Below, in pieces: positions 1-46,301 of a stretch of 46,301 bases of DNA (position 1 is its first letter; each line of letters begins with the position of its first letter). The notes beneath the pieces were generated by a model that had not been told where the DNA came from, ran no database searches, and worked only from the letters and a program-made list of their open reading frames with translations. The translations under genes were made by a program, and so were the position numbers. Source of the stretch: Candidatus Desantisbacteria bacterium CG1_02_49_89 (GTDB taxonomy: Bacteria > Desantisbacteria > UBA1551); contig MNUP01000051.1 of NCBI GenBank assembly GCA_001871075.1, positions 1 through 46,301 on the forward strand, read 5' to 3'.

Positions 1-218
1 GCCAGCCTAAGGGCCAGGAAACGCTCCCGCCATAACTGGACGGTGGGGCGTGAAACACCCAGGCGTCTGGCTATGTCGTGATTGAAAACACCCTGTGAGG
101 CTAACTTAATAATCTGCGCACGCTGCACCAGACGCAACGGAAAGATTCTTCCTTTTACCCAGCAACCGATGGCCGCTTCTTCCTGCGGCGTAAGCACGAT
201 TCGTTCTGATATGTTCAT
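1..218 (-). CDS. IS630-family transposase, N-terminal HTH (partial)
   Basis: Manual translation from the ATG at 218: MNISERIVLTPQEEAAIGCWVKGRIFPLRLVQRAQIIKLASQGVFNHDIARRLGVSRPTVQLWRERFLALRLA. The RAQII...IARRLGVS..TV..WR.RF pattern is typical of IS630 HTH. Not in the supplied ORF track. Confidence 0.8.
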   Translation of the reverse strand, partial: MNISERIVLTPQEEAAIGCWVKGRIFPLRLVQRAQIIKLASQGVFNHDIARRLGVSRPTVQLWRERFLALRL

Positions 219-224
219 GCATAT

Positions 225-253
225 ATTATACCATATAAATATCCAAATGTCAA
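225..253 (-). promoter_or_regulatory. sigma70 promoter of the transposase
   Basis: TTGACA-17 nt-TATAAT, perfect consensus. Confidence 0.75.
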
Positions 254-358
254 GTAATTAATGCGACACCATACTAGATCTACTTCTTCCAACATAAATT
301 TTCTAGTAACAGAATCTAAATTTTCAAAGTTAAATAGCATTTTACCTCCCTTCATAAT

Positions 359-1138
359 TTATTTTATTCTTTTTTGAGCAGCTTCGATATATTTTGTTTC
401 CTTTTCAATGCCAATCCATTGTCTTCCCAATCTTTTTGCTATTGCCGTAGTTGTTCCGCTACCTAAAAATGGATCAAGCACAAGATCACCCTTATTTGAT
501 GATGCAATAATAATCCTTTTTAACATCTCTTCAGGTTTTTGTGTTGGATGAAGAGCACGACCATTTGTACTTCTTAATCTTTCCTTCCCTTGAACTAAAG
601 GCATAAGCCAAACGTCTCTCATTTGTTTTAAAGAACCGTCTTTTTGCCTTTCAGGATTAATCTTTTTCAATTCATCATAATTAAAAACCCACTTTTTTCC
701 TTTAACCCCCCACACAACAAATTCAACAGAATGAGTAAAAACCCTTTTTGTCATGTTAGGCATTGAATTTGTTTTTTGCCAAACAATGACATTATTAATT
801 TTAAATTTGTATTTCCTCAAAGCTGACATTACTTCTGCCAAATTATGATAAGTACAGGAAATATAAATTGAACCATTTTCTTTCAGGACATCATGACAGG
901 CTTTAATCCACTTGTTCGTAAATTGAACATATTTTTTATCTGACATTTTATCCCATTCTTCATTGACCATATACCAATCTCCGCCGGTTTGATTTCCCTT
1001 CCATTGTAAACCACCACCGGAAAGATTATAGGGAGGATCGGCAAATATTAGATTGATTGACTTTTTGTCAATTTTTTTACTTAAAATATCTATACAATTA
1101 CCTTTGTGAATTATATTTTTTCTCATTTTATTATGCAA
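359..1138 (-). CDS. Site-specific DNA methyltransferase, N6/N4 beta class
   Basis: Catalytic DPPY near the N-terminus, HPTQKP, and SAM-binding DPFLGSGTT near the C-terminus. Confidence 0.92.
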   Translation of the reverse strand: MHNKMRKNIIHKGNCIDILSKKIDKKSINLIFADPPYNLSGGGLQWKGNQTGGDWYMVNEEWDKMSDKKYVQFTNKWIKACHDVLKENGSIYISCTYHNLAEVMSALRKYKFKINNVIVWQKTNSMPNMTKRVFTHSVEFVVWGVKGKKWVFNYDELKKINPERQKDGSLKQMRDVWLMPLVQGKERLRSTNGRALHPTQKPEEMLKRIIIASSNKGDLVLDPFLGSGTTTAIAKRLGRQWIGIEKETKYIEAAQKRIK

Positions 1139-2948
1139 TTAGATTTTTCTGCCACACAGAAATAATATTTGGAATTTTTTCTATCCATTTATTAACATCA
1201 CTCACTTTTTCGGAAACAGACAATATATTATTATATAATCCAATCAGTTCTGAATGTGGTAAAAACCTTCCCTTCTGTTTCATTATGACAAGGGTTTTTA
1301 GCAATTCAATGAAATTCTGTATTGATAAAGGTATGATCCTTTGTGGTTTACCTTCATATTCATATTTAACTGAAAACCAAAATGTATTTAATGTATCTCT
1401 ATGCAAAGACGGGGCAATAAAAAGGCAATAGGCGTTCTTGCTTTTATTCTTTTCTTCGAAATCTCTTAAATGCCTCATTATCGGTTGCCCTTCGCAATAC
1501 CATTGGTCCCTGCTAGTTAGCATCGTCACTTCACAAATAGCATTGAAAGAATTGTAATAGCATTCTATGTCCGGCTTACCTGCTGGAGCAGTAAAGGTTG
1601 GTTCATTGTCATCTCCAACCGGATAATTTGGTTGAATTTTTAGTGCGTCATTCAAAGCATGAAGTGCTAATGCGGTATATTTTTCTAATGCAAGCGGCTT
1701 ATCTTCTTCTTTATAAATATTTTGCAGGATTTCAATATATTTAGAAATTGCCGTGATATTTTGAGAGCTTACACGATTTTCTTGCTCCTGTAAATATCTT
1801 CTATATTCTCTGAGTTTTTCAATAAGCTCCTTTAATTTATTTTCGTCAAAGTTCTTATAATTAGGGATATCTTTTTCCGGTGCAGATAGCTTCTTTTCGT
1901 AGCTATGCGTATCTGTTACAAGCTCATCCAAGATCTCTTTAAGTTTCTCCTTTGTTTCCCAGGGAAGTTTTGGTTCACTAATATTCGCAATATATTCTAA
2001 ATATTCATCTTTTGTAATAAATGATATGGATTTCCCGCTATCAAAAGCTAATAAGTTTTTAATTTCTACTTGCCTTCTTTGTTCTAAATCTATATAAAAT
2101 CCATTCCCTCTTATACAAATATAACGCGTTAATCTAAAATACCGGATAGCATTATCTCCATAGTCATCAAGGTTATTGAGTAATTTTTCAATCTCTTTAC
2201 GCTTTTTTGTTTTTAGAAATTCTTGAACAAATTGTTTTTTATAACCTTCGAATATCCATCTTTGTTCCCGCTTATTTTTTCCTTTTAGTTTAGCCCTTAA
2301 TTTTAAAATTTCAGCAGCATAATCCTCAATATTCCTGTAATTTATCAGAGTCGGTGCAAAAAGGGAAAATTCATGCTTACTAATACCCTTTGGTTCTTCG
2401 CCATTTTTTATAGCTTTTTGATTGACAGCATGTATTAAATGAAGGGTACCGATAAATGGTTTTATATCGTAACCGACACCTTCTTTGTAATCATCATTAT
2501 CAGGATTTGGGATCTGCCATTTGATAAAACTCTTAAAAAATATTTCACCAAGGTCATAATCGTCTTTTAATAATAAATGCCCCAATCCTGTAATAAAAAC
2601 CTTTCCTTCTTTTATGGATACAAGGCCTAATTTTTTGAGAGGATTAATAGACTGTCGTCCTCTCATGGCTGGATCTTCGTAGCCCTTTAAATCAAATATT
2701 TCCTTAGCTTCTTTAAAACTAATTTCCTTGTTTATATTATCTATAAGATTAACAAACCTTGATGGAAGACCATTATAAAACTGTTTGACACCGTAACCAT
2801 AAATTCTTTCTTTAATCAATAAAATTTGATATTTCTTCTGTGTTTCAGCATTCCATTCTTCACCTTCAATATTTTTCAAGACTATTAAAAAATTTCTAAG
2901 CCTTTCAGGATTTCTAAGCGTTGTTGTTACTGACCATGGTTTTTTCAT
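1131..2948 (-). CDS. AlwI-family type IIS restriction endonuclease or nickase
   Basis: 605 aa with N-terminal WSVTTTLRNPER and C-terminal PD...EVT and EGQPIMRH. Flanked by two MTases. Confidence 0.82.
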   Translation of the reverse strand: MKKPWSVTTTLRNPERLRNFLIVLKNIEGEEWNAETQKKYQILLIKERIYGYGVKQFYNGLPSRFVNLIDNINKEISFKEAKEIFDLKGYEDPAMRGRQSINPLKKLGLVSIKEGKVFITGLGHLLLKDDYDLGEIFFKSFIKWQIPNPDNDDYKEGVGYDIKPFIGTLHLIHAVNQKAIKNGEEPKGISKHEFSLFAPTLINYRNIEDYAAEILKLRAKLKGKNKREQRWIFEGYKKQFVQEFLKTKKRKEIEKLLNNLDDYGDNAIRYFRLTRYICIRGNGFYIDLEQRRQVEIKNLLAFDSGKSISFITKDEYLEYIANISEPKLPWETKEKLKEILDELVTDTHSYEKKLSAPEKDIPNYKNFDENKLKELIEKLREYRRYLQEQENRVSSQNITAISKYIEILQNIYKEEDKPLALEKYTALALHALNDALKIQPNYPVGDDNEPTFTAPAGKPDIECYYNSFNAICEVTMLTSRDQWYCEGQPIMRHLRDFEEKNKSKNAYCLFIAPSLHRDTLNTFWFSVKYEYEGKPQRIIPLSIQNFIELLKTLVIMKQKGRFLPHSELIGLYNNILSVSEKVSDVNKWIEKIPNIISVWQKNLIA

Positions 2949-2950
2949 AT

Positions 2951-4153
2951 TTACTTCCTCACCTTACAATAAAAAACTCTTTCGGTGTGACCATTTGTTA
3001 TACTTTTACCGGTTGTAAAAGCCTTATAATGCTGCTCAAAAATTTCTACTTCGCCCTTATCCTTTAAAATATTTATTATCTCATTATCTTTTATCCTTGC
3101 GTTGGAACGATTGTCTTTTGATTCTCCTGTATTGTTGTAAGAAACAAGGATGTGTTTGCATTTCGCTTTATGAATCAATTCAGAAAAAGATTTTGAGGCG
3201 TCTTTGAGGCAATATTTGCTTTTAAGGTTAGACCTGTCCATCTTTTTGGCTTTACCGACTAAATCCTGCTTATCCCAGACAATGAGATTTTCGAGCAGAT
3301 GATATGAATCACAATATTGTCGAGAGTTATATGGAGGATCTATATACAAGATATCTGGTTCTATATCATTGATAAGCACATTTGAATCCTTATTATAAAT
3401 TTCATTGTTTCGATTTTCGCTCTGTTTAATATCCAACGTGCGTAATTTTAGCGGAACCACCATATCCAATGTTTTGCGAAAGGCATCATAATGACCGCAG
3501 GTGTTTGCGACTTTATCGACCGCATATAACAAAGAAGTTAAAAGAATGCATTTTTCTTTGAAATTAAGTTTTAATTCCTCAATTTTTTCACGAATTGCCC
3601 CTATCTTCCGCGCATTTTCAACAGTAAAATACGTGCCTCCGTAATTGACTGAAAAATAGTTATCGTTATTTGTGGAAAGGGAATTAAGTAAATCTATGTA
3701 TTTTTCAATTTTTTCTCTGTCAAAATATTCCGGAGAAAGCCAGGCATAAAGTGAAACATAGTTGCTGTACAATATTTCATTGCTTATTATTTTTATATTC
3801 TTTGCATTAAAGTGTTCCCCTGTTACCCCTGTTCCTGCAAAAATATCACAGAAACTATTGTAAGGCTTACATCTTTTCTCAATTATTTCTTCAATCAAAG
3901 CTAATAATTTATATTTATTTCCGAGATATCTTCTGTTTTGGATTTGAATAACATTTTCTGTGTTATTATATTTATTTTTAACAGGAATTATCGAAGAATT
4001 CTTTTTAACAATTGAATGCCGAGGAGGTGTTGGCATATCATCAAATAATGATAATTGTGTTCCTGAAATTAAAGAACCCCAGGATATCTCTCCTATAAAA
4101 GGAAAAATGCTAAATTCATTGGAGTCGGTTTTAGGATACAGAACTTTTGCCAT
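2951..4153 (-). CDS. DNA adenine methyltransferase, D12/FokI-like alpha class
   Basis: RRYLGNK, DIFAGTG, YIDPPYN motifs. Confidence 0.9.
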   Translation of the reverse strand: MAKVLYPKTDSNEFSIFPFIGEISWGSLISGTQLSLFDDMPTPPRHSIVKKNSSIIPVKNKYNNTENVIQIQNRRYLGNKYKLLALIEEIIEKRCKPYNSFCDIFAGTGVTGEHFNAKNIKIISNEILYSNYVSLYAWLSPEYFDREKIEKYIDLLNSLSTNNDNYFSVNYGGTYFTVENARKIGAIREKIEELKLNFKEKCILLTSLLYAVDKVANTCGHYDAFRKTLDMVVPLKLRTLDIKQSENRNNEIYNKDSNVLINDIEPDILYIDPPYNSRQYCDSYHLLENLIVWDKQDLVGKAKKMDRSNLKSKYCLKDASKSFSELIHKAKCKHILVSYNNTGESKDNRSNARIKDNEIINILKDKGEVEIFEQHYKAFTTGKSITNGHTERVFYCKVRK

Positions 4154-4165
4154 ACCTGCTCCTTT

Positions 4166-4804
4166 CTATATTTTTCTTATTACTAGCTTAATTTTCCCCG
4201 CGACCCAGACTTGTTTGTCCGCAGGATTAACAAATATCGGCTGCATAGATTCGTTTGCGGGCTGAAGACGAAGCCTGCCGTCTTTTTCCTTATATAATCT
4301 TTTTACCGTGGCTTCTCCGTCTATGAGAATAACTACGGTATCACCATTATAATCGGGAACTTCTTGTTTGTGTACTATTACATAGTCGCCATTAAATATT
4401 CCGGCATCAATCATACTATTACCTTTAACACGCAGAGCAAAAACGTCCTGAGGATTCTTTACAAACGAATTATCAACCGCGAGACTGCCTTCGATGTTCT
4501 GCACGGCAAAAATCGGTTCACCTGCAGCAACCCTGCCGACAATAGGAATATTAACTGCAGAAACACCATTACCGTTTCCGTTGGTTTTTCCATTCGTAAG
4601 CCGAAGACTGCGGGATTTATGAGGATCGCGTTTGATATAACCCTTTCTTTCAAGGGCAAGTATATGGTCTTTGGAAGCATTGGGGGATTTAAAGGAGAAT
4701 TTCTTCTGGATGTCCAAATAAGAAGGCGCATAGCCACAATCTGTTGTGCTCTGCTCAATGAAGCCCAGGATTTCTTTTTGCCTTTTAGTTAGTTCGCCGT
4801 TCAT
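4166..4804 (-). CDS. lexA: Transcriptional repressor LexA
   Basis: LTKRQ..IL wHTH with SPNA recognition helix, VAAG cleavage site, catalytic GNSM (Ser) and TVKR (Lys). Confidence 0.95.
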   Translation of the reverse strand: MNGELTKRQKEILGFIEQSTTDCGYAPSYLDIQKKFSFKSPNASKDHILALERKGYIKRDPHKSRSLRLTNGKTNGNGNGVSAVNIPIVGRVAAGEPIFAVQNIEGSLAVDNSFVKNPQDVFALRVKGNSMIDAGIFNGDYVIVHKQEVPDYNGDTVVILIDGEATVKRLYKEKDGRLRLQPANESMQPIFVNPADKQVWVAGKIKLVIRKI

Positions 4805-4953
4805 TTAAACTCCTGATTGTGAGATAAATCGCTCTCCTAACTGACTGGCGGGCAGGCACCGCTACAAATGTCCCGATAAATCGGGACTGCTACTTTACGC
4901 AAAGCAAGCTCTGCCACTACTACAGAAAAGCCCTTATTTCCTTTACGTTATAT

Positions 4954-4982
4954 ATTATACTATAAATTTTTACAGTTGTCAA
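4954..4982 (-). promoter_or_regulatory. sigma70 promoter of the lexA-RM operon with an embedded SOS-box-like operator (4960-4975)
   Basis: TTGACA-17-TATAAT. The spacer contains CTGT-AAAAATTT-ATAG, one mismatch from CTGT-N8-ACAG. Confidence 0.7.
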
Positions 4983-5049
4983 GTAAAAAATGAAATTTCA
5001 TGCATTTTTGCAAAAATTATCTCTTCTTGACAAATGCAGGCAAAAAAAT

Positions 5050-5290
5050 AGATTGCTTCACTTTGTTCGCAATGACCCTACTACGCCAAGGCTTCGTAGG
5101 GCAGGCAAAAATCCCCCTCACCCTAACCCTCTCCCACTCTGGGGAGAGGGAAAATGCAGGGCACACACCACAAAACTGCTGCATGTCGGATAAATCCGAC
5201 CGCTACAAGGGCGGGCAAGGTCGCCCCTACGCGAAAATGTCGGACGAATCGGGCGTCATAAATGTCGCCCGTTGATGAATCAAGCCCCTT
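5050..5290. repeat. Cluster of unrelated REP-like palindromes
   Basis: Successive hairpins at 5051-5076, 5077-5105, 5113-5150, 5184-5207, 5209-5230 and 5250-5271. A relative lies at 4870-4893. Confidence 0.7.
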
Positions 5291-5298
5291 CAACTAAA

Positions 5299-5405
5299 AT
5301 TATGAATTATGATTTATACCCCGAGGGGCATTATGAATCAAAAGCAAGGATGTTTATTTAAATAAAATTTCTTCACTCATAACTCATAATTCATAACTCA
5401 TAATT
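5299..5405. repeat. Inverted heptamer arrays (TTATGAA ... CTCATAA) around an AT-rich core
   Basis: ttatgaa units ending in CAAAAGCAAGGA face (c/t)tcataa x4. The same end occurs reversed at 31888-31932. Confidence 0.8.
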
Positions 5406-5409
5406 GAAT

Positions 5410-8400
5410 TTATTGTATCACTATTTCCACTGCCGCGTTAGGGCCGGCATTGATGAAAGTGACCCCGTTGCCAGAGAGCTTGCGGAAACCTGTATCCGTG
5501 TAATTCTCCACCTGGGGCGCTTCAACCCCGTTTATCCTCACCGCCCTGACCGCAACGGTCTTGCTCACGGAAACATGCGCGTTCGCCGGCCCGTCCCCAA
5601 GGTCTATCCTTACGCCGTCAGCTATGGCCCCGAAACTTTTGATCCTGGCCTCGGTGCACACCAGGACTTTGCGGCCGTTGAACTGGAGCAGGGCTGAAGC
5701 GATCTCCGGGTTGTCATTCATTATCCTGATGTTCTTCGTGATATCCGACGGGTTTATGTCAGCCCCGCCGTAATTGTCATCCAGGATATTCCAGACGTCC
5801 GGGTAGCAGAACCACCTTCCCTTCTTGGGGTCGCCGTAATAAACCTGCTGCTGCATGCTGCACCTTGTTATGCCCTCGCCGATCTGCCGCCACGGCCTTG
5901 AGTTGTCGTATTTTGAAAGGTACAGAATGCCTCTCGCGTACCACATCCCGCACCACAGAACAGGCACCCCTGTCCATGACCCGTTGAACAGCGTTGAACC
6001 GATGATCGGTATCGTTGCGTAAGCCATTGCCTTCCTGTCAGGAGCGGTCCACAGGTATACGAAATTTATGCCTGTCCTCGCCCAGAACACCGCGTCGTCA
6101 AGGTAGGTTTTGTCGCCTGTAGCCCTGTACGCCAGGATAAAGCACTCCGGAAGCATTCCGGAAGGAAGGATGTCAGGCGCGTGCAAAGGTATTTCCCACA
6201 CCTGCGCTCCTTCAGGCCTTACGAAATTCTTCCTGACGTATTCAAGCCCCCTTATCCCGGATTCCAGGAATTCCGTGTCGCCGGTGTAAAGCGCGCCTTT
6301 AAGCACGTTGAGCAGTTCCCACGCGCTTATGCCGCACGCCTTGTCCCCCGGCTTGCCGTACCAGTCGAACGTGAACGCGTCCGGGTTGCCCACGAGCTTT
6401 CTTTTTTCTTCCTGCATCTTAAGCACGTTGGGGTCCTTGTAATACTTGATCGCGTTCGCGTTAGGCACGTAACCCCATGACCCGTCCGGATTCTGGCTTT
6501 TCATGGATTTCCTCGCCGATCCTGTCGCGCTTCCTATCTCCGCGCGAAGGCTGGGCCACACAATACCTGTTTTTTCGCCCATCCATTTAAGCTCTTCATC
6601 AAAAGACCTGCCTGCCGGCATGGGCGGGATACCGAAAAGGGCTATCCACTCGTCCTGCGCGTCCAGGATGTTCCCGGCAGCGCTGGCGAAAAGCGCTGCC
6701 TCAAGCCTCAGCCTGTTTCCCTTTTTCACCTTGAACGGCGCTGTCGAAACAAGTATGTTCGGTTTTCTTTTGTCAGCGTTGCTCATCGCGAACAGCCCCA
6801 TTGTGGTGTTGTCCTGTTTCTCGAACCTGTTCGGGCTGCCGAAATACGATCTGGGATACGATTCTCCGTCAGCCCAGGCCTGCACCTGGGACCAGAGAAT
6901 GCTGACAAGCCCAAGCGGCGTTTCCACAGCGATCAGCGGGACAGTCGGCATATACGCGGGCGGCGCGAACCGCAGGTCGTCCGGCGGTGAATGAAAAAGG
7001 TAGTTTGAGGACTGCTCCTCAGGCGTCAGGTACTCGACTCCGGAAAAAAGCGCCATCTTCCTCTGCGACCCGAAACCGCCTGTTCCAAGCGAAAGCCACG
7101 GTCCGCGGAAATGGAAAAATCCCGCGTCCCTGTCAGGTGAAACCGCGCTTACAAGCAGGACCTTGTCTTTGTCCGCCGGCGTTATCCTGTATTCGAATTT
7201 CCACAGCGTGCCGCCGTCATCCTTCAAAGCGGCTTCAAGCGCGAGCGCTTCCCCGTTAACGGTCGCTTTCTGGCTAAGGCCTGAAACGTATTCCATCCCG
7301 CCTTCTTTTGTTTCAACGATGGCGTAATGCGGCAGGCCCGTGACCCCGGCAAGCCCCCACCCGTCCCTTTTCAGATAAAGGAAACCGGGTCCGAACCCGT
7401 CCTTTGTTTTCGGGAAATAGAGCCGCAGCTTCGCGTTGGAGAAACAGGCGTAGTCCTGGGTGACGATCGCGCCGGCCGGGATCTCGTAGATCTTCGCTAT
7501 GTCCGGATATTTTTCAATGACAGGCACGTTTATTTTCGCCTTTACCGTTTTATAACCCGGTGCTGAAACCTGCACTGTTATCTTAAGGATCCCCGGCTTC
7601 GCCGCTTTCACGGTCCATTCAGACTTTTTAACCACAGTCGCCCTTATTTCCTCGTATTCAAAAGGCTTTGCGCCCGCGACCCCCGCATCCGCGCCTGAAA
7701 GCGTGACCTTCACCTTCTCAAGCGTTCCGCCCCCCGAGTTCGTTATTTCCGCGGTTATACCAACATCGTCTCCGGCAAGCGCTATGACCTTGTCGGCAAA
7801 AACCCTGTTAACCGCAAGCGCCGGGTCCAGCTCCCTTACCTCTATGTCGTCGATTATCCAGTCCGCGGTAACATTATCAGCCCCTTCTCCCGACATCCTC
7901 GGGGCAAGCACTATCGCCTGGTGCTGGTTCTTGAAATTGAACTTGAAGCTCGCCTTGTGCCATTTGCCGTCAGCGTCTGAAAGCGGTATGGTCACGCTCG
8001 CCCTGGGGTCCACCTCTGTGTTCTTCCAGGATATCGCGTAGAAGATCAGGTTCCCCTTTTTCACCTCGGAGTTTATCTTGTAGAAAAAGGATATGACCCC
8101 GTCGCTTATCATGGTTGGAAGGAAGTAATTTAGTATCGTTGACTTGCCCTGCGAGCTCAGTTTTATAGCGAACTTGCCCGAGTGCGCGTCGCTCACAACG
8201 CTGACCGCGTCCGAAGGGGACGCGCTCCAGCCCGGAGGCGCGTTCTCAGCCGGCACAGCCGGAAGGTCCGGGTTCTCCCCGGGAATTGTGCGCACCCTTT
8301 CCATGTCGCCGTCGTCAAACACGTTATCCCCCGCCATCCCGTACCCTCCGAGACCGCATATCATTACCAACGCCATACCGATACATAAAATCTTTTGCAT
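5410..8400 (-). CDS. Large secreted protein: CBM-like N-domain, CARDB/Ig-like domain and alpha/alpha-barrel C-domain (putative glycan-active)
   Basis: AAGGAG SD before MQKILC at 8400, signal peptide, WIIDDIEV CBM-like end, ITNSGG CARDB-like motif, QNPDGSW toroid repeat. Confidence 0.6.
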   Translation of the reverse strand: MQKILCIGMALVMICGLGGYGMAGDNVFDDGDMERVRTIPGENPDLPAVPAENAPPGWSASPSDAVSVVSDAHSGKFAIKLSSQGKSTILNYFLPTMISDGVISFFYKINSEVKKGNLIFYAISWKNTEVDPRASVTIPLSDADGKWHKASFKFNFKNQHQAIVLAPRMSGEGADNVTADWIIDDIEVRELDPALAVNRVFADKVIALAGDDVGITAEITNSGGGTLEKVKVTLSGADAGVAGAKPFEYEEIRATVVKKSEWTVKAAKPGILKITVQVSAPGYKTVKAKINVPVIEKYPDIAKIYEIPAGAIVTQDYACFSNAKLRLYFPKTKDGFGPGFLYLKRDGWGLAGVTGLPHYAIVETKEGGMEYVSGLSQKATVNGEALALEAALKDDGGTLWKFEYRITPADKDKVLLVSAVSPDRDAGFFHFRGPWLSLGTGGFGSQRKMALFSGVEYLTPEEQSSNYLFHSPPDDLRFAPPAYMPTVPLIAVETPLGLVSILWSQVQAWADGESYPRSYFGSPNRFEKQDNTTMGLFAMSNADKRKPNILVSTAPFKVKKGNRLRLEAALFASAAGNILDAQDEWIALFGIPPMPAGRSFDEELKWMGEKTGIVWPSLRAEIGSATGSARKSMKSQNPDGSWGYVPNANAIKYYKDPNVLKMQEEKRKLVGNPDAFTFDWYGKPGDKACGISAWELLNVLKGALYTGDTEFLESGIRGLEYVRKNFVRPEGAQVWEIPLHAPDILPSGMLPECFILAYRATGDKTYLDDAVFWARTGINFVYLWTAPDRKAMAYATIPIIGSTLFNGSWTGVPVLWCGMWYARGILYLSKYDNSRPWRQIGEGITRCSMQQQVYYGDPKKGRWFCYPDVWNILDDNYGGADINPSDITKNIRIMNDNPEIASALLQFNGRKVLVCTEARIKSFGAIADGVRIDLGDGPANAHVSVSKTVAVRAVRINGVEAPQVENYTDTGFRKLSGNGVTFINAGPNAAVEIVIQ

Positions 8401-8413
8401 CAACTCTCCTTTT

Positions 8414-8962
8414 ATCATCCCCACCTTACTCCTCCCCTGTCAAAGGGGAGGAAATATATGATAAATATCATATAAGAAAATTATCTCCTCTCCCCCCTTT
8501 GATTTAAGCTATTTCCATAATCTTCCTCCCCCTTAATGGGGGAGGATTGAGGTGGGGGTGAATGTAGTGGGAGAGGATTAAGGTGAGGGGACAATATTTT
8601 TAATCTTATTAATTCCAATACTCCCTCTGTGTTTTGAAAAACTTCATTGTCCCAGAATCTTAAAACCGTGAATCCCTGCCCCGTTAACCATTTATCCCGT
8701 TCTCTGTCTTTTACACTTTCGCTATGCTGGCTTCCATCCAATTCTACTATTACTTTTCTTTCAAAACAAACAAAATCAGCTACATATCTTCCTATTGGTG
8801 CTTGCCGGCGAAACTTGAGTCCTTCTATCTGCCGCCTTGCCAGATATTTCCATAAATGCCTTTCGGCATCAGTAGGATTATTTCTCAGGTTGCGAGAGAA
8901 AACCGCAATTTCTTTTTTCAATCATCCCCGCCTTAATCCTCCCCTATCAAAGGGGAGGAAAT
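8414..8962. mobile_element. DUF559 cassette bounded by 42-bp direct repeats
   Basis: 8414-8455 and 8921-8962 match at 39/42 positions. Nested inverted relatives lie at 8484-8591. Confidence 0.6.
8481..8921 (-). CDS. DUF559 / Vsr-like endonuclease domain protein
   Basis: LR.NPTDAE..LW, KFRRQAPIG.Y.ADF, ELDGSQH, RD..L...G..VLRF. Confidence 0.9.
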   Translation of the reverse strand: MKKEIAVFSRNLRNNPTDAERHLWKYLARRQIEGLKFRRQAPIGRYVADFVCFERKVIVELDGSQHSESVKDRERDKWLTGQGFTVLRFWDNEVFQNTEGVLELIRLKILSPHLNPLPLHSPPPQSSPIKGEEDYGNSLNQRGERR

Positions 8963-8971
8963 TTTGTGGAC

Positions 8972-11554
8972 TTATTTTTTAAGGAAAACTACCTCATTCT
9001 TCTTCAGGTCAGCCGTGACCTTGTCACCTTCTTTTATCTCCCCTGAAAGTATTTTCGCGGCGAGCGGGTTCTGTATGTAGTTCTGCAAAGCGCGCTTCAA
9101 AGGCCGTGCCCCGTATGACGGGTCAAACCCCGCCTTCGCTATGAATTCTTTCATGCTGTCGGTAAGCGTTATCTCTATTTTCCTGTCCGCGAGCATCCGC
9201 AGCAAAAACCCGGCCTGGATCTCCACTATTTTTTTCAGGTCATCCGTGCTGAGGTTCCTGAATATTATGATCTCGTCCACGCGGTTGAGGAACTCGGGCC
9301 TGAACGTTTTCCTCAACTCGTCCATCACCCTGTTCCTCGCTGCCTGGGGGTTATCCCCCACCTCGGCTATAATGTGGCTTCCCACGTTTGACGTCATTAT
9401 TATTATGGTGTTCTTGAAATCCACTGTCCTGCCCTGCCCGTCTGTCAGCCTGCCGTCGTCCAGGATCTGCAGCAGTATATTGAAAACGTCCGGGTGCGCC
9501 TTTTCTATCTCGTCGAAAAGCAGCACTGAATACGGCCTTCTGCGCACTGCTTCCGTGAGATACCCGCCTTCCTCGTATCCCACGTATCCGGGAGGCGCGC
9601 CTATCATCCTTGAAACCGTGTGCTTTTCCATGAATTCGGACATATCCATCCGCACCATCGCCCGCTCGTCGTCAAACAAAAATTCCGCGAGCGCCCGCGC
9701 GAGCTCAGTCTTCCCCACGCCTGTAGGCCCCATGAAAATGAACGAGCCTATCGGCCTGTTCTTGTCCTGCAGGCCGGCCCTTGCCCGCCTTACCGCCTCA
9801 GCCACCGCCTTCACTGCTTCATCCTGTCCGACAACCCTCTGCTTTATCTTTTCTTCCATGTGCAGGAGTTTCTGCTTCTCTGTTTCCAGCATCCTCGCGA
9901 CCGGTATGCCCGTCCATTTTGAAAGCACTTCCGCTATGTCTTCCTCGTCAACAACTTCCTTCAGCATCTTTGTTTTCTTCTGCATCTCTTCCAGGGCATT
10001 TGATTCTTTTTCCAATTTTTTCTGCAGTTCTATCAGGGTCCCGTACCTCAGCTGGGAAACCTTTTCAAGCTCTCCCTTCCTTTCAGCCAGCTGTTCCTCT
10101 GTCCTGGCCTTCTCTATCTCGGCTTTTACCTGGCGGATCTTCTTTATCGCCTCTTTTTCCTTCTGCCAGTGGGCTTTCAGCCCGGAATTCTTCTCTTTCA
10201 GGTCCGAAAGGTCCTTTTCGATCTTCTTCAGCCGTTCGACCGCGCTCTTGTCCAGCTGGAGCTGGGTCCCTTTGGGATCCGTTTCTTTTTTAAGCGCGGC
10301 CCTTTCAATTTCAAGCTGGCGGACGTGCCGCTCTATCTCGTCTATCTCAGTGGGCATGCTGTCTATCTCAATGCGCAGGTGTGAGCAGGCTTCATCCACA
10401 AGGTCTATGGCCTTGTCAGGCAAAAACCTTCCGGAAATATATCTGTTTGAAAGCACGGCTGCCTGCACAAGCGCCTCGTCCTTGATCTTCACTCCGTGAT
10501 GCACCTCGTACCGCTCTTTAAGCCCGCGCAGGATAGCTATGGTGTCGTCAACCGTGGGCTCGCCCACGAAAACCGTCTGGAACCTGCGTTCAAGAGCAGC
10601 GTCCTTCTCTATGCTCTTCCTGTATTCGTCAAGCGTGGTGGCACCGATGCAGCGCAGTTCTCCGCGGGCGAGCGCGGGTTTTAGCATGTTCGCGGCGTCT
10701 ATCGCGCCTTCCGCTGCCCCTGCTCCGACAAGCGTGTGCAGTTCGTCAATAAAACAGATGATCCTGCCCTCTGACTGCGTGATCTCTTTTAAAACCGCTT
10801 TCAGCCTGTTCTCAAACTCGCCGCGGTATTTCGCACCCGCAACAAGAGAACCCATGTCAAGGGCGAGTATTACCTTTTCTTTAAGGGTTTCCGGAATGTC
10901 GCCGTTGGCTATGCGCTGGGCAAGGCCTTCGACTATAGCTGTCTTGCCAACTCCTGCCTCGCCGATCAGCACCGGATTATTCTTCGTGCGGCGGCTCAAA
11001 ACCTGGATAACGCGGCGTATCTCGTCATCCCTGCCTATAACCGGGTCCAGTTTTCCCTTTTTCGCGAGGGCAGTCAGGTCCCTCGTGTATTTTTCCAGCG
11101 CCTGGTATTTCTCTTCCGGTTCCTGGTCTGTCACGTTCTGCCCTCCCCTTATTTCTTTTAAAATATTCAAAACAGCGTCTTTTGAGACGCCGGTGTCTTT
11201 CATTTCCCCCGCGATAGCAAGGAACAGGTGCTCTGTCGAGACGAATTCGTCCTTAAGGGCTTTCGCCTCTTCAAACGCCTTGTCGAAGATCCTGCCAAGC
11301 CTCTGCGAAAGGAAAACCTGCACCTCGCCCTGCACCTGCGGCATGGTTTCGATCTTCGAAACCATCTTTCCCGCGAGGTCGCCTGGGTCCTTGCCGGCTT
11401 TTTCAAGGATGGACGGTATAAGCCCGCCCTCCTGTTCCAGAAGCGCGAGCAGAAGGTGTTCGGCATCTATCTGCTGGTTATTGTGCTTCCGCGCGATCTC
11501 CTGCGCGGCTGCAACCGCCTCCTGCGCTTTGATTGTCAGCTTTTCAAACTTCAT
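8972..11554 (-). CDS. clpB: ATP-dependent chaperone ClpB
   Basis: Clp-N domain, two Walker A motifs ([16 protein letters not shown]), coiled-coil M domain, [13 protein letters not shown]. Confidence 0.97.
10251..10277. repeat. 27-bp palindromic mini-element inserted in-frame in clpB
   Basis: TCCAGC-TGGA-GCTGGG-TCCCTTTGGGA. The tail GGTCCCTTTGGGA is identical to the intergenic element end at 22900-22912. Confidence 0.6.
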
Positions 11555-11680
11555 GCCCGTTCCTTACCTTTTCCAACCTCGTAGGTTGGAATGGTTTATT
11601 AGGGGTAAAATGAAGGGGATATCACCCCATTTTCATCCATATAAAATATAATCAGCAAACCTAAAGGTTTGCCCTACGAT

Positions 11681-11724
11681 AAAAATCCTTGTTGTTGCGT
11701 TGACATGTTGATACGTTGACACGC
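11681..11724. repeat. TCCTT..TTGCG-(T/C)TGACACG octamer repeat family, copy 1 of 6
   Basis: Further copies at about 15337-15390, 22917-22995, 26910-26960, 38188-38214 and 40770-40811, each just downstream of a minus-strand stop codon. Confidence 0.85.
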
Positions 11725-13893
11725 TTATTGGTTTGGTGCCTTCTCAAGCAGTCGGATAAAATCTATTTCAACGTTGGAGTCCGGGACAGAGTTGGGGTCA
11801 AAACGCAATTCGCTGATATTCCCTACCCAGGAGTCCTTCTCGCCCAGGTCCACCAGGTATTCGTGGAACTCATTATCCGGCTTTAATTTGAAGGTCTTGC
11901 TGTTTTGCTCGCTGACAGGGCCCTGGTCGTTCGCCCAGAACAGCTGGGCCGAGGAACCTTTGTCTATCTTCATTTTTATAAGCGCGAACCTGTATTTCGA
12001 AGAGTCGATCTCAACCCGGCACAGGAACGAAGGGTCATTCGTCTCGATCTTCGCCTTCATCGCGCCGTTGTCCGCGTCCACGTCAGCCAGGTTCTGCAAA
12101 ACTATCCAGCCTTCGCAGTCGCCGTCCTTATTGAACTCCCACGCTGTTTTTGATGCCTGCTCCTCGATCTTTTTCGGCTCTTTTGACCTGTATATCCTTA
12201 TCCAGTCTATCTCTATCTCGTCGCCCGCAAGCCCTATGTCAAACCTCAGCTTGTCCAGCGTGCCTTTCCACTTGCCTTCCGGCTTTTTGAATATCTGGTA
12301 CGTGTGCCATTTGCCGTCCCCCTCAAGCCCTATCCAGAACGATTTATCCTGCGAAAGGCCTGGCTCTCTTTCCGTGGAGTAAAAAACCTCGGTTCCCATA
12401 ACGTTCTCGCTTGTCCTCATCCTCAGGGCGATGCATTCTATGTCCTTCACGTCCGCGTCCACACCCTGGGTCGTGAGCTGGGGGTCTTCCCCAACCACCT
12501 TTGTCTTGAGCGTTCCATCCGATATTTCCGGGTTCTCAACCTGGTACGGGAACCAGCCCTCGTTACTTCCGGATTCGAATTCCCATTCCTTTATAGTGTC
12601 TGTTTTCGGAAGGGGCTTGTCCTTCTCAACCTGCGTTGTGCGGACTGCCAAAGGCGGGGGTGTATACGCTCTTTTCTCAAGCGCCGCTGCCTTCGCGGTC
12701 TCTGTTTCGTTCAGCACGCTGAAACTTTTTATCTTTTCCGCGGTTGGAACCAGGTCAGTATGGGCTTCCGGAGCGCCTGGAGCAAAAACCTTCCTAACTT
12801 TGTCCAGGAACTCGAATTTGAATTCCTTGTCCGGCTCGATATAGCTTCCCTCTCCCCACTCGTTCCAGGCTTCTATGATAGCAAGGTTTGTCCTTTTATC
12901 GATATATTTAAGACCTATTCGGCACATCTCCTCGAATTTATCCGGGGTTTTCCCGGTTATGACAGCCGCGTTCTCCCTTGCCCTGGGCCTGTCATCCCAG
13001 TTCGAGCCTATGGGCACGATGTACGGCAGCTTTATCGACTTCGTCACTGTCCTCCACATTGTTTCAAAATGCTTTGTCATTTCCTCGTATGGAAGAGAAA
13101 ATCCCCTTTTAAACTCGTATTTTGAATTCACGTCAGCGCCGTAATAGGAATAGGAAGTGAAAGCTGCGAACCCCGCTTCGGTATACGCGCTGCCTGTGCC
13201 CAGGGCTACAAGATATATGTCCTTTATCCCTTTTGAGCGCAGGACCTTGTTCATTTCCGCGAGCGTTTCCCTGAAACCCTCAGGCCCGCTGCTGCCCTGG
13301 ATCAAAGCTTCGGGAACAAAGACCATAACCACCGGCCTTCCGTCCACGCACAGGTAATTAGGGAGCCTGAAATAGTTGCCGGCAAGATATTCTGTCATCT
13401 CGACAAGCGCTTTGCGGCTGAAATCCATTTCAGCCGGCTTCCCGTCTTTCTTCCAGTCCAGGGCGTGGTTGCACCAGTGCACGCAGAACTTCATCATATC
13501 CGCGTATTTTGCTTTCAGGAATCCCTGTTCCAGGGAACGGGCCAGCCTTTTTTCACCCGCGTTCCAGTACCAGTCGAACGAGAACCAGGAAATGCCGTGT
13601 TCAACCGCCCATTTTATGTGCCAGTCGTTTACCTCAGGCAGGGAATCATCGTAAAAACCCAGGAGCGGCCTTGGGCCCGGCTGTTTCGCCACGCAGAGTT
13701 TCCACTCGCTGTCCTCGTCATGCGTCTTGTACGGGTAATCCCCTCTGCCCTTGTCCCTGTACCAGCCAGGAAAAATGTAAACGCCCAGGCTTACGCCGCT
13801 CTTCACCGGCTCCGGGGCCGGGACATACCCGCCTTCCCATACCTTCATCTCAGCGACTCCTGAAACGGTGAACGCGAACAAAACCAAAAGCAT
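11725..13893 (-). CDS. WbsX/GH99-like glycoside hydrolase with two tandem C-terminal CBM-like modules
   Basis: PLLGFYD, WCNH, WDDRPR, AWNEWGEGSYIEPD. Two repeats WEF..EGW...D(W/F)IR. Confidence 0.75.
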   Translation of the reverse strand: MLLVLFAFTVSGVAEMKVWEGGYVPAPEPVKSGVSLGVYIFPGWYRDKGRGDYPYKTHDEDSEWKLCVAKQPGPRPLLGFYDDSLPEVNDWHIKWAVEHGISWFSFDWYWNAGEKRLARSLEQGFLKAKYADMMKFCVHWCNHALDWKKDGKPAEMDFSRKALVEMTEYLAGNYFRLPNYLCVDGRPVVMVFVPEALIQGSSGPEGFRETLAEMNKVLRSKGIKDIYLVALGTGSAYTEAGFAAFTSYSYYGADVNSKYEFKRGFSLPYEEMTKHFETMWRTVTKSIKLPYIVPIGSNWDDRPRARENAAVITGKTPDKFEEMCRIGLKYIDKRTNLAIIEAWNEWGEGSYIEPDKEFKFEFLDKVRKVFAPGAPEAHTDLVPTAEKIKSFSVLNETETAKAAALEKRAYTPPPLAVRTTQVEKDKPLPKTDTIKEWEFESGSNEGWFPYQVENPEISDGTLKTKVVGEDPQLTTQGVDADVKDIECIALRMRTSENVMGTEVFYSTEREPGLSQDKSFWIGLEGDGKWHTYQIFKKPEGKWKGTLDKLRFDIGLAGDEIEIDWIRIYRSKEPKKIEEQASKTAWEFNKDGDCEGWIVLQNLADVDADNGAMKAKIETNDPSFLCRVEIDSSKYRFALIKMKIDKGSSAQLFWANDQGPVSEQNSKTFKLKPDNEFHEYLVDLGEKDSWVGNISELRFDPNSVPDSNVEIDFIRLLEKAPNQ

Positions 13894-13916
13894 AATAAAT
13901 ATTCTTTTCGTAATAA

Positions 13917-14020
13917 CCCCCTCACCTCAATCCTCTCCCTCATACAACACCCCCATCTCAATCTTCCCCCATCGGAGGGGGAAGAAGATTTAGGAACAAT
14001 AAATTGAAGGGGGCGAGGAA
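13917..14020. repeat. Nested DUF559-type palindrome, reverse-oriented homologue of 8484-8591
   Basis: CCCCTCACCTCAATCCTCTCCC[..CCCCCATCTCAATCTTCCCCC..GGGGGAAGA..]GGGGGCGAGGA. Confidence 0.75.
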
Positions 14021-14125
14021 GAATTTGGAATTTACATTTTTCATTTTGCATTTTGTTGAGCTGGTAGCGAAATCCCCCCTGCTTGCCCATTCAGGGCAGG
14101 GGGGGCATTTTGACTTTTGACTTTA

Positions 14126-15070
14126 TTATTTAAAAACTGCCATTCTCTGCCCTATCGTTTTCAGGTCCGCCTCTATCTCGTCCGCTGTTTTTCCGGCAGT
14201 TTCGACCTCAAAAACTTTCACCTTCTGCTCCGCTTCCTTGAACGACGCTTCTATCCTCTTCAGCCAGTTGGCAAGATAGATGAAAACCGGGTCCTCGCTC
14301 GCTTCGCCCGCTACGCTCGCAATCCCGCCTGCTTTCTTCGTAAGCGCTTCCCATAAAGCCTTCTGGATTTTCAACTTCTCTTCGGTCTTTGCCCTGAGCG
14401 TCTGCTCGTCCGCTGTGTGCACTATGCCGAACACTTCCACATTGCTGAACACCACCGCGGTTGTGCCCGGGTTGAACCTTCTCGCTGAAAGCATGATCCT
14501 GCCGGCTTTCGGCGCGGGAATGTCAGCGAGATTATCATCCAGGATGTCTATCACACCCTTGCCGTCTATTTTGATCGCTATGCGGTTTGATTCGGCCTTT
14601 ATTTCAAGGCTGTGCCACTTGCCGTCCATTACCGCGCACCCGTACTGGGCAAGCGGGTTGTTATCGCCTGTGCTTGCGCCTTCGTTCGCCTTGTGCAGGT
14701 ATGCCCCGGAAGCGTAGAAACCCAGGGTGTAGTTCGTGCCCTGGTCCAGGAACCGAAACCCTATCCACGGCCCGTCCCTCCAGTCACCCCCGACCTCCAG
14801 CACCTTGAACTTTAATTTTAAAATGTAATCCTGCCATGCCTCATCCCCTGCAGCAGCGCCCACCGCGGAAAAACCGCCTGTGCCGCTGTTCTTTCCTTCA
14901 AACCCTTCCTCCGTCACTTCCCAGTTCCCGTTCATTATGTCCCACGCCGGCGATGCGTCTGCCCCGGTCTTGTAGTTCTTGAAGTTGTCCGAGAACAGCA
15001 GTTTCTCCGCCGCAAAAGCAGTGCCTGCGGCCAGCAGGATCATTCCCAAAATAATCGCGATTTTTTTCAT
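14126..15070 (-). CDS. Secreted DUF1080 (3-keto-disaccharide hydrolase-like) beta-sandwich protein
   Basis: Signal peptide, LFSDNF, W.V..G, WQDY, WHSLEI...I.IKIDG. Confidence 0.65.
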   Translation of the reverse strand: MKKIAIILGMILLAAGTAFAAEKLLFSDNFKNYKTGADASPAWDIMNGNWEVTEEGFEGKNSGTGGFSAVGAAAGDEAWQDYILKLKFKVLEVGGDWRDGPWIGFRFLDQGTNYTLGFYASGAYLHKANEGASTGDNNPLAQYGCAVMDGKWHSLEIKAESNRIAIKIDGKGVIDILDDNLADIPAPKAGRIMLSARRFNPGTTAVVFSNVEVFGIVHTADEQTLRAKTEEKLKIQKALWEALTKKAGGIASVAGEASEDPVFIYLANWLKRIEASFKEAEQKVKVFEVETAGKTADEIEADLKTIGQRMAVFK

Positions 15071-15132
15071 ATTATCTCCAAGGATAAGGATTTTTTAAGA
15101 ACTGGCATAGAACCTTAGGAATAGAGCCTTCA

Positions 15133-15182
15133 GGAGTAGACCCTTTAGGGTCGTAAAACAACGGGGCTAAAGCCCCTACTCC
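15133..15182. repeat. GTAG-type REP doublet, near-identical copy at 30971-31020
   Basis: GGAGTAG-ACCCTTTAGGGTC...GGGGCTAAAGCCC-CTACTCC, 49/50 identical between copies. Related GTAA doublets at 19308-19355 and 22807-22859. Confidence 0.8.
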
Positions 15183-15285
15183 TAAATACGCACTAACCTT
15201 CTTTATTTATCAGGGCTCCCTCCTTAAAGATTTCCTCCTTAAAAAATTGGCGGACAAGGGCGGGTCTTCGAAAAGCCCTGAGCTA

Positions 15286-15332
15286 TCCGCCCCGATGTCC
15301 ATCGGGGCGAGACCTCACCCCAAAGGGGCGGG
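15286..15332. repeat. CCCCGATG..CATCGGGG-CGAGACCTC double-hairpin element
   Basis: Copies at 22859-22912 and, reversed, at 40947-41001. Divergent relative at 19355-19400. Confidence 0.8.
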
Positions 15333-15395
15333 CGATAAAAATCCTTGTTTTTGCGTTGACACGCTGACACGCTGACACGTTGACACGCTTTTAGC

Positions 15396-18300
15396 TTATT
15401 TCTCGTTCGCCACCCAGACAAGCGGCGGGTTCAGTATCTTCTCCCTCAGCGGCGTGATGTCCGCGGGATAAATGCGCTTGCCCACCGCTATTGCTATCCT
15501 GAGCGCGAGCTTCTCGCCCTGCCTGAATTCCTTCTTGCTCCTCAGCCGCACGTCGTAGTCGCTGTCAAAAAATCCGTACCTGACCCTTTTCACCGGGTCT
15601 TTGTCAAGTATGATCATGCCGCACGCCCTGGGCGTGTTCTTGGGTTCGCCGGCGTACATTAGGTACCCGTCGCTGACAGCCCAGGTCTCAAGCCACCCTT
15701 TTTTATCCTTGGTCTTTTCAGGCATGAACCCGACCCCGTTCGGCCATCCCTGCGTGAATTGCGAAGCATCAAGCCTGGCGCTCACAGGCACGAAATCAAA
15801 GAACCGCGCGTCCTTCTTAAAAGTTATTTCCCTTGAAAGCACGCAGTATTTCGCGAGCGACCAGAACGTCCATACATCCCTCACGGAAAAAGTCTCATTT
15901 TCCACCCTGTTCTCAAAGCAGTATTCGACCGGGCCGGAGGAGATCACGCGCAATGTTGAGGGTATCCTGTCAATTGTTTCAAGATCCCAGTCAGCGTCCG
16001 AGTTGATCTCCTCAACCGGCCTGACATTGCTGTTATACCGCACCGCAAATGAGCCGCCCATATAATGCGCGATATCCTTATAGCCTGCCGCTGATATGCT
16101 TACCGGGTTACCGGAGAACCTTTCGTCGAAAACCCACTGGATCGATCCGTTGCCCACGGAAATGAACCCGGGTTTGTTCTCTAAATATGATCTTGCTTTC
16201 AGGTCGGTTCCGGGAACGCCCGCTTTCTTCAGGCCGGAGTAAAGGTAGTATTTGACAAAGTCCGCGCCCCTCAGGTTCACCATGAACACCATCCTGTTAT
16301 CCTTTATCTCGAACGGGACGCTTACGCCCTCGTCGGAGAAAAGCGCGGTTGAGGATGCGCTCAATCCTTTCGGCAAGTCAGCAAGGCTGACGCTTGCAGG
16401 CTCCCAGTCCTTCCTTTTAAACCCGTCGAACTGGCTGATAAGGTAAATATCCGTGCGCCCCTGAACCACGTGCTCGGGGACCGCCGGCTTTAAAGGTATC
16501 GCGATGAACTTAAAAGGCAGCTGCATGCTGACCTCTTTTCCGTTCTCCGCGTAGGAAACATCGCAGGACCCTTCAGCAGAGATCTCTTCAGGGGCTGCCG
16601 GAACCGGCATTGTAATTTTCATTTTTACCGAAGGAGCTTCTTTGCCCGGCTCTATCACGCTGACAGAACCTTTCACGCCCCCAAGCTGAATTTTCATGTC
16701 CTTGACCGCTGAACCGCCTGAGTTCAGGAATCTCAGGTCAACTTCCCTTACTGAACCTGCTTTCCCGATTATCCTGGTTGTCAGCAGGACAGGCTGCGCG
16801 TTTGCCAGGCATTTCATTCCCTTCCAGAATACATATCTCTGCCTGCCTGACATGACCTCCAGCGCGACTGTCCTGGTCCCGGTAGCGTAATCCGTTGCCT
16901 CAACAGGAAGCTCTATTTTTTGCGAGCCGCCTGCCTCAACCGCGAAAGAAATTTCTTTGGAACTTATTCCGGGAGAGCCTTTTAATCTTACGCTTCCTTC
17001 AGCCTTTGCCTTGCCCGGGTTTGAAACAAGGACCGGCACTGATATTTTCTTTCCGGGCGATATCTCCATCACAGGGCATTCTATCCTGACCGGGCACAGC
17101 TGGACAGCGAAAACCGCGTAAAATCTGATTGGGTAAGAAAAAACAAGCTTGCCGCCCTTCATCGAAAAATCCACTGCCTGGAAATTCCCGGAGTCCGAGC
17201 TGACTGCTGTTACTTCGGTCACAGCCGTGCCTTGCGGGATGTCAAGCGCGAACGTAACATTCTTCCTTGCCCAGGGCTTTGTGAATTCATTGCTGTGCCC
17301 CACCCCTATTCCCCATCCAACATCCCTCCACTCCACTATCTGGCCCCAGGGTACCGCGCTTGCGGCAAGCACCACCATTGTGCCGCCTGCTTTCAGGACC
17401 GGAGCCGCCTTTATTTCATAGCTGTCAACGGTTTTGGAATACGCGGGATAAACGGTTCTCAGCGCGCTCTCGAACATCCGTGGCCGCGAATCGTCGTATT
17501 TGCCTTCTCCCAGCGGCGCGTAGAACGCGTCCAGGAAATCCGAGCCGAATTCGCCGTTAATGAATATTACGCTGCCGCCGTTCTTAAACCCGCATTTTAT
17601 GATCTTGGGATTTTTATCAGTAAAATATGAAAGAACTTCGCTGCCCGCGGGCATTCCGGTTATCTTAAGTTTGGCTGAACCGTCTGAAAATTTTACTCCG
17701 CCGAACTCGTATTCCCCGCCTGACTCAGCTGCTTCCGAATACTTGAGCCCCAGCATATCAGCCCATTTTTTGGAAAGCGTAACGAAAACCGCGGTGCCGG
17801 GCGTTGCCTTGACCCAGTCGAAAATAACGCTGTCCGCGAATTCTCCCTTTCCGTTCTTTCCCAGGTTGAAACCGCACGCAGGCACTATCACTACCTTCCT
17901 GCCTTTCAGTTCTTCGGCTGTCAGGTACGGCTCAGGTATCACGTCGAATGACTGGCTAAGGGTTTCAAGCAGTTTCACCATTCCCAGAACGTCTTTGTCT
18001 TTTCCGCCCTCTCCGCTCGCGTTAAGCCTGAACGGCAAATACTCGTTGTAAACCACTGCTATGTCCTTTTTCCTGCGCTTCTCCGCGAAGCCGCTCTCAA
18101 AGGTTTCCTTGAAAATGGAGCCGAACATTTCCGTAAGTTCCAGGTATTTCCTGCCGTATTCCTTAGTCTCGTCTATGACCGAGCCCTCAAACCATTCGGT
18201 GTGCGTCAGTATCATTATTCCCTCAGGCAGAGTGCTCATTGCCTGGACCCAGGAATATTCATACAGGAACGGGTCCCTTTCTATCCTTCCGCCTGTCCAC

Positions 18301-19283
18301 CTTTGCTGGCGGTCCACGTAACCCGGTGATATCGTGTAAAGGAAAAGCGTGTCAGTGAATTTCGCCACTTCGGAGCAGATCTTCGGGCGGCGGAACGGCC
18401 CGTTCATTTCCCAGCCGAAAGTGTACCAGGTCAGGCCTGTGTGGCCCTTCATATACGCTGTCAGCCCCAGGGTGCTGTTCGAGTTGTCCCCGGTATACAC
18501 GGTCTTGAACCCGGTCCTGCCTTCTACTTCCTTTATAGTTCTCTGCCAGCCCTTGATGAAACCGTCAGCGCGGAATTCCTGCAGATCAGCGAATGACGTA
18601 TTCATAGGTTTCGCGTCCGATATCCTGACAGAGCTGAAATCCGGATAATCCTTTTTCCATTCCTGGCTCAATTTTTCAATTGAACCATATTTCGCGCCCA
18701 GGAATTCCCTGAACCCGTCATCACTCGCTCCCGGAGTGTAGTATGAAACGTAGATGTTGGTCAGTTTCTTCCCTCCTATGTCCGGAAAGCACGGCGATTT
18801 GCCGAATTCAGCCATATATTTTGAAATGAACTCAATATTGGGGTCCTGGCCTTTGGGAGTGTCGTAAGTTTTGTTGATCGTGGAAGGCTCAAGGTACGGG
18901 GACATATAAAGGCCGCGGCCTTCTTTCAGCAGTTCTTCCGCTATGCCGATACTCTTCTTGAAAAGGTTGAAGCTGTTGCCGTTATCCCAGTATGAGAACG
19001 CCGCGTGGTTTATCTGGTATTCGGTTATGCTCTTCAGCAGTTCCTTTATGTCCTTTTTATTATTGATGTTGTTATATTCGTAAGGGGCTGTCCAGCCAAC
19101 AAACCTCCACGGAGGCCCGCCGAACCAGGGATAGTAATACACCCCGACAACCGGCTCCCCGTTCTGCAGCAGCGCGTCCTTTATACCGGCCGCCCGCGCT
19201 TCGCGCGCCTGTGGAATTGAGATCGTCATTGCCGCCGCAATTATTGCTATTGCGATCATAACTGTTAAAGTTATTCGCTTCAT
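15396..19283 (-). CDS. Large secreted GH99/GH42-like multidomain glycoside hydrolase
   Basis: Start reassigned to MKRITL (signal peptide, SD). VGVYYYPWF, FREFL..KYGSIEKL..W, EWFEGS, glutamine-amidotransferase-like trimerisation domain and Ig-like domains. Confidence 0.65.
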   Translation of the reverse strand: MKRITLTVMIAIAIIAAAMTISIPQAREARAAGIKDALLQNGEPVVGVYYYPWFGGPPWRFVGWTAPYEYNNINNKKDIKELLKSITEYQINHAAFSYWDNGNSFNLFKKSIGIAEELLKEGRGLYMSPYLEPSTINKTYDTPKGQDPNIEFISKYMAEFGKSPCFPDIGGKKLTNIYVSYYTPGASDDGFREFLGAKYGSIEKLSQEWKKDYPDFSSVRISDAKPMNTSFADLQEFRADGFIKGWQRTIKEVEGRTGFKTVYTGDNSNSTLGLTAYMKGHTGLTWYTFGWEMNGPFRRPKICSEVAKFTDTLFLYTISPGYVDRQQRWTGGRIERDPFLYEYSWVQAMSTLPEGIMILTHTEWFEGSVIDETKEYGRKYLELTEMFGSIFKETFESGFAEKRRKKDIAVVYNEYLPFRLNASGEGGKDKDVLGMVKLLETLSQSFDVIPEPYLTAEELKGRKVVIVPACGFNLGKNGKGEFADSVIFDWVKATPGTAVFVTLSKKWADMLGLKYSEAAESGGEYEFGGVKFSDGSAKLKITGMPAGSEVLSYFTDKNPKIIKCGFKNGGSVIFINGEFGSDFLDAFYAPLGEGKYDDSRPRMFESALRTVYPAYSKTVDSYEIKAAPVLKAGGTMVVLAASAVPWGQIVEWRDVGWGIGVGHSNEFTKPWARKNVTFALDIPQGTAVTEVTAVSSDSGNFQAVDFSMKGGKLVFSYPIRFYAVFAVQLCPVRIECPVMEISPGKKISVPVLVSNPGKAKAEGSVRLKGSPGISSKEISFAVEAGGSQKIELPVEATDYATGTRTVALEVMSGRQRYVFWKGMKCLANAQPVLLTTRIIGKAGSVREVDLRFLNSGGSAVKDMKIQLGGVKGSVSVIEPGKEAPSVKMKITMPVPAAPEEISAEGSCDVSYAENGKEVSMQLPFKFIAIPLKPAVPEHVVQGRTDIYLISQFDGFKRKDWEPASVSLADLPKGLSASSTALFSDEGVSVPFEIKDNRMVFMVNLRGADFVKYYLYSGLKKAGVPGTDLKARSYLENKPGFISVGNGSIQWVFDERFSGNPVSISAAGYKDIAHYMGGSFAVRYNSNVRPVEEINSDADWDLETIDRIPSTLRVISSGPVEYCFENRVENETFSVRDVWTFWSLAKYCVLSREITFKKDARFFDFVPVSARLDASQFTQGWPNGVGFMPEKTKDKKGWLETWAVSDGYLMYAGEPKNTPRACGMIILDKDPVKRVRYGFFDSDYDVRLRSKKEFRQGEKLALRIAIAVGKRIYPADITPLREKILNPPLVWVANEK

Positions 19284-19442
19284 ATTCCCCCCGCCATTGA
19301 GTTTGTTGTAACTCAAACCTTCAGGTTTGATATCAGGGCTGAAGCCCTGAGTTACTCCAATGCCCCGATATACCGTCGGGGATACGGAATCCCCTTGGGA
19401 CAATTTGCAATTTGAAATGTCTTTTTAAGCTCAACTCCTGTC

Positions 19443-20918
19443 CTATTTAAAGCAGAAGGTGAAAAGCTTCGTGCTTCTTGAAACGAACTTAAGCCTGACC
19501 GGCTTATTTGAAAACCGGCTTACGTCGGTTTTTCCTTTCCAGGAAACCGCCTTCCTTATATAATTCCCGTTTATCACGCCGCAATCGCTTATTCCGTACC
19601 CTTCGATCTCCCTGCCTTTTTCGTCCAAAACCCCCACCCTCGCGCTTCCCGCAGCTCCTGTGTCTATGTTAAGCTCTAATTCTTTGCCTTCAAACAATAA
19701 CGGTTTTGTAACGGCAACTCCGCCTTCGTAATTTGAGTCCAGCGAAGCAAATCCGTCCAGCCTTATTTTCAGCAGCCTGATGACCGAAACTCCTTTTCCT
19801 GTTTTTTTGTCAAGCTTGCCGTGAGTGGTCGAGAACCCGCTGTAATACATCCAGACCTCGTCTTTGACAAAAAGCATTCCCTGTCCCATGTACAGCTGCC
19901 CGTCCTCTTCCCCTTCGGCCGAGGGTTCAAGCTGAACGAAAGGCTGGCGCGATATCCTGTCCCATTTTATCCCGTCCCTGCTCACCGCCATGTGTATGTC
20001 CAGGCAACCGTCATTATTATGCTCTCCGCCGTCCTGCGGTTCCGGAAAATGATAATACATGCTGGGGAACATAAAGTAAACGTTTTCCCCGGCCTTGTAT
20101 TTCACGTAACAGGGATTGTAAAAGTCGCAGTTCGGCGGGTCTTTTCGGTCCGCCCTGAGTATTGTGGGCAGCTCAAGGCTGATTGCCGGCTTTTTTTCTT
20201 TCCCCCACAGATAAAAGGGCGCCTTGTTTTTGGCGTACTGCCAGGGCTGCAGAAGATCATTGATCTCCGCCCTGCATACCACGCGGCGGTTTGAACGGTA
20301 AGGCCCGTTCTCCTCTTTTTCCAGAGACCTGAGTGCTTTTGGGGACAGGTCAACCCTGTTCCTCCACCCGCGTAAATAGGCCGTCCATTTTTGGAGCTTG
20401 TTGTCCCAGAGTATCTGGTTGTTCGTATCGCAGCAGAACGGCAGAAGGACTTTTTCGTTCTTTGACCATTTAAGGCCGTCCGGGGAATACCAGACCGTGG
20501 TCCCCCATTCTATTTCGCTCTGCACGTGGGTGAACCTGAACCTTTGATCCGGGCAGGAAGGATTGAAGTCCACCGTTCCCTCACCGCCTTCCGCGCCCAG
20601 GATATTTGTGTTTTTGATCCCCGCGTAATCCCGCAGGCCCAGTTCCGGCTTTTCCCAGTTTATCCCGTCCCGTGAAACGGCGTAACAGAGAGAATGCTTC
20701 CAGGCGTTGTCAAAAGCGGAATAGAACATTTTATATATGCCTTCGTCCTCGCACGCGCTGAAATACGCGCCCACGATGTAGCTCTCCCACGGCCTGTCGC
20801 TGCGCAGAACTACCTCGGCTTTCCGCGGCCGGTTCATCACGATGCTCACGCCGCTGGTCTTTTTTTTATCCAGCAGCCCCGCGTCTATAAAAAATTGTCT
20901 TCCTTCGCACTTACGCAA
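19443..20918 (-). CDS. Five-bladed beta-propeller glycoside hydrolase-like protein (GH32/43/130-like)
   Basis: Asp-boxes YAVSRDGINWEKP, SPDGLKW, SRDGIKW and C-terminal RLDGFASL. Confidence 0.75.
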   Translation of the reverse strand: MRKCEGRQFFIDAGLLDKKKTSGVSIVMNRPRKAEVVLRSDRPWESYIVGAYFSACEDEGIYKMFYSAFDNAWKHSLCYAVSRDGINWEKPELGLRDYAGIKNTNILGAEGGEGTVDFNPSCPDQRFRFTHVQSEIEWGTTVWYSPDGLKWSKNEKVLLPFCCDTNNQILWDNKLQKWTAYLRGWRNRVDLSPKALRSLEKEENGPYRSNRRVVCRAEINDLLQPWQYAKNKAPFYLWGKEKKPAISLELPTILRADRKDPPNCDFYNPCYVKYKAGENVYFMFPSMYYHFPEPQDGGEHNNDGCLDIHMAVSRDGIKWDRISRQPFVQLEPSAEGEEDGQLYMGQGMLFVKDEVWMYYSGFSTTHGKLDKKTGKGVSVIRLLKIRLDGFASLDSNYEGGVAVTKPLLFEGKELELNIDTGAAGSARVGVLDEKGREIEGYGISDCGVINGNYIRKAVSWKGKTDVSRFSNKPVRLKFVSRSTKLFTFCFK

Positions 20919-20929
20919 TCCCGCCTCCT

Positions 20930-21964
20930 TTAATTATCACGGTTCTTTTTTAAAACGGATTGCTCCGTGTATTTAATGATCTGGTTCATCATGCCAACAG
21001 CCAGGTCAGGGTGGCGGCCCACGGCGGTTTCCGCGGAAAGCATCACGAGATCAGTCCCGTCAAGTATGGCGTTGGCAACGTCCGTGACTTCTGCCCGGGT
21101 CGGGATACGGTCCTCTGTCATGCTTTCAAGCATCTGGGTCGCCGTGATCACGAATTTTCCCGCCCTGTTGCATTTCTTTATGATCTCCTTCTGGATCATC
21201 GGTATCTTGTACACGGGGACGGATATCCCCATATCGCCCCTTGCGATCATGATGCCGTCCGATACCTTGATTATGCCGTCAATGTTGCCGATGGCTTCCC
21301 TGCACTCTATTTTGGCGATGACGCGGCAGCCCGCCGGTCTTCCCGATATCAATTTCTTCGCCATCAGGACGTCTTCCCTGCTTCGCACGAATGAAAGCGC
21401 GATGTAATCAACCTTGTTTTCTATCCCGAACCTGATATCAACCAGGTCTTTATCGGGTATGCGCGGGAATTCCAGCTTTGCTTCCGGGATATTTACGCCT
21501 TTGTGCTCGTTCAGGAGCCCGCCTGCAACAACCTGCGCCCTGATCATCTTCCCGGTCCTGCCTTTGACAACAAGGCACAGCCTGCCGTCATCTATATAAA
21601 TACAATGGCCTGCCTTGATACCCGAAATAGAACCCCGGTAATCGAAAGGGATCAGGGGCAATTCCCCCGTTGTGTTTTCCCGGGTCAGCCATACAACCTG
21701 CCTCTTCCTCAGCTCAACCGCCCTGTGGCCCTTCAGCAAGCCTATCCTTATGCGGTTGCCCTGCAGATCCTGCATTATCCTGACGCGGCGGCGGTATTTC
21801 CTGTTAAGCTCTCTTACGATATCCAGGCGTTCCCTGTGCTCCCGCAAGCTGCCGTGCGAGAAATTCAGCCGGACCGCGTCCATACCGGCCAGCATCATCT
21901 TCCGGATGACTTTTGCCGTGCTGCTTGCAGGGCCCAGGGTGGCGATAATTTTTGTCTTTGGCAT
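20930..21964 (-). CDS. pyk: Pyruvate kinase, short form lacking the C-terminal domain
   Basis: TKIIATLGPAS, RLNFSHG, IAKIE, MIARGD, ATQMLESM, PTRAEVTDVANA, MLSAETAVG. Confidence 0.93.
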   Translation of the reverse strand: MPKTKIIATLGPASSTAKVIRKMMLAGMDAVRLNFSHGSLREHRERLDIVRELNRKYRRRVRIMQDLQGNRIRIGLLKGHRAVELRKRQVVWLTRENTTGELPLIPFDYRGSISGIKAGHCIYIDDGRLCLVVKGRTGKMIRAQVVAGGLLNEHKGVNIPEAKLEFPRIPDKDLVDIRFGIENKVDYIALSFVRSREDVLMAKKLISGRPAGCRVIAKIECREAIGNIDGIIKVSDGIMIARGDMGISVPVYKIPMIQKEIIKKCNRAGKFVITATQMLESMTEDRIPTRAEVTDVANAILDGTDLVMLSAETAVGRHPDLAVGMMNQIIKYTEQSVLKKNRDN

Positions 21965-22019
21965 TGTGTGTAAGCCTAAAACGATTTATCAACGATTTTG
22001 CAGCGATTTTCCAACGATT

Positions 22020-22502
22020 CTATAACGTTTTTTCCAGGAACACCGCTCCCTTCAGCGGGTTATGCCTGTAAGGCCCGATCTCTTGGAAACCCAGGGACTT
22101 GTACAGCGCGTTCGCTTCCTTAAGCGACGCGACCGTGTCCAGCCGCATCCTTTTATAACCTATTTTCTTTGCTTCGGAAATGATCGCTTCCGCCAGTTTC
22201 CTGCCCAGGCCTTTGCCCCTGGACCCCGGCCGCACGAACATTCTTTTCATCTCGCATATTTCTTTGCTGATCTTCCTTAACGCGGCGCATCCCGCTGTCT
22301 CAGCCCCTTCTTCCGCGAGAATAATACATCCATCGGGGCGCGCGTACTCGCCCGGCAGGCCTGCGAGCTCTTCGGTGAAATTCTGGAAATCCAGGCCGAA
22401 ACCAAGCGAATCCGCGTATTCCCTGAAAAGACGGCGCGCGCTGTCTATATCTTCTTCAGATCCCGCTTCTCTCAGCCTTAACCCGGACTCCTTCTTCATC
22501 AT
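22020..22502 (-). CDS. GNAT N-acetyltransferase
   Basis: CEMKRMFV...RGKGLG, LDT, LYKSLGF. Confidence 0.9.
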   Translation of the reverse strand: MMKKESGLRLREAGSEEDIDSARRLFREYADSLGFGLDFQNFTEELAGLPGEYARPDGCIILAEEGAETAGCAALRKISKEICEMKRMFVRPGSRGKGLGRKLAEAIISEAKKIGYKRMRLDTVASLKEANALYKSLGFQEIGPYRHNPLKGAVFLEKTL

Positions 22503-22592
22503 CGTTTACCTACAATATTGAGCTCATCAAAAGGCGTATATAGTTGAATAGTCGAATTGTGTAAGGAAATTTAAAATAAATTCCTTGCACTA

Positions 22593-22744
22593 CCGAAGAG
22601 CCATCGATACAGTTCTGGCTCGAAGGTCCCTGTGTTGAGCTGCGCAGCAGCTACAGGGGCAAATACATCGACCCCGTTCTGACCCGAAGGTCCCTGTGTT
22701 AAGTTCCAGTTTCATCGGAACTACAGGGAAGGGGTTGCAGGGAC
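22593..22744 (+). repeat. Double-hairpin element family 1: one full copy, one 5'-truncated copy and a remnant
   Basis: CCGAA-GAGCCA-N12-TGGCTC-GAAG-GTCCCTGT-GTTG-stem-loop-ACAGGGG at 22593-22660. Second copy at 22666-22729. Confidence 0.85.
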
Positions 22745-23014
22745 AAAACTTTTTTACCACGAAGCTACATTTACAACCACAGGTTAACACAGGTTAACAC
22801 AGTTATGTAACTCAGACCTTCAGGTCTGATAAAATATCAGGGCTGAAGCCCTGAGTTATCCGCCCCGATGTCCATCGGGGCGAGACCTCGCCCCAAAGGG
22901 GTCCCTTTGGGACAATAAAATCCTTGCTGTTGCGTTGACACGCTGACACAGCGCCTGCCCGCCAATCTTGTTGGGAGGGATACGTTGATACGCTTTAAAA
23001 CATATGACTCGTAG

Positions 23015-23245
23015 CTATAACTTCAGCAGCTCCAGCACTTTCATCGTCGCGAACAGCGGCCATATAAAGCCCTTGAAAAAGCCCACCACACCGCCCCAGA
23101 ACGAAACCGCGTGCTTCATGAAATAGATCATCGCCCCGATCACCGTTAAAACATAGCAAAAACCCATGGCACCGCCGCCGTTATCCATTCTCATCCTCCC
23201 TGAAGAACCTTTCTTCTCCGCTTCCTGTCCGCAGCACTCATCCAT
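23015..23245 (-). CDS. Small two-TM membrane protein
   Basis: GGGGGA SD and two hydrophobic helices. Confidence 0.6.
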   Translation of the reverse strand: MDECCGQEAEKKGSSGRMRMDNGGGAMGFCYVLTVIGAMIYFMKHAVSFWGGVVGFFKGFIWPLFATMKVLELLKL

Positions 23246-23303
23246 ACTTCCCCCCTTTCCTTTCAATTTGCAATTTGCAATTTACAATTTACAATGATGG
23301 AAT

Positions 23304-24155
23304 TTATCCAATAAATTGCCTGAGGAATTTAAGCCCGAGCCTTAATCCCTCATCGGTGCGTTCCCCGCCGAAAACCGGGTCCTCGTGCTCGATGGCCATG
23401 TTCCCGTTAAAACCTACGTCGTTCAGCGCTTTCATGAACGCTTTCCAGTCTATCTCTCCCCATCCGGGTATGCGGTACCTCCACCAGCCCTCGCCGTATA
23501 TTCCCGTCCTGCTGTAAACGTCGCGCATGATCTCGGTGTCCTTCGCGTGCACGCAGAAGATCCTGTCCCCGAATTCGTATACCGCCTTAATATAATCAAC
23601 GCCCAGCCAGAACAGATGCGACGGGTCGTATTCAAGCCCTATCGCTTTTGACGGCACCGCGTCGAACAGCGCCTTCCAGGTAGCCGGGCTCATCCCTATG
23701 TTACCTATGGTTATCGGGTAGCTTCCCATGTGCGGGCAGTTTTCCATTGCGATCTTTACATTGTTCGCGTCCGCGGCCTTCGCGTATTCCTTAAATACCT
23801 CTTTATAAACAGGCAGGTTGTCCTGAAGCGTCTTGCTCCTATCTCCCCAGGTATTGCACGAGATCACTTCAACTCCGAGCTGTTTCGCGGTCTCCATTGT
23901 TTTTATCATAAACTTGTTGTTCCACGCGCGTTTTTCCTTATCCGGGTCAAGATGGTTGACAGTGCAGTGCAGCATCCCCACCGCTATCTTGTTCTCTTTG
24001 AACACTCCGGCCGCGTTCTCGATCTGGTCCTTTGTCATACTCGGCAGGTCAAGCGCCCCTCCCGGATTAACCACAACCTCCAGGCAGTCGAATCCTGCCT
24101 GCGCCGCGAACTTAACCCGCTCCTCTTTGTATTCCGTCACAAACCCCAGCTTCAT
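23304..24155 (-). CDS. Sugar phosphate isomerase/epimerase (xylose-isomerase-like TIM barrel)
   Basis: MEN, YDPSH, VHAKD, PGWGEIDW, IEHE. Confidence 0.9.
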   Translation of the reverse strand: MKLGFVTEYKEERVKFAAQAGFDCLEVVVNPGGALDLPSMTKDQIENAAGVFKENKIAVGMLHCTVNHLDPDKEKRAWNNKFMIKTMETAKQLGVEVISCNTWGDRSKTLQDNLPVYKEVFKEYAKAADANNVKIAMENCPHMGSYPITIGNIGMSPATWKALFDAVPSKAIGLEYDPSHLFWLGVDYIKAVYEFGDRIFCVHAKDTEIMRDVYSRTGIYGEGWWRYRIPGWGEIDWKAFMKALNDVGFNGNMAIEHEDPVFGGERTDEGLRLGLKFLRQFIG

Positions 24156-24218
24156 CTTACCCCCGTTTTAGATTCAGAGAGTCAAAGAGTCAGAGAGTCA
24201 AAGTAAATACTCTCTGTG

Positions 24219-24420
24219 CCGTAGGGTCATCAGTGTGGCTCTGACCCGCAGGTCCCTGTGTTGAGTTCCAGCGTTATACCGAAGAACCATTCGCCTCGTT
24301 CTGGTTCGTAGGTCCCTGTGCCGCAGCCCGCCACGAATATTGGCGGGCGTAGGTCCCCCCTGTCACTTTCGAAAGAAAGTAGGGGGGATCCTGGGGCTAC
24401 AGGGATCGGAACTACAGGGA
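24219..24420 (+). repeat. Triple-nested family 1 hairpin elements
   Basis: Outer 24219-24420, middle 24279-24405, inner 24321-24388. Confidence 0.8.
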
Positions 24421-24569
24421 ACTCCGTGCCTCTGTGGTTTGATTTTAACAATGCTCCAAGATGTTCCAACGGTTTATAACACATAACAGTTATCAGCGAT
24501 GAACGAAGAACGATGAACGAAGAACGATGCACGGCTTGCCCGCCAATTTTACTGGGCGGGATGCACGAA

Positions 24570-26519
24570 CTACAGCCACATCAAAAAATTCCCTTTCGCC
24601 CCTGTGAACAGGTCCACGATCACCCATGCTCCCACCGTGACGAATTCGCCGATTATCAGCCCCAGGAACACCGGCATCAGCATCCGGTAGATCTTTATCC
24701 CGCCGAGTTTCACTATAAGGACCTTTGCAAGCCACCCCATCATTGTCATGAACCACAGCCTGCAGGCTGTCCCGGATAATTCCCCTCCCGCGATCAGGTA
24801 TCCTATCGGGTGGAACGGCCACCAGATAAAAACGCGGCCCATCCAGTACAGGAAACCCGTGACCGCGGCTCCTATGCCCATGAACACCACGTCTTTCAGG
24901 CTTGCCTTAACAGGCGTGGTGATATAACTCATCGCGGTGTCCCAGTTATACTGCTTCGGGTACCCGCTCAGCCACCAGGTCTGCCCGAAATTTACCGCCC
25001 CGTACCTGTACGCCATGTTCAGTACCACCACGTAGGACACGACGACCATCAGGATGATAGCGAGCCACATCGAGATGTACAGGCTTTTCCTCTTTATGCC
25101 TGACGATTCCGCCATCTTTATGTTGTTCAGGAAGAACGGCATGAGCAGAACCCTTCCCTCAGCCGGAAAGATGTGGTTGAAGGCGTTCAAAGTCGAAATG
25201 CCCTGCGCGCCTATTACCTGGGACCCGGTCATGGATACGACCGCCTCAAGGGGGAACATGTCATACTGGACAAAGAACAGGCCTGATTCGCTCACGATCC
25301 TTGTTATGACCACCACTGTCAGGAATAATATCGCCGCCCACAGGAACACGGCCCAGAAAGGCGCTCCGGCTGCCATTGCCCAGAAGCAGATGAAAAGAAA
25401 ACCCCCGATAAGGCCGGCGAACGCCAGCAAATATGAGGCTCCCTCTTTCTTATCTTCGGAAGGCGCTCCCTTTCTGAACATTTTCTTTAGCGTATCTGCC
25501 AGTTCCCGCCTCATTGCCCAGAACAAAAGCACAGCGAACGCTATCATCCCTCCCAACTGCTGGTAAGCCAGGAACGACCGCGTGAACCAGCCCCTCACGA
25601 TCGGCATCTGGAAACCCATTGCCGCGCCTGCCACGACCTGCAGCCTGTTGACCCAGTAGAAAAACCATATACTGAAGGATAAAGATGTGGGGATAAGGTA
25701 CGCGAAACCCATTATGCTGGTGGACAGCTTTATCCAGATCGTTATCGAGTTCCACGGCTTGTCCGTGAAATTTATGTAATAGTCGTTCTTGAACGTGGGT
25801 ATTGACGGAAAATAGAAGTGGAGCCCCCTTATCGAATAAATGAGCACGGGAATAAGAAAACCCAGCCACATAAGCTTGTTCTTGAAAAATGAAGGGATGA
25901 GCGATTGCCCTGCCCCGCCTGCTTCTGGTTCTCCTTCCTTTACCATATCCACCGGGACAAGCGCCAGCGGAAAAATAAGTTTTTCGTTCTCCACCCACTG
26001 CTTGCGCACGATCACCGCCAGGCAGAACATCACAAGATACATCGCAAGCACAAGCAAAGTCCACCAGAACAAAGGCGTGATCCAATCCTTGTAAGGGATC
26101 GCCATGCCTTTCGGCAGGCCTTCGTAAAGGTACCTGATAGTATCCGGGTTCTTCGGCGCCATCCAGTCGGGTATCAGCTTGTGCAGGACCTCAACGTAGC
26201 GGTTCGTGGGGTTCGCGTAATAAAAAGGAGAGGCCATTATACCGATCGCGTACAAAACGTAGCCGAAAGAAGGGATCCCGCTCGACACGGCCATCATCGC
26301 GTAGATCAGCAGAAGTTCCTGCGGGGATAACGGGATCTTCAGCGCCTTCAGGAGCGTGTTAAGGACGAACACGAAAAAGAAGAATAAAAATATCGACCCC
26401 ACGGGCATATAGCTCGCGCCGGGCATAACCCCTATCCAGTGCAGGTCGCATACCGGAGTTATTATTCCCAGGGCCGCGACTGCCAGAAGCCCTATCACAA
26501 CCGCCCGCATTCTTAGCAT
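24570..26519 (-). CDS. DUF6785/DUF6784-type polytopic membrane protein (putative oligosaccharide/peptide transporter)
   Basis: Many TM helices. ELLLIY, RKQWVENEKLIFPL, WWPFHPIGY, PVFLGLIIGE. AAAGGAG SD before the ATG at 26519. Confidence 0.75.
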   Translation of the reverse strand: MLRMRAVVIGLLAVAALGIITPVCDLHWIGVMPGASYMPVGSIFLFFFFVFVLNTLLKALKIPLSPQELLLIYAMMAVSSGIPSFGYVLYAIGIMASPFYYANPTNRYVEVLHKLIPDWMAPKNPDTIRYLYEGLPKGMAIPYKDWITPLFWWTLLVLAMYLVMFCLAVIVRKQWVENEKLIFPLALVPVDMVKEGEPEAGGAGQSLIPSFFKNKLMWLGFLIPVLIYSIRGLHFYFPSIPTFKNDYYINFTDKPWNSITIWIKLSTSIMGFAYLIPTSLSFSIWFFYWVNRLQVVAGAAMGFQMPIVRGWFTRSFLAYQQLGGMIAFAVLLFWAMRRELADTLKKMFRKGAPSEDKKEGASYLLAFAGLIGGFLFICFWAMAAGAPFWAVFLWAAILFLTVVVITRIVSESGLFFVQYDMFPLEAVVSMTGSQVIGAQGISTLNAFNHIFPAEGRVLLMPFFLNNIKMAESSGIKRKSLYISMWLAIILMVVVSYVVVLNMAYRYGAVNFGQTWWLSGYPKQYNWDTAMSYITTPVKASLKDVVFMGIGAAVTGFLYWMGRVFIWWPFHPIGYLIAGGELSGTACRLWFMTMMGWLAKVLIVKLGGIKIYRMLMPVFLGLIIGEFVTVGAWVIVDLFTGAKGNFLMWL

Positions 26520-26557
26520 TTTTTTCACTCCTTTACCGTCGCTCAATTTACAATTTA

Positions 26558-26666
26558 TCCCTATAGTTCCTGTTAACGGAACTAACCATAGGGATCCTTT
26601 ATGGACAATTAACAATTTACCCCTTGCAGGTTTTTTATTAAACCCAAACGCAGGGGTTCTTTATGA
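26558..26666. repeat. Two family 2 bulged-hairpin elements inserted in a CAATTTA heptamer array
   Basis: 26558-26605 is identical to 38033-38080. 26620-26666 is a covariant copy. Confidence 0.85.
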
Positions 26667-26762
26667 ACAATGAAGGAATTTGTTGAAATAAAAACCTTGA
26701 ACCTCGGAACCACGGAACTTCGGAACCCCGGAACCAGTATTCTAACGATTTAACAACGATTC

Positions 26763-26880
26763 CCGGAGAGCCATAGACATGGCTCTGGCTCATAGGCCCT
26801 CGCGTTATGGTTTCTTCCTAAAGAACCCTCGTGTGTAGATTTCATAAAAAATCTATGAGGGGTAGAAACCTGCAGAGGGT
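26763..26880 (+). repeat. Family 1 element with a family 2 element nested in its loop (26816-26862)
   Basis: CCGGA-GAGCCA-N12-TGGCTC-ATAG-GCCCTCGC-GTTA-TGGTTTCT[insert]AGAAACC-TGCAGAGGG. Confidence 0.75.
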
Positions 26881-26984
26881 AACGATCTTATACCGGTTTA
26901 TAATAAACTAATTCCTTGCGGTTGCGTTGACACGCTGATACGCTGACACGTTGACACGCTTTTTTCCGTGGACTGTGGACTTCT

Positions 26985-28472
26985 TTAATCCCCGATCCCA
27001 ATCTCCGCCCACACAATATTTGTGTCTTGCCCGCAATCTGCTTCCAGAAGATTGTACCCGGACTGCAGCGCGGGAAGAGGAACTATAAAAACGCACGCCG
27101 GAGATTCCGGCCCGGGATCCGGTATTTTTACAACCCCTATGTTCGGGCAATCCTGGCCGTTCACTTTCACCCTGATCTCTTTCAGCATATCCTTGTTGTC
27201 CGCGGAAATGATTGCCGCTGCCTTTCCTATTACCGGCTTTGGCCCTATATGTATGCGGAATGACGCGGTCTTTCCAGGGCCGCACACCGCCGGCAGCGCG
27301 ATCACCCTGGTTTCTTCAGGCGCCCAGGTATCGGAATAAGTCACGATATGCCGCCGTTCCTTTCCTTCCATACGTTCCAAAGAGCCTATCTCCCGCAGCA
27401 GCTTCGGATAATTTTCCATCCCGTTCATGCAGGTTTCCGAATCCATATAGTTAAAAAGGTATATCCTGTCAGCTCCGCGGGAAAGCAGCGACGTTGCTAC
27501 TCCGCGCGCGGTTTCAATGGTATTTGCCTGCTGCCTGGCGCCGGGATAAGGCTGGACATTGAGTTCCAGGCCGGCGCAAAGCATTGCATTTGTGCCTTTT
27601 AAAAGGTCGCGCCATTCCTCTATCGGCATGTCGAATTCTATGGTTGCCCAGAAAGGCGTTGTCGTCAGACGCTGCACAAGTCCTTCGCGCGCCCATACGA
27701 TAGCATCCATGCCCAGCCCCTGCGCTGTAGCCGGCCTGGAAGGAACGCGCGCTCCGAGTTCTATAGTGTGCCCGCGTTTTTTCGCGGTCTCATCCATAAG
27801 TTCCCTGACCTCTCGCGTAAAACCGGTCAGGATCTCGCTTCCCTCCGCTTCATGGCCCGGCTTGAAATGAAAGCCGAACCGCATCCAGTCCATTTCAAAG
27901 CCGTCAAAATCATAGCGCCGGGCGAGCTCGCGGATAAGCGCCATGTGATGGGCGCGCACCTCTTCTTTCGCGTAATCAAAAGCCCTGTCAGTCCACGCTT
28001 CAAAACGGTCGGTCACGCGCCGCAGATCAGGACGCTTGCGCCACAGGTCTGAATGCAGAAAGCTGTCCGGGTTGTCAACGCAGTGCACGTCGTTCATGCG
28101 CATGCTTATCCACGGAGAAATGCCCGCCTTCCTGCTTTTCGCTATCCACCTGGCGTAGGGGTCGATACCTTTTTTGTGGAGCAGGAGCGCGTTGTGCGGC
28201 CACGCTCTCCACCTCAAGCTTTCCGAAGGTTTTATTCCCGCGAAGAACGGCTGGTCATCATTCCCTTTGGGATCATATCCCTTCCAGATCGGGTCCCAGA
28301 CCTCGCTCGCGTAGCTGGTACGCATAGCGTTGGGGCAGAATAATAATTCCTTCACGTCCGTGCCGGCGTAGGTATCTATGAGCCGGTCAACTCCTGCCTC
28401 GCACATGTCCTTGCTCTGCCTGGACCCGAAAAAATGGCTGTCATCCTCGTTCAGCGATATACCAGACATCAT
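26985..28472 (-). CDS. GHL10/DUF187-like TIM-barrel glycoside hydrolase
   Basis: NEDDSH, SMRMNDVH, YDFDGFEMDWMR, IYLFN. Confidence 0.7.
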   Translation of the reverse strand: MMSGISLNEDDSHFFGSRQSKDMCEAGVDRLIDTYAGTDVKELLFCPNAMRTSYASEVWDPIWKGYDPKGNDDQPFFAGIKPSESLRWRAWPHNALLLHKKGIDPYARWIAKSRKAGISPWISMRMNDVHCVDNPDSFLHSDLWRKRPDLRRVTDRFEAWTDRAFDYAKEEVRAHHMALIRELARRYDFDGFEMDWMRFGFHFKPGHEAEGSEILTGFTREVRELMDETAKKRGHTIELGARVPSRPATAQGLGMDAIVWAREGLVQRLTTTPFWATIEFDMPIEEWRDLLKGTNAMLCAGLELNVQPYPGARQQANTIETARGVATSLLSRGADRIYLFNYMDSETCMNGMENYPKLLREIGSLERMEGKERRHIVTYSDTWAPEETRVIALPAVCGPGKTASFRIHIGPKPVIGKAAAIISADNKDMLKEIRVKVNGQDCPNIGVVKIPDPGPESPACVFIVPLPALQSGYNLLEADCGQDTNIVWAEIGIGD

Positions 28473-28523
28473 TTATCCTTTGTAACCACAGGTTAACACA
28501 GGTTAACACTGTTTACCACGAAA

Positions 28524-28597
28524 GCCCTCTGCTGCTCCGAAGAACCCGGAGCAAAACGCGAGGACCTTCGCCCGCCAATAATCGTGGCGGGCTGCGG
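28524..28597 (-). repeat. Family 1 variant element in reverse orientation
   Basis: Minus strand: CCGCA-GCCCGCCA-N7-TGGCGGGC-GAAG-GTCCTCGC-GTTT-TGCTCCG-loop-CGGAGCA-GCAGAGGGC. Confidence 0.75.
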
Positions 28598-28792
28598 CAC
28601 GGAATTTCTGAAGCACGGAATAATATATAGATTTTGCTGACAACTGACCGTATAAAACAAGTTCCCCTTTCTGCTTTCATGAAAAAGCAGGGGAACAACT
28701 CACAACTGGCAACTGCCTTTAGTAACCACGAATTCTACAAATTCCTTGGACCATGAGCTATGAGCAATGAGCTATGAGCGATTTTAACGATG

Positions 28793-29776
28793 CTATGTCG
28801 CGCAGTATTCTCTCAGCAGTTTCAGGTATATCCTGTAATTTGAAAGCGAAACTCCCGGCGGCGTCTGGTGGTCAACGCTCGGTATATAGCCGCCCTGCTT
28901 CATAACGGGAAGGATCCTTTCAAACTCCGCGCGCATATCGGATTCGGTTTTTACCATGACCATCTTATCATAAGCGCCGGACAACCTTAATTTAGGGTAT
29001 ATCTCGCGGTACTTCGCGATATCAACGCCTGCCTGGCGTTCCAGCGGAACAAACCCATCTATGCCCGTTTCCGCGAACCACGGGATGATCTTGTCTATTT
29101 TGCCGTCTGTGTCTATGAAAGGTATTGTGCCCCTGCTTTTTAATACCGGCGCTATCTTGCGATAATAAGGAGCCATGAACTCATCGAACAGGTTCTTGGA
29201 GATCATCGGGCCGTTATTATATGACATGTCTTCAGCGAACGTCATGAAATCAGGCACGCATATTTCGCAGAATTCGTCGTAGGCCCTCAGGTTGAACTCA
29301 AGCAGATCCTTGTTTATCTCGTGCATCACGCCCGGCGAGTCGTAAAAAGCGAGCAGGTGTTTTTCTATGCCCAAAAGAGAGCGGGGGAACCAGAAAAATC
29401 CTTCCAGGGTTATCCATATCACCGCGTTCCCCTTCCTCTGCTCCTCAGCCCATCCGGAGACCATATTTCTGTCAAACGGCTGTTCAGGGAAAAGGAAGGG
29501 CCTGATACTTTTATATGCTTCTGCGTCAGCATCGGGATATTTTCCCCATTCGCATCCCGGGAACCCTTCTTTAACTGGTCTTATCCATAACTGCTTATAC
29601 GGGTCCAGGCCGAAATATTTTTCGCGTATTTCCGCTGCACTGGTCAGATCCCTGTCCAGCCCTTCTGCCTTCCATCTTTCAATGGTTTTATCCCACCATT
29701 CGCAGAACTCTATCGTGGGGATCCTGTCCGCTTTTTCAAAATTCATTACTTTTTTGAATCTTTCTCTGTGTGTCAA
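28793..29776 (-). CDS. Uroporphyrinogen decarboxylase (URO-D)-family protein
   Basis: MTHRERF...DR.P, EDMSYNNGPMIS, DTDG, GGYIPSVDH. Confidence 0.85.
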   Translation of the reverse strand: MTHRERFKKVMNFEKADRIPTIEFCEWWDKTIERWKAEGLDRDLTSAAEIREKYFGLDPYKQLWIRPVKEGFPGCEWGKYPDADAEAYKSIRPFLFPEQPFDRNMVSGWAEEQRKGNAVIWITLEGFFWFPRSLLGIEKHLLAFYDSPGVMHEINKDLLEFNLRAYDEFCEICVPDFMTFAEDMSYNNGPMISKNLFDEFMAPYYRKIAPVLKSRGTIPFIDTDGKIDKIIPWFAETGIDGFVPLERQAGVDIAKYREIYPKLRLSGAYDKMVMVKTESDMRAEFERILPVMKQGGYIPSVDHQTPPGVSLSNYRIYLKLLREYCAT

Positions 29777-29877
29777 TTATGCCTCGCAACTTTTTAACCA
29801 CGAATTAACACGAATTTCCACGGATTTTAACTATGTAAACTCTGTAAACTTGTAAACTTTGTAAACTTCTAAGTCTG

Positions 29878-30879
29878 CTATGGTCTATGGTCTATGGTCT
29901 GTTTCTTTATCATTTCCACTTCCCCCGCGTCATACGGCGTCCCGTCTTTGTAAAAAATATCGTGGAACCATAATTTCGATCTCATGACCAGCAGCAGCTG
30001 CCTCCAGGGACAGTTGGTCTGCGTCCTGCCTGCCACAAGCCCCCAGCTGTAACAGCCCACTCGCTCCTGTTTAAATACCGGCATATGCGTTCCAAAACGG
30101 CTGTTAAGAACGCGCGCCATGTATTCGGTGCACACAACCGGGCGCCCGTATGCTTTCAGGTTCTTTATCTGTTCTTTCAGATCTTCAATATCGTTATAAT
30201 TGTGGAACGTAATTATATCGGATCCTGCGGTCTGGAACTCAATAAGTTTTTTTAATTCTTTTTTATTCGCCCATACGCCGGCGGTCAGGGGCTGGCTTGG
30301 GCCGGCTTCCCTTGCCCATTTGAACGCGGATCCCAGCAATCCCAGTGATCTTTCTCCCATCCCCGTATTGCCCGGCTCGTTATAAACGTCCCACGCTAAA
30401 ACCCTCTCATCCGTTGCGAAAGCGCCGATCACGTCGCGGATGTAATCTTCAAGCCTCTGCCAGGCCGCGTTGTTTTTAACGATCTTCTTCCCCGGGCTCT
30501 GCACCCACATGGAATTATGGATGCCGGGTCTGGGGTCCGGCTGTTTTCCTATCTTCGGGTTTGTATTCCAGCAGTCGTCAAAGAAAACGAACATTGTGCT
30601 GATGCCGCAGCCGGCAGCGATGTCCAGATAGCTGCTGACCCTGTCCCTGAATCCCTGCGCGTCAGCCAGCCACGCCAGGTCGTGCAGGAAAACCCGGACT
30701 GTGTTAAACCCAATATCCGCTGCCCACCCCAGTTCCCTGCGTATCGTTTCAGGATCAAAGGTCTCTTCCTGCCACATCTCAAGTTGGTTCACAGCGCTGC
30801 TTGGTATGAAATTGCACCCAACCAGCCATGGCAGTTTATTATACCACTCGTTCGCCTTTTCCTTTGTCCACATCATCAT
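29878..30879 (-). CDS. GH5/GH2-like glycoside hydrolase (often annotated 1,4-beta-xylanase)
   Basis: GCNFIPSSAVNQLEMW, acid/base WDVYNEP, nucleophile CTEYMAR. Confidence 0.85.
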   Translation of the reverse strand: MMMWTKEKANEWYNKLPWLVGCNFIPSSAVNQLEMWQEETFDPETIRRELGWAADIGFNTVRVFLHDLAWLADAQGFRDRVSSYLDIAAGCGISTMFVFFDDCWNTNPKIGKQPDPRPGIHNSMWVQSPGKKIVKNNAAWQRLEDYIRDVIGAFATDERVLAWDVYNEPGNTGMGERSLGLLGSAFKWAREAGPSQPLTAGVWANKKELKKLIEFQTAGSDIITFHNYNDIEDLKEQIKNLKAYGRPVVCTEYMARVLNSRFGTHMPVFKQERVGCYSWGLVAGRTQTNCPWRQLLLVMRSKLWFHDIFYKDGTPYDAGEVEMIKKQTIDHRP

Positions 30880-31105
30880 AGCCTACTTTTTAACCACGAA
30901 TTGTTTGCTTCGCAACATTCTTTGCGGGCTACGTCGATAAACGACGAATTGCACGAATTTTACAACTTGAGGAGTAGACCCTTTAGGGTCGTAAAATAAC
31001 GGGGCTAAAGCCCCTACTCCCAAAACTTTTCCACGGAAACACGGAAGGACGGAAACACGGAAAAATCTTTAACTTTGACAAATGGCTAAAGACTACTTTC
31101 AACCT

Positions 31106-31783
31106 TTAACTTTCAACTATTTTCTTTGTAAGAAAATTACAGATCCTAACAACGGCTTTCCTGCCGAACGCGAAAGTCGCTTTCCGCGGGTCATTCTTGC
31201 CTTTCCAGCCGTGGTCCAGGAAATTTTTCCTGCCTATCCTGTTAAATTTTACCTGGCCCGGGAAAAGATACGCAAAAAGCGAGGTCTCCCATATACCCGC
31301 GTGGTCGCCTGTCTTGAAAAAGGAAAGTTCGTCAAACGGGATAACCCTTGCTTTTCCGGTCCTGTTGACCTTTGAAGCGATCCTGTTTATCATCTTGATC
31401 TGGCAATCCGGATAATGCCCCGCGTAAAGCACGATCACTTTGGCTCCGGCGGCGATCATGCCCTTTATTATTTCAAGCAGGTTTAGTTCAGCGGTTTTGT
31501 CAGTGTAAAGATTTCCCCATAAGGAGAACCTTTTCTGCAGATCGGGAGGCAGAAAATGGACACCTGAGTAAAAATGGGCGGGATACACGACCCCGCCTGT
31601 TTTCCTGGCGCAAAGGCAGCAGATCGCGTGCGCCTTAAGAACGTCCAAGCCCATCGGCAAATGATCCCCGTGCCTTTCAAGGCAGCCCACAGGCAGGTAA
31701 GCCACCGGCTTTTTGTTTAATCGCTTTATAGCGTCCCTGCCGTATAAATATTCGAACCGCACTTCATGTCTTATTCTTTTCAT
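31106..31783 (-). CDS. Creatininase-family amidohydrolase
   Basis: LPVGCLERHGDHLPMGLD, GHY, DHAGIWETS. Confidence 0.88.
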   Translation of the reverse strand: MKRIRHEVRFEYLYGRDAIKRLNKKPVAYLPVGCLERHGDHLPMGLDVLKAHAICCLCARKTGGVVYPAHFYSGVHFLPPDLQKRFSLWGNLYTDKTAELNLLEIIKGMIAAGAKVIVLYAGHYPDCQIKMINRIASKVNRTGKARVIPFDELSFFKTGDHAGIWETSLFAYLFPGQVKFNRIGRKNFLDHGWKGKNDPRKATFAFGRKAVVRICNFLTKKIVES

Positions 31784-31823
31784 TCCTTACCTTTTATCAT
31801 TGTAGATTTTAGATTGCAGATTG

Positions 31824-31869
31824 TCCCTAAAGGACCCCCGCGCATAGGTTTACAAAAAACCTGCGGGGG
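31824..31869. repeat. Family 2 bulged-hairpin element in an AGATTG repeat; further copy at 44106-44152
   Basis: TCCCTAAAGG-ACCCCCGC-GCAT-AGGTTT-loop-AAACCT-GCGGGGG. Confidence 0.8.
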
Positions 31870-31937
31870 TAGATTGAATTATAATGAAATCCTTGCTTCT
31901 GATTCATAACTCATAACTCATAATTCATAATTATTCT

Positions 31938-33218
31938 CTAGTGTATCTCCTCATACTCGCTGCTTACAATAAGGCCTGACCTGTCAATAATATTGAAATA
32001 CCAGGCCGTCACTCCTTCGGGTAGTAAGGCAGAAACCATATTCTTTGACTCGTCAAGCTCAGCCGGTATTATCTCCCATGCGCGCTGCATCCAGGCGCCT
32101 TTGTCTTTCGTGTAATTAAATTCGGCTTTTTCAACCGGTACTTCGGCGCTGAATTTTACCCAGGCTTTGTCCTTATCCATACCCTGTTCCGTGATCCCGG
32201 CAAGCGGTTCCCCTTCTTTTAAAATACTGTCCGCGAACGCGCGGATCTCCTCCGGGTTTTCTCCCGCGCCGCCGTGGCCGTGCGGCATCCTGACCCTTAT
32301 GCACAGAGTCCTGCGGCTCTTCGGCAGGCGGTATGACTTCTGCAGCGAACTAAGCGGGTAGGCAAGATCGTTGGTTCCCGCTACCCAGAGCATCGGCATT
32401 GCCGCATTCCCGAGATAATTCGACGGGTCCCACATCTTGACCCACTTCCCCGCGTTCTTCTTTCCCATATTTTTAAAAGCCCCGGTCCATACCGAATCTT
32501 CATGAAGGAACCCGCACCCGTAAACAGGCACCGCGAACTTAAAACGGCTGTCAACGCCCGCGGCGATGCAGGTCAGGTACCCTCCCCACGAGATCCCCGT
32601 AATGCCCACGCGTTCCGCGTCCACCCCGGGAAAAGACCGCAGCAGCGAATCCGCGAGCACGATGCCGGCGATCGCGTGGAAAACCCACTGGTCTTCCGTT
32701 TTCCAGTTTATCTGCGCGAAACTCGCGTCCCAGCCGGCAGGGCCCGCGTTTTCATGGCGCGTCCAGTTGCCGTAAGTGCCGGAAGGAACGCAGCCGCACA
32801 GGTCCATCGCTATCGTGGCATAACCCCTGCTGACCCAAAGGTCGACCCACGCGTCGAAAGCGGTCCCTCCTCCGCCGTGCACAAGGACTATTGCCGGTAC
32901 TTTTTCACCCTTCTCTGCTTCCGGTATTCCGTACCACGCGAAAACCCTTGTTTGTTTCCCTTTGAACGGAAGCCCTTCGTAGAAGATCGCTTTTACGTTC
33001 TTATGGGGCGAAACAAAGTCGGCAGCGGGAAATACTTTCGGGACCGCGGCGAAAAGCGCGCCTGTGTCCCAGATACCTTCCTTTGTCATTTCTACCTCAG
33101 CTTTTACAGCGGCAGATTCAGCGCTGAACAAACTCCGGCTCATGCATAGAATGGCCAAGCAGATTAAAAAACCAGAGGAACAAAACCTTTGCAACCACGA
33201 ATTATCACGAATTAGCAC
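31938..33218 (-). CDS. Alpha/beta-hydrolase, acetylxylan-esterase-like (start uncertain)
   Basis: VHGGGG, nucleophile GISWGG, GTND, MPHGH. The first codons overlap a repeat. Confidence 0.8.
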   Translation of the reverse strand: MLIRDNSWLQRFCSSGFLICLAILCMSRSLFSAESAAVKAEVEMTKEGIWDTGALFAAVPKVFPAADFVSPHKNVKAIFYEGLPFKGKQTRVFAWYGIPEAEKGEKVPAIVLVHGGGGTAFDAWVDLWVSRGYATIAMDLCGCVPSGTYGNWTRHENAGPAGWDASFAQINWKTEDQWVFHAIAGIVLADSLLRSFPGVDAERVGITGISWGGYLTCIAAGVDSRFKFAVPVYGCGFLHEDSVWTGAFKNMGKKNAGKWVKMWDPSNYLGNAAMPMLWVAGTNDLAYPLSSLQKSYRLPKSRRTLCIRVRMPHGHGGAGENPEEIRAFADSILKEGEPLAGITEQGMDKDKAWVKFSAEVPVEKAEFNYTKDKGAWMQRAWEIIPAELDESKNMVSALLPEGVTAWYFNIIDRSGLIVSSEYEEIH

Positions 33219-33223
33219 GAATT

Positions 33224-33296
33224 CCGTAGAGTCATTAGCCCAGCTCTGACTCGAAGGTCCCTGTGTTAAGTTCCGGTTTTATCGGAACTACAGGGA
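33224..33296 (+). repeat. Family 1 double-hairpin element
   Basis: CCGTA-GAGTCA-N12-TGACTC-GAAG-GTCCCTGT-GTTA-AGTTCC..GGAACT-ACAGGGA. Confidence 0.88.
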
Positions 33297-33374
33297 TAAC
33301 CTTTTTAACCCCTTTAACCTTTTTACCGATACATCAGTTTCCAACACGACAACACGGCAACACGCAACAGTTAT

Positions 33375-34127
33375 TTATAACATCTTTTGAAAAAAGTTTT
33401 TGCCAAGCAGCGCTGTCTGCAGAGGGTTGCGCGGCTGTATCTCGAAAACCGCGGTGCCGCGGAAATCGATCTCTTTCAGAGTTTTCGCCAGAAGCTCCCA
33501 GTCCTTCTCCGGTATCCCGCCTGTTCCCGGTATGAAATGGTCGTCGCCCCTCCACGGAAGCTTCTTTTCCGCCTCAGGCAGTATATCCTGGATATGCAGG
33601 TGGATAAGACGGTGTTTCAGCGCGGCAAGGAATTTGCTCATAGGATCAGACGTGAAATAAACATGCCCCACGTCTATGCAGATACCCAGCCCCTCTGTTT
33701 TTTCGATCGCTTCGGTAAGAAACAATAACGGCCCGTTCTCAAGGGCAAGTTTTACGGAACGTTCTTTTGCATAAGCAACCGCACTCCGCGCGAGGTCCGC
33801 GTCAAAGGCCTTCTTATCCTTTGTAACAAGGTCATCCGGATGCAGGACTATCAGACCTGCCCCTAATTCCGCTGCCGCGTCGATCTGTTTTTTGTGCAGG
33901 TCAAATGAATTGCTTGCGCCAACGGTATGCAGGGTAACAGTAATATCCTTTAAAAGCGGCTTTATCTTCCTGCATTCCTCTAAATCGTAAAGATTCTTTC
34001 CCTGGTACGAACCCCACATCTCGATCCCAAAACCCAGCCCGCGCACGTGGTTTATGACCTGATCAAGGCCCGGCGAACCCGTGTAATGCAGATAGTTCCA
34101 TAAGCTTATCGAGTATTTTATTTCCAT
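33375..34127 (-). CDS. Sugar phosphate isomerase/epimerase (AP-endonuclease-2 TIM barrel)
   Basis: LEN, DVGH, HLHIQD, DHFIPGTG, FEI. Confidence 0.88.
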   Translation of the reverse strand: MEIKYSISLWNYLHYTGSPGLDQVINHVRGLGFGIEMWGSYQGKNLYDLEECRKIKPLLKDITVTLHTVGASNSFDLHKKQIDAAAELGAGLIVLHPDDLVTKDKKAFDADLARSAVAYAKERSVKLALENGPLLFLTEAIEKTEGLGICIDVGHVYFTSDPMSKFLAALKHRLIHLHIQDILPEAEKKLPWRGDDHFIPGTGGIPEKDWELLAKTLKEIDFRGTAVFEIQPRNPLQTALLGKNFFQKML

Positions 34128-34231
34128 CTTTACCGCCTTTTCATTGTAGATTTATGATCGAAGATTGAATAACGATTTAATAACGATTTTTAACGATGTT
34201 CAACGATTCTACAACGATTTTTCAACGATTC

Positions 34232-36322
34232 TCACTTCGCTGACCGCAGTTTATACAGTTCTTTATTGATGCTGCGGGCGCCCGAACGCATTTCCGGATA
34301 AGGATCGTCTGTAACCGTCAGAAAACCTATATTATAATTTTCTCCGTCAAACCAGCGGCCGGTCAAAGATTCGTCAACGAATTGGAACCAGTGCGTTCCC
34401 ACGAAATTAGGGTGCGTGACCGCAGCGCGGATATAGTTTTCAAGCTTCCGGGCGCGTTCATTCTGGTCCCGCGCCGCGCGCAGGCCTGTGTGGAACATCC
34501 CGCGGTCCAGGGCCCCGAAATGGAACTCCCCGACCAGAATGGGGAAATCCATTTCCTTCGCCAGCTCGTCGCCCTCGTTATCAGTGGGCAGCTCCGCGTA
34601 GATATTGAAGCAGACCGCGTCGCAGTATTTTTTTGCCGGCTCCACGACCTCCCGGCTGAAACTGGAAAACCGGCTCCCGAAATAGAGTATCCCGGGCAGA
34701 TACTTATCCATCATTTCCCTGCATTTACCGAAATACTGCGAAGCCATCATTCCCTCGAACTCGACCAGGTCCCGCCTTGCCGCGTTTTGCTGCTGTTCGT
34801 TCAGGCGAAGCGGTTGGCCGGCAAGGTTATCCCAGCTCTCCAGCCTGGTGTGCCAGGAATCGTTGAGTTTGTCTATGCTGCCGAATTTCCGCTCAAGGTA
34901 TGCGGCAGCCTCGGTTTTTGTATAGCATCCGGAACCCTGTTCCAGGACAATGGCTGCCAGTTTGCCGTTCGGGTACCAGGTAAATTCATTGTCGATGAAA
35001 ACCCCCAGGAACCAGGGGTCATCTTTGAACCTGGCAAGTCCCTTAAGGCTTTTTCCCACACCCTCTGCAAAACCCGGATGGAACACGTCGGGAAAATCCC
35101 GGTTATCGACCTTGAACTGGGCAGCCATCCCGGAACTTGCTGACGCTGTGTACGGTACAAGGAGTTTTCTTAAAGCGTTAATATCGCTCCAGTTCCCCAC
35201 TGTATTGAACCCCCAGGAAAGCAGGCGCTTTGCCGAAATCTCAAAATAAAGCTTTCTGTAAGATCTCCCGTATTTTCTGAACAGGTTGGCAGCGAAGAAA
35301 TCATACGTGCCCTGGCCGTAAAACGCGAGAAGCGGATCTCTTGGTCTTTCCGGATCAGCCGTGTCCTTCTTTTTAGAAGGCAGCCATGTGAAATATGCCT
35401 CCCGGCCTGCCACTGTCGTTGCTTCTGACGCCCCTACGCAGTCAACGCCGCTTGACCAGAAAAGATATCCGTCCGGGTCCACGAAACACCACTTACCGTT
35501 GTGTTTTTCCACGCGGAAATGCCCGGAAGGCTCCAATTTCGGGCCTTCTTTCCATCCGCCGTAACCGTCGCGGTCAGGCGGAGGCGGGTTATTCTCAAGG
35601 TCAGCCGCTTCGCTCTTAAGCCGCTGTTCGAATTCCGGTTCATCGTTAAGTTTCCCTGGCCATGATGCCCCGTTATACTGCCCGAAACGATCTACGAACG
35701 CGGCAACTTTTCCCTGTTCAGAAAGGGGAAATTTCAACAACTCGATCCTGTGAATGTATATCCTGTGAGAAATGGACGGTTTTGCCATAAAAACCTGGAA
35801 TGCCGAAATATTCGAGGCATCAATGGGCGCCTGGTTGTCATCGGTCCACGCGCCTTCTTCCTTGTCCAGCGCAAGGCCGGGCGGCTGGCCTCTCATGCCT
35901 GGGATTTTGTTCTGGGTCAAGCTCATGTCCATATACAGTTTCACGGTCTTCCCCGGCCCAAGGCTGTAACCCCCCTGCCTTAAATGATCGGACGCGTCGT
36001 CCACCCGGATGTTGACAATAACCATGTCTTCCGTGGGGTTGGTTACCGTTATCGCGAGAACGTTATACGCTGACCAGTCTGAGAACGCGAAGATCTTCTG
36101 CCTGAAAAAAATGTTAGGCCAGTCGGTATTGTGCCCGTACCGCACCTCTAGCACCTTTGACCCGTTGAATTCAACAACGCCGATCTCGCAGGCGTTCCTG
36201 GTGTACCTGCGGAGGTTTGAGGTATCGGTCACGTCAAATAATACAACGGATTCCGCGGCGCGCGCCGCGCCAGGCTGCATGCCGATCAAGCCAAGTATCA
36301 GCAATAAAAACGTCCCTTTCAT
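34232..36322 (-). CDS. GH50 beta-agarase-like glycoside hydrolase
   Basis: VDRFGQY..WPGK, FVDPDGYLFWSSG, WGFNTVGNWS, IDNE, GEFHFGALDRG, GENYNIG. Confidence 0.85.
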   Translation of the reverse strand: MKGTFLLLILGLIGMQPGAARAAESVVLFDVTDTSNLRRYTRNACEIGVVEFNGSKVLEVRYGHNTDWPNIFFRQKIFAFSDWSAYNVLAITVTNPTEDMVIVNIRVDDASDHLRQGGYSLGPGKTVKLYMDMSLTQNKIPGMRGQPPGLALDKEEGAWTDDNQAPIDASNISAFQVFMAKPSISHRIYIHRIELLKFPLSEQGKVAAFVDRFGQYNGASWPGKLNDEPEFEQRLKSEAADLENNPPPPDRDGYGGWKEGPKLEPSGHFRVEKHNGKWCFVDPDGYLFWSSGVDCVGASEATTVAGREAYFTWLPSKKKDTADPERPRDPLLAFYGQGTYDFFAANLFRKYGRSYRKLYFEISAKRLLSWGFNTVGNWSDINALRKLLVPYTASASSGMAAQFKVDNRDFPDVFHPGFAEGVGKSLKGLARFKDDPWFLGVFIDNEFTWYPNGKLAAIVLEQGSGCYTKTEAAAYLERKFGSIDKLNDSWHTRLESWDNLAGQPLRLNEQQQNAARRDLVEFEGMMASQYFGKCREMMDKYLPGILYFGSRFSSFSREVVEPAKKYCDAVCFNIYAELPTDNEGDELAKEMDFPILVGEFHFGALDRGMFHTGLRAARDQNERARKLENYIRAAVTHPNFVGTHWFQFVDESLTGRWFDGENYNIGFLTVTDDPYPEMRSGARSINKELYKLRSAK

Positions 36323-36460
36323 CCCGATCTACCTTCCTCTACCGCCTCTATTTTCTTTTCTGCTCTTCTTTTTACCCATCTTGATCACCCCCTTTGCTTT
36401 AAACAATCAGTTTCAGTGAACCATAAGTTGCTTTGAACGATCATTTTCTTTAAACAGTTT

Positions 36461-37927
36461 CTATTTGTCCAAAACCACGATATCTTTGCTTCCTTCCTCC
36501 AGCACAAACTTCCCTGTCTCATTCAACGCCCGTGAGCTTCTTATCAATACATTCTGGGAATTTTCCAGCCGTATCAAAGACTCGGCTTTCTTGCTGCCTT
36601 CCGCCTTAAAACCGTCAAGTTCCATATCCTGCGCGTCATCACATACTATTGCCGGGCGCAGGTCCTCGGTTTCCAGCCTGAACGTGACATTGTTCAGCTT
36701 GATCCCTGCCGCGTGGTGTATATACAGCCCGTACGCGGGCAGGTCCCCGAACATGTTGATCTCCGGATAACCTCTTTCAAGGTCAGGCACATTGCGCCGC
36801 GCGCCCTGCTCTGCCGTTCCGCCTCCGGGAAAAGTAATGTCTATGTTACTGAAAGTTATATTCTCAGGCCTGGCTTGCGCGGTCCCGGTTATAGATATGC
36901 AAATATTGTCTTTCTTCGCGGCGCTTCCGGTGATATTTGAGAAAAGTATGTTTTGCAGTTTCCCCTTCGGCCAGTTGCTGTCATTAAACCGCGCCCAGAC
37001 GTCGGAGTCAAATTTCCAGCCCGCGAGGCGGATCGAAATAGGGCCTTTGACATTATCCATTACGATATTGGAGAACGTCATATTGCGTATGGCCGCTCCC
37101 ATTGACTCCTGTATCTTTATGCCGTTCAGGCCTGTGTCACGTATCACGCAGTTGCTCATGGTAACGTTCTCGATATCTTCGACCGCGTCAGGGCCTGCGC
37201 GGAAAGCCGCGCACCACGAACTGAGTATGCAGCTGGTGATCGTTATGTCCTTGCACGGATATCCTGGTTCTATGGCTTTCAACGCTATCGAATCGTCCTC
37301 GGAGTTAATATTGCAGTTCGAGATAAAAACGTCTTTGCACCCGTCAAGGTCTATGCCGTCGGAATTGGGCATTATAACGCTTTCTACCCTCAGGCCCTCA
37401 ATGCGCATCTGCCTGCACTGGATGGGATGGAAAGCGAAAGAAAGGGAATCAGCCAGAAGGATGCCTTCAACGCGCGTGTTCGAGCAGTTGCGCAGGCGTA
37501 TCAGCACTGTCCTTTCGATCTTTTCAGCCGCCACCATCCACCAGCCTTCTCCGTATTTTTCTTTCAGCGCCTTGCTGACCTCAACAGCAGAGCCGTCAAT
37601 GGTTCCCTGTCCCGTGATCGAAATGTCCGTGCAATCCGCAGCGTAAATAAGGGACCGGTTAATGTTCTTATACGGCATTTTCTGGTCTTTATGGTACAGC
37701 GATATGTCTGTCGTGCCCTTCAGGGTCGCGGTTGAAGCCAGGCGCAGTTCAATATGGCTTTTCAGCATGATTGTTCCGATAACATAAACGCCGCCTTCCA
37801 CTAATACCGTGCCTCCGCCTGCCTGCGAGCACGCGTCAACGGCTTTCTGTATCGCCTGCGTGTCAATGGTCCTTCCGTCTCCAACCGCCCCGTACTCCCT
37901 TACGTCGAATATTCTCGCCCTATCCAT
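36461..37927 (-). CDS. GH28 / pectin-lyase-fold glycoside hydrolase
   Basis: YGAVGDG..DT.AIQKA, NSDGID, EDDSIALK. Confidence 0.88.
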   Translation of the reverse strand: MDRARIFDVREYGAVGDGRTIDTQAIQKAVDACSQAGGGTVLVEGGVYVIGTIMLKSHIELRLASTATLKGTTDISLYHKDQKMPYKNINRSLIYAADCTDISITGQGTIDGSAVEVSKALKEKYGEGWWMVAAEKIERTVLIRLRNCSNTRVEGILLADSLSFAFHPIQCRQMRIEGLRVESVIMPNSDGIDLDGCKDVFISNCNINSEDDSIALKAIEPGYPCKDITITSCILSSWCAAFRAGPDAVEDIENVTMSNCVIRDTGLNGIKIQESMGAAIRNMTFSNIVMDNVKGPISIRLAGWKFDSDVWARFNDSNWPKGKLQNILFSNITGSAAKKDNICISITGTAQARPENITFSNIDITFPGGGTAEQGARRNVPDLERGYPEINMFGDLPAYGLYIHHAAGIKLNNVTFRLETEDLRPAIVCDDAQDMELDGFKAEGSKKAESLIRLENSQNVLIRSSRALNETGKFVLEEGSKDIVVLDK

Positions 37928-37935
37928 TTTAACTC

Positions 37936-38008
37936 CCGAAGGGTCATTGGCTCGGTTCTGACCCGAAGGTCCCTGTGTTAAGTTCCAGTTTCACCGGAAC
38001 TACAGGGA
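37936..38008 (+). repeat. Family 1 double-hairpin element abutting the GH28 ribosome-binding site
   Basis: CCGAA-GGGTCA-N12-TGACCC-GAAG-GTCCCTGT-GTTA-AGTTCC..GGAACT-ACAGGGA. Confidence 0.88.
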
Positions 38009-38230
38009 CAAAATACAACAATTTGCAATTTATCCCTATAGTTCCTGTTAACGGAACTAACCATAGGGATCCTTTATGGACAATTTGCAATTTAAAATGA
38101 AGGATTTTTTGTATTTAACGATTCTGCAGCAGTTTTTAATAAGGAACAGGCCAAACTATTTCCTTGCATCATTGAGTGATTTCAGACAATTCCTTGTTGT
38201 TGCGTTGACACGCCTTAAACTGACCACTGA

Positions 38231-39463
38231 CTACTGACCACTTTTTGTATACAGGTATTCGACCATCCACAGCCACCTTCTATAGCTTTGCCCTTTTGCT
38301 TCCCTCAGGGCCTTTTTCGCGCTCTCTAAGTCAGCAGTGCTGATCTTGTCCTTCTCAAGCAGTTCGATATATTTTTTAGCAAGGCCTTCTCCGCCGAATA
38401 GCGGGGAAAGTTTCTTCGCGGTAAACTCTTCCCAGGTCATTTTCGGGTCATCGCAGAAATCCGCAACGCTCAGGTAATTGATCTCGTTCACTGTGCTGGT
38501 TTGCGGGACCTCGCCGAACAAAGTTACTCCGTCCATTCCCGCTTCCGCAACCTTTTTAACCAGTTTCGCGAAGTCCTTCGCCACCAGCCTGCGCCTTTCG
38601 TTATTCCACTGGCTTCCCATATGCGTCCGTATAACCTTCGGGTGCGTAGGAAGTTTTGCGGCTTTCTCAGGTGTCATTTTGCTCAGGAACTGCGGCAGGT
38701 ATACGTGGTCAATGCAGAACTGGAGTATAGAGCCTTCCGGAAGCGCCTGCAAAGGCTTGTGAAGCTCCGTGTCAAGGATATTGTTAAAATAGCACTCGCA
38801 TATCGGCAGGATACCGGGCCGGGCGTCCCGGGCTTCTTTTATCAAAGGCGGCAGCAGTTCCACGATATCTTCGGGTGACCAAAATCCTGTGCGCTTAGAC
38901 TTGCTCAGGCATTCTTCGCACTTGCACAGGCCGTAATCCCCTGTCTCAAAGTTTATTCCCCCGATCTCAAAGGTCTCGCACAGCCACCTTATTGAGTCCT
39001 TCATCCATTTTCGGTTCTCTTTCTTTGAAGGGCATCCGATGCGCAGGTACGGATGGCCCGGATACGGCTGGCCCACTGCTTCCAGTTCCGGATGCCTGTC
39101 AAGCCAGGTGGACAGGTTGAATTCGTGTTTTCCTTCCCAGTAAACCCCGCCGTAGGAATTCACGCCTATGCCCGGGATAACGCGCACGTTTTTCCCGCGC
39201 CCGTATTTGCAGATCTCCTGCGCCGCTCCTGTCCCGCCGTGGCAGTCGCGCAGGAACCCGTATATGATCACTCCGGTATAATTATTTGCCGCGCAAAAAT
39301 CAATGCAATTTTTGTAATCCTGTATGAAAACCTCGGGTTTTTTATAATATGGATTAGAGCACCCGTATTCCTGGATGCCGTCAACCAGAGGGGTCCAGAC
39401 CATGCTGTGGTCCCACGTCCAGAAAAATCTGTATTTCAGCTTTGTATCTTTTGTTTTATCCAT
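38231..39463 (-). CDS. Conserved hypothetical TIM-barrel protein with a CxCxxC motif
   Basis: Long ORF with AAAGGA SD. YRFFWTWDH, ETGD..CKCEEC. Confidence 0.65.
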   Translation of the reverse strand: MDKTKDTKLKYRFFWTWDHSMVWTPLVDGIQEYGCSNPYYKKPEVFIQDYKNCIDFCAANNYTGVIIYGFLRDCHGGTGAAQEICKYGRGKNVRVIPGIGVNSYGGVYWEGKHEFNLSTWLDRHPELEAVGQPYPGHPYLRIGCPSKKENRKWMKDSIRWLCETFEIGGINFETGDYGLCKCEECLSKSKRTGFWSPEDIVELLPPLIKEARDARPGILPICECYFNNILDTELHKPLQALPEGSILQFCIDHVYLPQFLSKMTPEKAAKLPTHPKVIRTHMGSQWNNERRRLVAKDFAKLVKKVAEAGMDGVTLFGEVPQTSTVNEINYLSVADFCDDPKMTWEEFTAKKLSPLFGGEGLAKKYIELLEKDKISTADLESAKKALREAKGQSYRRWLWMVEYLYTKSGQ

Positions 39464-39559
39464 CTTTATTCCTTTATTGGACTATTTTCGATGTCTGGAG
39501 AATCATCATAAGCACAAATGGGGTAAAATAAGATAGATATTACCCTATTTAGCGTTCTT

Positions 39560-40603
39560 TTACCCTATTTTAACCCACTTAGCGCTTCGGCCGATGCCCG
39601 TTGACTTTATCTTGCCATCATCTCTTAACCGGTGCAAAACTATCCTTATCATATCCCGGGTTACATTAGGGCAGGCATTCTCGACATCAGCAATGGAAAA
39701 CGGTTTAATGGATCCTTCTACGGCTGATCTGACCTGCTCTGTCTTCGAGCCTTTCCCTTTGAAAGCGGCAAACCTGGACTCAAATTCCTTATACGCAGCT
39801 ATCAGGGTGCCGTAGAAATACCTGAGCCACGGAAAAACATCGTGCCTGCCTTCCTGCCAGCCTTGCGAAGACCTGAGCAGGACCTCATAGTAGTTTTTGC
39901 GCGTTGTCTCGGTTATCCTTTCCAGGCTGATATACCTGCCCACCCCGTATCCGGCCTTGTAAAGAAGCAGGAGGGTCAGAAGCCTTGCTATCCTGCCGTT
40001 GCCGTCAAGGAACGGGTGGATGCACAGGAGATCGAGGATAAAAAGCGGTATCAGGATAACCGGGTCAGGAAATTCCTCTTTTACGCGGTTGTTATAAAGG
40101 GATAGCAGTTTGTTCATGAACAAAGGCGTGTCTTCGGCTGAAACCGGGCGGAAGCGGACGGTCTTTGAACCGTTGGGCTTTATTTCCACTATCTCGTTGT
40201 CCCATTTTTTCCAGGCGCCTGATTGTACCGCGGTGTAGCGGTAGATCATTGAATGCAGTTTCAAAATAGTTTCTTCTGAAACAGGTATGTCTTTATAGCC
40301 GCTGTGTATAAGATTAAGCGCGTCTCTGTAACCCGCTATTTCCTGTTCGGGCCGGGTGCGGGGCTGCGCGCCCTTTTCAACAAGCTCTTTGATCCTTTTA
40401 AGGGGCGCGAAAACTCCCTCTATCCTGTTTGAGGATTCAGCGCTTTGTATTATCGCGCTCTCAAGCAATTTTTCAAGGGTTTCAGGGGACTGCCTTGCGA
40501 ACAGCGCTTCCCTGCCCCTGTATTCCCCTATCGCTCTGATATCTGACAGGATCCCTGCCGGGAATTCTAATTTTTTTAGGAAACCATCCTCTATCGATCT
40601 CAT
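39560..40603 (-). CDS. Fic-family protein (adenylyltransferase)
   Basis: HPFLDGNGRIAR catalytic loop, N-terminal SNRIEG inhibitory motif, C-terminal wHTH. Start reassigned to MRSIED behind a CAAGGA SD. Confidence 0.92.
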   Translation of the reverse strand: MRSIEDGFLKKLEFPAGILSDIRAIGEYRGREALFARQSPETLEKLLESAIIQSAESSNRIEGVFAPLKRIKELVEKGAQPRTRPEQEIAGYRDALNLIHSGYKDIPVSEETILKLHSMIYRYTAVQSGAWKKWDNEIVEIKPNGSKTVRFRPVSAEDTPLFMNKLLSLYNNRVKEEFPDPVILIPLFILDLLCIHPFLDGNGRIARLLTLLLLYKAGYGVGRYISLERITETTRKNYYEVLLRSSQGWQEGRHDVFPWLRYFYGTLIAAYKEFESRFAAFKGKGSKTEQVRSAVEGSIKPFSIADVENACPNVTRDMIRIVLHRLRDDGKIKSTGIGRSAKWVKIG

Positions 40604-40708
40604 TTTTATTCCTTGCACCTCGGAACCACGGAACTTCGGAACCAATATCAGTTTTTAACAAATGACAAAAGACTAATGACAAATGACTGCTTCTATATAT
40701 TAAAGTTT

Positions 40709-40736
40709 ATTATATCTCTTTTTATGGAAAAAGCAA
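40709..40736 (-). promoter_or_regulatory. Possible sigma70 promoter for fic
   Basis: TTGCTT-16-TATAAT. Confidence 0.4.
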
Positions 40737-40740
40737 GGAA

Positions 40741-40771
40741 AAATAAAAAAACTGCCAGTTTCCCAGCAGTT
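40741..40771 (-). terminator. Intrinsic terminator after the DUF1598 gene
   Basis: ACTGCTGG-GAAA-CTGGCAGT followed by a T-run on the minus strand. Confidence 0.7.
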
Positions 40772-40852
40772 CCTTACAGTTGCGCTGATACGTTGACACA
40801 TTGACACGCTTTAAACCGTGGACCATTGACCGTGGACTGTGGACTGCCTAAA

Positions 40853-42238
40853 TCAGAAATCCCAGTAAAGCGTATTCGCAGCCGGTCTTGTTTTCAAAAC
40901 CTTGTCCTGTATTTGCTCGGGCTTCCCTGGGGCAGCTGCTGGAGCGGCCCGCCCGGCATTAAGCCGGGACGAGGTCTCGCCCCGATGGTCATCGGGGTGG
41001 ACTGAAACACTTTTACCGGTTTTGCTAACTGAACCAGTTTTGACAGCTGGGGCACTTTTAACGGCTTTGCTTCTAATGAAATTACTTTTGCTGATCTCTA
41101 TTTCTATCCCGACCCCGCCGCAGCTTGGCAGCCACAGCCTGTAGGTTTGATAGCCGTCCTGAAGGTCTATCCTGCTTTCATATTTCTTGACATTGGTCCG
41201 CCCCGGCAAAGTCCGGTCAACAGGAGTTTTCGGGATCGAGTATTGCTTTAAAAAATATCCCAGGTCCAGGCCTGACTTTTCCTGGGCAGACATGTATTTC
41301 ATTACCTTGGCGATGGCCACAAAACGGAAAAGATTCTCAAGCTCAACGTAGATCGGCCTTCTTGCCGCTATCTCGCTGTATTTCTCCGAAAAAGCCTCTG
41401 TGAACTTCAGGGCGAGCGGGCTTCCGCCGCCGTAACCCGCGATCTTTCCCTTGTTCAGGTATTGTTCTTCGGTAAGAAGTATTACCGGGCATTTTTCGAT
41501 CATGACCGCGTTATCTTCCTCCCGGTAAAGGTTCTTCCCGGGAAAGAACCAGAAACGGTTCAGGGAAAAACCCGAGAACGCAGCCTCTCCTTTCTGGATA
41601 GCGTTTTTGGCTTCCTCCATTGTCATATCCATAAGGCTGGAAAAACCGGGTATATCCGGGTTATCCGAACCGTTTACCAGGCTTTTCATGTCATAGTCCG
41701 CTTTTACCATAACCCGGGCAAAATGAGTGTCAAAGGGAATGCCCAGCACGCGGACCGCCTGCGGGGATTTGCCGATCCTTTCCCATTCAACGATATATTC
41801 TTCTTCGGTGATACCTGAAGGATCTTCCCTGTTCTTCTTCCCCAGCGCGAAAAGCCTCTGGATAACCGCGGGGTCCGGGTCGATCGAACACCCGGGATTA
41901 GCATAGTAATTCGTTTTCCCGCGCAGTTCGGCGTATTCATACCAGGAATTCCTGAGCGCTACCGCCAGGTCCTCGAGATAAAGAAGCGGCGCCCCGGGGA
42001 TCACGCTGCCCACCAGGATAATATCCTTGTTTGCCGCGTCGATAATATAACCTTCGACCGTGTTCAGCCCGCCCAGCCGGGTGATCCCGTCAGGAACAGC
42101 TCCGGTCTTATCGAAGATTTCAAGTTTCTGCTGAAGTGTTTTCAGAGAAACAGCTCTTTTTGCCCCGTAGGTGCTTCCCGCTGCCGCAGCGCTTAAAATA
42201 AAAACCAAAAAAATTATCAGCAGTATTTGCTTTTTCAT
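40853..42238 (-). CDS. DUF1598-like secreted protein
   Basis: Signal peptide MKKQILL, GCSIDP, FARVMVKADYDMK, RFWF, GGV. Confidence 0.7.
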   Translation of the reverse strand: MKKQILLIIFLVFILSAAAAGSTYGAKRAVSLKTLQQKLEIFDKTGAVPDGITRLGGLNTVEGYIIDAANKDIILVGSVIPGAPLLYLEDLAVALRNSWYEYAELRGKTNYYANPGCSIDPDPAVIQRLFALGKKNREDPSGITEEEYIVEWERIGKSPQAVRVLGIPFDTHFARVMVKADYDMKSLVNGSDNPDIPGFSSLMDMTMEEAKNAIQKGEAAFSGFSLNRFWFFPGKNLYREEDNAVMIEKCPVILLTEEQYLNKGKIAGYGGGSPLALKFTEAFSEKYSEIAARRPIYVELENLFRFVAIAKVMKYMSAQEKSGLDLGYFLKQYSIPKTPVDRTLPGRTNVKKYESRIDLQDGYQTYRLWLPSCGGVGIEIEISKSNFIRSKAVKSAPAVKTGSVSKTGKSVSVHPDDHRGETSSRLNAGRAAPAAAPGKPEQIQDKVLKTRPAANTLYWDF

Positions 42239-42400
42239 AGGAACAACGCTTTTACAACCACGAATTTTCACGGATTTCCACGAATCTTCTAACATTTTCT
42301 CTTAACATCGTTTTCTAACATCTTTTCGTAACATCTTTACTTAACAATCCTGGCGACGCACGATGTTACGATGTTACGATGCACGGTATTTAAGCTAAGG

Positions 42401-43039
42401 CTACCGTCTTCTACTCTTCGTCTTTTCCAGAAGCTGCTTTTTCTTTTTTTCTATTCTCTGTTCTTCCGCAGAGGGCTGGGCTGCCGCTAATCCGGCGATC
42501 TTCTGGGCAAGATTTCTGACCGCGGGCAGCAGATTCTCTTCTGTGCTTGCCTCTTCAGCTTCCGCTTTCTCGATCTTCCCTGACTCTACATTGACAATTT
42601 TTACGTTGAGAATATAGACGTTACCTACTTTCCCGATAGAGCCGGTAAACATCTTGCGCACTCCGAGCAGCTGCCCCAGTTCCACGATGCATTCCTGGCT
42701 CGTGCAGCCGGACATCTGGAATTTCTGTTCTTTCAGGATAGATTCCATGTTCTCTCTTGTGACTATATTGAATTTGTTCGTATTTACAAGCTGGGTGCGC
42801 AGGTAATCCGAAACAGTGGATACCATGCCCGCGGAAACCCCTTCCTTTGCATCCAGTTCCATTACAGCCGCGGTTGTTGTTTTGGTATCCGCAGCTGTTG
42901 TTTTTGTCTCCGCCGCTTGCCCTGAACCTGCCGTGTCCGCCAATTTTGTTGGGTGGAAGCCTGCGAATGGTTCAGCGGCGCGGCAGTTTACAGAAAAAAG
43001 TATCAACAACCCGGTTAAAAGATATAAGTATTTTTTCAT
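42401..43039 (-). CDS. CsgG/HfaB-like (TolB-N fold) secreted protein
   Basis: F.IVTRENMESILKEQKFQMSGC...ELGQLLG...GSIGKVG...VESGKI. Confidence 0.75.
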   Translation of the reverse strand: MKKYLYLLTGLLILFSVNCRAAEPFAGFHPTKLADTAGSGQAAETKTTAADTKTTTAAVMELDAKEGVSAGMVSTVSDYLRTQLVNTNKFNIVTRENMESILKEQKFQMSGCTSQECIVELGQLLGVRKMFTGSIGKVGNVYILNVKIVNVESGKIEKAEAEEASTEENLLPAVRNLAQKIAGLAAAQPSAEEQRIEKKKKQLLEKTKSRRR

Positions 43040-43183
43040 TTTATTCTCCCTAATAGATGAAAAACGAATAGTGGAATTCGAAAACACACGGCTAAACAGT
43101 CCGAGAATATTCGAAGAAAGATGTCAAGACCTGACTCCAGCTTCCGAAAAGTTCGTGGCGGGAAATGGTTCAGTGGCCTGTCC

Positions 43184-43786
43184 CTATTTTACTATTTTTC
43201 TGTTGTGCAAGGCATACGCCTCGTCGATAAACTGCTCCATGGTCTTTTCCTCAATAACCGATGGTTGTTCATAATTGATCTTGTATTTCTTCATCATCCG
43301 CACTTCCAGTTCCTCATTGGCTATCAACCCGCCGTCCTCCATTATGTGCTTTACCTTAACCCCTCTCTTGGAGAGATAATGGGACACGAGAGCAAACCTG
43401 TGGCACACAAAAGGATCGTCCTCGGAACACATTATGGCCGTCCTGCGTTGTTTTTTAAGAAGCTCCACCACCCGGCCCAGCCCACTCTGAAAAGTGAGGG
43501 TCCTGCTCACCTTCTCGTAATCGACGACCCTGGTATCGTTTATAAAAAGGGATGGGTTGCTGTAATGGTCTCCTAAACGATCTCCCATATAGATATATTC
43601 TATCCCCGAATACGCCAGATCCTTTGCCAGCGGTTCCCTGTTGAACTGCTGAAGAACCCAGTTGCTGTGGGGATTACTCCGCACGTCTACGACATACCCC
43701 ACCTGGTGCTTGCTGAGGAGCCTGACGAAATAATCTATGTCGTGTCTGGAATGCCCGATTGTGTAACAGATCAGATCATCGTTCAT
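43184..43786 (-). CDS. DUF488-family protein
   Basis: YTIGHS, VDVRSNP, MCSE.DP..CHR. Start reassigned to MNDDL. Confidence 0.88.
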   Translation of the reverse strand: MNDDLICYTIGHSRHDIDYFVRLLSKHQVGYVVDVRSNPHSNWVLQQFNREPLAKDLAYSGIEYIYMGDRLGDHYSNPSLFINDTRVVDYEKVSRTLTFQSGLGRVVELLKKQRRTAIMCSEDDPFVCHRFALVSHYLSKRGVKVKHIMEDGGLIANEELEVRMMKKYKINYEQPSVIEEKTMEQFIDEAYALHNRKIVK

Positions 43787-43809
43787 TTTTTTAGACCTTG
43801 TGATTTTAT

Positions 43810-44010
43810 TTAATCGCCCTCTTTTCTTCTTTTCAGACGGTATATTATCCAGATAATGCCGGAAACGACAAACCAGATGCCGAAAACAAGCGTCATCGTG
43901 AAAAATACCGGCTCTTCGACCTTCCAGATGCCGTATACCACATTGTGCAGAACAGCGGAACCTGCCGCCGCTCCCAGGAACCAAAAGGGATTCTTTATTC
44001 TTTTCAGCAT
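43810..44010 (-). CDS. Small membrane protein
   Basis: Two hydrophobic segments, LHN..YG...EEPVFF. Confidence 0.55.
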   Translation of the reverse strand: MLKRIKNPFWFLGAAAGSAVLHNVVYGIWKVEEPVFFTMTLVFGIWFVVSGIIWIIYRLKRRKEGD

Positions 44011-44185
44011 GGCGGCTCATGTCCTTTATTTAAACCCATGACCCATGACACATGACTCATGACTGTATTTAAAAGGCCCGTCCCGGCTGCATTTTATAAT
44101 CACCGTCCCTAAAGGACCCCTGCGTCTTGCTTTCATTAGAAAGCTGCAGGGGTAATCATCTTCTGATAATCACTGTAATCATTCT

Positions 44186-45079
44186 TTATTTAATGCTTTC
44201 GTCCGCCAGTATCCCGTAACCGGCGAAGAAATTGTCGAACAGTTTCGAGAATTTGGGCCAGTATTCCTCGATATTCTTGTAAGTGCCGTCTTTGTCCTTG
44301 TTCTTCCAGTCGTCCTTTTTTATCCCCGGCCCTCCGGGGATCTTAAGGCAGGCGGAAAACGCCAGCACTGTTTCTTTTCCTGATTTACCTGGAGCGTATA
44401 TCTCCACAAAGCAATCCCCTATCATTATGTCATCGTTCGTATAGCGCAGCAGGACCACCTGCACGACCATTACCGCGTCAGCGCCGGCTTCGGTGACCAG
44501 GGCGGGGAATAATTTCTTCCTGTTTTCTTCGCCGTTTAAAAATTTCAGGCCCAGCGCCGGGCTCATCCACTGGTTCTGGTTCAGGTATTCCCACCAGGCC
44601 CCTCCTTTTCCGGAAGAATGCGGCGTGATCCCGGTATAATATGTCGTGTCCAGCGCCTGGTATGACGCGCATGAATTAACCGTTTCCACCGGGAGGATCT
44701 CTATTTTCGCGGGCTTAAAATTGTTCTGGAATGACTGGGCTATAAGGGGGGTGAGCGCTTCCACCTGCGGTTTTGACTTGCCGATTATGCTCTCTTTCGC
44801 CGATTCCGTGGCGACCATTTCCACTATTCCAAGCAGTCCGCTGCCCCACCCTCCGAAGCCGAAAACAGCGTACCTGACATTAAATGCCGCCAGCGCGACC
44901 TTTTTGGGTATCGCGGCTATCTGCCCCTTGGTGGCCTTGAAATCGGTCACCACCCTTATGTTGTCGTTGATCCACCTTTTCGCCTCCTTGTCGTTATCAA
45001 ACGCGAACGCTCCAACCATCGGCAAAAACATCCCGATAAAAATAAACGCTGCTGCTGATACTACTGCTGATCTTTTCAT
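44186..45079 (-). CDS. Secreted hypothetical protein
   Basis: GGAGG SD and signal peptide MKRSAVVSAAAFIF. Confidence 0.65.
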   Translation of the reverse strand: MKRSAVVSAAAFIFIGMFLPMVGAFAFDNDKEAKRWINDNIRVVTDFKATKGQIAAIPKKVALAAFNVRYAVFGFGGWGSGLLGIVEMVATESAKESIIGKSKPQVEALTPLIAQSFQNNFKPAKIEILPVETVNSCASYQALDTTYYTGITPHSSGKGGAWWEYLNQNQWMSPALGLKFLNGEENRKKLFPALVTEAGADAVMVVQVVLLRYTNDDIMIGDCFVEIYAPGKSGKETVLAFSACLKIPGGPGIKKDDWKNKDKDGTYKNIEEYWPKFSKLFDNFFAGYGILADESIK

Positions 45080-45088
45080 TTTTCCTCC

Positions 45089-45254
45089 TCGAAGCGCCAT
45101 TGACACAGCTCTGGCGCGAAGATCCCTGTGTTAAGCTCCGAAGGAGCTACAGGGACCGAAGAGTCATTCGCTAAGTTCTGACTCGTAGATCCCTGCGTTG
45201 AACTCCGAAGGAGTTGCAGGGACCGNNNNNNNNNNTCCGAAGGAGTTGCAGGGA
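45089..45254 (+). repeat. Head-to-tail array of 67-bp family 1 units spanning an N gap
   Basis: Units at 45089-45155 and 45156-45222. A third unit starts at 45223, and a unit ends at 45254 after the 10 N. Confidence 0.85.
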
Positions 45255-45436
45255 CAAAACATCATTAATCCATTAATCCTTTAATCAAACTGTTTCTAAT
45301 GCCAGGACACCCTAGCCTTATACCTTACTTTTAATGCAATGATTACAATTATAGTATACCTAATTTTGCAATAAGTTAAGGAAAAAGCATACTTTTAAAC
45401 TTAGAGACGCGGACAAATGACTGTCTTATTCTTGCT

Positions 45437-45838
45437 TTACTCCAGGATCCGGATGAAATCTCTGGGTGAAATTATCCGGACATCTCCGTAAATGCCGAGT
45501 TTCCTTAAGTGGCTGTCTCCGGAAACAATATAATCTGCCCTGCTGCACACGGCGCATTCAAGAAATTTATTGTCTTCCGGGTCGATTTTTATCAGGTTGA
45601 TACTTCGGGAGGGTGCTGTAAAAACAGCGGATTTCAGAATGGCTCTATTCAGGTCCTCGATTAATTGCGTGCTGATACCTTTCCTCAAAAGAACTTCTTC
45701 GTATTCATCCAGGATGGGACCGGAAACCGCCAGCTGGAAAATTCCGGCGATCCACAAGTCTATGACTCTTGCGCAAAGACCCATGGATTTGAGATATGCC
45801 GATACAAAAACATTGGTGTCAATTACCGCTTTGAGCAC
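45437..45838 (-). CDS. PIN-domain toxin
   Basis: VIDTNVFVSA, E..E, DPEDNKFLECA, IVSGD.HL. Confidence 0.9.
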   Translation of the reverse strand: MLKAVIDTNVFVSAYLKSMGLCARVIDLWIAGIFQLAVSGPILDEYEEVLLRKGISTQLIEDLNRAILKSAVFTAPSRSINLIKIDPEDNKFLECAVCSRADYIVSGDSHLRKLGIYGDVRIISPRDFIRILE

Positions 45839-46040
45839 GGCTTTTTCTCATCTTCTGGATGAAATAATTGATCCGCCCATCGGAAACCCTGTCAAGCCTC
45901 AGTCCCTGCGCCTGATTCCTGATTTTTGCAGTGATGGTTTCGATATCGCTCTCAAGCCTTTGCCAGAGAAGAATTTTATCCTTCGGCTTCAGCTTCTTTA
46001 CCGCCGACACGATTTTATCCACGGTTATAACCTCTGACAT
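45819..46040 (-). CDS. Putative antitoxin
   Basis: 73 aa ORF upstream of and overlapping the PIN gene, AAAGGAG SD. Confidence 0.65.
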   Translation of the reverse strand: MSEVITVDKIVSAVKKLKPKDKILLWQRLESDIETITAKIRNQAQGLRLDRVSDGRINYFIQKMRKSRAQSGN

Positions 46041-46124
46041 TTCAATTCTCCTTTGTTTTGGGATTTTTCATTAAGGTCTTCTGATCGGCCTGCGCGCAAC
46101 GTTTGATGTATGATAATTTTAAAT

Positions 46125-46153
46125 ATTATACCACACATTCGGCACAAAGTCAA
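46125..46153 (-). promoter_or_regulatory. sigma70 promoter with extended -10 for the TA pair
   Basis: TTGACT-17-TATAAT with TGn. Confidence 0.7.
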
Positions 46154-46161
46154 GCGCCTGC

Positions 46162-46187
46162 AAAAAGGGGGACAGTTGTCCCCTTTT
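46162..46187. terminator. Possible bidirectional intrinsic terminator
   Basis: AAAAAGGGGGAC-AGTT-GTCCCCTTTT. Confidence 0.55.
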
Positions 46188-46301
46188 ATTCTAACTCCTG
46201 AACTCCAGGACTTGCTGTTTTTCAACGCAAGTTAGTAACTACAATCTTTTCTTAACTTTCAGCTTTCAGCCAAAAATTGGGCATTATCCCAATTTTTACG
46301 A

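Follow-up and report, generated by a model that had tools for sequence, protein, structure and literature searches.

The DNA analysed here, referred to as the window, is the whole 46,301-nt stretch of contig MNUP01000051.1 from the uncultured groundwater bacterium Candidatus Desantisbacteria CG1_02_49_89. Short tandem repeats are present in nearly every intergenic stretch of the window. Also lying there are copies of a repeat of about 70 bases that folds as two adjacent hairpins and occurs roughly 100 times between genes of this organism. At least 11 copies had been claimed for the window in an earlier note, and all 11 are present where they had been placed, ten as separate matches to a covariance model of the family (R1; CM below) and one, at 24321, by sequence. 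This eleventh copy is the innermost unit of a three-level nest; its nhmmer match is weak (E 0.85) and it was identified by reading the sequence. The features are as follows.

22593–22659, plus strand: full copy, 67 nt, with foot, type-A hairpin 1, foot, and hairpin 2 with a short inner hairpin (CM 79.4 bits; two-hairpin fold z −3.3).
22661–22729, plus strand: 5′-truncated copy directly behind copy 22593, in which the 5′ foot is missing, as is most of hairpin 1's 5′ arm (nhmmer model positions 10–73; CM 55.4 bits; sequence).
24219–24278, plus strand: outer copy of the three-level nest, 5′ part up to the inner-hairpin loop (nhmmer model 1–57; R1 match 24219–24274; sequence).
24279–24320, plus strand: middle copy of the nest, 5′ part with foot, hairpin 1, foot and 5′ arm of the outer stem (nhmmer model 1–42; R1 match 24279–24355).
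24321–24393, plus strand: innermost copy of the nest, made up of type-B hairpin 1, foot, and a variant of hairpin 2 whose outer stem is C-rich (sequence).
24394–24420, plus strand: 3′ parts of the nest, middle copy 24394–24405 and outer copy 24406–24420 (sequence; fold).
26763–26879, plus strand: divergent copy whose inner stem holds a small hairpin unit of another kind (CM 42 bits for 26763–26835; sequence).
28526–28597, minus strand: full copy with type-B hairpin 1, an 8-bp stem including a closing G–C pair and a 7-nt loop (CM 45.2 bits).
33224–33296, plus strand: full copy, 73 nt, the top-scoring copy of the genome (CM 92.2 bits; DNA fold z −5.8).
37936–38008, plus strand: full copy, whose 5′ end closely precedes the start of a minus-strand ORF ending at 37927 (CM 90.1 bits; sequence).
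45089–45155, plus strand: first unit of a head-to-tail tandem array (CM 78.1 bits).
45156–45254, plus strand: second array unit (45156–45222), an assembly gap (N at 45226–45235) and the 3′ end of the last unit (sequence; metagenome contig).

Within the nest, the middle copy sits inside the inner loop of the outer copy, and in the middle copy's inner hairpin the innermost copy takes the place of the 5′ half, an arrangement found at five other places in the genome. Folding of the whole nest (24219–24421) gives hairpins within hairpins (−52.9 kcal/mol, z −7.2) and leaves every host stem intact. The run of N at 45226–45235 conceals a tandem array, which a metagenome contig of the same organism shows to consist of five head-to-tail copies, four of them identical 67-nt units.

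The double-hairpin family is confirmed across the 2.48-Mb genome, where 114 matches are obtained with the covariance model (E≤0.01) and 104 with nhmmer (E<1e-4), and 81 copies are full length. A 19-base degenerate core of the element has 39 exact matches against 0 for the reversed pattern, and 0 in the 40 other genomes searched. Long ORFs are avoided by 98 of the 104 copies, as judged with a rough ORF model covering 86% of the genome. No Rfam family reached its gathering score anywhere in the window. At E≤1, the region 22500–24500 gave two matches far below threshold, one of them outside the element and the other overlapping the nest at 24289–24440 with 17.7 bits, against a gathering score of 80.

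The unit measures 66–77 nt. Its two hairpins, each of about 33–48 nt, lie on one strand and adjoin without a gap, and unit boundaries coincide with the hairpin bases. Hairpin 1 is of two types: type A has a 6-bp stem and a 12-nt loop, and type B, found in about one-sixth of copies, a longer stem and a 7-nt loop. Hairpin 2 has an outer stem, a 5′ bulge of 4–5 nt (usually GTTR) and an exchangeable inner hairpin. The architecture first described thus holds in 77 full copies, except that hairpin 2 has 7 bp, not 8, in its outer stem. The compensatory stem changes reported with it are borne out by the same copies: 98.1% of 1403 stem cells pair, compared with 85.0±0.5% after shuffling and 29–47% with slid partners, and 13 of the 19 stem pairs show compensatory change. 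Both sides have changed in 204 stem cells against 58±7 in shuffles, none of 500 shuffles reaching the observed value, although the copies are related to each other and stem-cell counts overstate independent events. The column pairs with the highest mutual information are the predicted stem pairs.

The motif YCGNAG places G-N-A-G before both hairpins, N being any base. The two GNAG feet flanking hairpin 1 appear to pair with each other, forming a symmetric G-N-A/G-N-A internal loop with two covarying closing pairs (columns 1–38: C–G 67, U–A 7, other 3; columns 2–37: C–G 73, U–A 3, other 1; 77 copies). Since the outer neighbours of the two motifs covary as base pairs, the motif may belong to an internal loop instead of standing free as a tag. 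The tetranucleotide noted earlier at the hairpin foot is thus not supported as a free, constant tag like GTAG, N being variable and the feet covarying as opposite strands of such a loop. The claim of a 12-nt loop with a different core in every copy holds for its length (65 of 67 type-A copies), but the core is framed and 56 of these 65 loops are distinct. Variation is almost entirely by transitions on a fixed purine/pyrimidine frame, T-Y-R-R-C-Y-Y-N-G-Y-T-C. The further suggestion that this loop carries specificity is not upheld, as complementarity and identity between loops and insertion flanks are at chance.

On the written strand, G·T mismatches outnumber A·C by 59 to 23 in 1647 stem cells, and the ratio is similar in gene-antisense (35:15) and gene-sense (24:8) copies. 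This excess on the same strand in both gene orientations points to folding of one particular strand. The structure is under strong constraint that favours the written strand whatever the direction of the neighbouring gene.

Such constraint could arise if the family were kept for an RNA function, as a structured 5′-UTR, intercistronic element or small RNA, with spread secondary or old. Covariation tolerates G·U, and many REPs are argued to act as RNA in the portions of Di Nocera 2013 (PMC3733652) drawn on here. Copies 45089 and 37936 of the window adjoin the starts of minus-strand ORFs, 11 of 59 copies lie no more than 11 bases from a stop codon, and in the only other genome of the phylum (G001) all four modules with hairpin-2 architecture directly adjoin the reverse complement of a Shine–Dalgarno sequence and start codon. 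In CG1_02_49_89, however, this last arrangement is found in just 1 of 81 full copies. Copies between co-directional genes occur in both orientations (46 antisense, 29 sense), and the median distances of copies on the start side (106 nt) and stop side (99 nt) are alike. The constancy of the G·T-rich strand and the absence of an Rfam family at threshold also argue against an RNA function, which in addition leaves insertion into loops and gain or loss between species unexplained. We regard this explanation as unlikely. The earlier suggestion of a single-stranded DNA or RNA element under structural selection stands as to a multi-copy family under strong structural constraint, whose folded form may be DNA or RNA.

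Ten of the 81 full copies exactly occupy the apex of a perfect palindrome of at least 6 bp, against 0.66±0.78 expected from 200 flank permutations (maximum 3), and all ten share the junction ..CCGR / unit / TCGG... At least eight copies are hosted by the hairpin-1 loop of another copy, six are placed behind the first base of a hairpin-2 bulge, and others sit in short tandem repeats. A related pattern is seen in GTAG-tagged hairpins, 12 of 58 of which hold a second module with a like foot in their loop, the uninterrupted ones having a 4-nt loop. The flanks of 24219–24420 and 28526–28597 read as continuous host repeats, as expected from the claim that removing these copies restores the host sequence without duplication; with flanks read by eye rather than by script, neither terminal inverted repeats nor target duplications were seen at the copies. 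Left flanks are of at least five kinds (..YGTG, ..CCGA, ..ATTT, ..CCTT, ..GCTA and others), so a fixed target tetranucleotide like that of IS608 is lacking.

Comparison with a related species, whose flanking sequences are 82–92% identical, shows that these positions turn over. Of seven intergenic sites that can be compared, five have a copy in the relative that is missing from CG1_02_49_89. At one further site the copy is kept in both species with 65 of 67 bases identical, the differences being the foot N and one loop base, and at one, an orthologous palindrome apex, the two species carry different variants. The relative's copies are 89–98.6% identical to copies elsewhere in the CG1_02_49_89 genome, and the subfamilies common to both species suggest long persistence. 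Comparing filled with empty sites, as the earlier note had proposed, bears out gain or loss between related species but yields no exact filled/empty pair, the whole intergenic stretch differing at the five sites without a copy.

These wholesale differences would also be expected if the units were not mobile themselves and the mosaic were produced by repeat-rich intergenic regions that recombine, undergo gene conversion and slip during replication, carrying the hairpins along. The association of subfamily with flank type, the four identical tandem units from 45156 onward and the near-ubiquity of short tandem repeats in the window's intergenic stretches fit such a process. So do strain-level differences near copies, which consist of changes in 8-mer copy number and other indels and do not involve the unit. 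What it accommodates poorly is the recurrence of the same unit boundaries in unrelated settings (repeats of 8-mers and of 11-mers, apexes of palindromes and own-family loops), apex placement at 15 times the permuted expectation, a host palindrome that bears the unit in either orientation, and the different variants at one orthologous apex. An origin by recombination is, in our judgement, improbable.

Candidate enzymes are encoded in the genome, away from the element. Ten proteins match the Y1/HUH family PF01797, three of which exceed the NCBIfam cut-off for REP-associated tyrosine transposase, and two of the ten loci are enclosed by a different hairpin family, arranged like a REPtron. The genome contains a REPIN-like family with a RAYT inside, which differs from the double-hairpin element. 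None of the ten Y1 matches is flanked by the element, the nearest being 2,012 bases away; because the assembly is 93.5% complete and its 150 contigs often break at repeats, absence of a Y1 gene beside the element is not proven. No Y1 gene was found in 80 metagenome loci of ±1.5 kb around copies, no IS110 or TnpB gene flanks a copy, and the genome has no TnpB-domain match. The link to Y1/HUH enzymes proposed earlier therefore holds for the presence of such genes in the genome and not for their position.

An alternative to a DNA-cutting enzyme is spread through an RNA copy and reverse transcription, a route reportedly proposed by Elhai and co-workers in 2008 for very small dispersed repeats of heterocyst-forming cyanobacteria. 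Repeats of this Nostoc type are single hairpins of 21–27 nt that occur nested and within heptamer repeats and keep their fold by compensatory change. The element shares the nested insertions, placement in short tandem repeats and compensatory change, and differs in being a double hairpin of about 70 nt from Desantisbacteria. The only reverse-transcriptase match in the genome is one gene fragment, truncated by the end of its contig, with the nearest copy about 18 kb away; by its motifs it is presumably the reverse transcriptase of a diversity-generating retroelement. Copies show neither a tail nor the 5′ truncation pattern of retro-copies, the observed truncations falling at the arms of hairpin 1. 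We consider this route very unlikely.

In common with IS200/IS605-derived gene-less elements of the PATE type, the element has its end hairpins on the same strand and lacks terminal inverted repeats, and no duplication was seen; a short motif also precedes each hairpin on the 5′ side, at the position of the guide sequence in IS200/IS605 ends. Assignment to this group is opposed by the varied left flanks, the lack of TnpB and the only IS200-type gene of the genome (contig C83), which is flanked by a different, GC-rich hairpin. The orientation bias of the copies is modest (66 versus 38), and the written strand mostly runs against GC skew and gene direction; IS608 predicts the opposite relation.

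The closest likeness is to REPs. The spread of REP-type repeats is described as still unsettled in the parts of Corneloup 2021 (PMC8266576) used here. As covered in sections of PMC3733652 and PMC8266576, a REP is a hairpin preceded on its 5′ side by a tetranucleotide, which some families have in degenerate form; G·T pairs are common in REPs, bulged and perfect types are recognized by different RAYT groups, and the tetranucleotide position could match the guide sequences of IS200/IS605 ends. The element corresponds to GTAG-tagged REPs and BIMEs, as far as these sections describe them, in its roughly 100 small intergenic hairpins, a short conserved motif that ends in AG at the 5′ hairpin base, stems that change by compensation and often contain G·T, two hairpin types of which one is bulged and one perfect, copies arranged as mosaics and clusters, and several RAYT genes in the genome. 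Its hairpins are also within the usual definition of a REP as an intergenic palindromic unit of 20–50 nt in high copy number. It differs in that its two hairpins are unlike and stand head to tail with no spacer, REPs usually forming inverted pairs and head-to-tail REP pairs being, in the portions of Di Nocera 2013 (PMC3733652) concerned, absent, rare or under-represented for the majority of genomes. Its motif YCGNAG has a free N and two copies that appear to pair across hairpin 1, whereas the E. coli enzyme tolerates no change in GTAG. The framed 12-nt loop of hairpin 1 and the exchangeable inner hairpin of hairpin 2 are further differences, and, in contrast to a REPtron, no RAYT gene is flanked by the element. 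With REPINs, as presented in parts of Bertels and Rainey 2011 (PMC3116915), it shares a replicative unit of two hairpins, arrays in which near-identical units stand in tandem, clusters arising where units insert into or beside existing ones, and subfamilies common to two related species. A REPIN, in those parts of PMC3116915, is two inverted REPs forming one long hairpin around a spacer; the hairpins of the element are direct and each folds separately on one strand.

The element is thus similar to the REPs known from well-studied bacteria, with an architecture of its own; a RAYT-type protein is its candidate enzyme. We read it, with belief and doubt about equally balanced, as a REP-like, non-autonomous, structure-recognized single-strand DNA repeat of the REP/BIME kind. 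The folded single-stranded unit would be recognized by an HUH/Y1 enzyme of RAYT (TnpA-REP) type, which may cut at the two hairpin bases, and the unit would be joined into exposed single-stranded DNA such as hairpin loops. The basis of this reading is the structural constraint, written-strand bias, sharp boundaries, placement in loops and apexes and turnover between species. Counting against it are the lack of a flanking Y1 gene, the apparently paired feet with free N, the head-to-tail layout, the varied left flanks, the modest orientation bias on the wrong strand for IS608 and the want of an exact filled/empty pair. A tentative, rather doubtful extension is that the element belongs to an undescribed class of structure-specific mobile modules, in which YCGNAG and one or two hairpins integrate into single-stranded loops by means of an enzyme acting in trans. 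Loop integration would then build a nested, Russian-doll intergenic architecture, and the double hairpin would be the module of this class that has done best. The enzyme, whether a RAYT in a novel role or some other nuclease, would be encoded away from its substrates and may take the G-N-A/G-N-A internal loop as its recognition mark.

The genome is an unusually legible record of REP-type spread, with about 100 sharply bounded copies and many nested events in which loops and palindrome apexes mark the landing places of new copies. Several hairpin families coexist in it with ten Y1 genes, some in classical REPtron form, and this coexistence, together with the legibility of the copies, means that enzyme–substrate pairs could be sorted by in vitro cleavage. 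Repeats of this REP-like kind break short-read assemblies of such organisms. Finally, a repeat-rich, REP-like intergenic architecture exists in a candidate phylum that is represented by two species in the genome collection.

The double-hairpin unit, an intergenic repeat of about 70 nt that a repeat finder recovered in the window, was counted throughout G000, the metagenome-assembled genome of Candidatus Desantisbacteria bacterium CG1_02_49_89 (2.48 Mb, 150 contigs, GC 48.9%, 93.5% complete). G000 has 39 matches to a degenerate 19-base core and none to the core read backwards; 40 other genomes have no match. With a profile HMM made from 46 strict matches, 135 matches were obtained at E<1 and 104 at E<1e-4, and 81 copies cover the whole model. 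A covariance model made from 77 of these 81 full copies (left out were a nested copy of 90 nt, a duplicate and two unfetched copies) found 114 matches at E<=0.01. The 11 window copies listed in the earlier note are all real: ten are separate covariance-model matches, and the eleventh, at 24321, forms the innermost level of a nest. The window, 2% of the genome by length, has about one tenth of the G000 copies. The N run at 45226-45235 conceals a tandem array of units; at this position a metagenome contig of the same organism (L258) has five spacerless units in tandem, the last four of them 67 nt long and identical. Public genomes yielded 21 single matches to the 19-base core in unrelated taxa, which we rejected; the two inspected contain the core word and nothing else of the element.

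The window stretch is present in 24 DNA runs from groundwater and aquifer metagenomes; the runs listed as having it include no RNA run. Its long ORFs, taken as genes, lie on the minus strand and have ordinary functions, among them an AlwI-type restriction-modification system, LexA, ClpB, pyruvate kinase and glycoside hydrolases. The matches to ClpB in the databases, at 59-69%, come from many phyla and include no close relative.

Hairpin 1 exists in two versions. Type A, found in 67 of the 81 full copies, has a 6-bp stem; six perfectly paired versions of this stem cover 61 copies, and the others have one G.T pair (four copies) or one mismatch (two). The type A loop is 12 nt long in 65 of 67 copies, as had been claimed from the window, and is highly diverse (56 sequences in 65). 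Within the frame T-Y-R-R-C-Y-Y-N-G-Y-T-C, five positions are nearly fixed and five others vary almost entirely by transitions; no base-pair-like covariation was found among loop columns. Type B (14 copies) has a longer, GC-rich stem and a 7-nt loop. Hairpin 2 begins at the base right after the closing pair of the second foot. Its outer stem has 7 bp, its 5' side bulges by 4-5 nt (mostly GTTR), and at least a dozen versions of its inner hairpin exist, each internally complementary; one of them is the type B hairpin in either orientation. In predicted DNA folds, each strand of the unit forms the two hairpins (z -2.5 to -5.8). An integron attC site was rejected from the sequence: the bulge and the start of the inner stem fit GTTRRRY, but the copies as read have neither a matching 5' inverse core site nor a place at the ends of gene cassettes.

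The stems covary, as the earlier note had proposed. With three helices written on the 77-copy alignment, standard pairs fill 98.1% of 1403 stem cells, compared with 85.0 +/- 0.5% in shuffles and 29-47% with slid partners, and compensatory change is seen in 13 of 19 pairs. Both sides are changed in 204 cells; shuffles give 58 +/- 7, none of 500 attaining 204, although such cell counts exceed the number of independent events because the copies are related. Kinship among copies affects neither the number of pair types nor the slid controls. An unguided mutual-information scan ranked the predicted stem pairs top and also linked the unit's first base with the base just after the second foot. Columns 1-38 are C-G in 67 copies, U-A in 7 and other in 3; columns 2-37 are C-G in 73, U-A in 3 and other in 1. 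Since these columns covary as pairs, the two GNAG feet are best read, from the alignment, as the probable strands of a symmetric G-N-A/G-N-A internal loop that would lengthen hairpin 1. The GNAG motif described at the outset is present, its two occurrences apparently pairing with each other and its N variable; the two N positions pair in only 41 of 77 copies.

Imperfect pairs reveal which strand is constrained. The 81 full copies have 1647 stem cells, of which 1546 are Watson-Crick, 59 G.T, 23 A.C and 19 other. On the written strand, the one on which the unit is given, the ratio of G.T to A.C is 35:15 in copies antisense to local gene direction and 24:8 in sense copies. The excess of G.T in both groups indicates that the constraint follows the element's strand and not host transcription, which favours folded single-stranded DNA, or the element's own transcript, over a role inside host mRNAs. 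An RNA function of the unit is a less likely rival reading.

Copies are confined largely to intergenic DNA, 98 of 104 avoiding long ORFs (G000 ORFs come from a rough longest-ORF model). In this genome the sign of GC skew matches the predominant gene strand in 62 of 62 contigs of at least 15 kb, and 1468 of 1643 adjacent ORF pairs (89%) are co-directional. Between co-directional genes 46 copies are antisense and 29 sense; relative to GC skew the orientations divide 66 to 38. Genes on the start side lie at a median distance of 106 nt and those on the stop side at 99 nt. Copies are flanked by 8-mer repeats that end in YGTG, by 11-mer or other short repeats, or by palindromes. Exact placement at the apex of a perfect palindrome (at least 6 bp) is seen for ten of 81 full copies, compared with 0.66 +/- 0.78 in flank permutations (maximum 3, n=200). 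The recurrent apex insertion site is centred on GATC; separately, the AlwI-type endonuclease of the window lies between an N6/N4 DNA methylase and a D12-class adenine methylase (359-4804), with the LexA gene adjoining. No target duplication was seen when flanks were read by eye, in keeping with the first reading of the window.

A short tandem repeat lies in a 30-nt flank of 27 of 81 copies. This neighbourhood may be trivial, because nearly all intergenic stretches of the window hold 2-5 tandem copies of a 7-11-base unit that varies by place (63 TRF rows; many more than those listed below). Similar short tandem repeats occur in heterocyst-forming cyanobacteria.

Other repeats in the window and on contig C23 (window coordinates unless a contig is named)
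5375-5405, short tandem repeat
15357-15389, short tandem repeat
22778-22802, short tandem repeat
23264-23295, short tandem repeat
24170-24203, short tandem repeat
26699-26736, short tandem repeat
28487-28509, short tandem repeat
31902-31932, short tandem repeat
33196-33223, short tandem repeat
44034-44063, short tandem repeat
26544-26619, ~76-base repeat (outer stem and inner hairpin) within 7-mer repeats
26606-26681, ~76-base repeat, same make-up
38019-38094, ~76-base repeat, same make-up
15128-15186 and 30966-31024, pair of 56-59-base repeats, small GC-rich hairpins, 95-96% identical
15273-15328 and 22846-22901, second such pair, same make-up, 95-96% identical
C23:3674, short module
C23:3753, short module
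C23:4498, short module

Nested copies are frequent and position-specific. One subfamily lies in the hairpin-1 loop just before the last three loop bases, another after the fourth loop base; in six cases, a variant whose hairpin 2 is C-rich directly follows the first bulge base. The window nest at 24219-24420 has three levels, and its predicted fold keeps every host stem. The proposal that the variable loop carries specificity information did not survive comparison with the flanks: the longest word shared by loop and flank averages 4.25 (identity) and 4.03 (complement), near the permuted-flank values of 3.99 +/- 0.11 and 3.96 +/- 0.11, and the small identity excess is due to one tandem partial copy. 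The loop was rejected as an insertion address.

Other hairpins of the genome also host insertions. A short module of 28-32 bases (T, a CGNAG foot, A and a type-B-like hairpin) occurs at about 41 places in G000 (45 pattern matches, a few by chance), within the 4-nt loop of GTAG- or GTAAC-tagged hairpins as TTT^..^A. G000 has about 58 GTAG-tagged hairpins of classical REP form, and 12 of 58 carry this foot-and-hairpin module in their loop, as do 10 of 141 hairpins of another family, where uninterrupted copies have a 4-nt loop. One hairpin of the 56-59-base repeats hosts a double-hairpin unit elsewhere in G000. Two of the ~76-base copies are 96% identical, and a similar unit lies upstream of a RAYT-like gene on contig C13. 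A conserved box of about 30 bases is found at 16 places in G000 (for example on C50, C21, C114 and C84) and nowhere in the window, 16-521 bases upstream of same-strand ORFs; it reads TTTAAATC.., a CGAAG foot, the 5' arm of the hairpin-2 outer stem and an A run, sometimes with the matching 3' arm, and could be promoter-like or a degenerate relative of the double-hairpin family.

Ten matches to PF01797, the Y1 domain, were found in G000. One gene is IS200-type and flanked by its own hairpins. Two genes of 163 aa on contig C23, 86% identical, exceed the NCBIfam cut-off for REP-associated tyrosine transposase (RAYT); each lies between two hairpins of a different repeat family, with tandem copies upstream (C23:1740-4540), a REPtron- or REPIN-like layout. 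The second repeat family of about 141 hairpins, two small hairpins within a 5-bp outer stem, encloses these C23 genes and is also seen at about 22800-22860 of the window. Hairpins of a third family flank a gene on C111, and inverted repeats of the kind described for TIR-associated tyrosine transposases flank four genes of 222-239 aa. RAYT-like proteins are encoded on C111, C13, C100, C38, C114 and C80 as well as by the C23 pair. None of the ten Y1 genes is flanked by the double-hairpin unit (nearest 2,012 nt), 80 metagenome loci around copies contain no Y1 gene, and no IS110 or TnpB domain was found in G000. Spread of the unit through RNA is a further, less likely rival. G000 has one reverse-transcriptase fragment, cut by a contig end (C119:37000-37624; PF00078, E 3.6e-12), which by its motifs looks like the enzyme of diversity-generating retroelements.

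G001, of the same order and the phylum's sole other species in the genome collection, has three Y1 matches and no full double-hairpin unit. It contains four modules of hairpin-2 architecture (foot, outer stem, GTTW bulge, inner hairpin; reversed-pattern control, 0), and all four (loci L181, L183, L193 and L195) border directly on a reverse-complemented Shine-Dalgarno sequence and start codon. In the window, copies 45089 and 37936 adjoin the starts of minus-strand ORFs. A metagenome scan gave at least 123 stretches, from which 80 loci were fetched. Most are the same organism (at least 99% identity); eleven, with flanks 82-92% identical, represent a related species, and two (L223 and L244) were discarded as chance matches in unrelated DNA.

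Seven intergenic sites could be aligned with this relative on their flanking genes. In five the relative has a copy and G000 has none, the whole intergenic stretch being different; selection of the sites required a copy in the relative, which leaves the reverse case outside the sample. One site retains the same copy in both species (65 of 67 bases identical, the differences being a foot N and one loop position), within an alignment that including flanks is about 87% identical. At one palindrome apex the relative has a type A copy and G000 a type B copy with a nested unit. Identity between the relative's copies and copies at other places in G000 is 89-98.6%, and the two species have the same subfamilies. 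The family is thus older than the species split, still turning over, and constrained in sequence and structure. Among the joints listed from four metagenome runs, in which contigs break at repeats, none removes exactly one unit. Near copies, strains differ in the number of 8-mers (one variant lacks three of them) and by indels affecting other elements. An exact filled/empty pair exists for another hairpin element, of 31 bases (C30 at about 28225 versus L273): G000 has it and the relative lacks it, and its insertion point is ..CGT^G.. within an 8-mer host repeat, no more than 2 junction bases being ambiguous.

The unit has a constrained structure, a strand preference and sharp boundaries at hairpin bases; it lands in loops and apexes and turns over between species. 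In the favoured reading, a RAYT-type enzyme would cut out or copy the unit as single-stranded DNA, which would then be joined into exposed single strands; in a hairpin-rich genome these would mostly be loops. In PMC8266576, RAYT-group Y1 enzymes bind folded single-stranded REP hairpins, require a 5' tetranucleotide and cut beside the hairpin; an altered tetranucleotide shifts the cut site in one system, and separate groups of enzymes recognise bulged and perfect REPs. We give the RAYT-type single-stranded DNA reading roughly an even chance; passive spread through recombination is a less likely rival. No RAYT flanks the unit, which does not fit; nor do the feet, variable and apparently paired, the head-to-tail layout, the lack of a fixed target or the modest orientation bias (66 to 38), which runs opposite to the IS608 case.

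The element behaves like REP/BIME-type repeats, yet several defining features of REPs, REPINs and IS200/IS605 derivatives are absent or doubtful in it. The window matched no Rfam family. The text of PMC3733652 describes none of its 24 GTAG REP families with the unit's layout, though by consensus sequence the unit may belong to one. No title or abstract among the papers listed by searches on small dispersed repeats, RAYT/REPIN/REP, Nostoc repeats and IS200- or palindrome-associated non-autonomous elements describes it. The value of the family lies in its nested copies: because they record the landing places of new copies, they are of use to students of REP-like spread.
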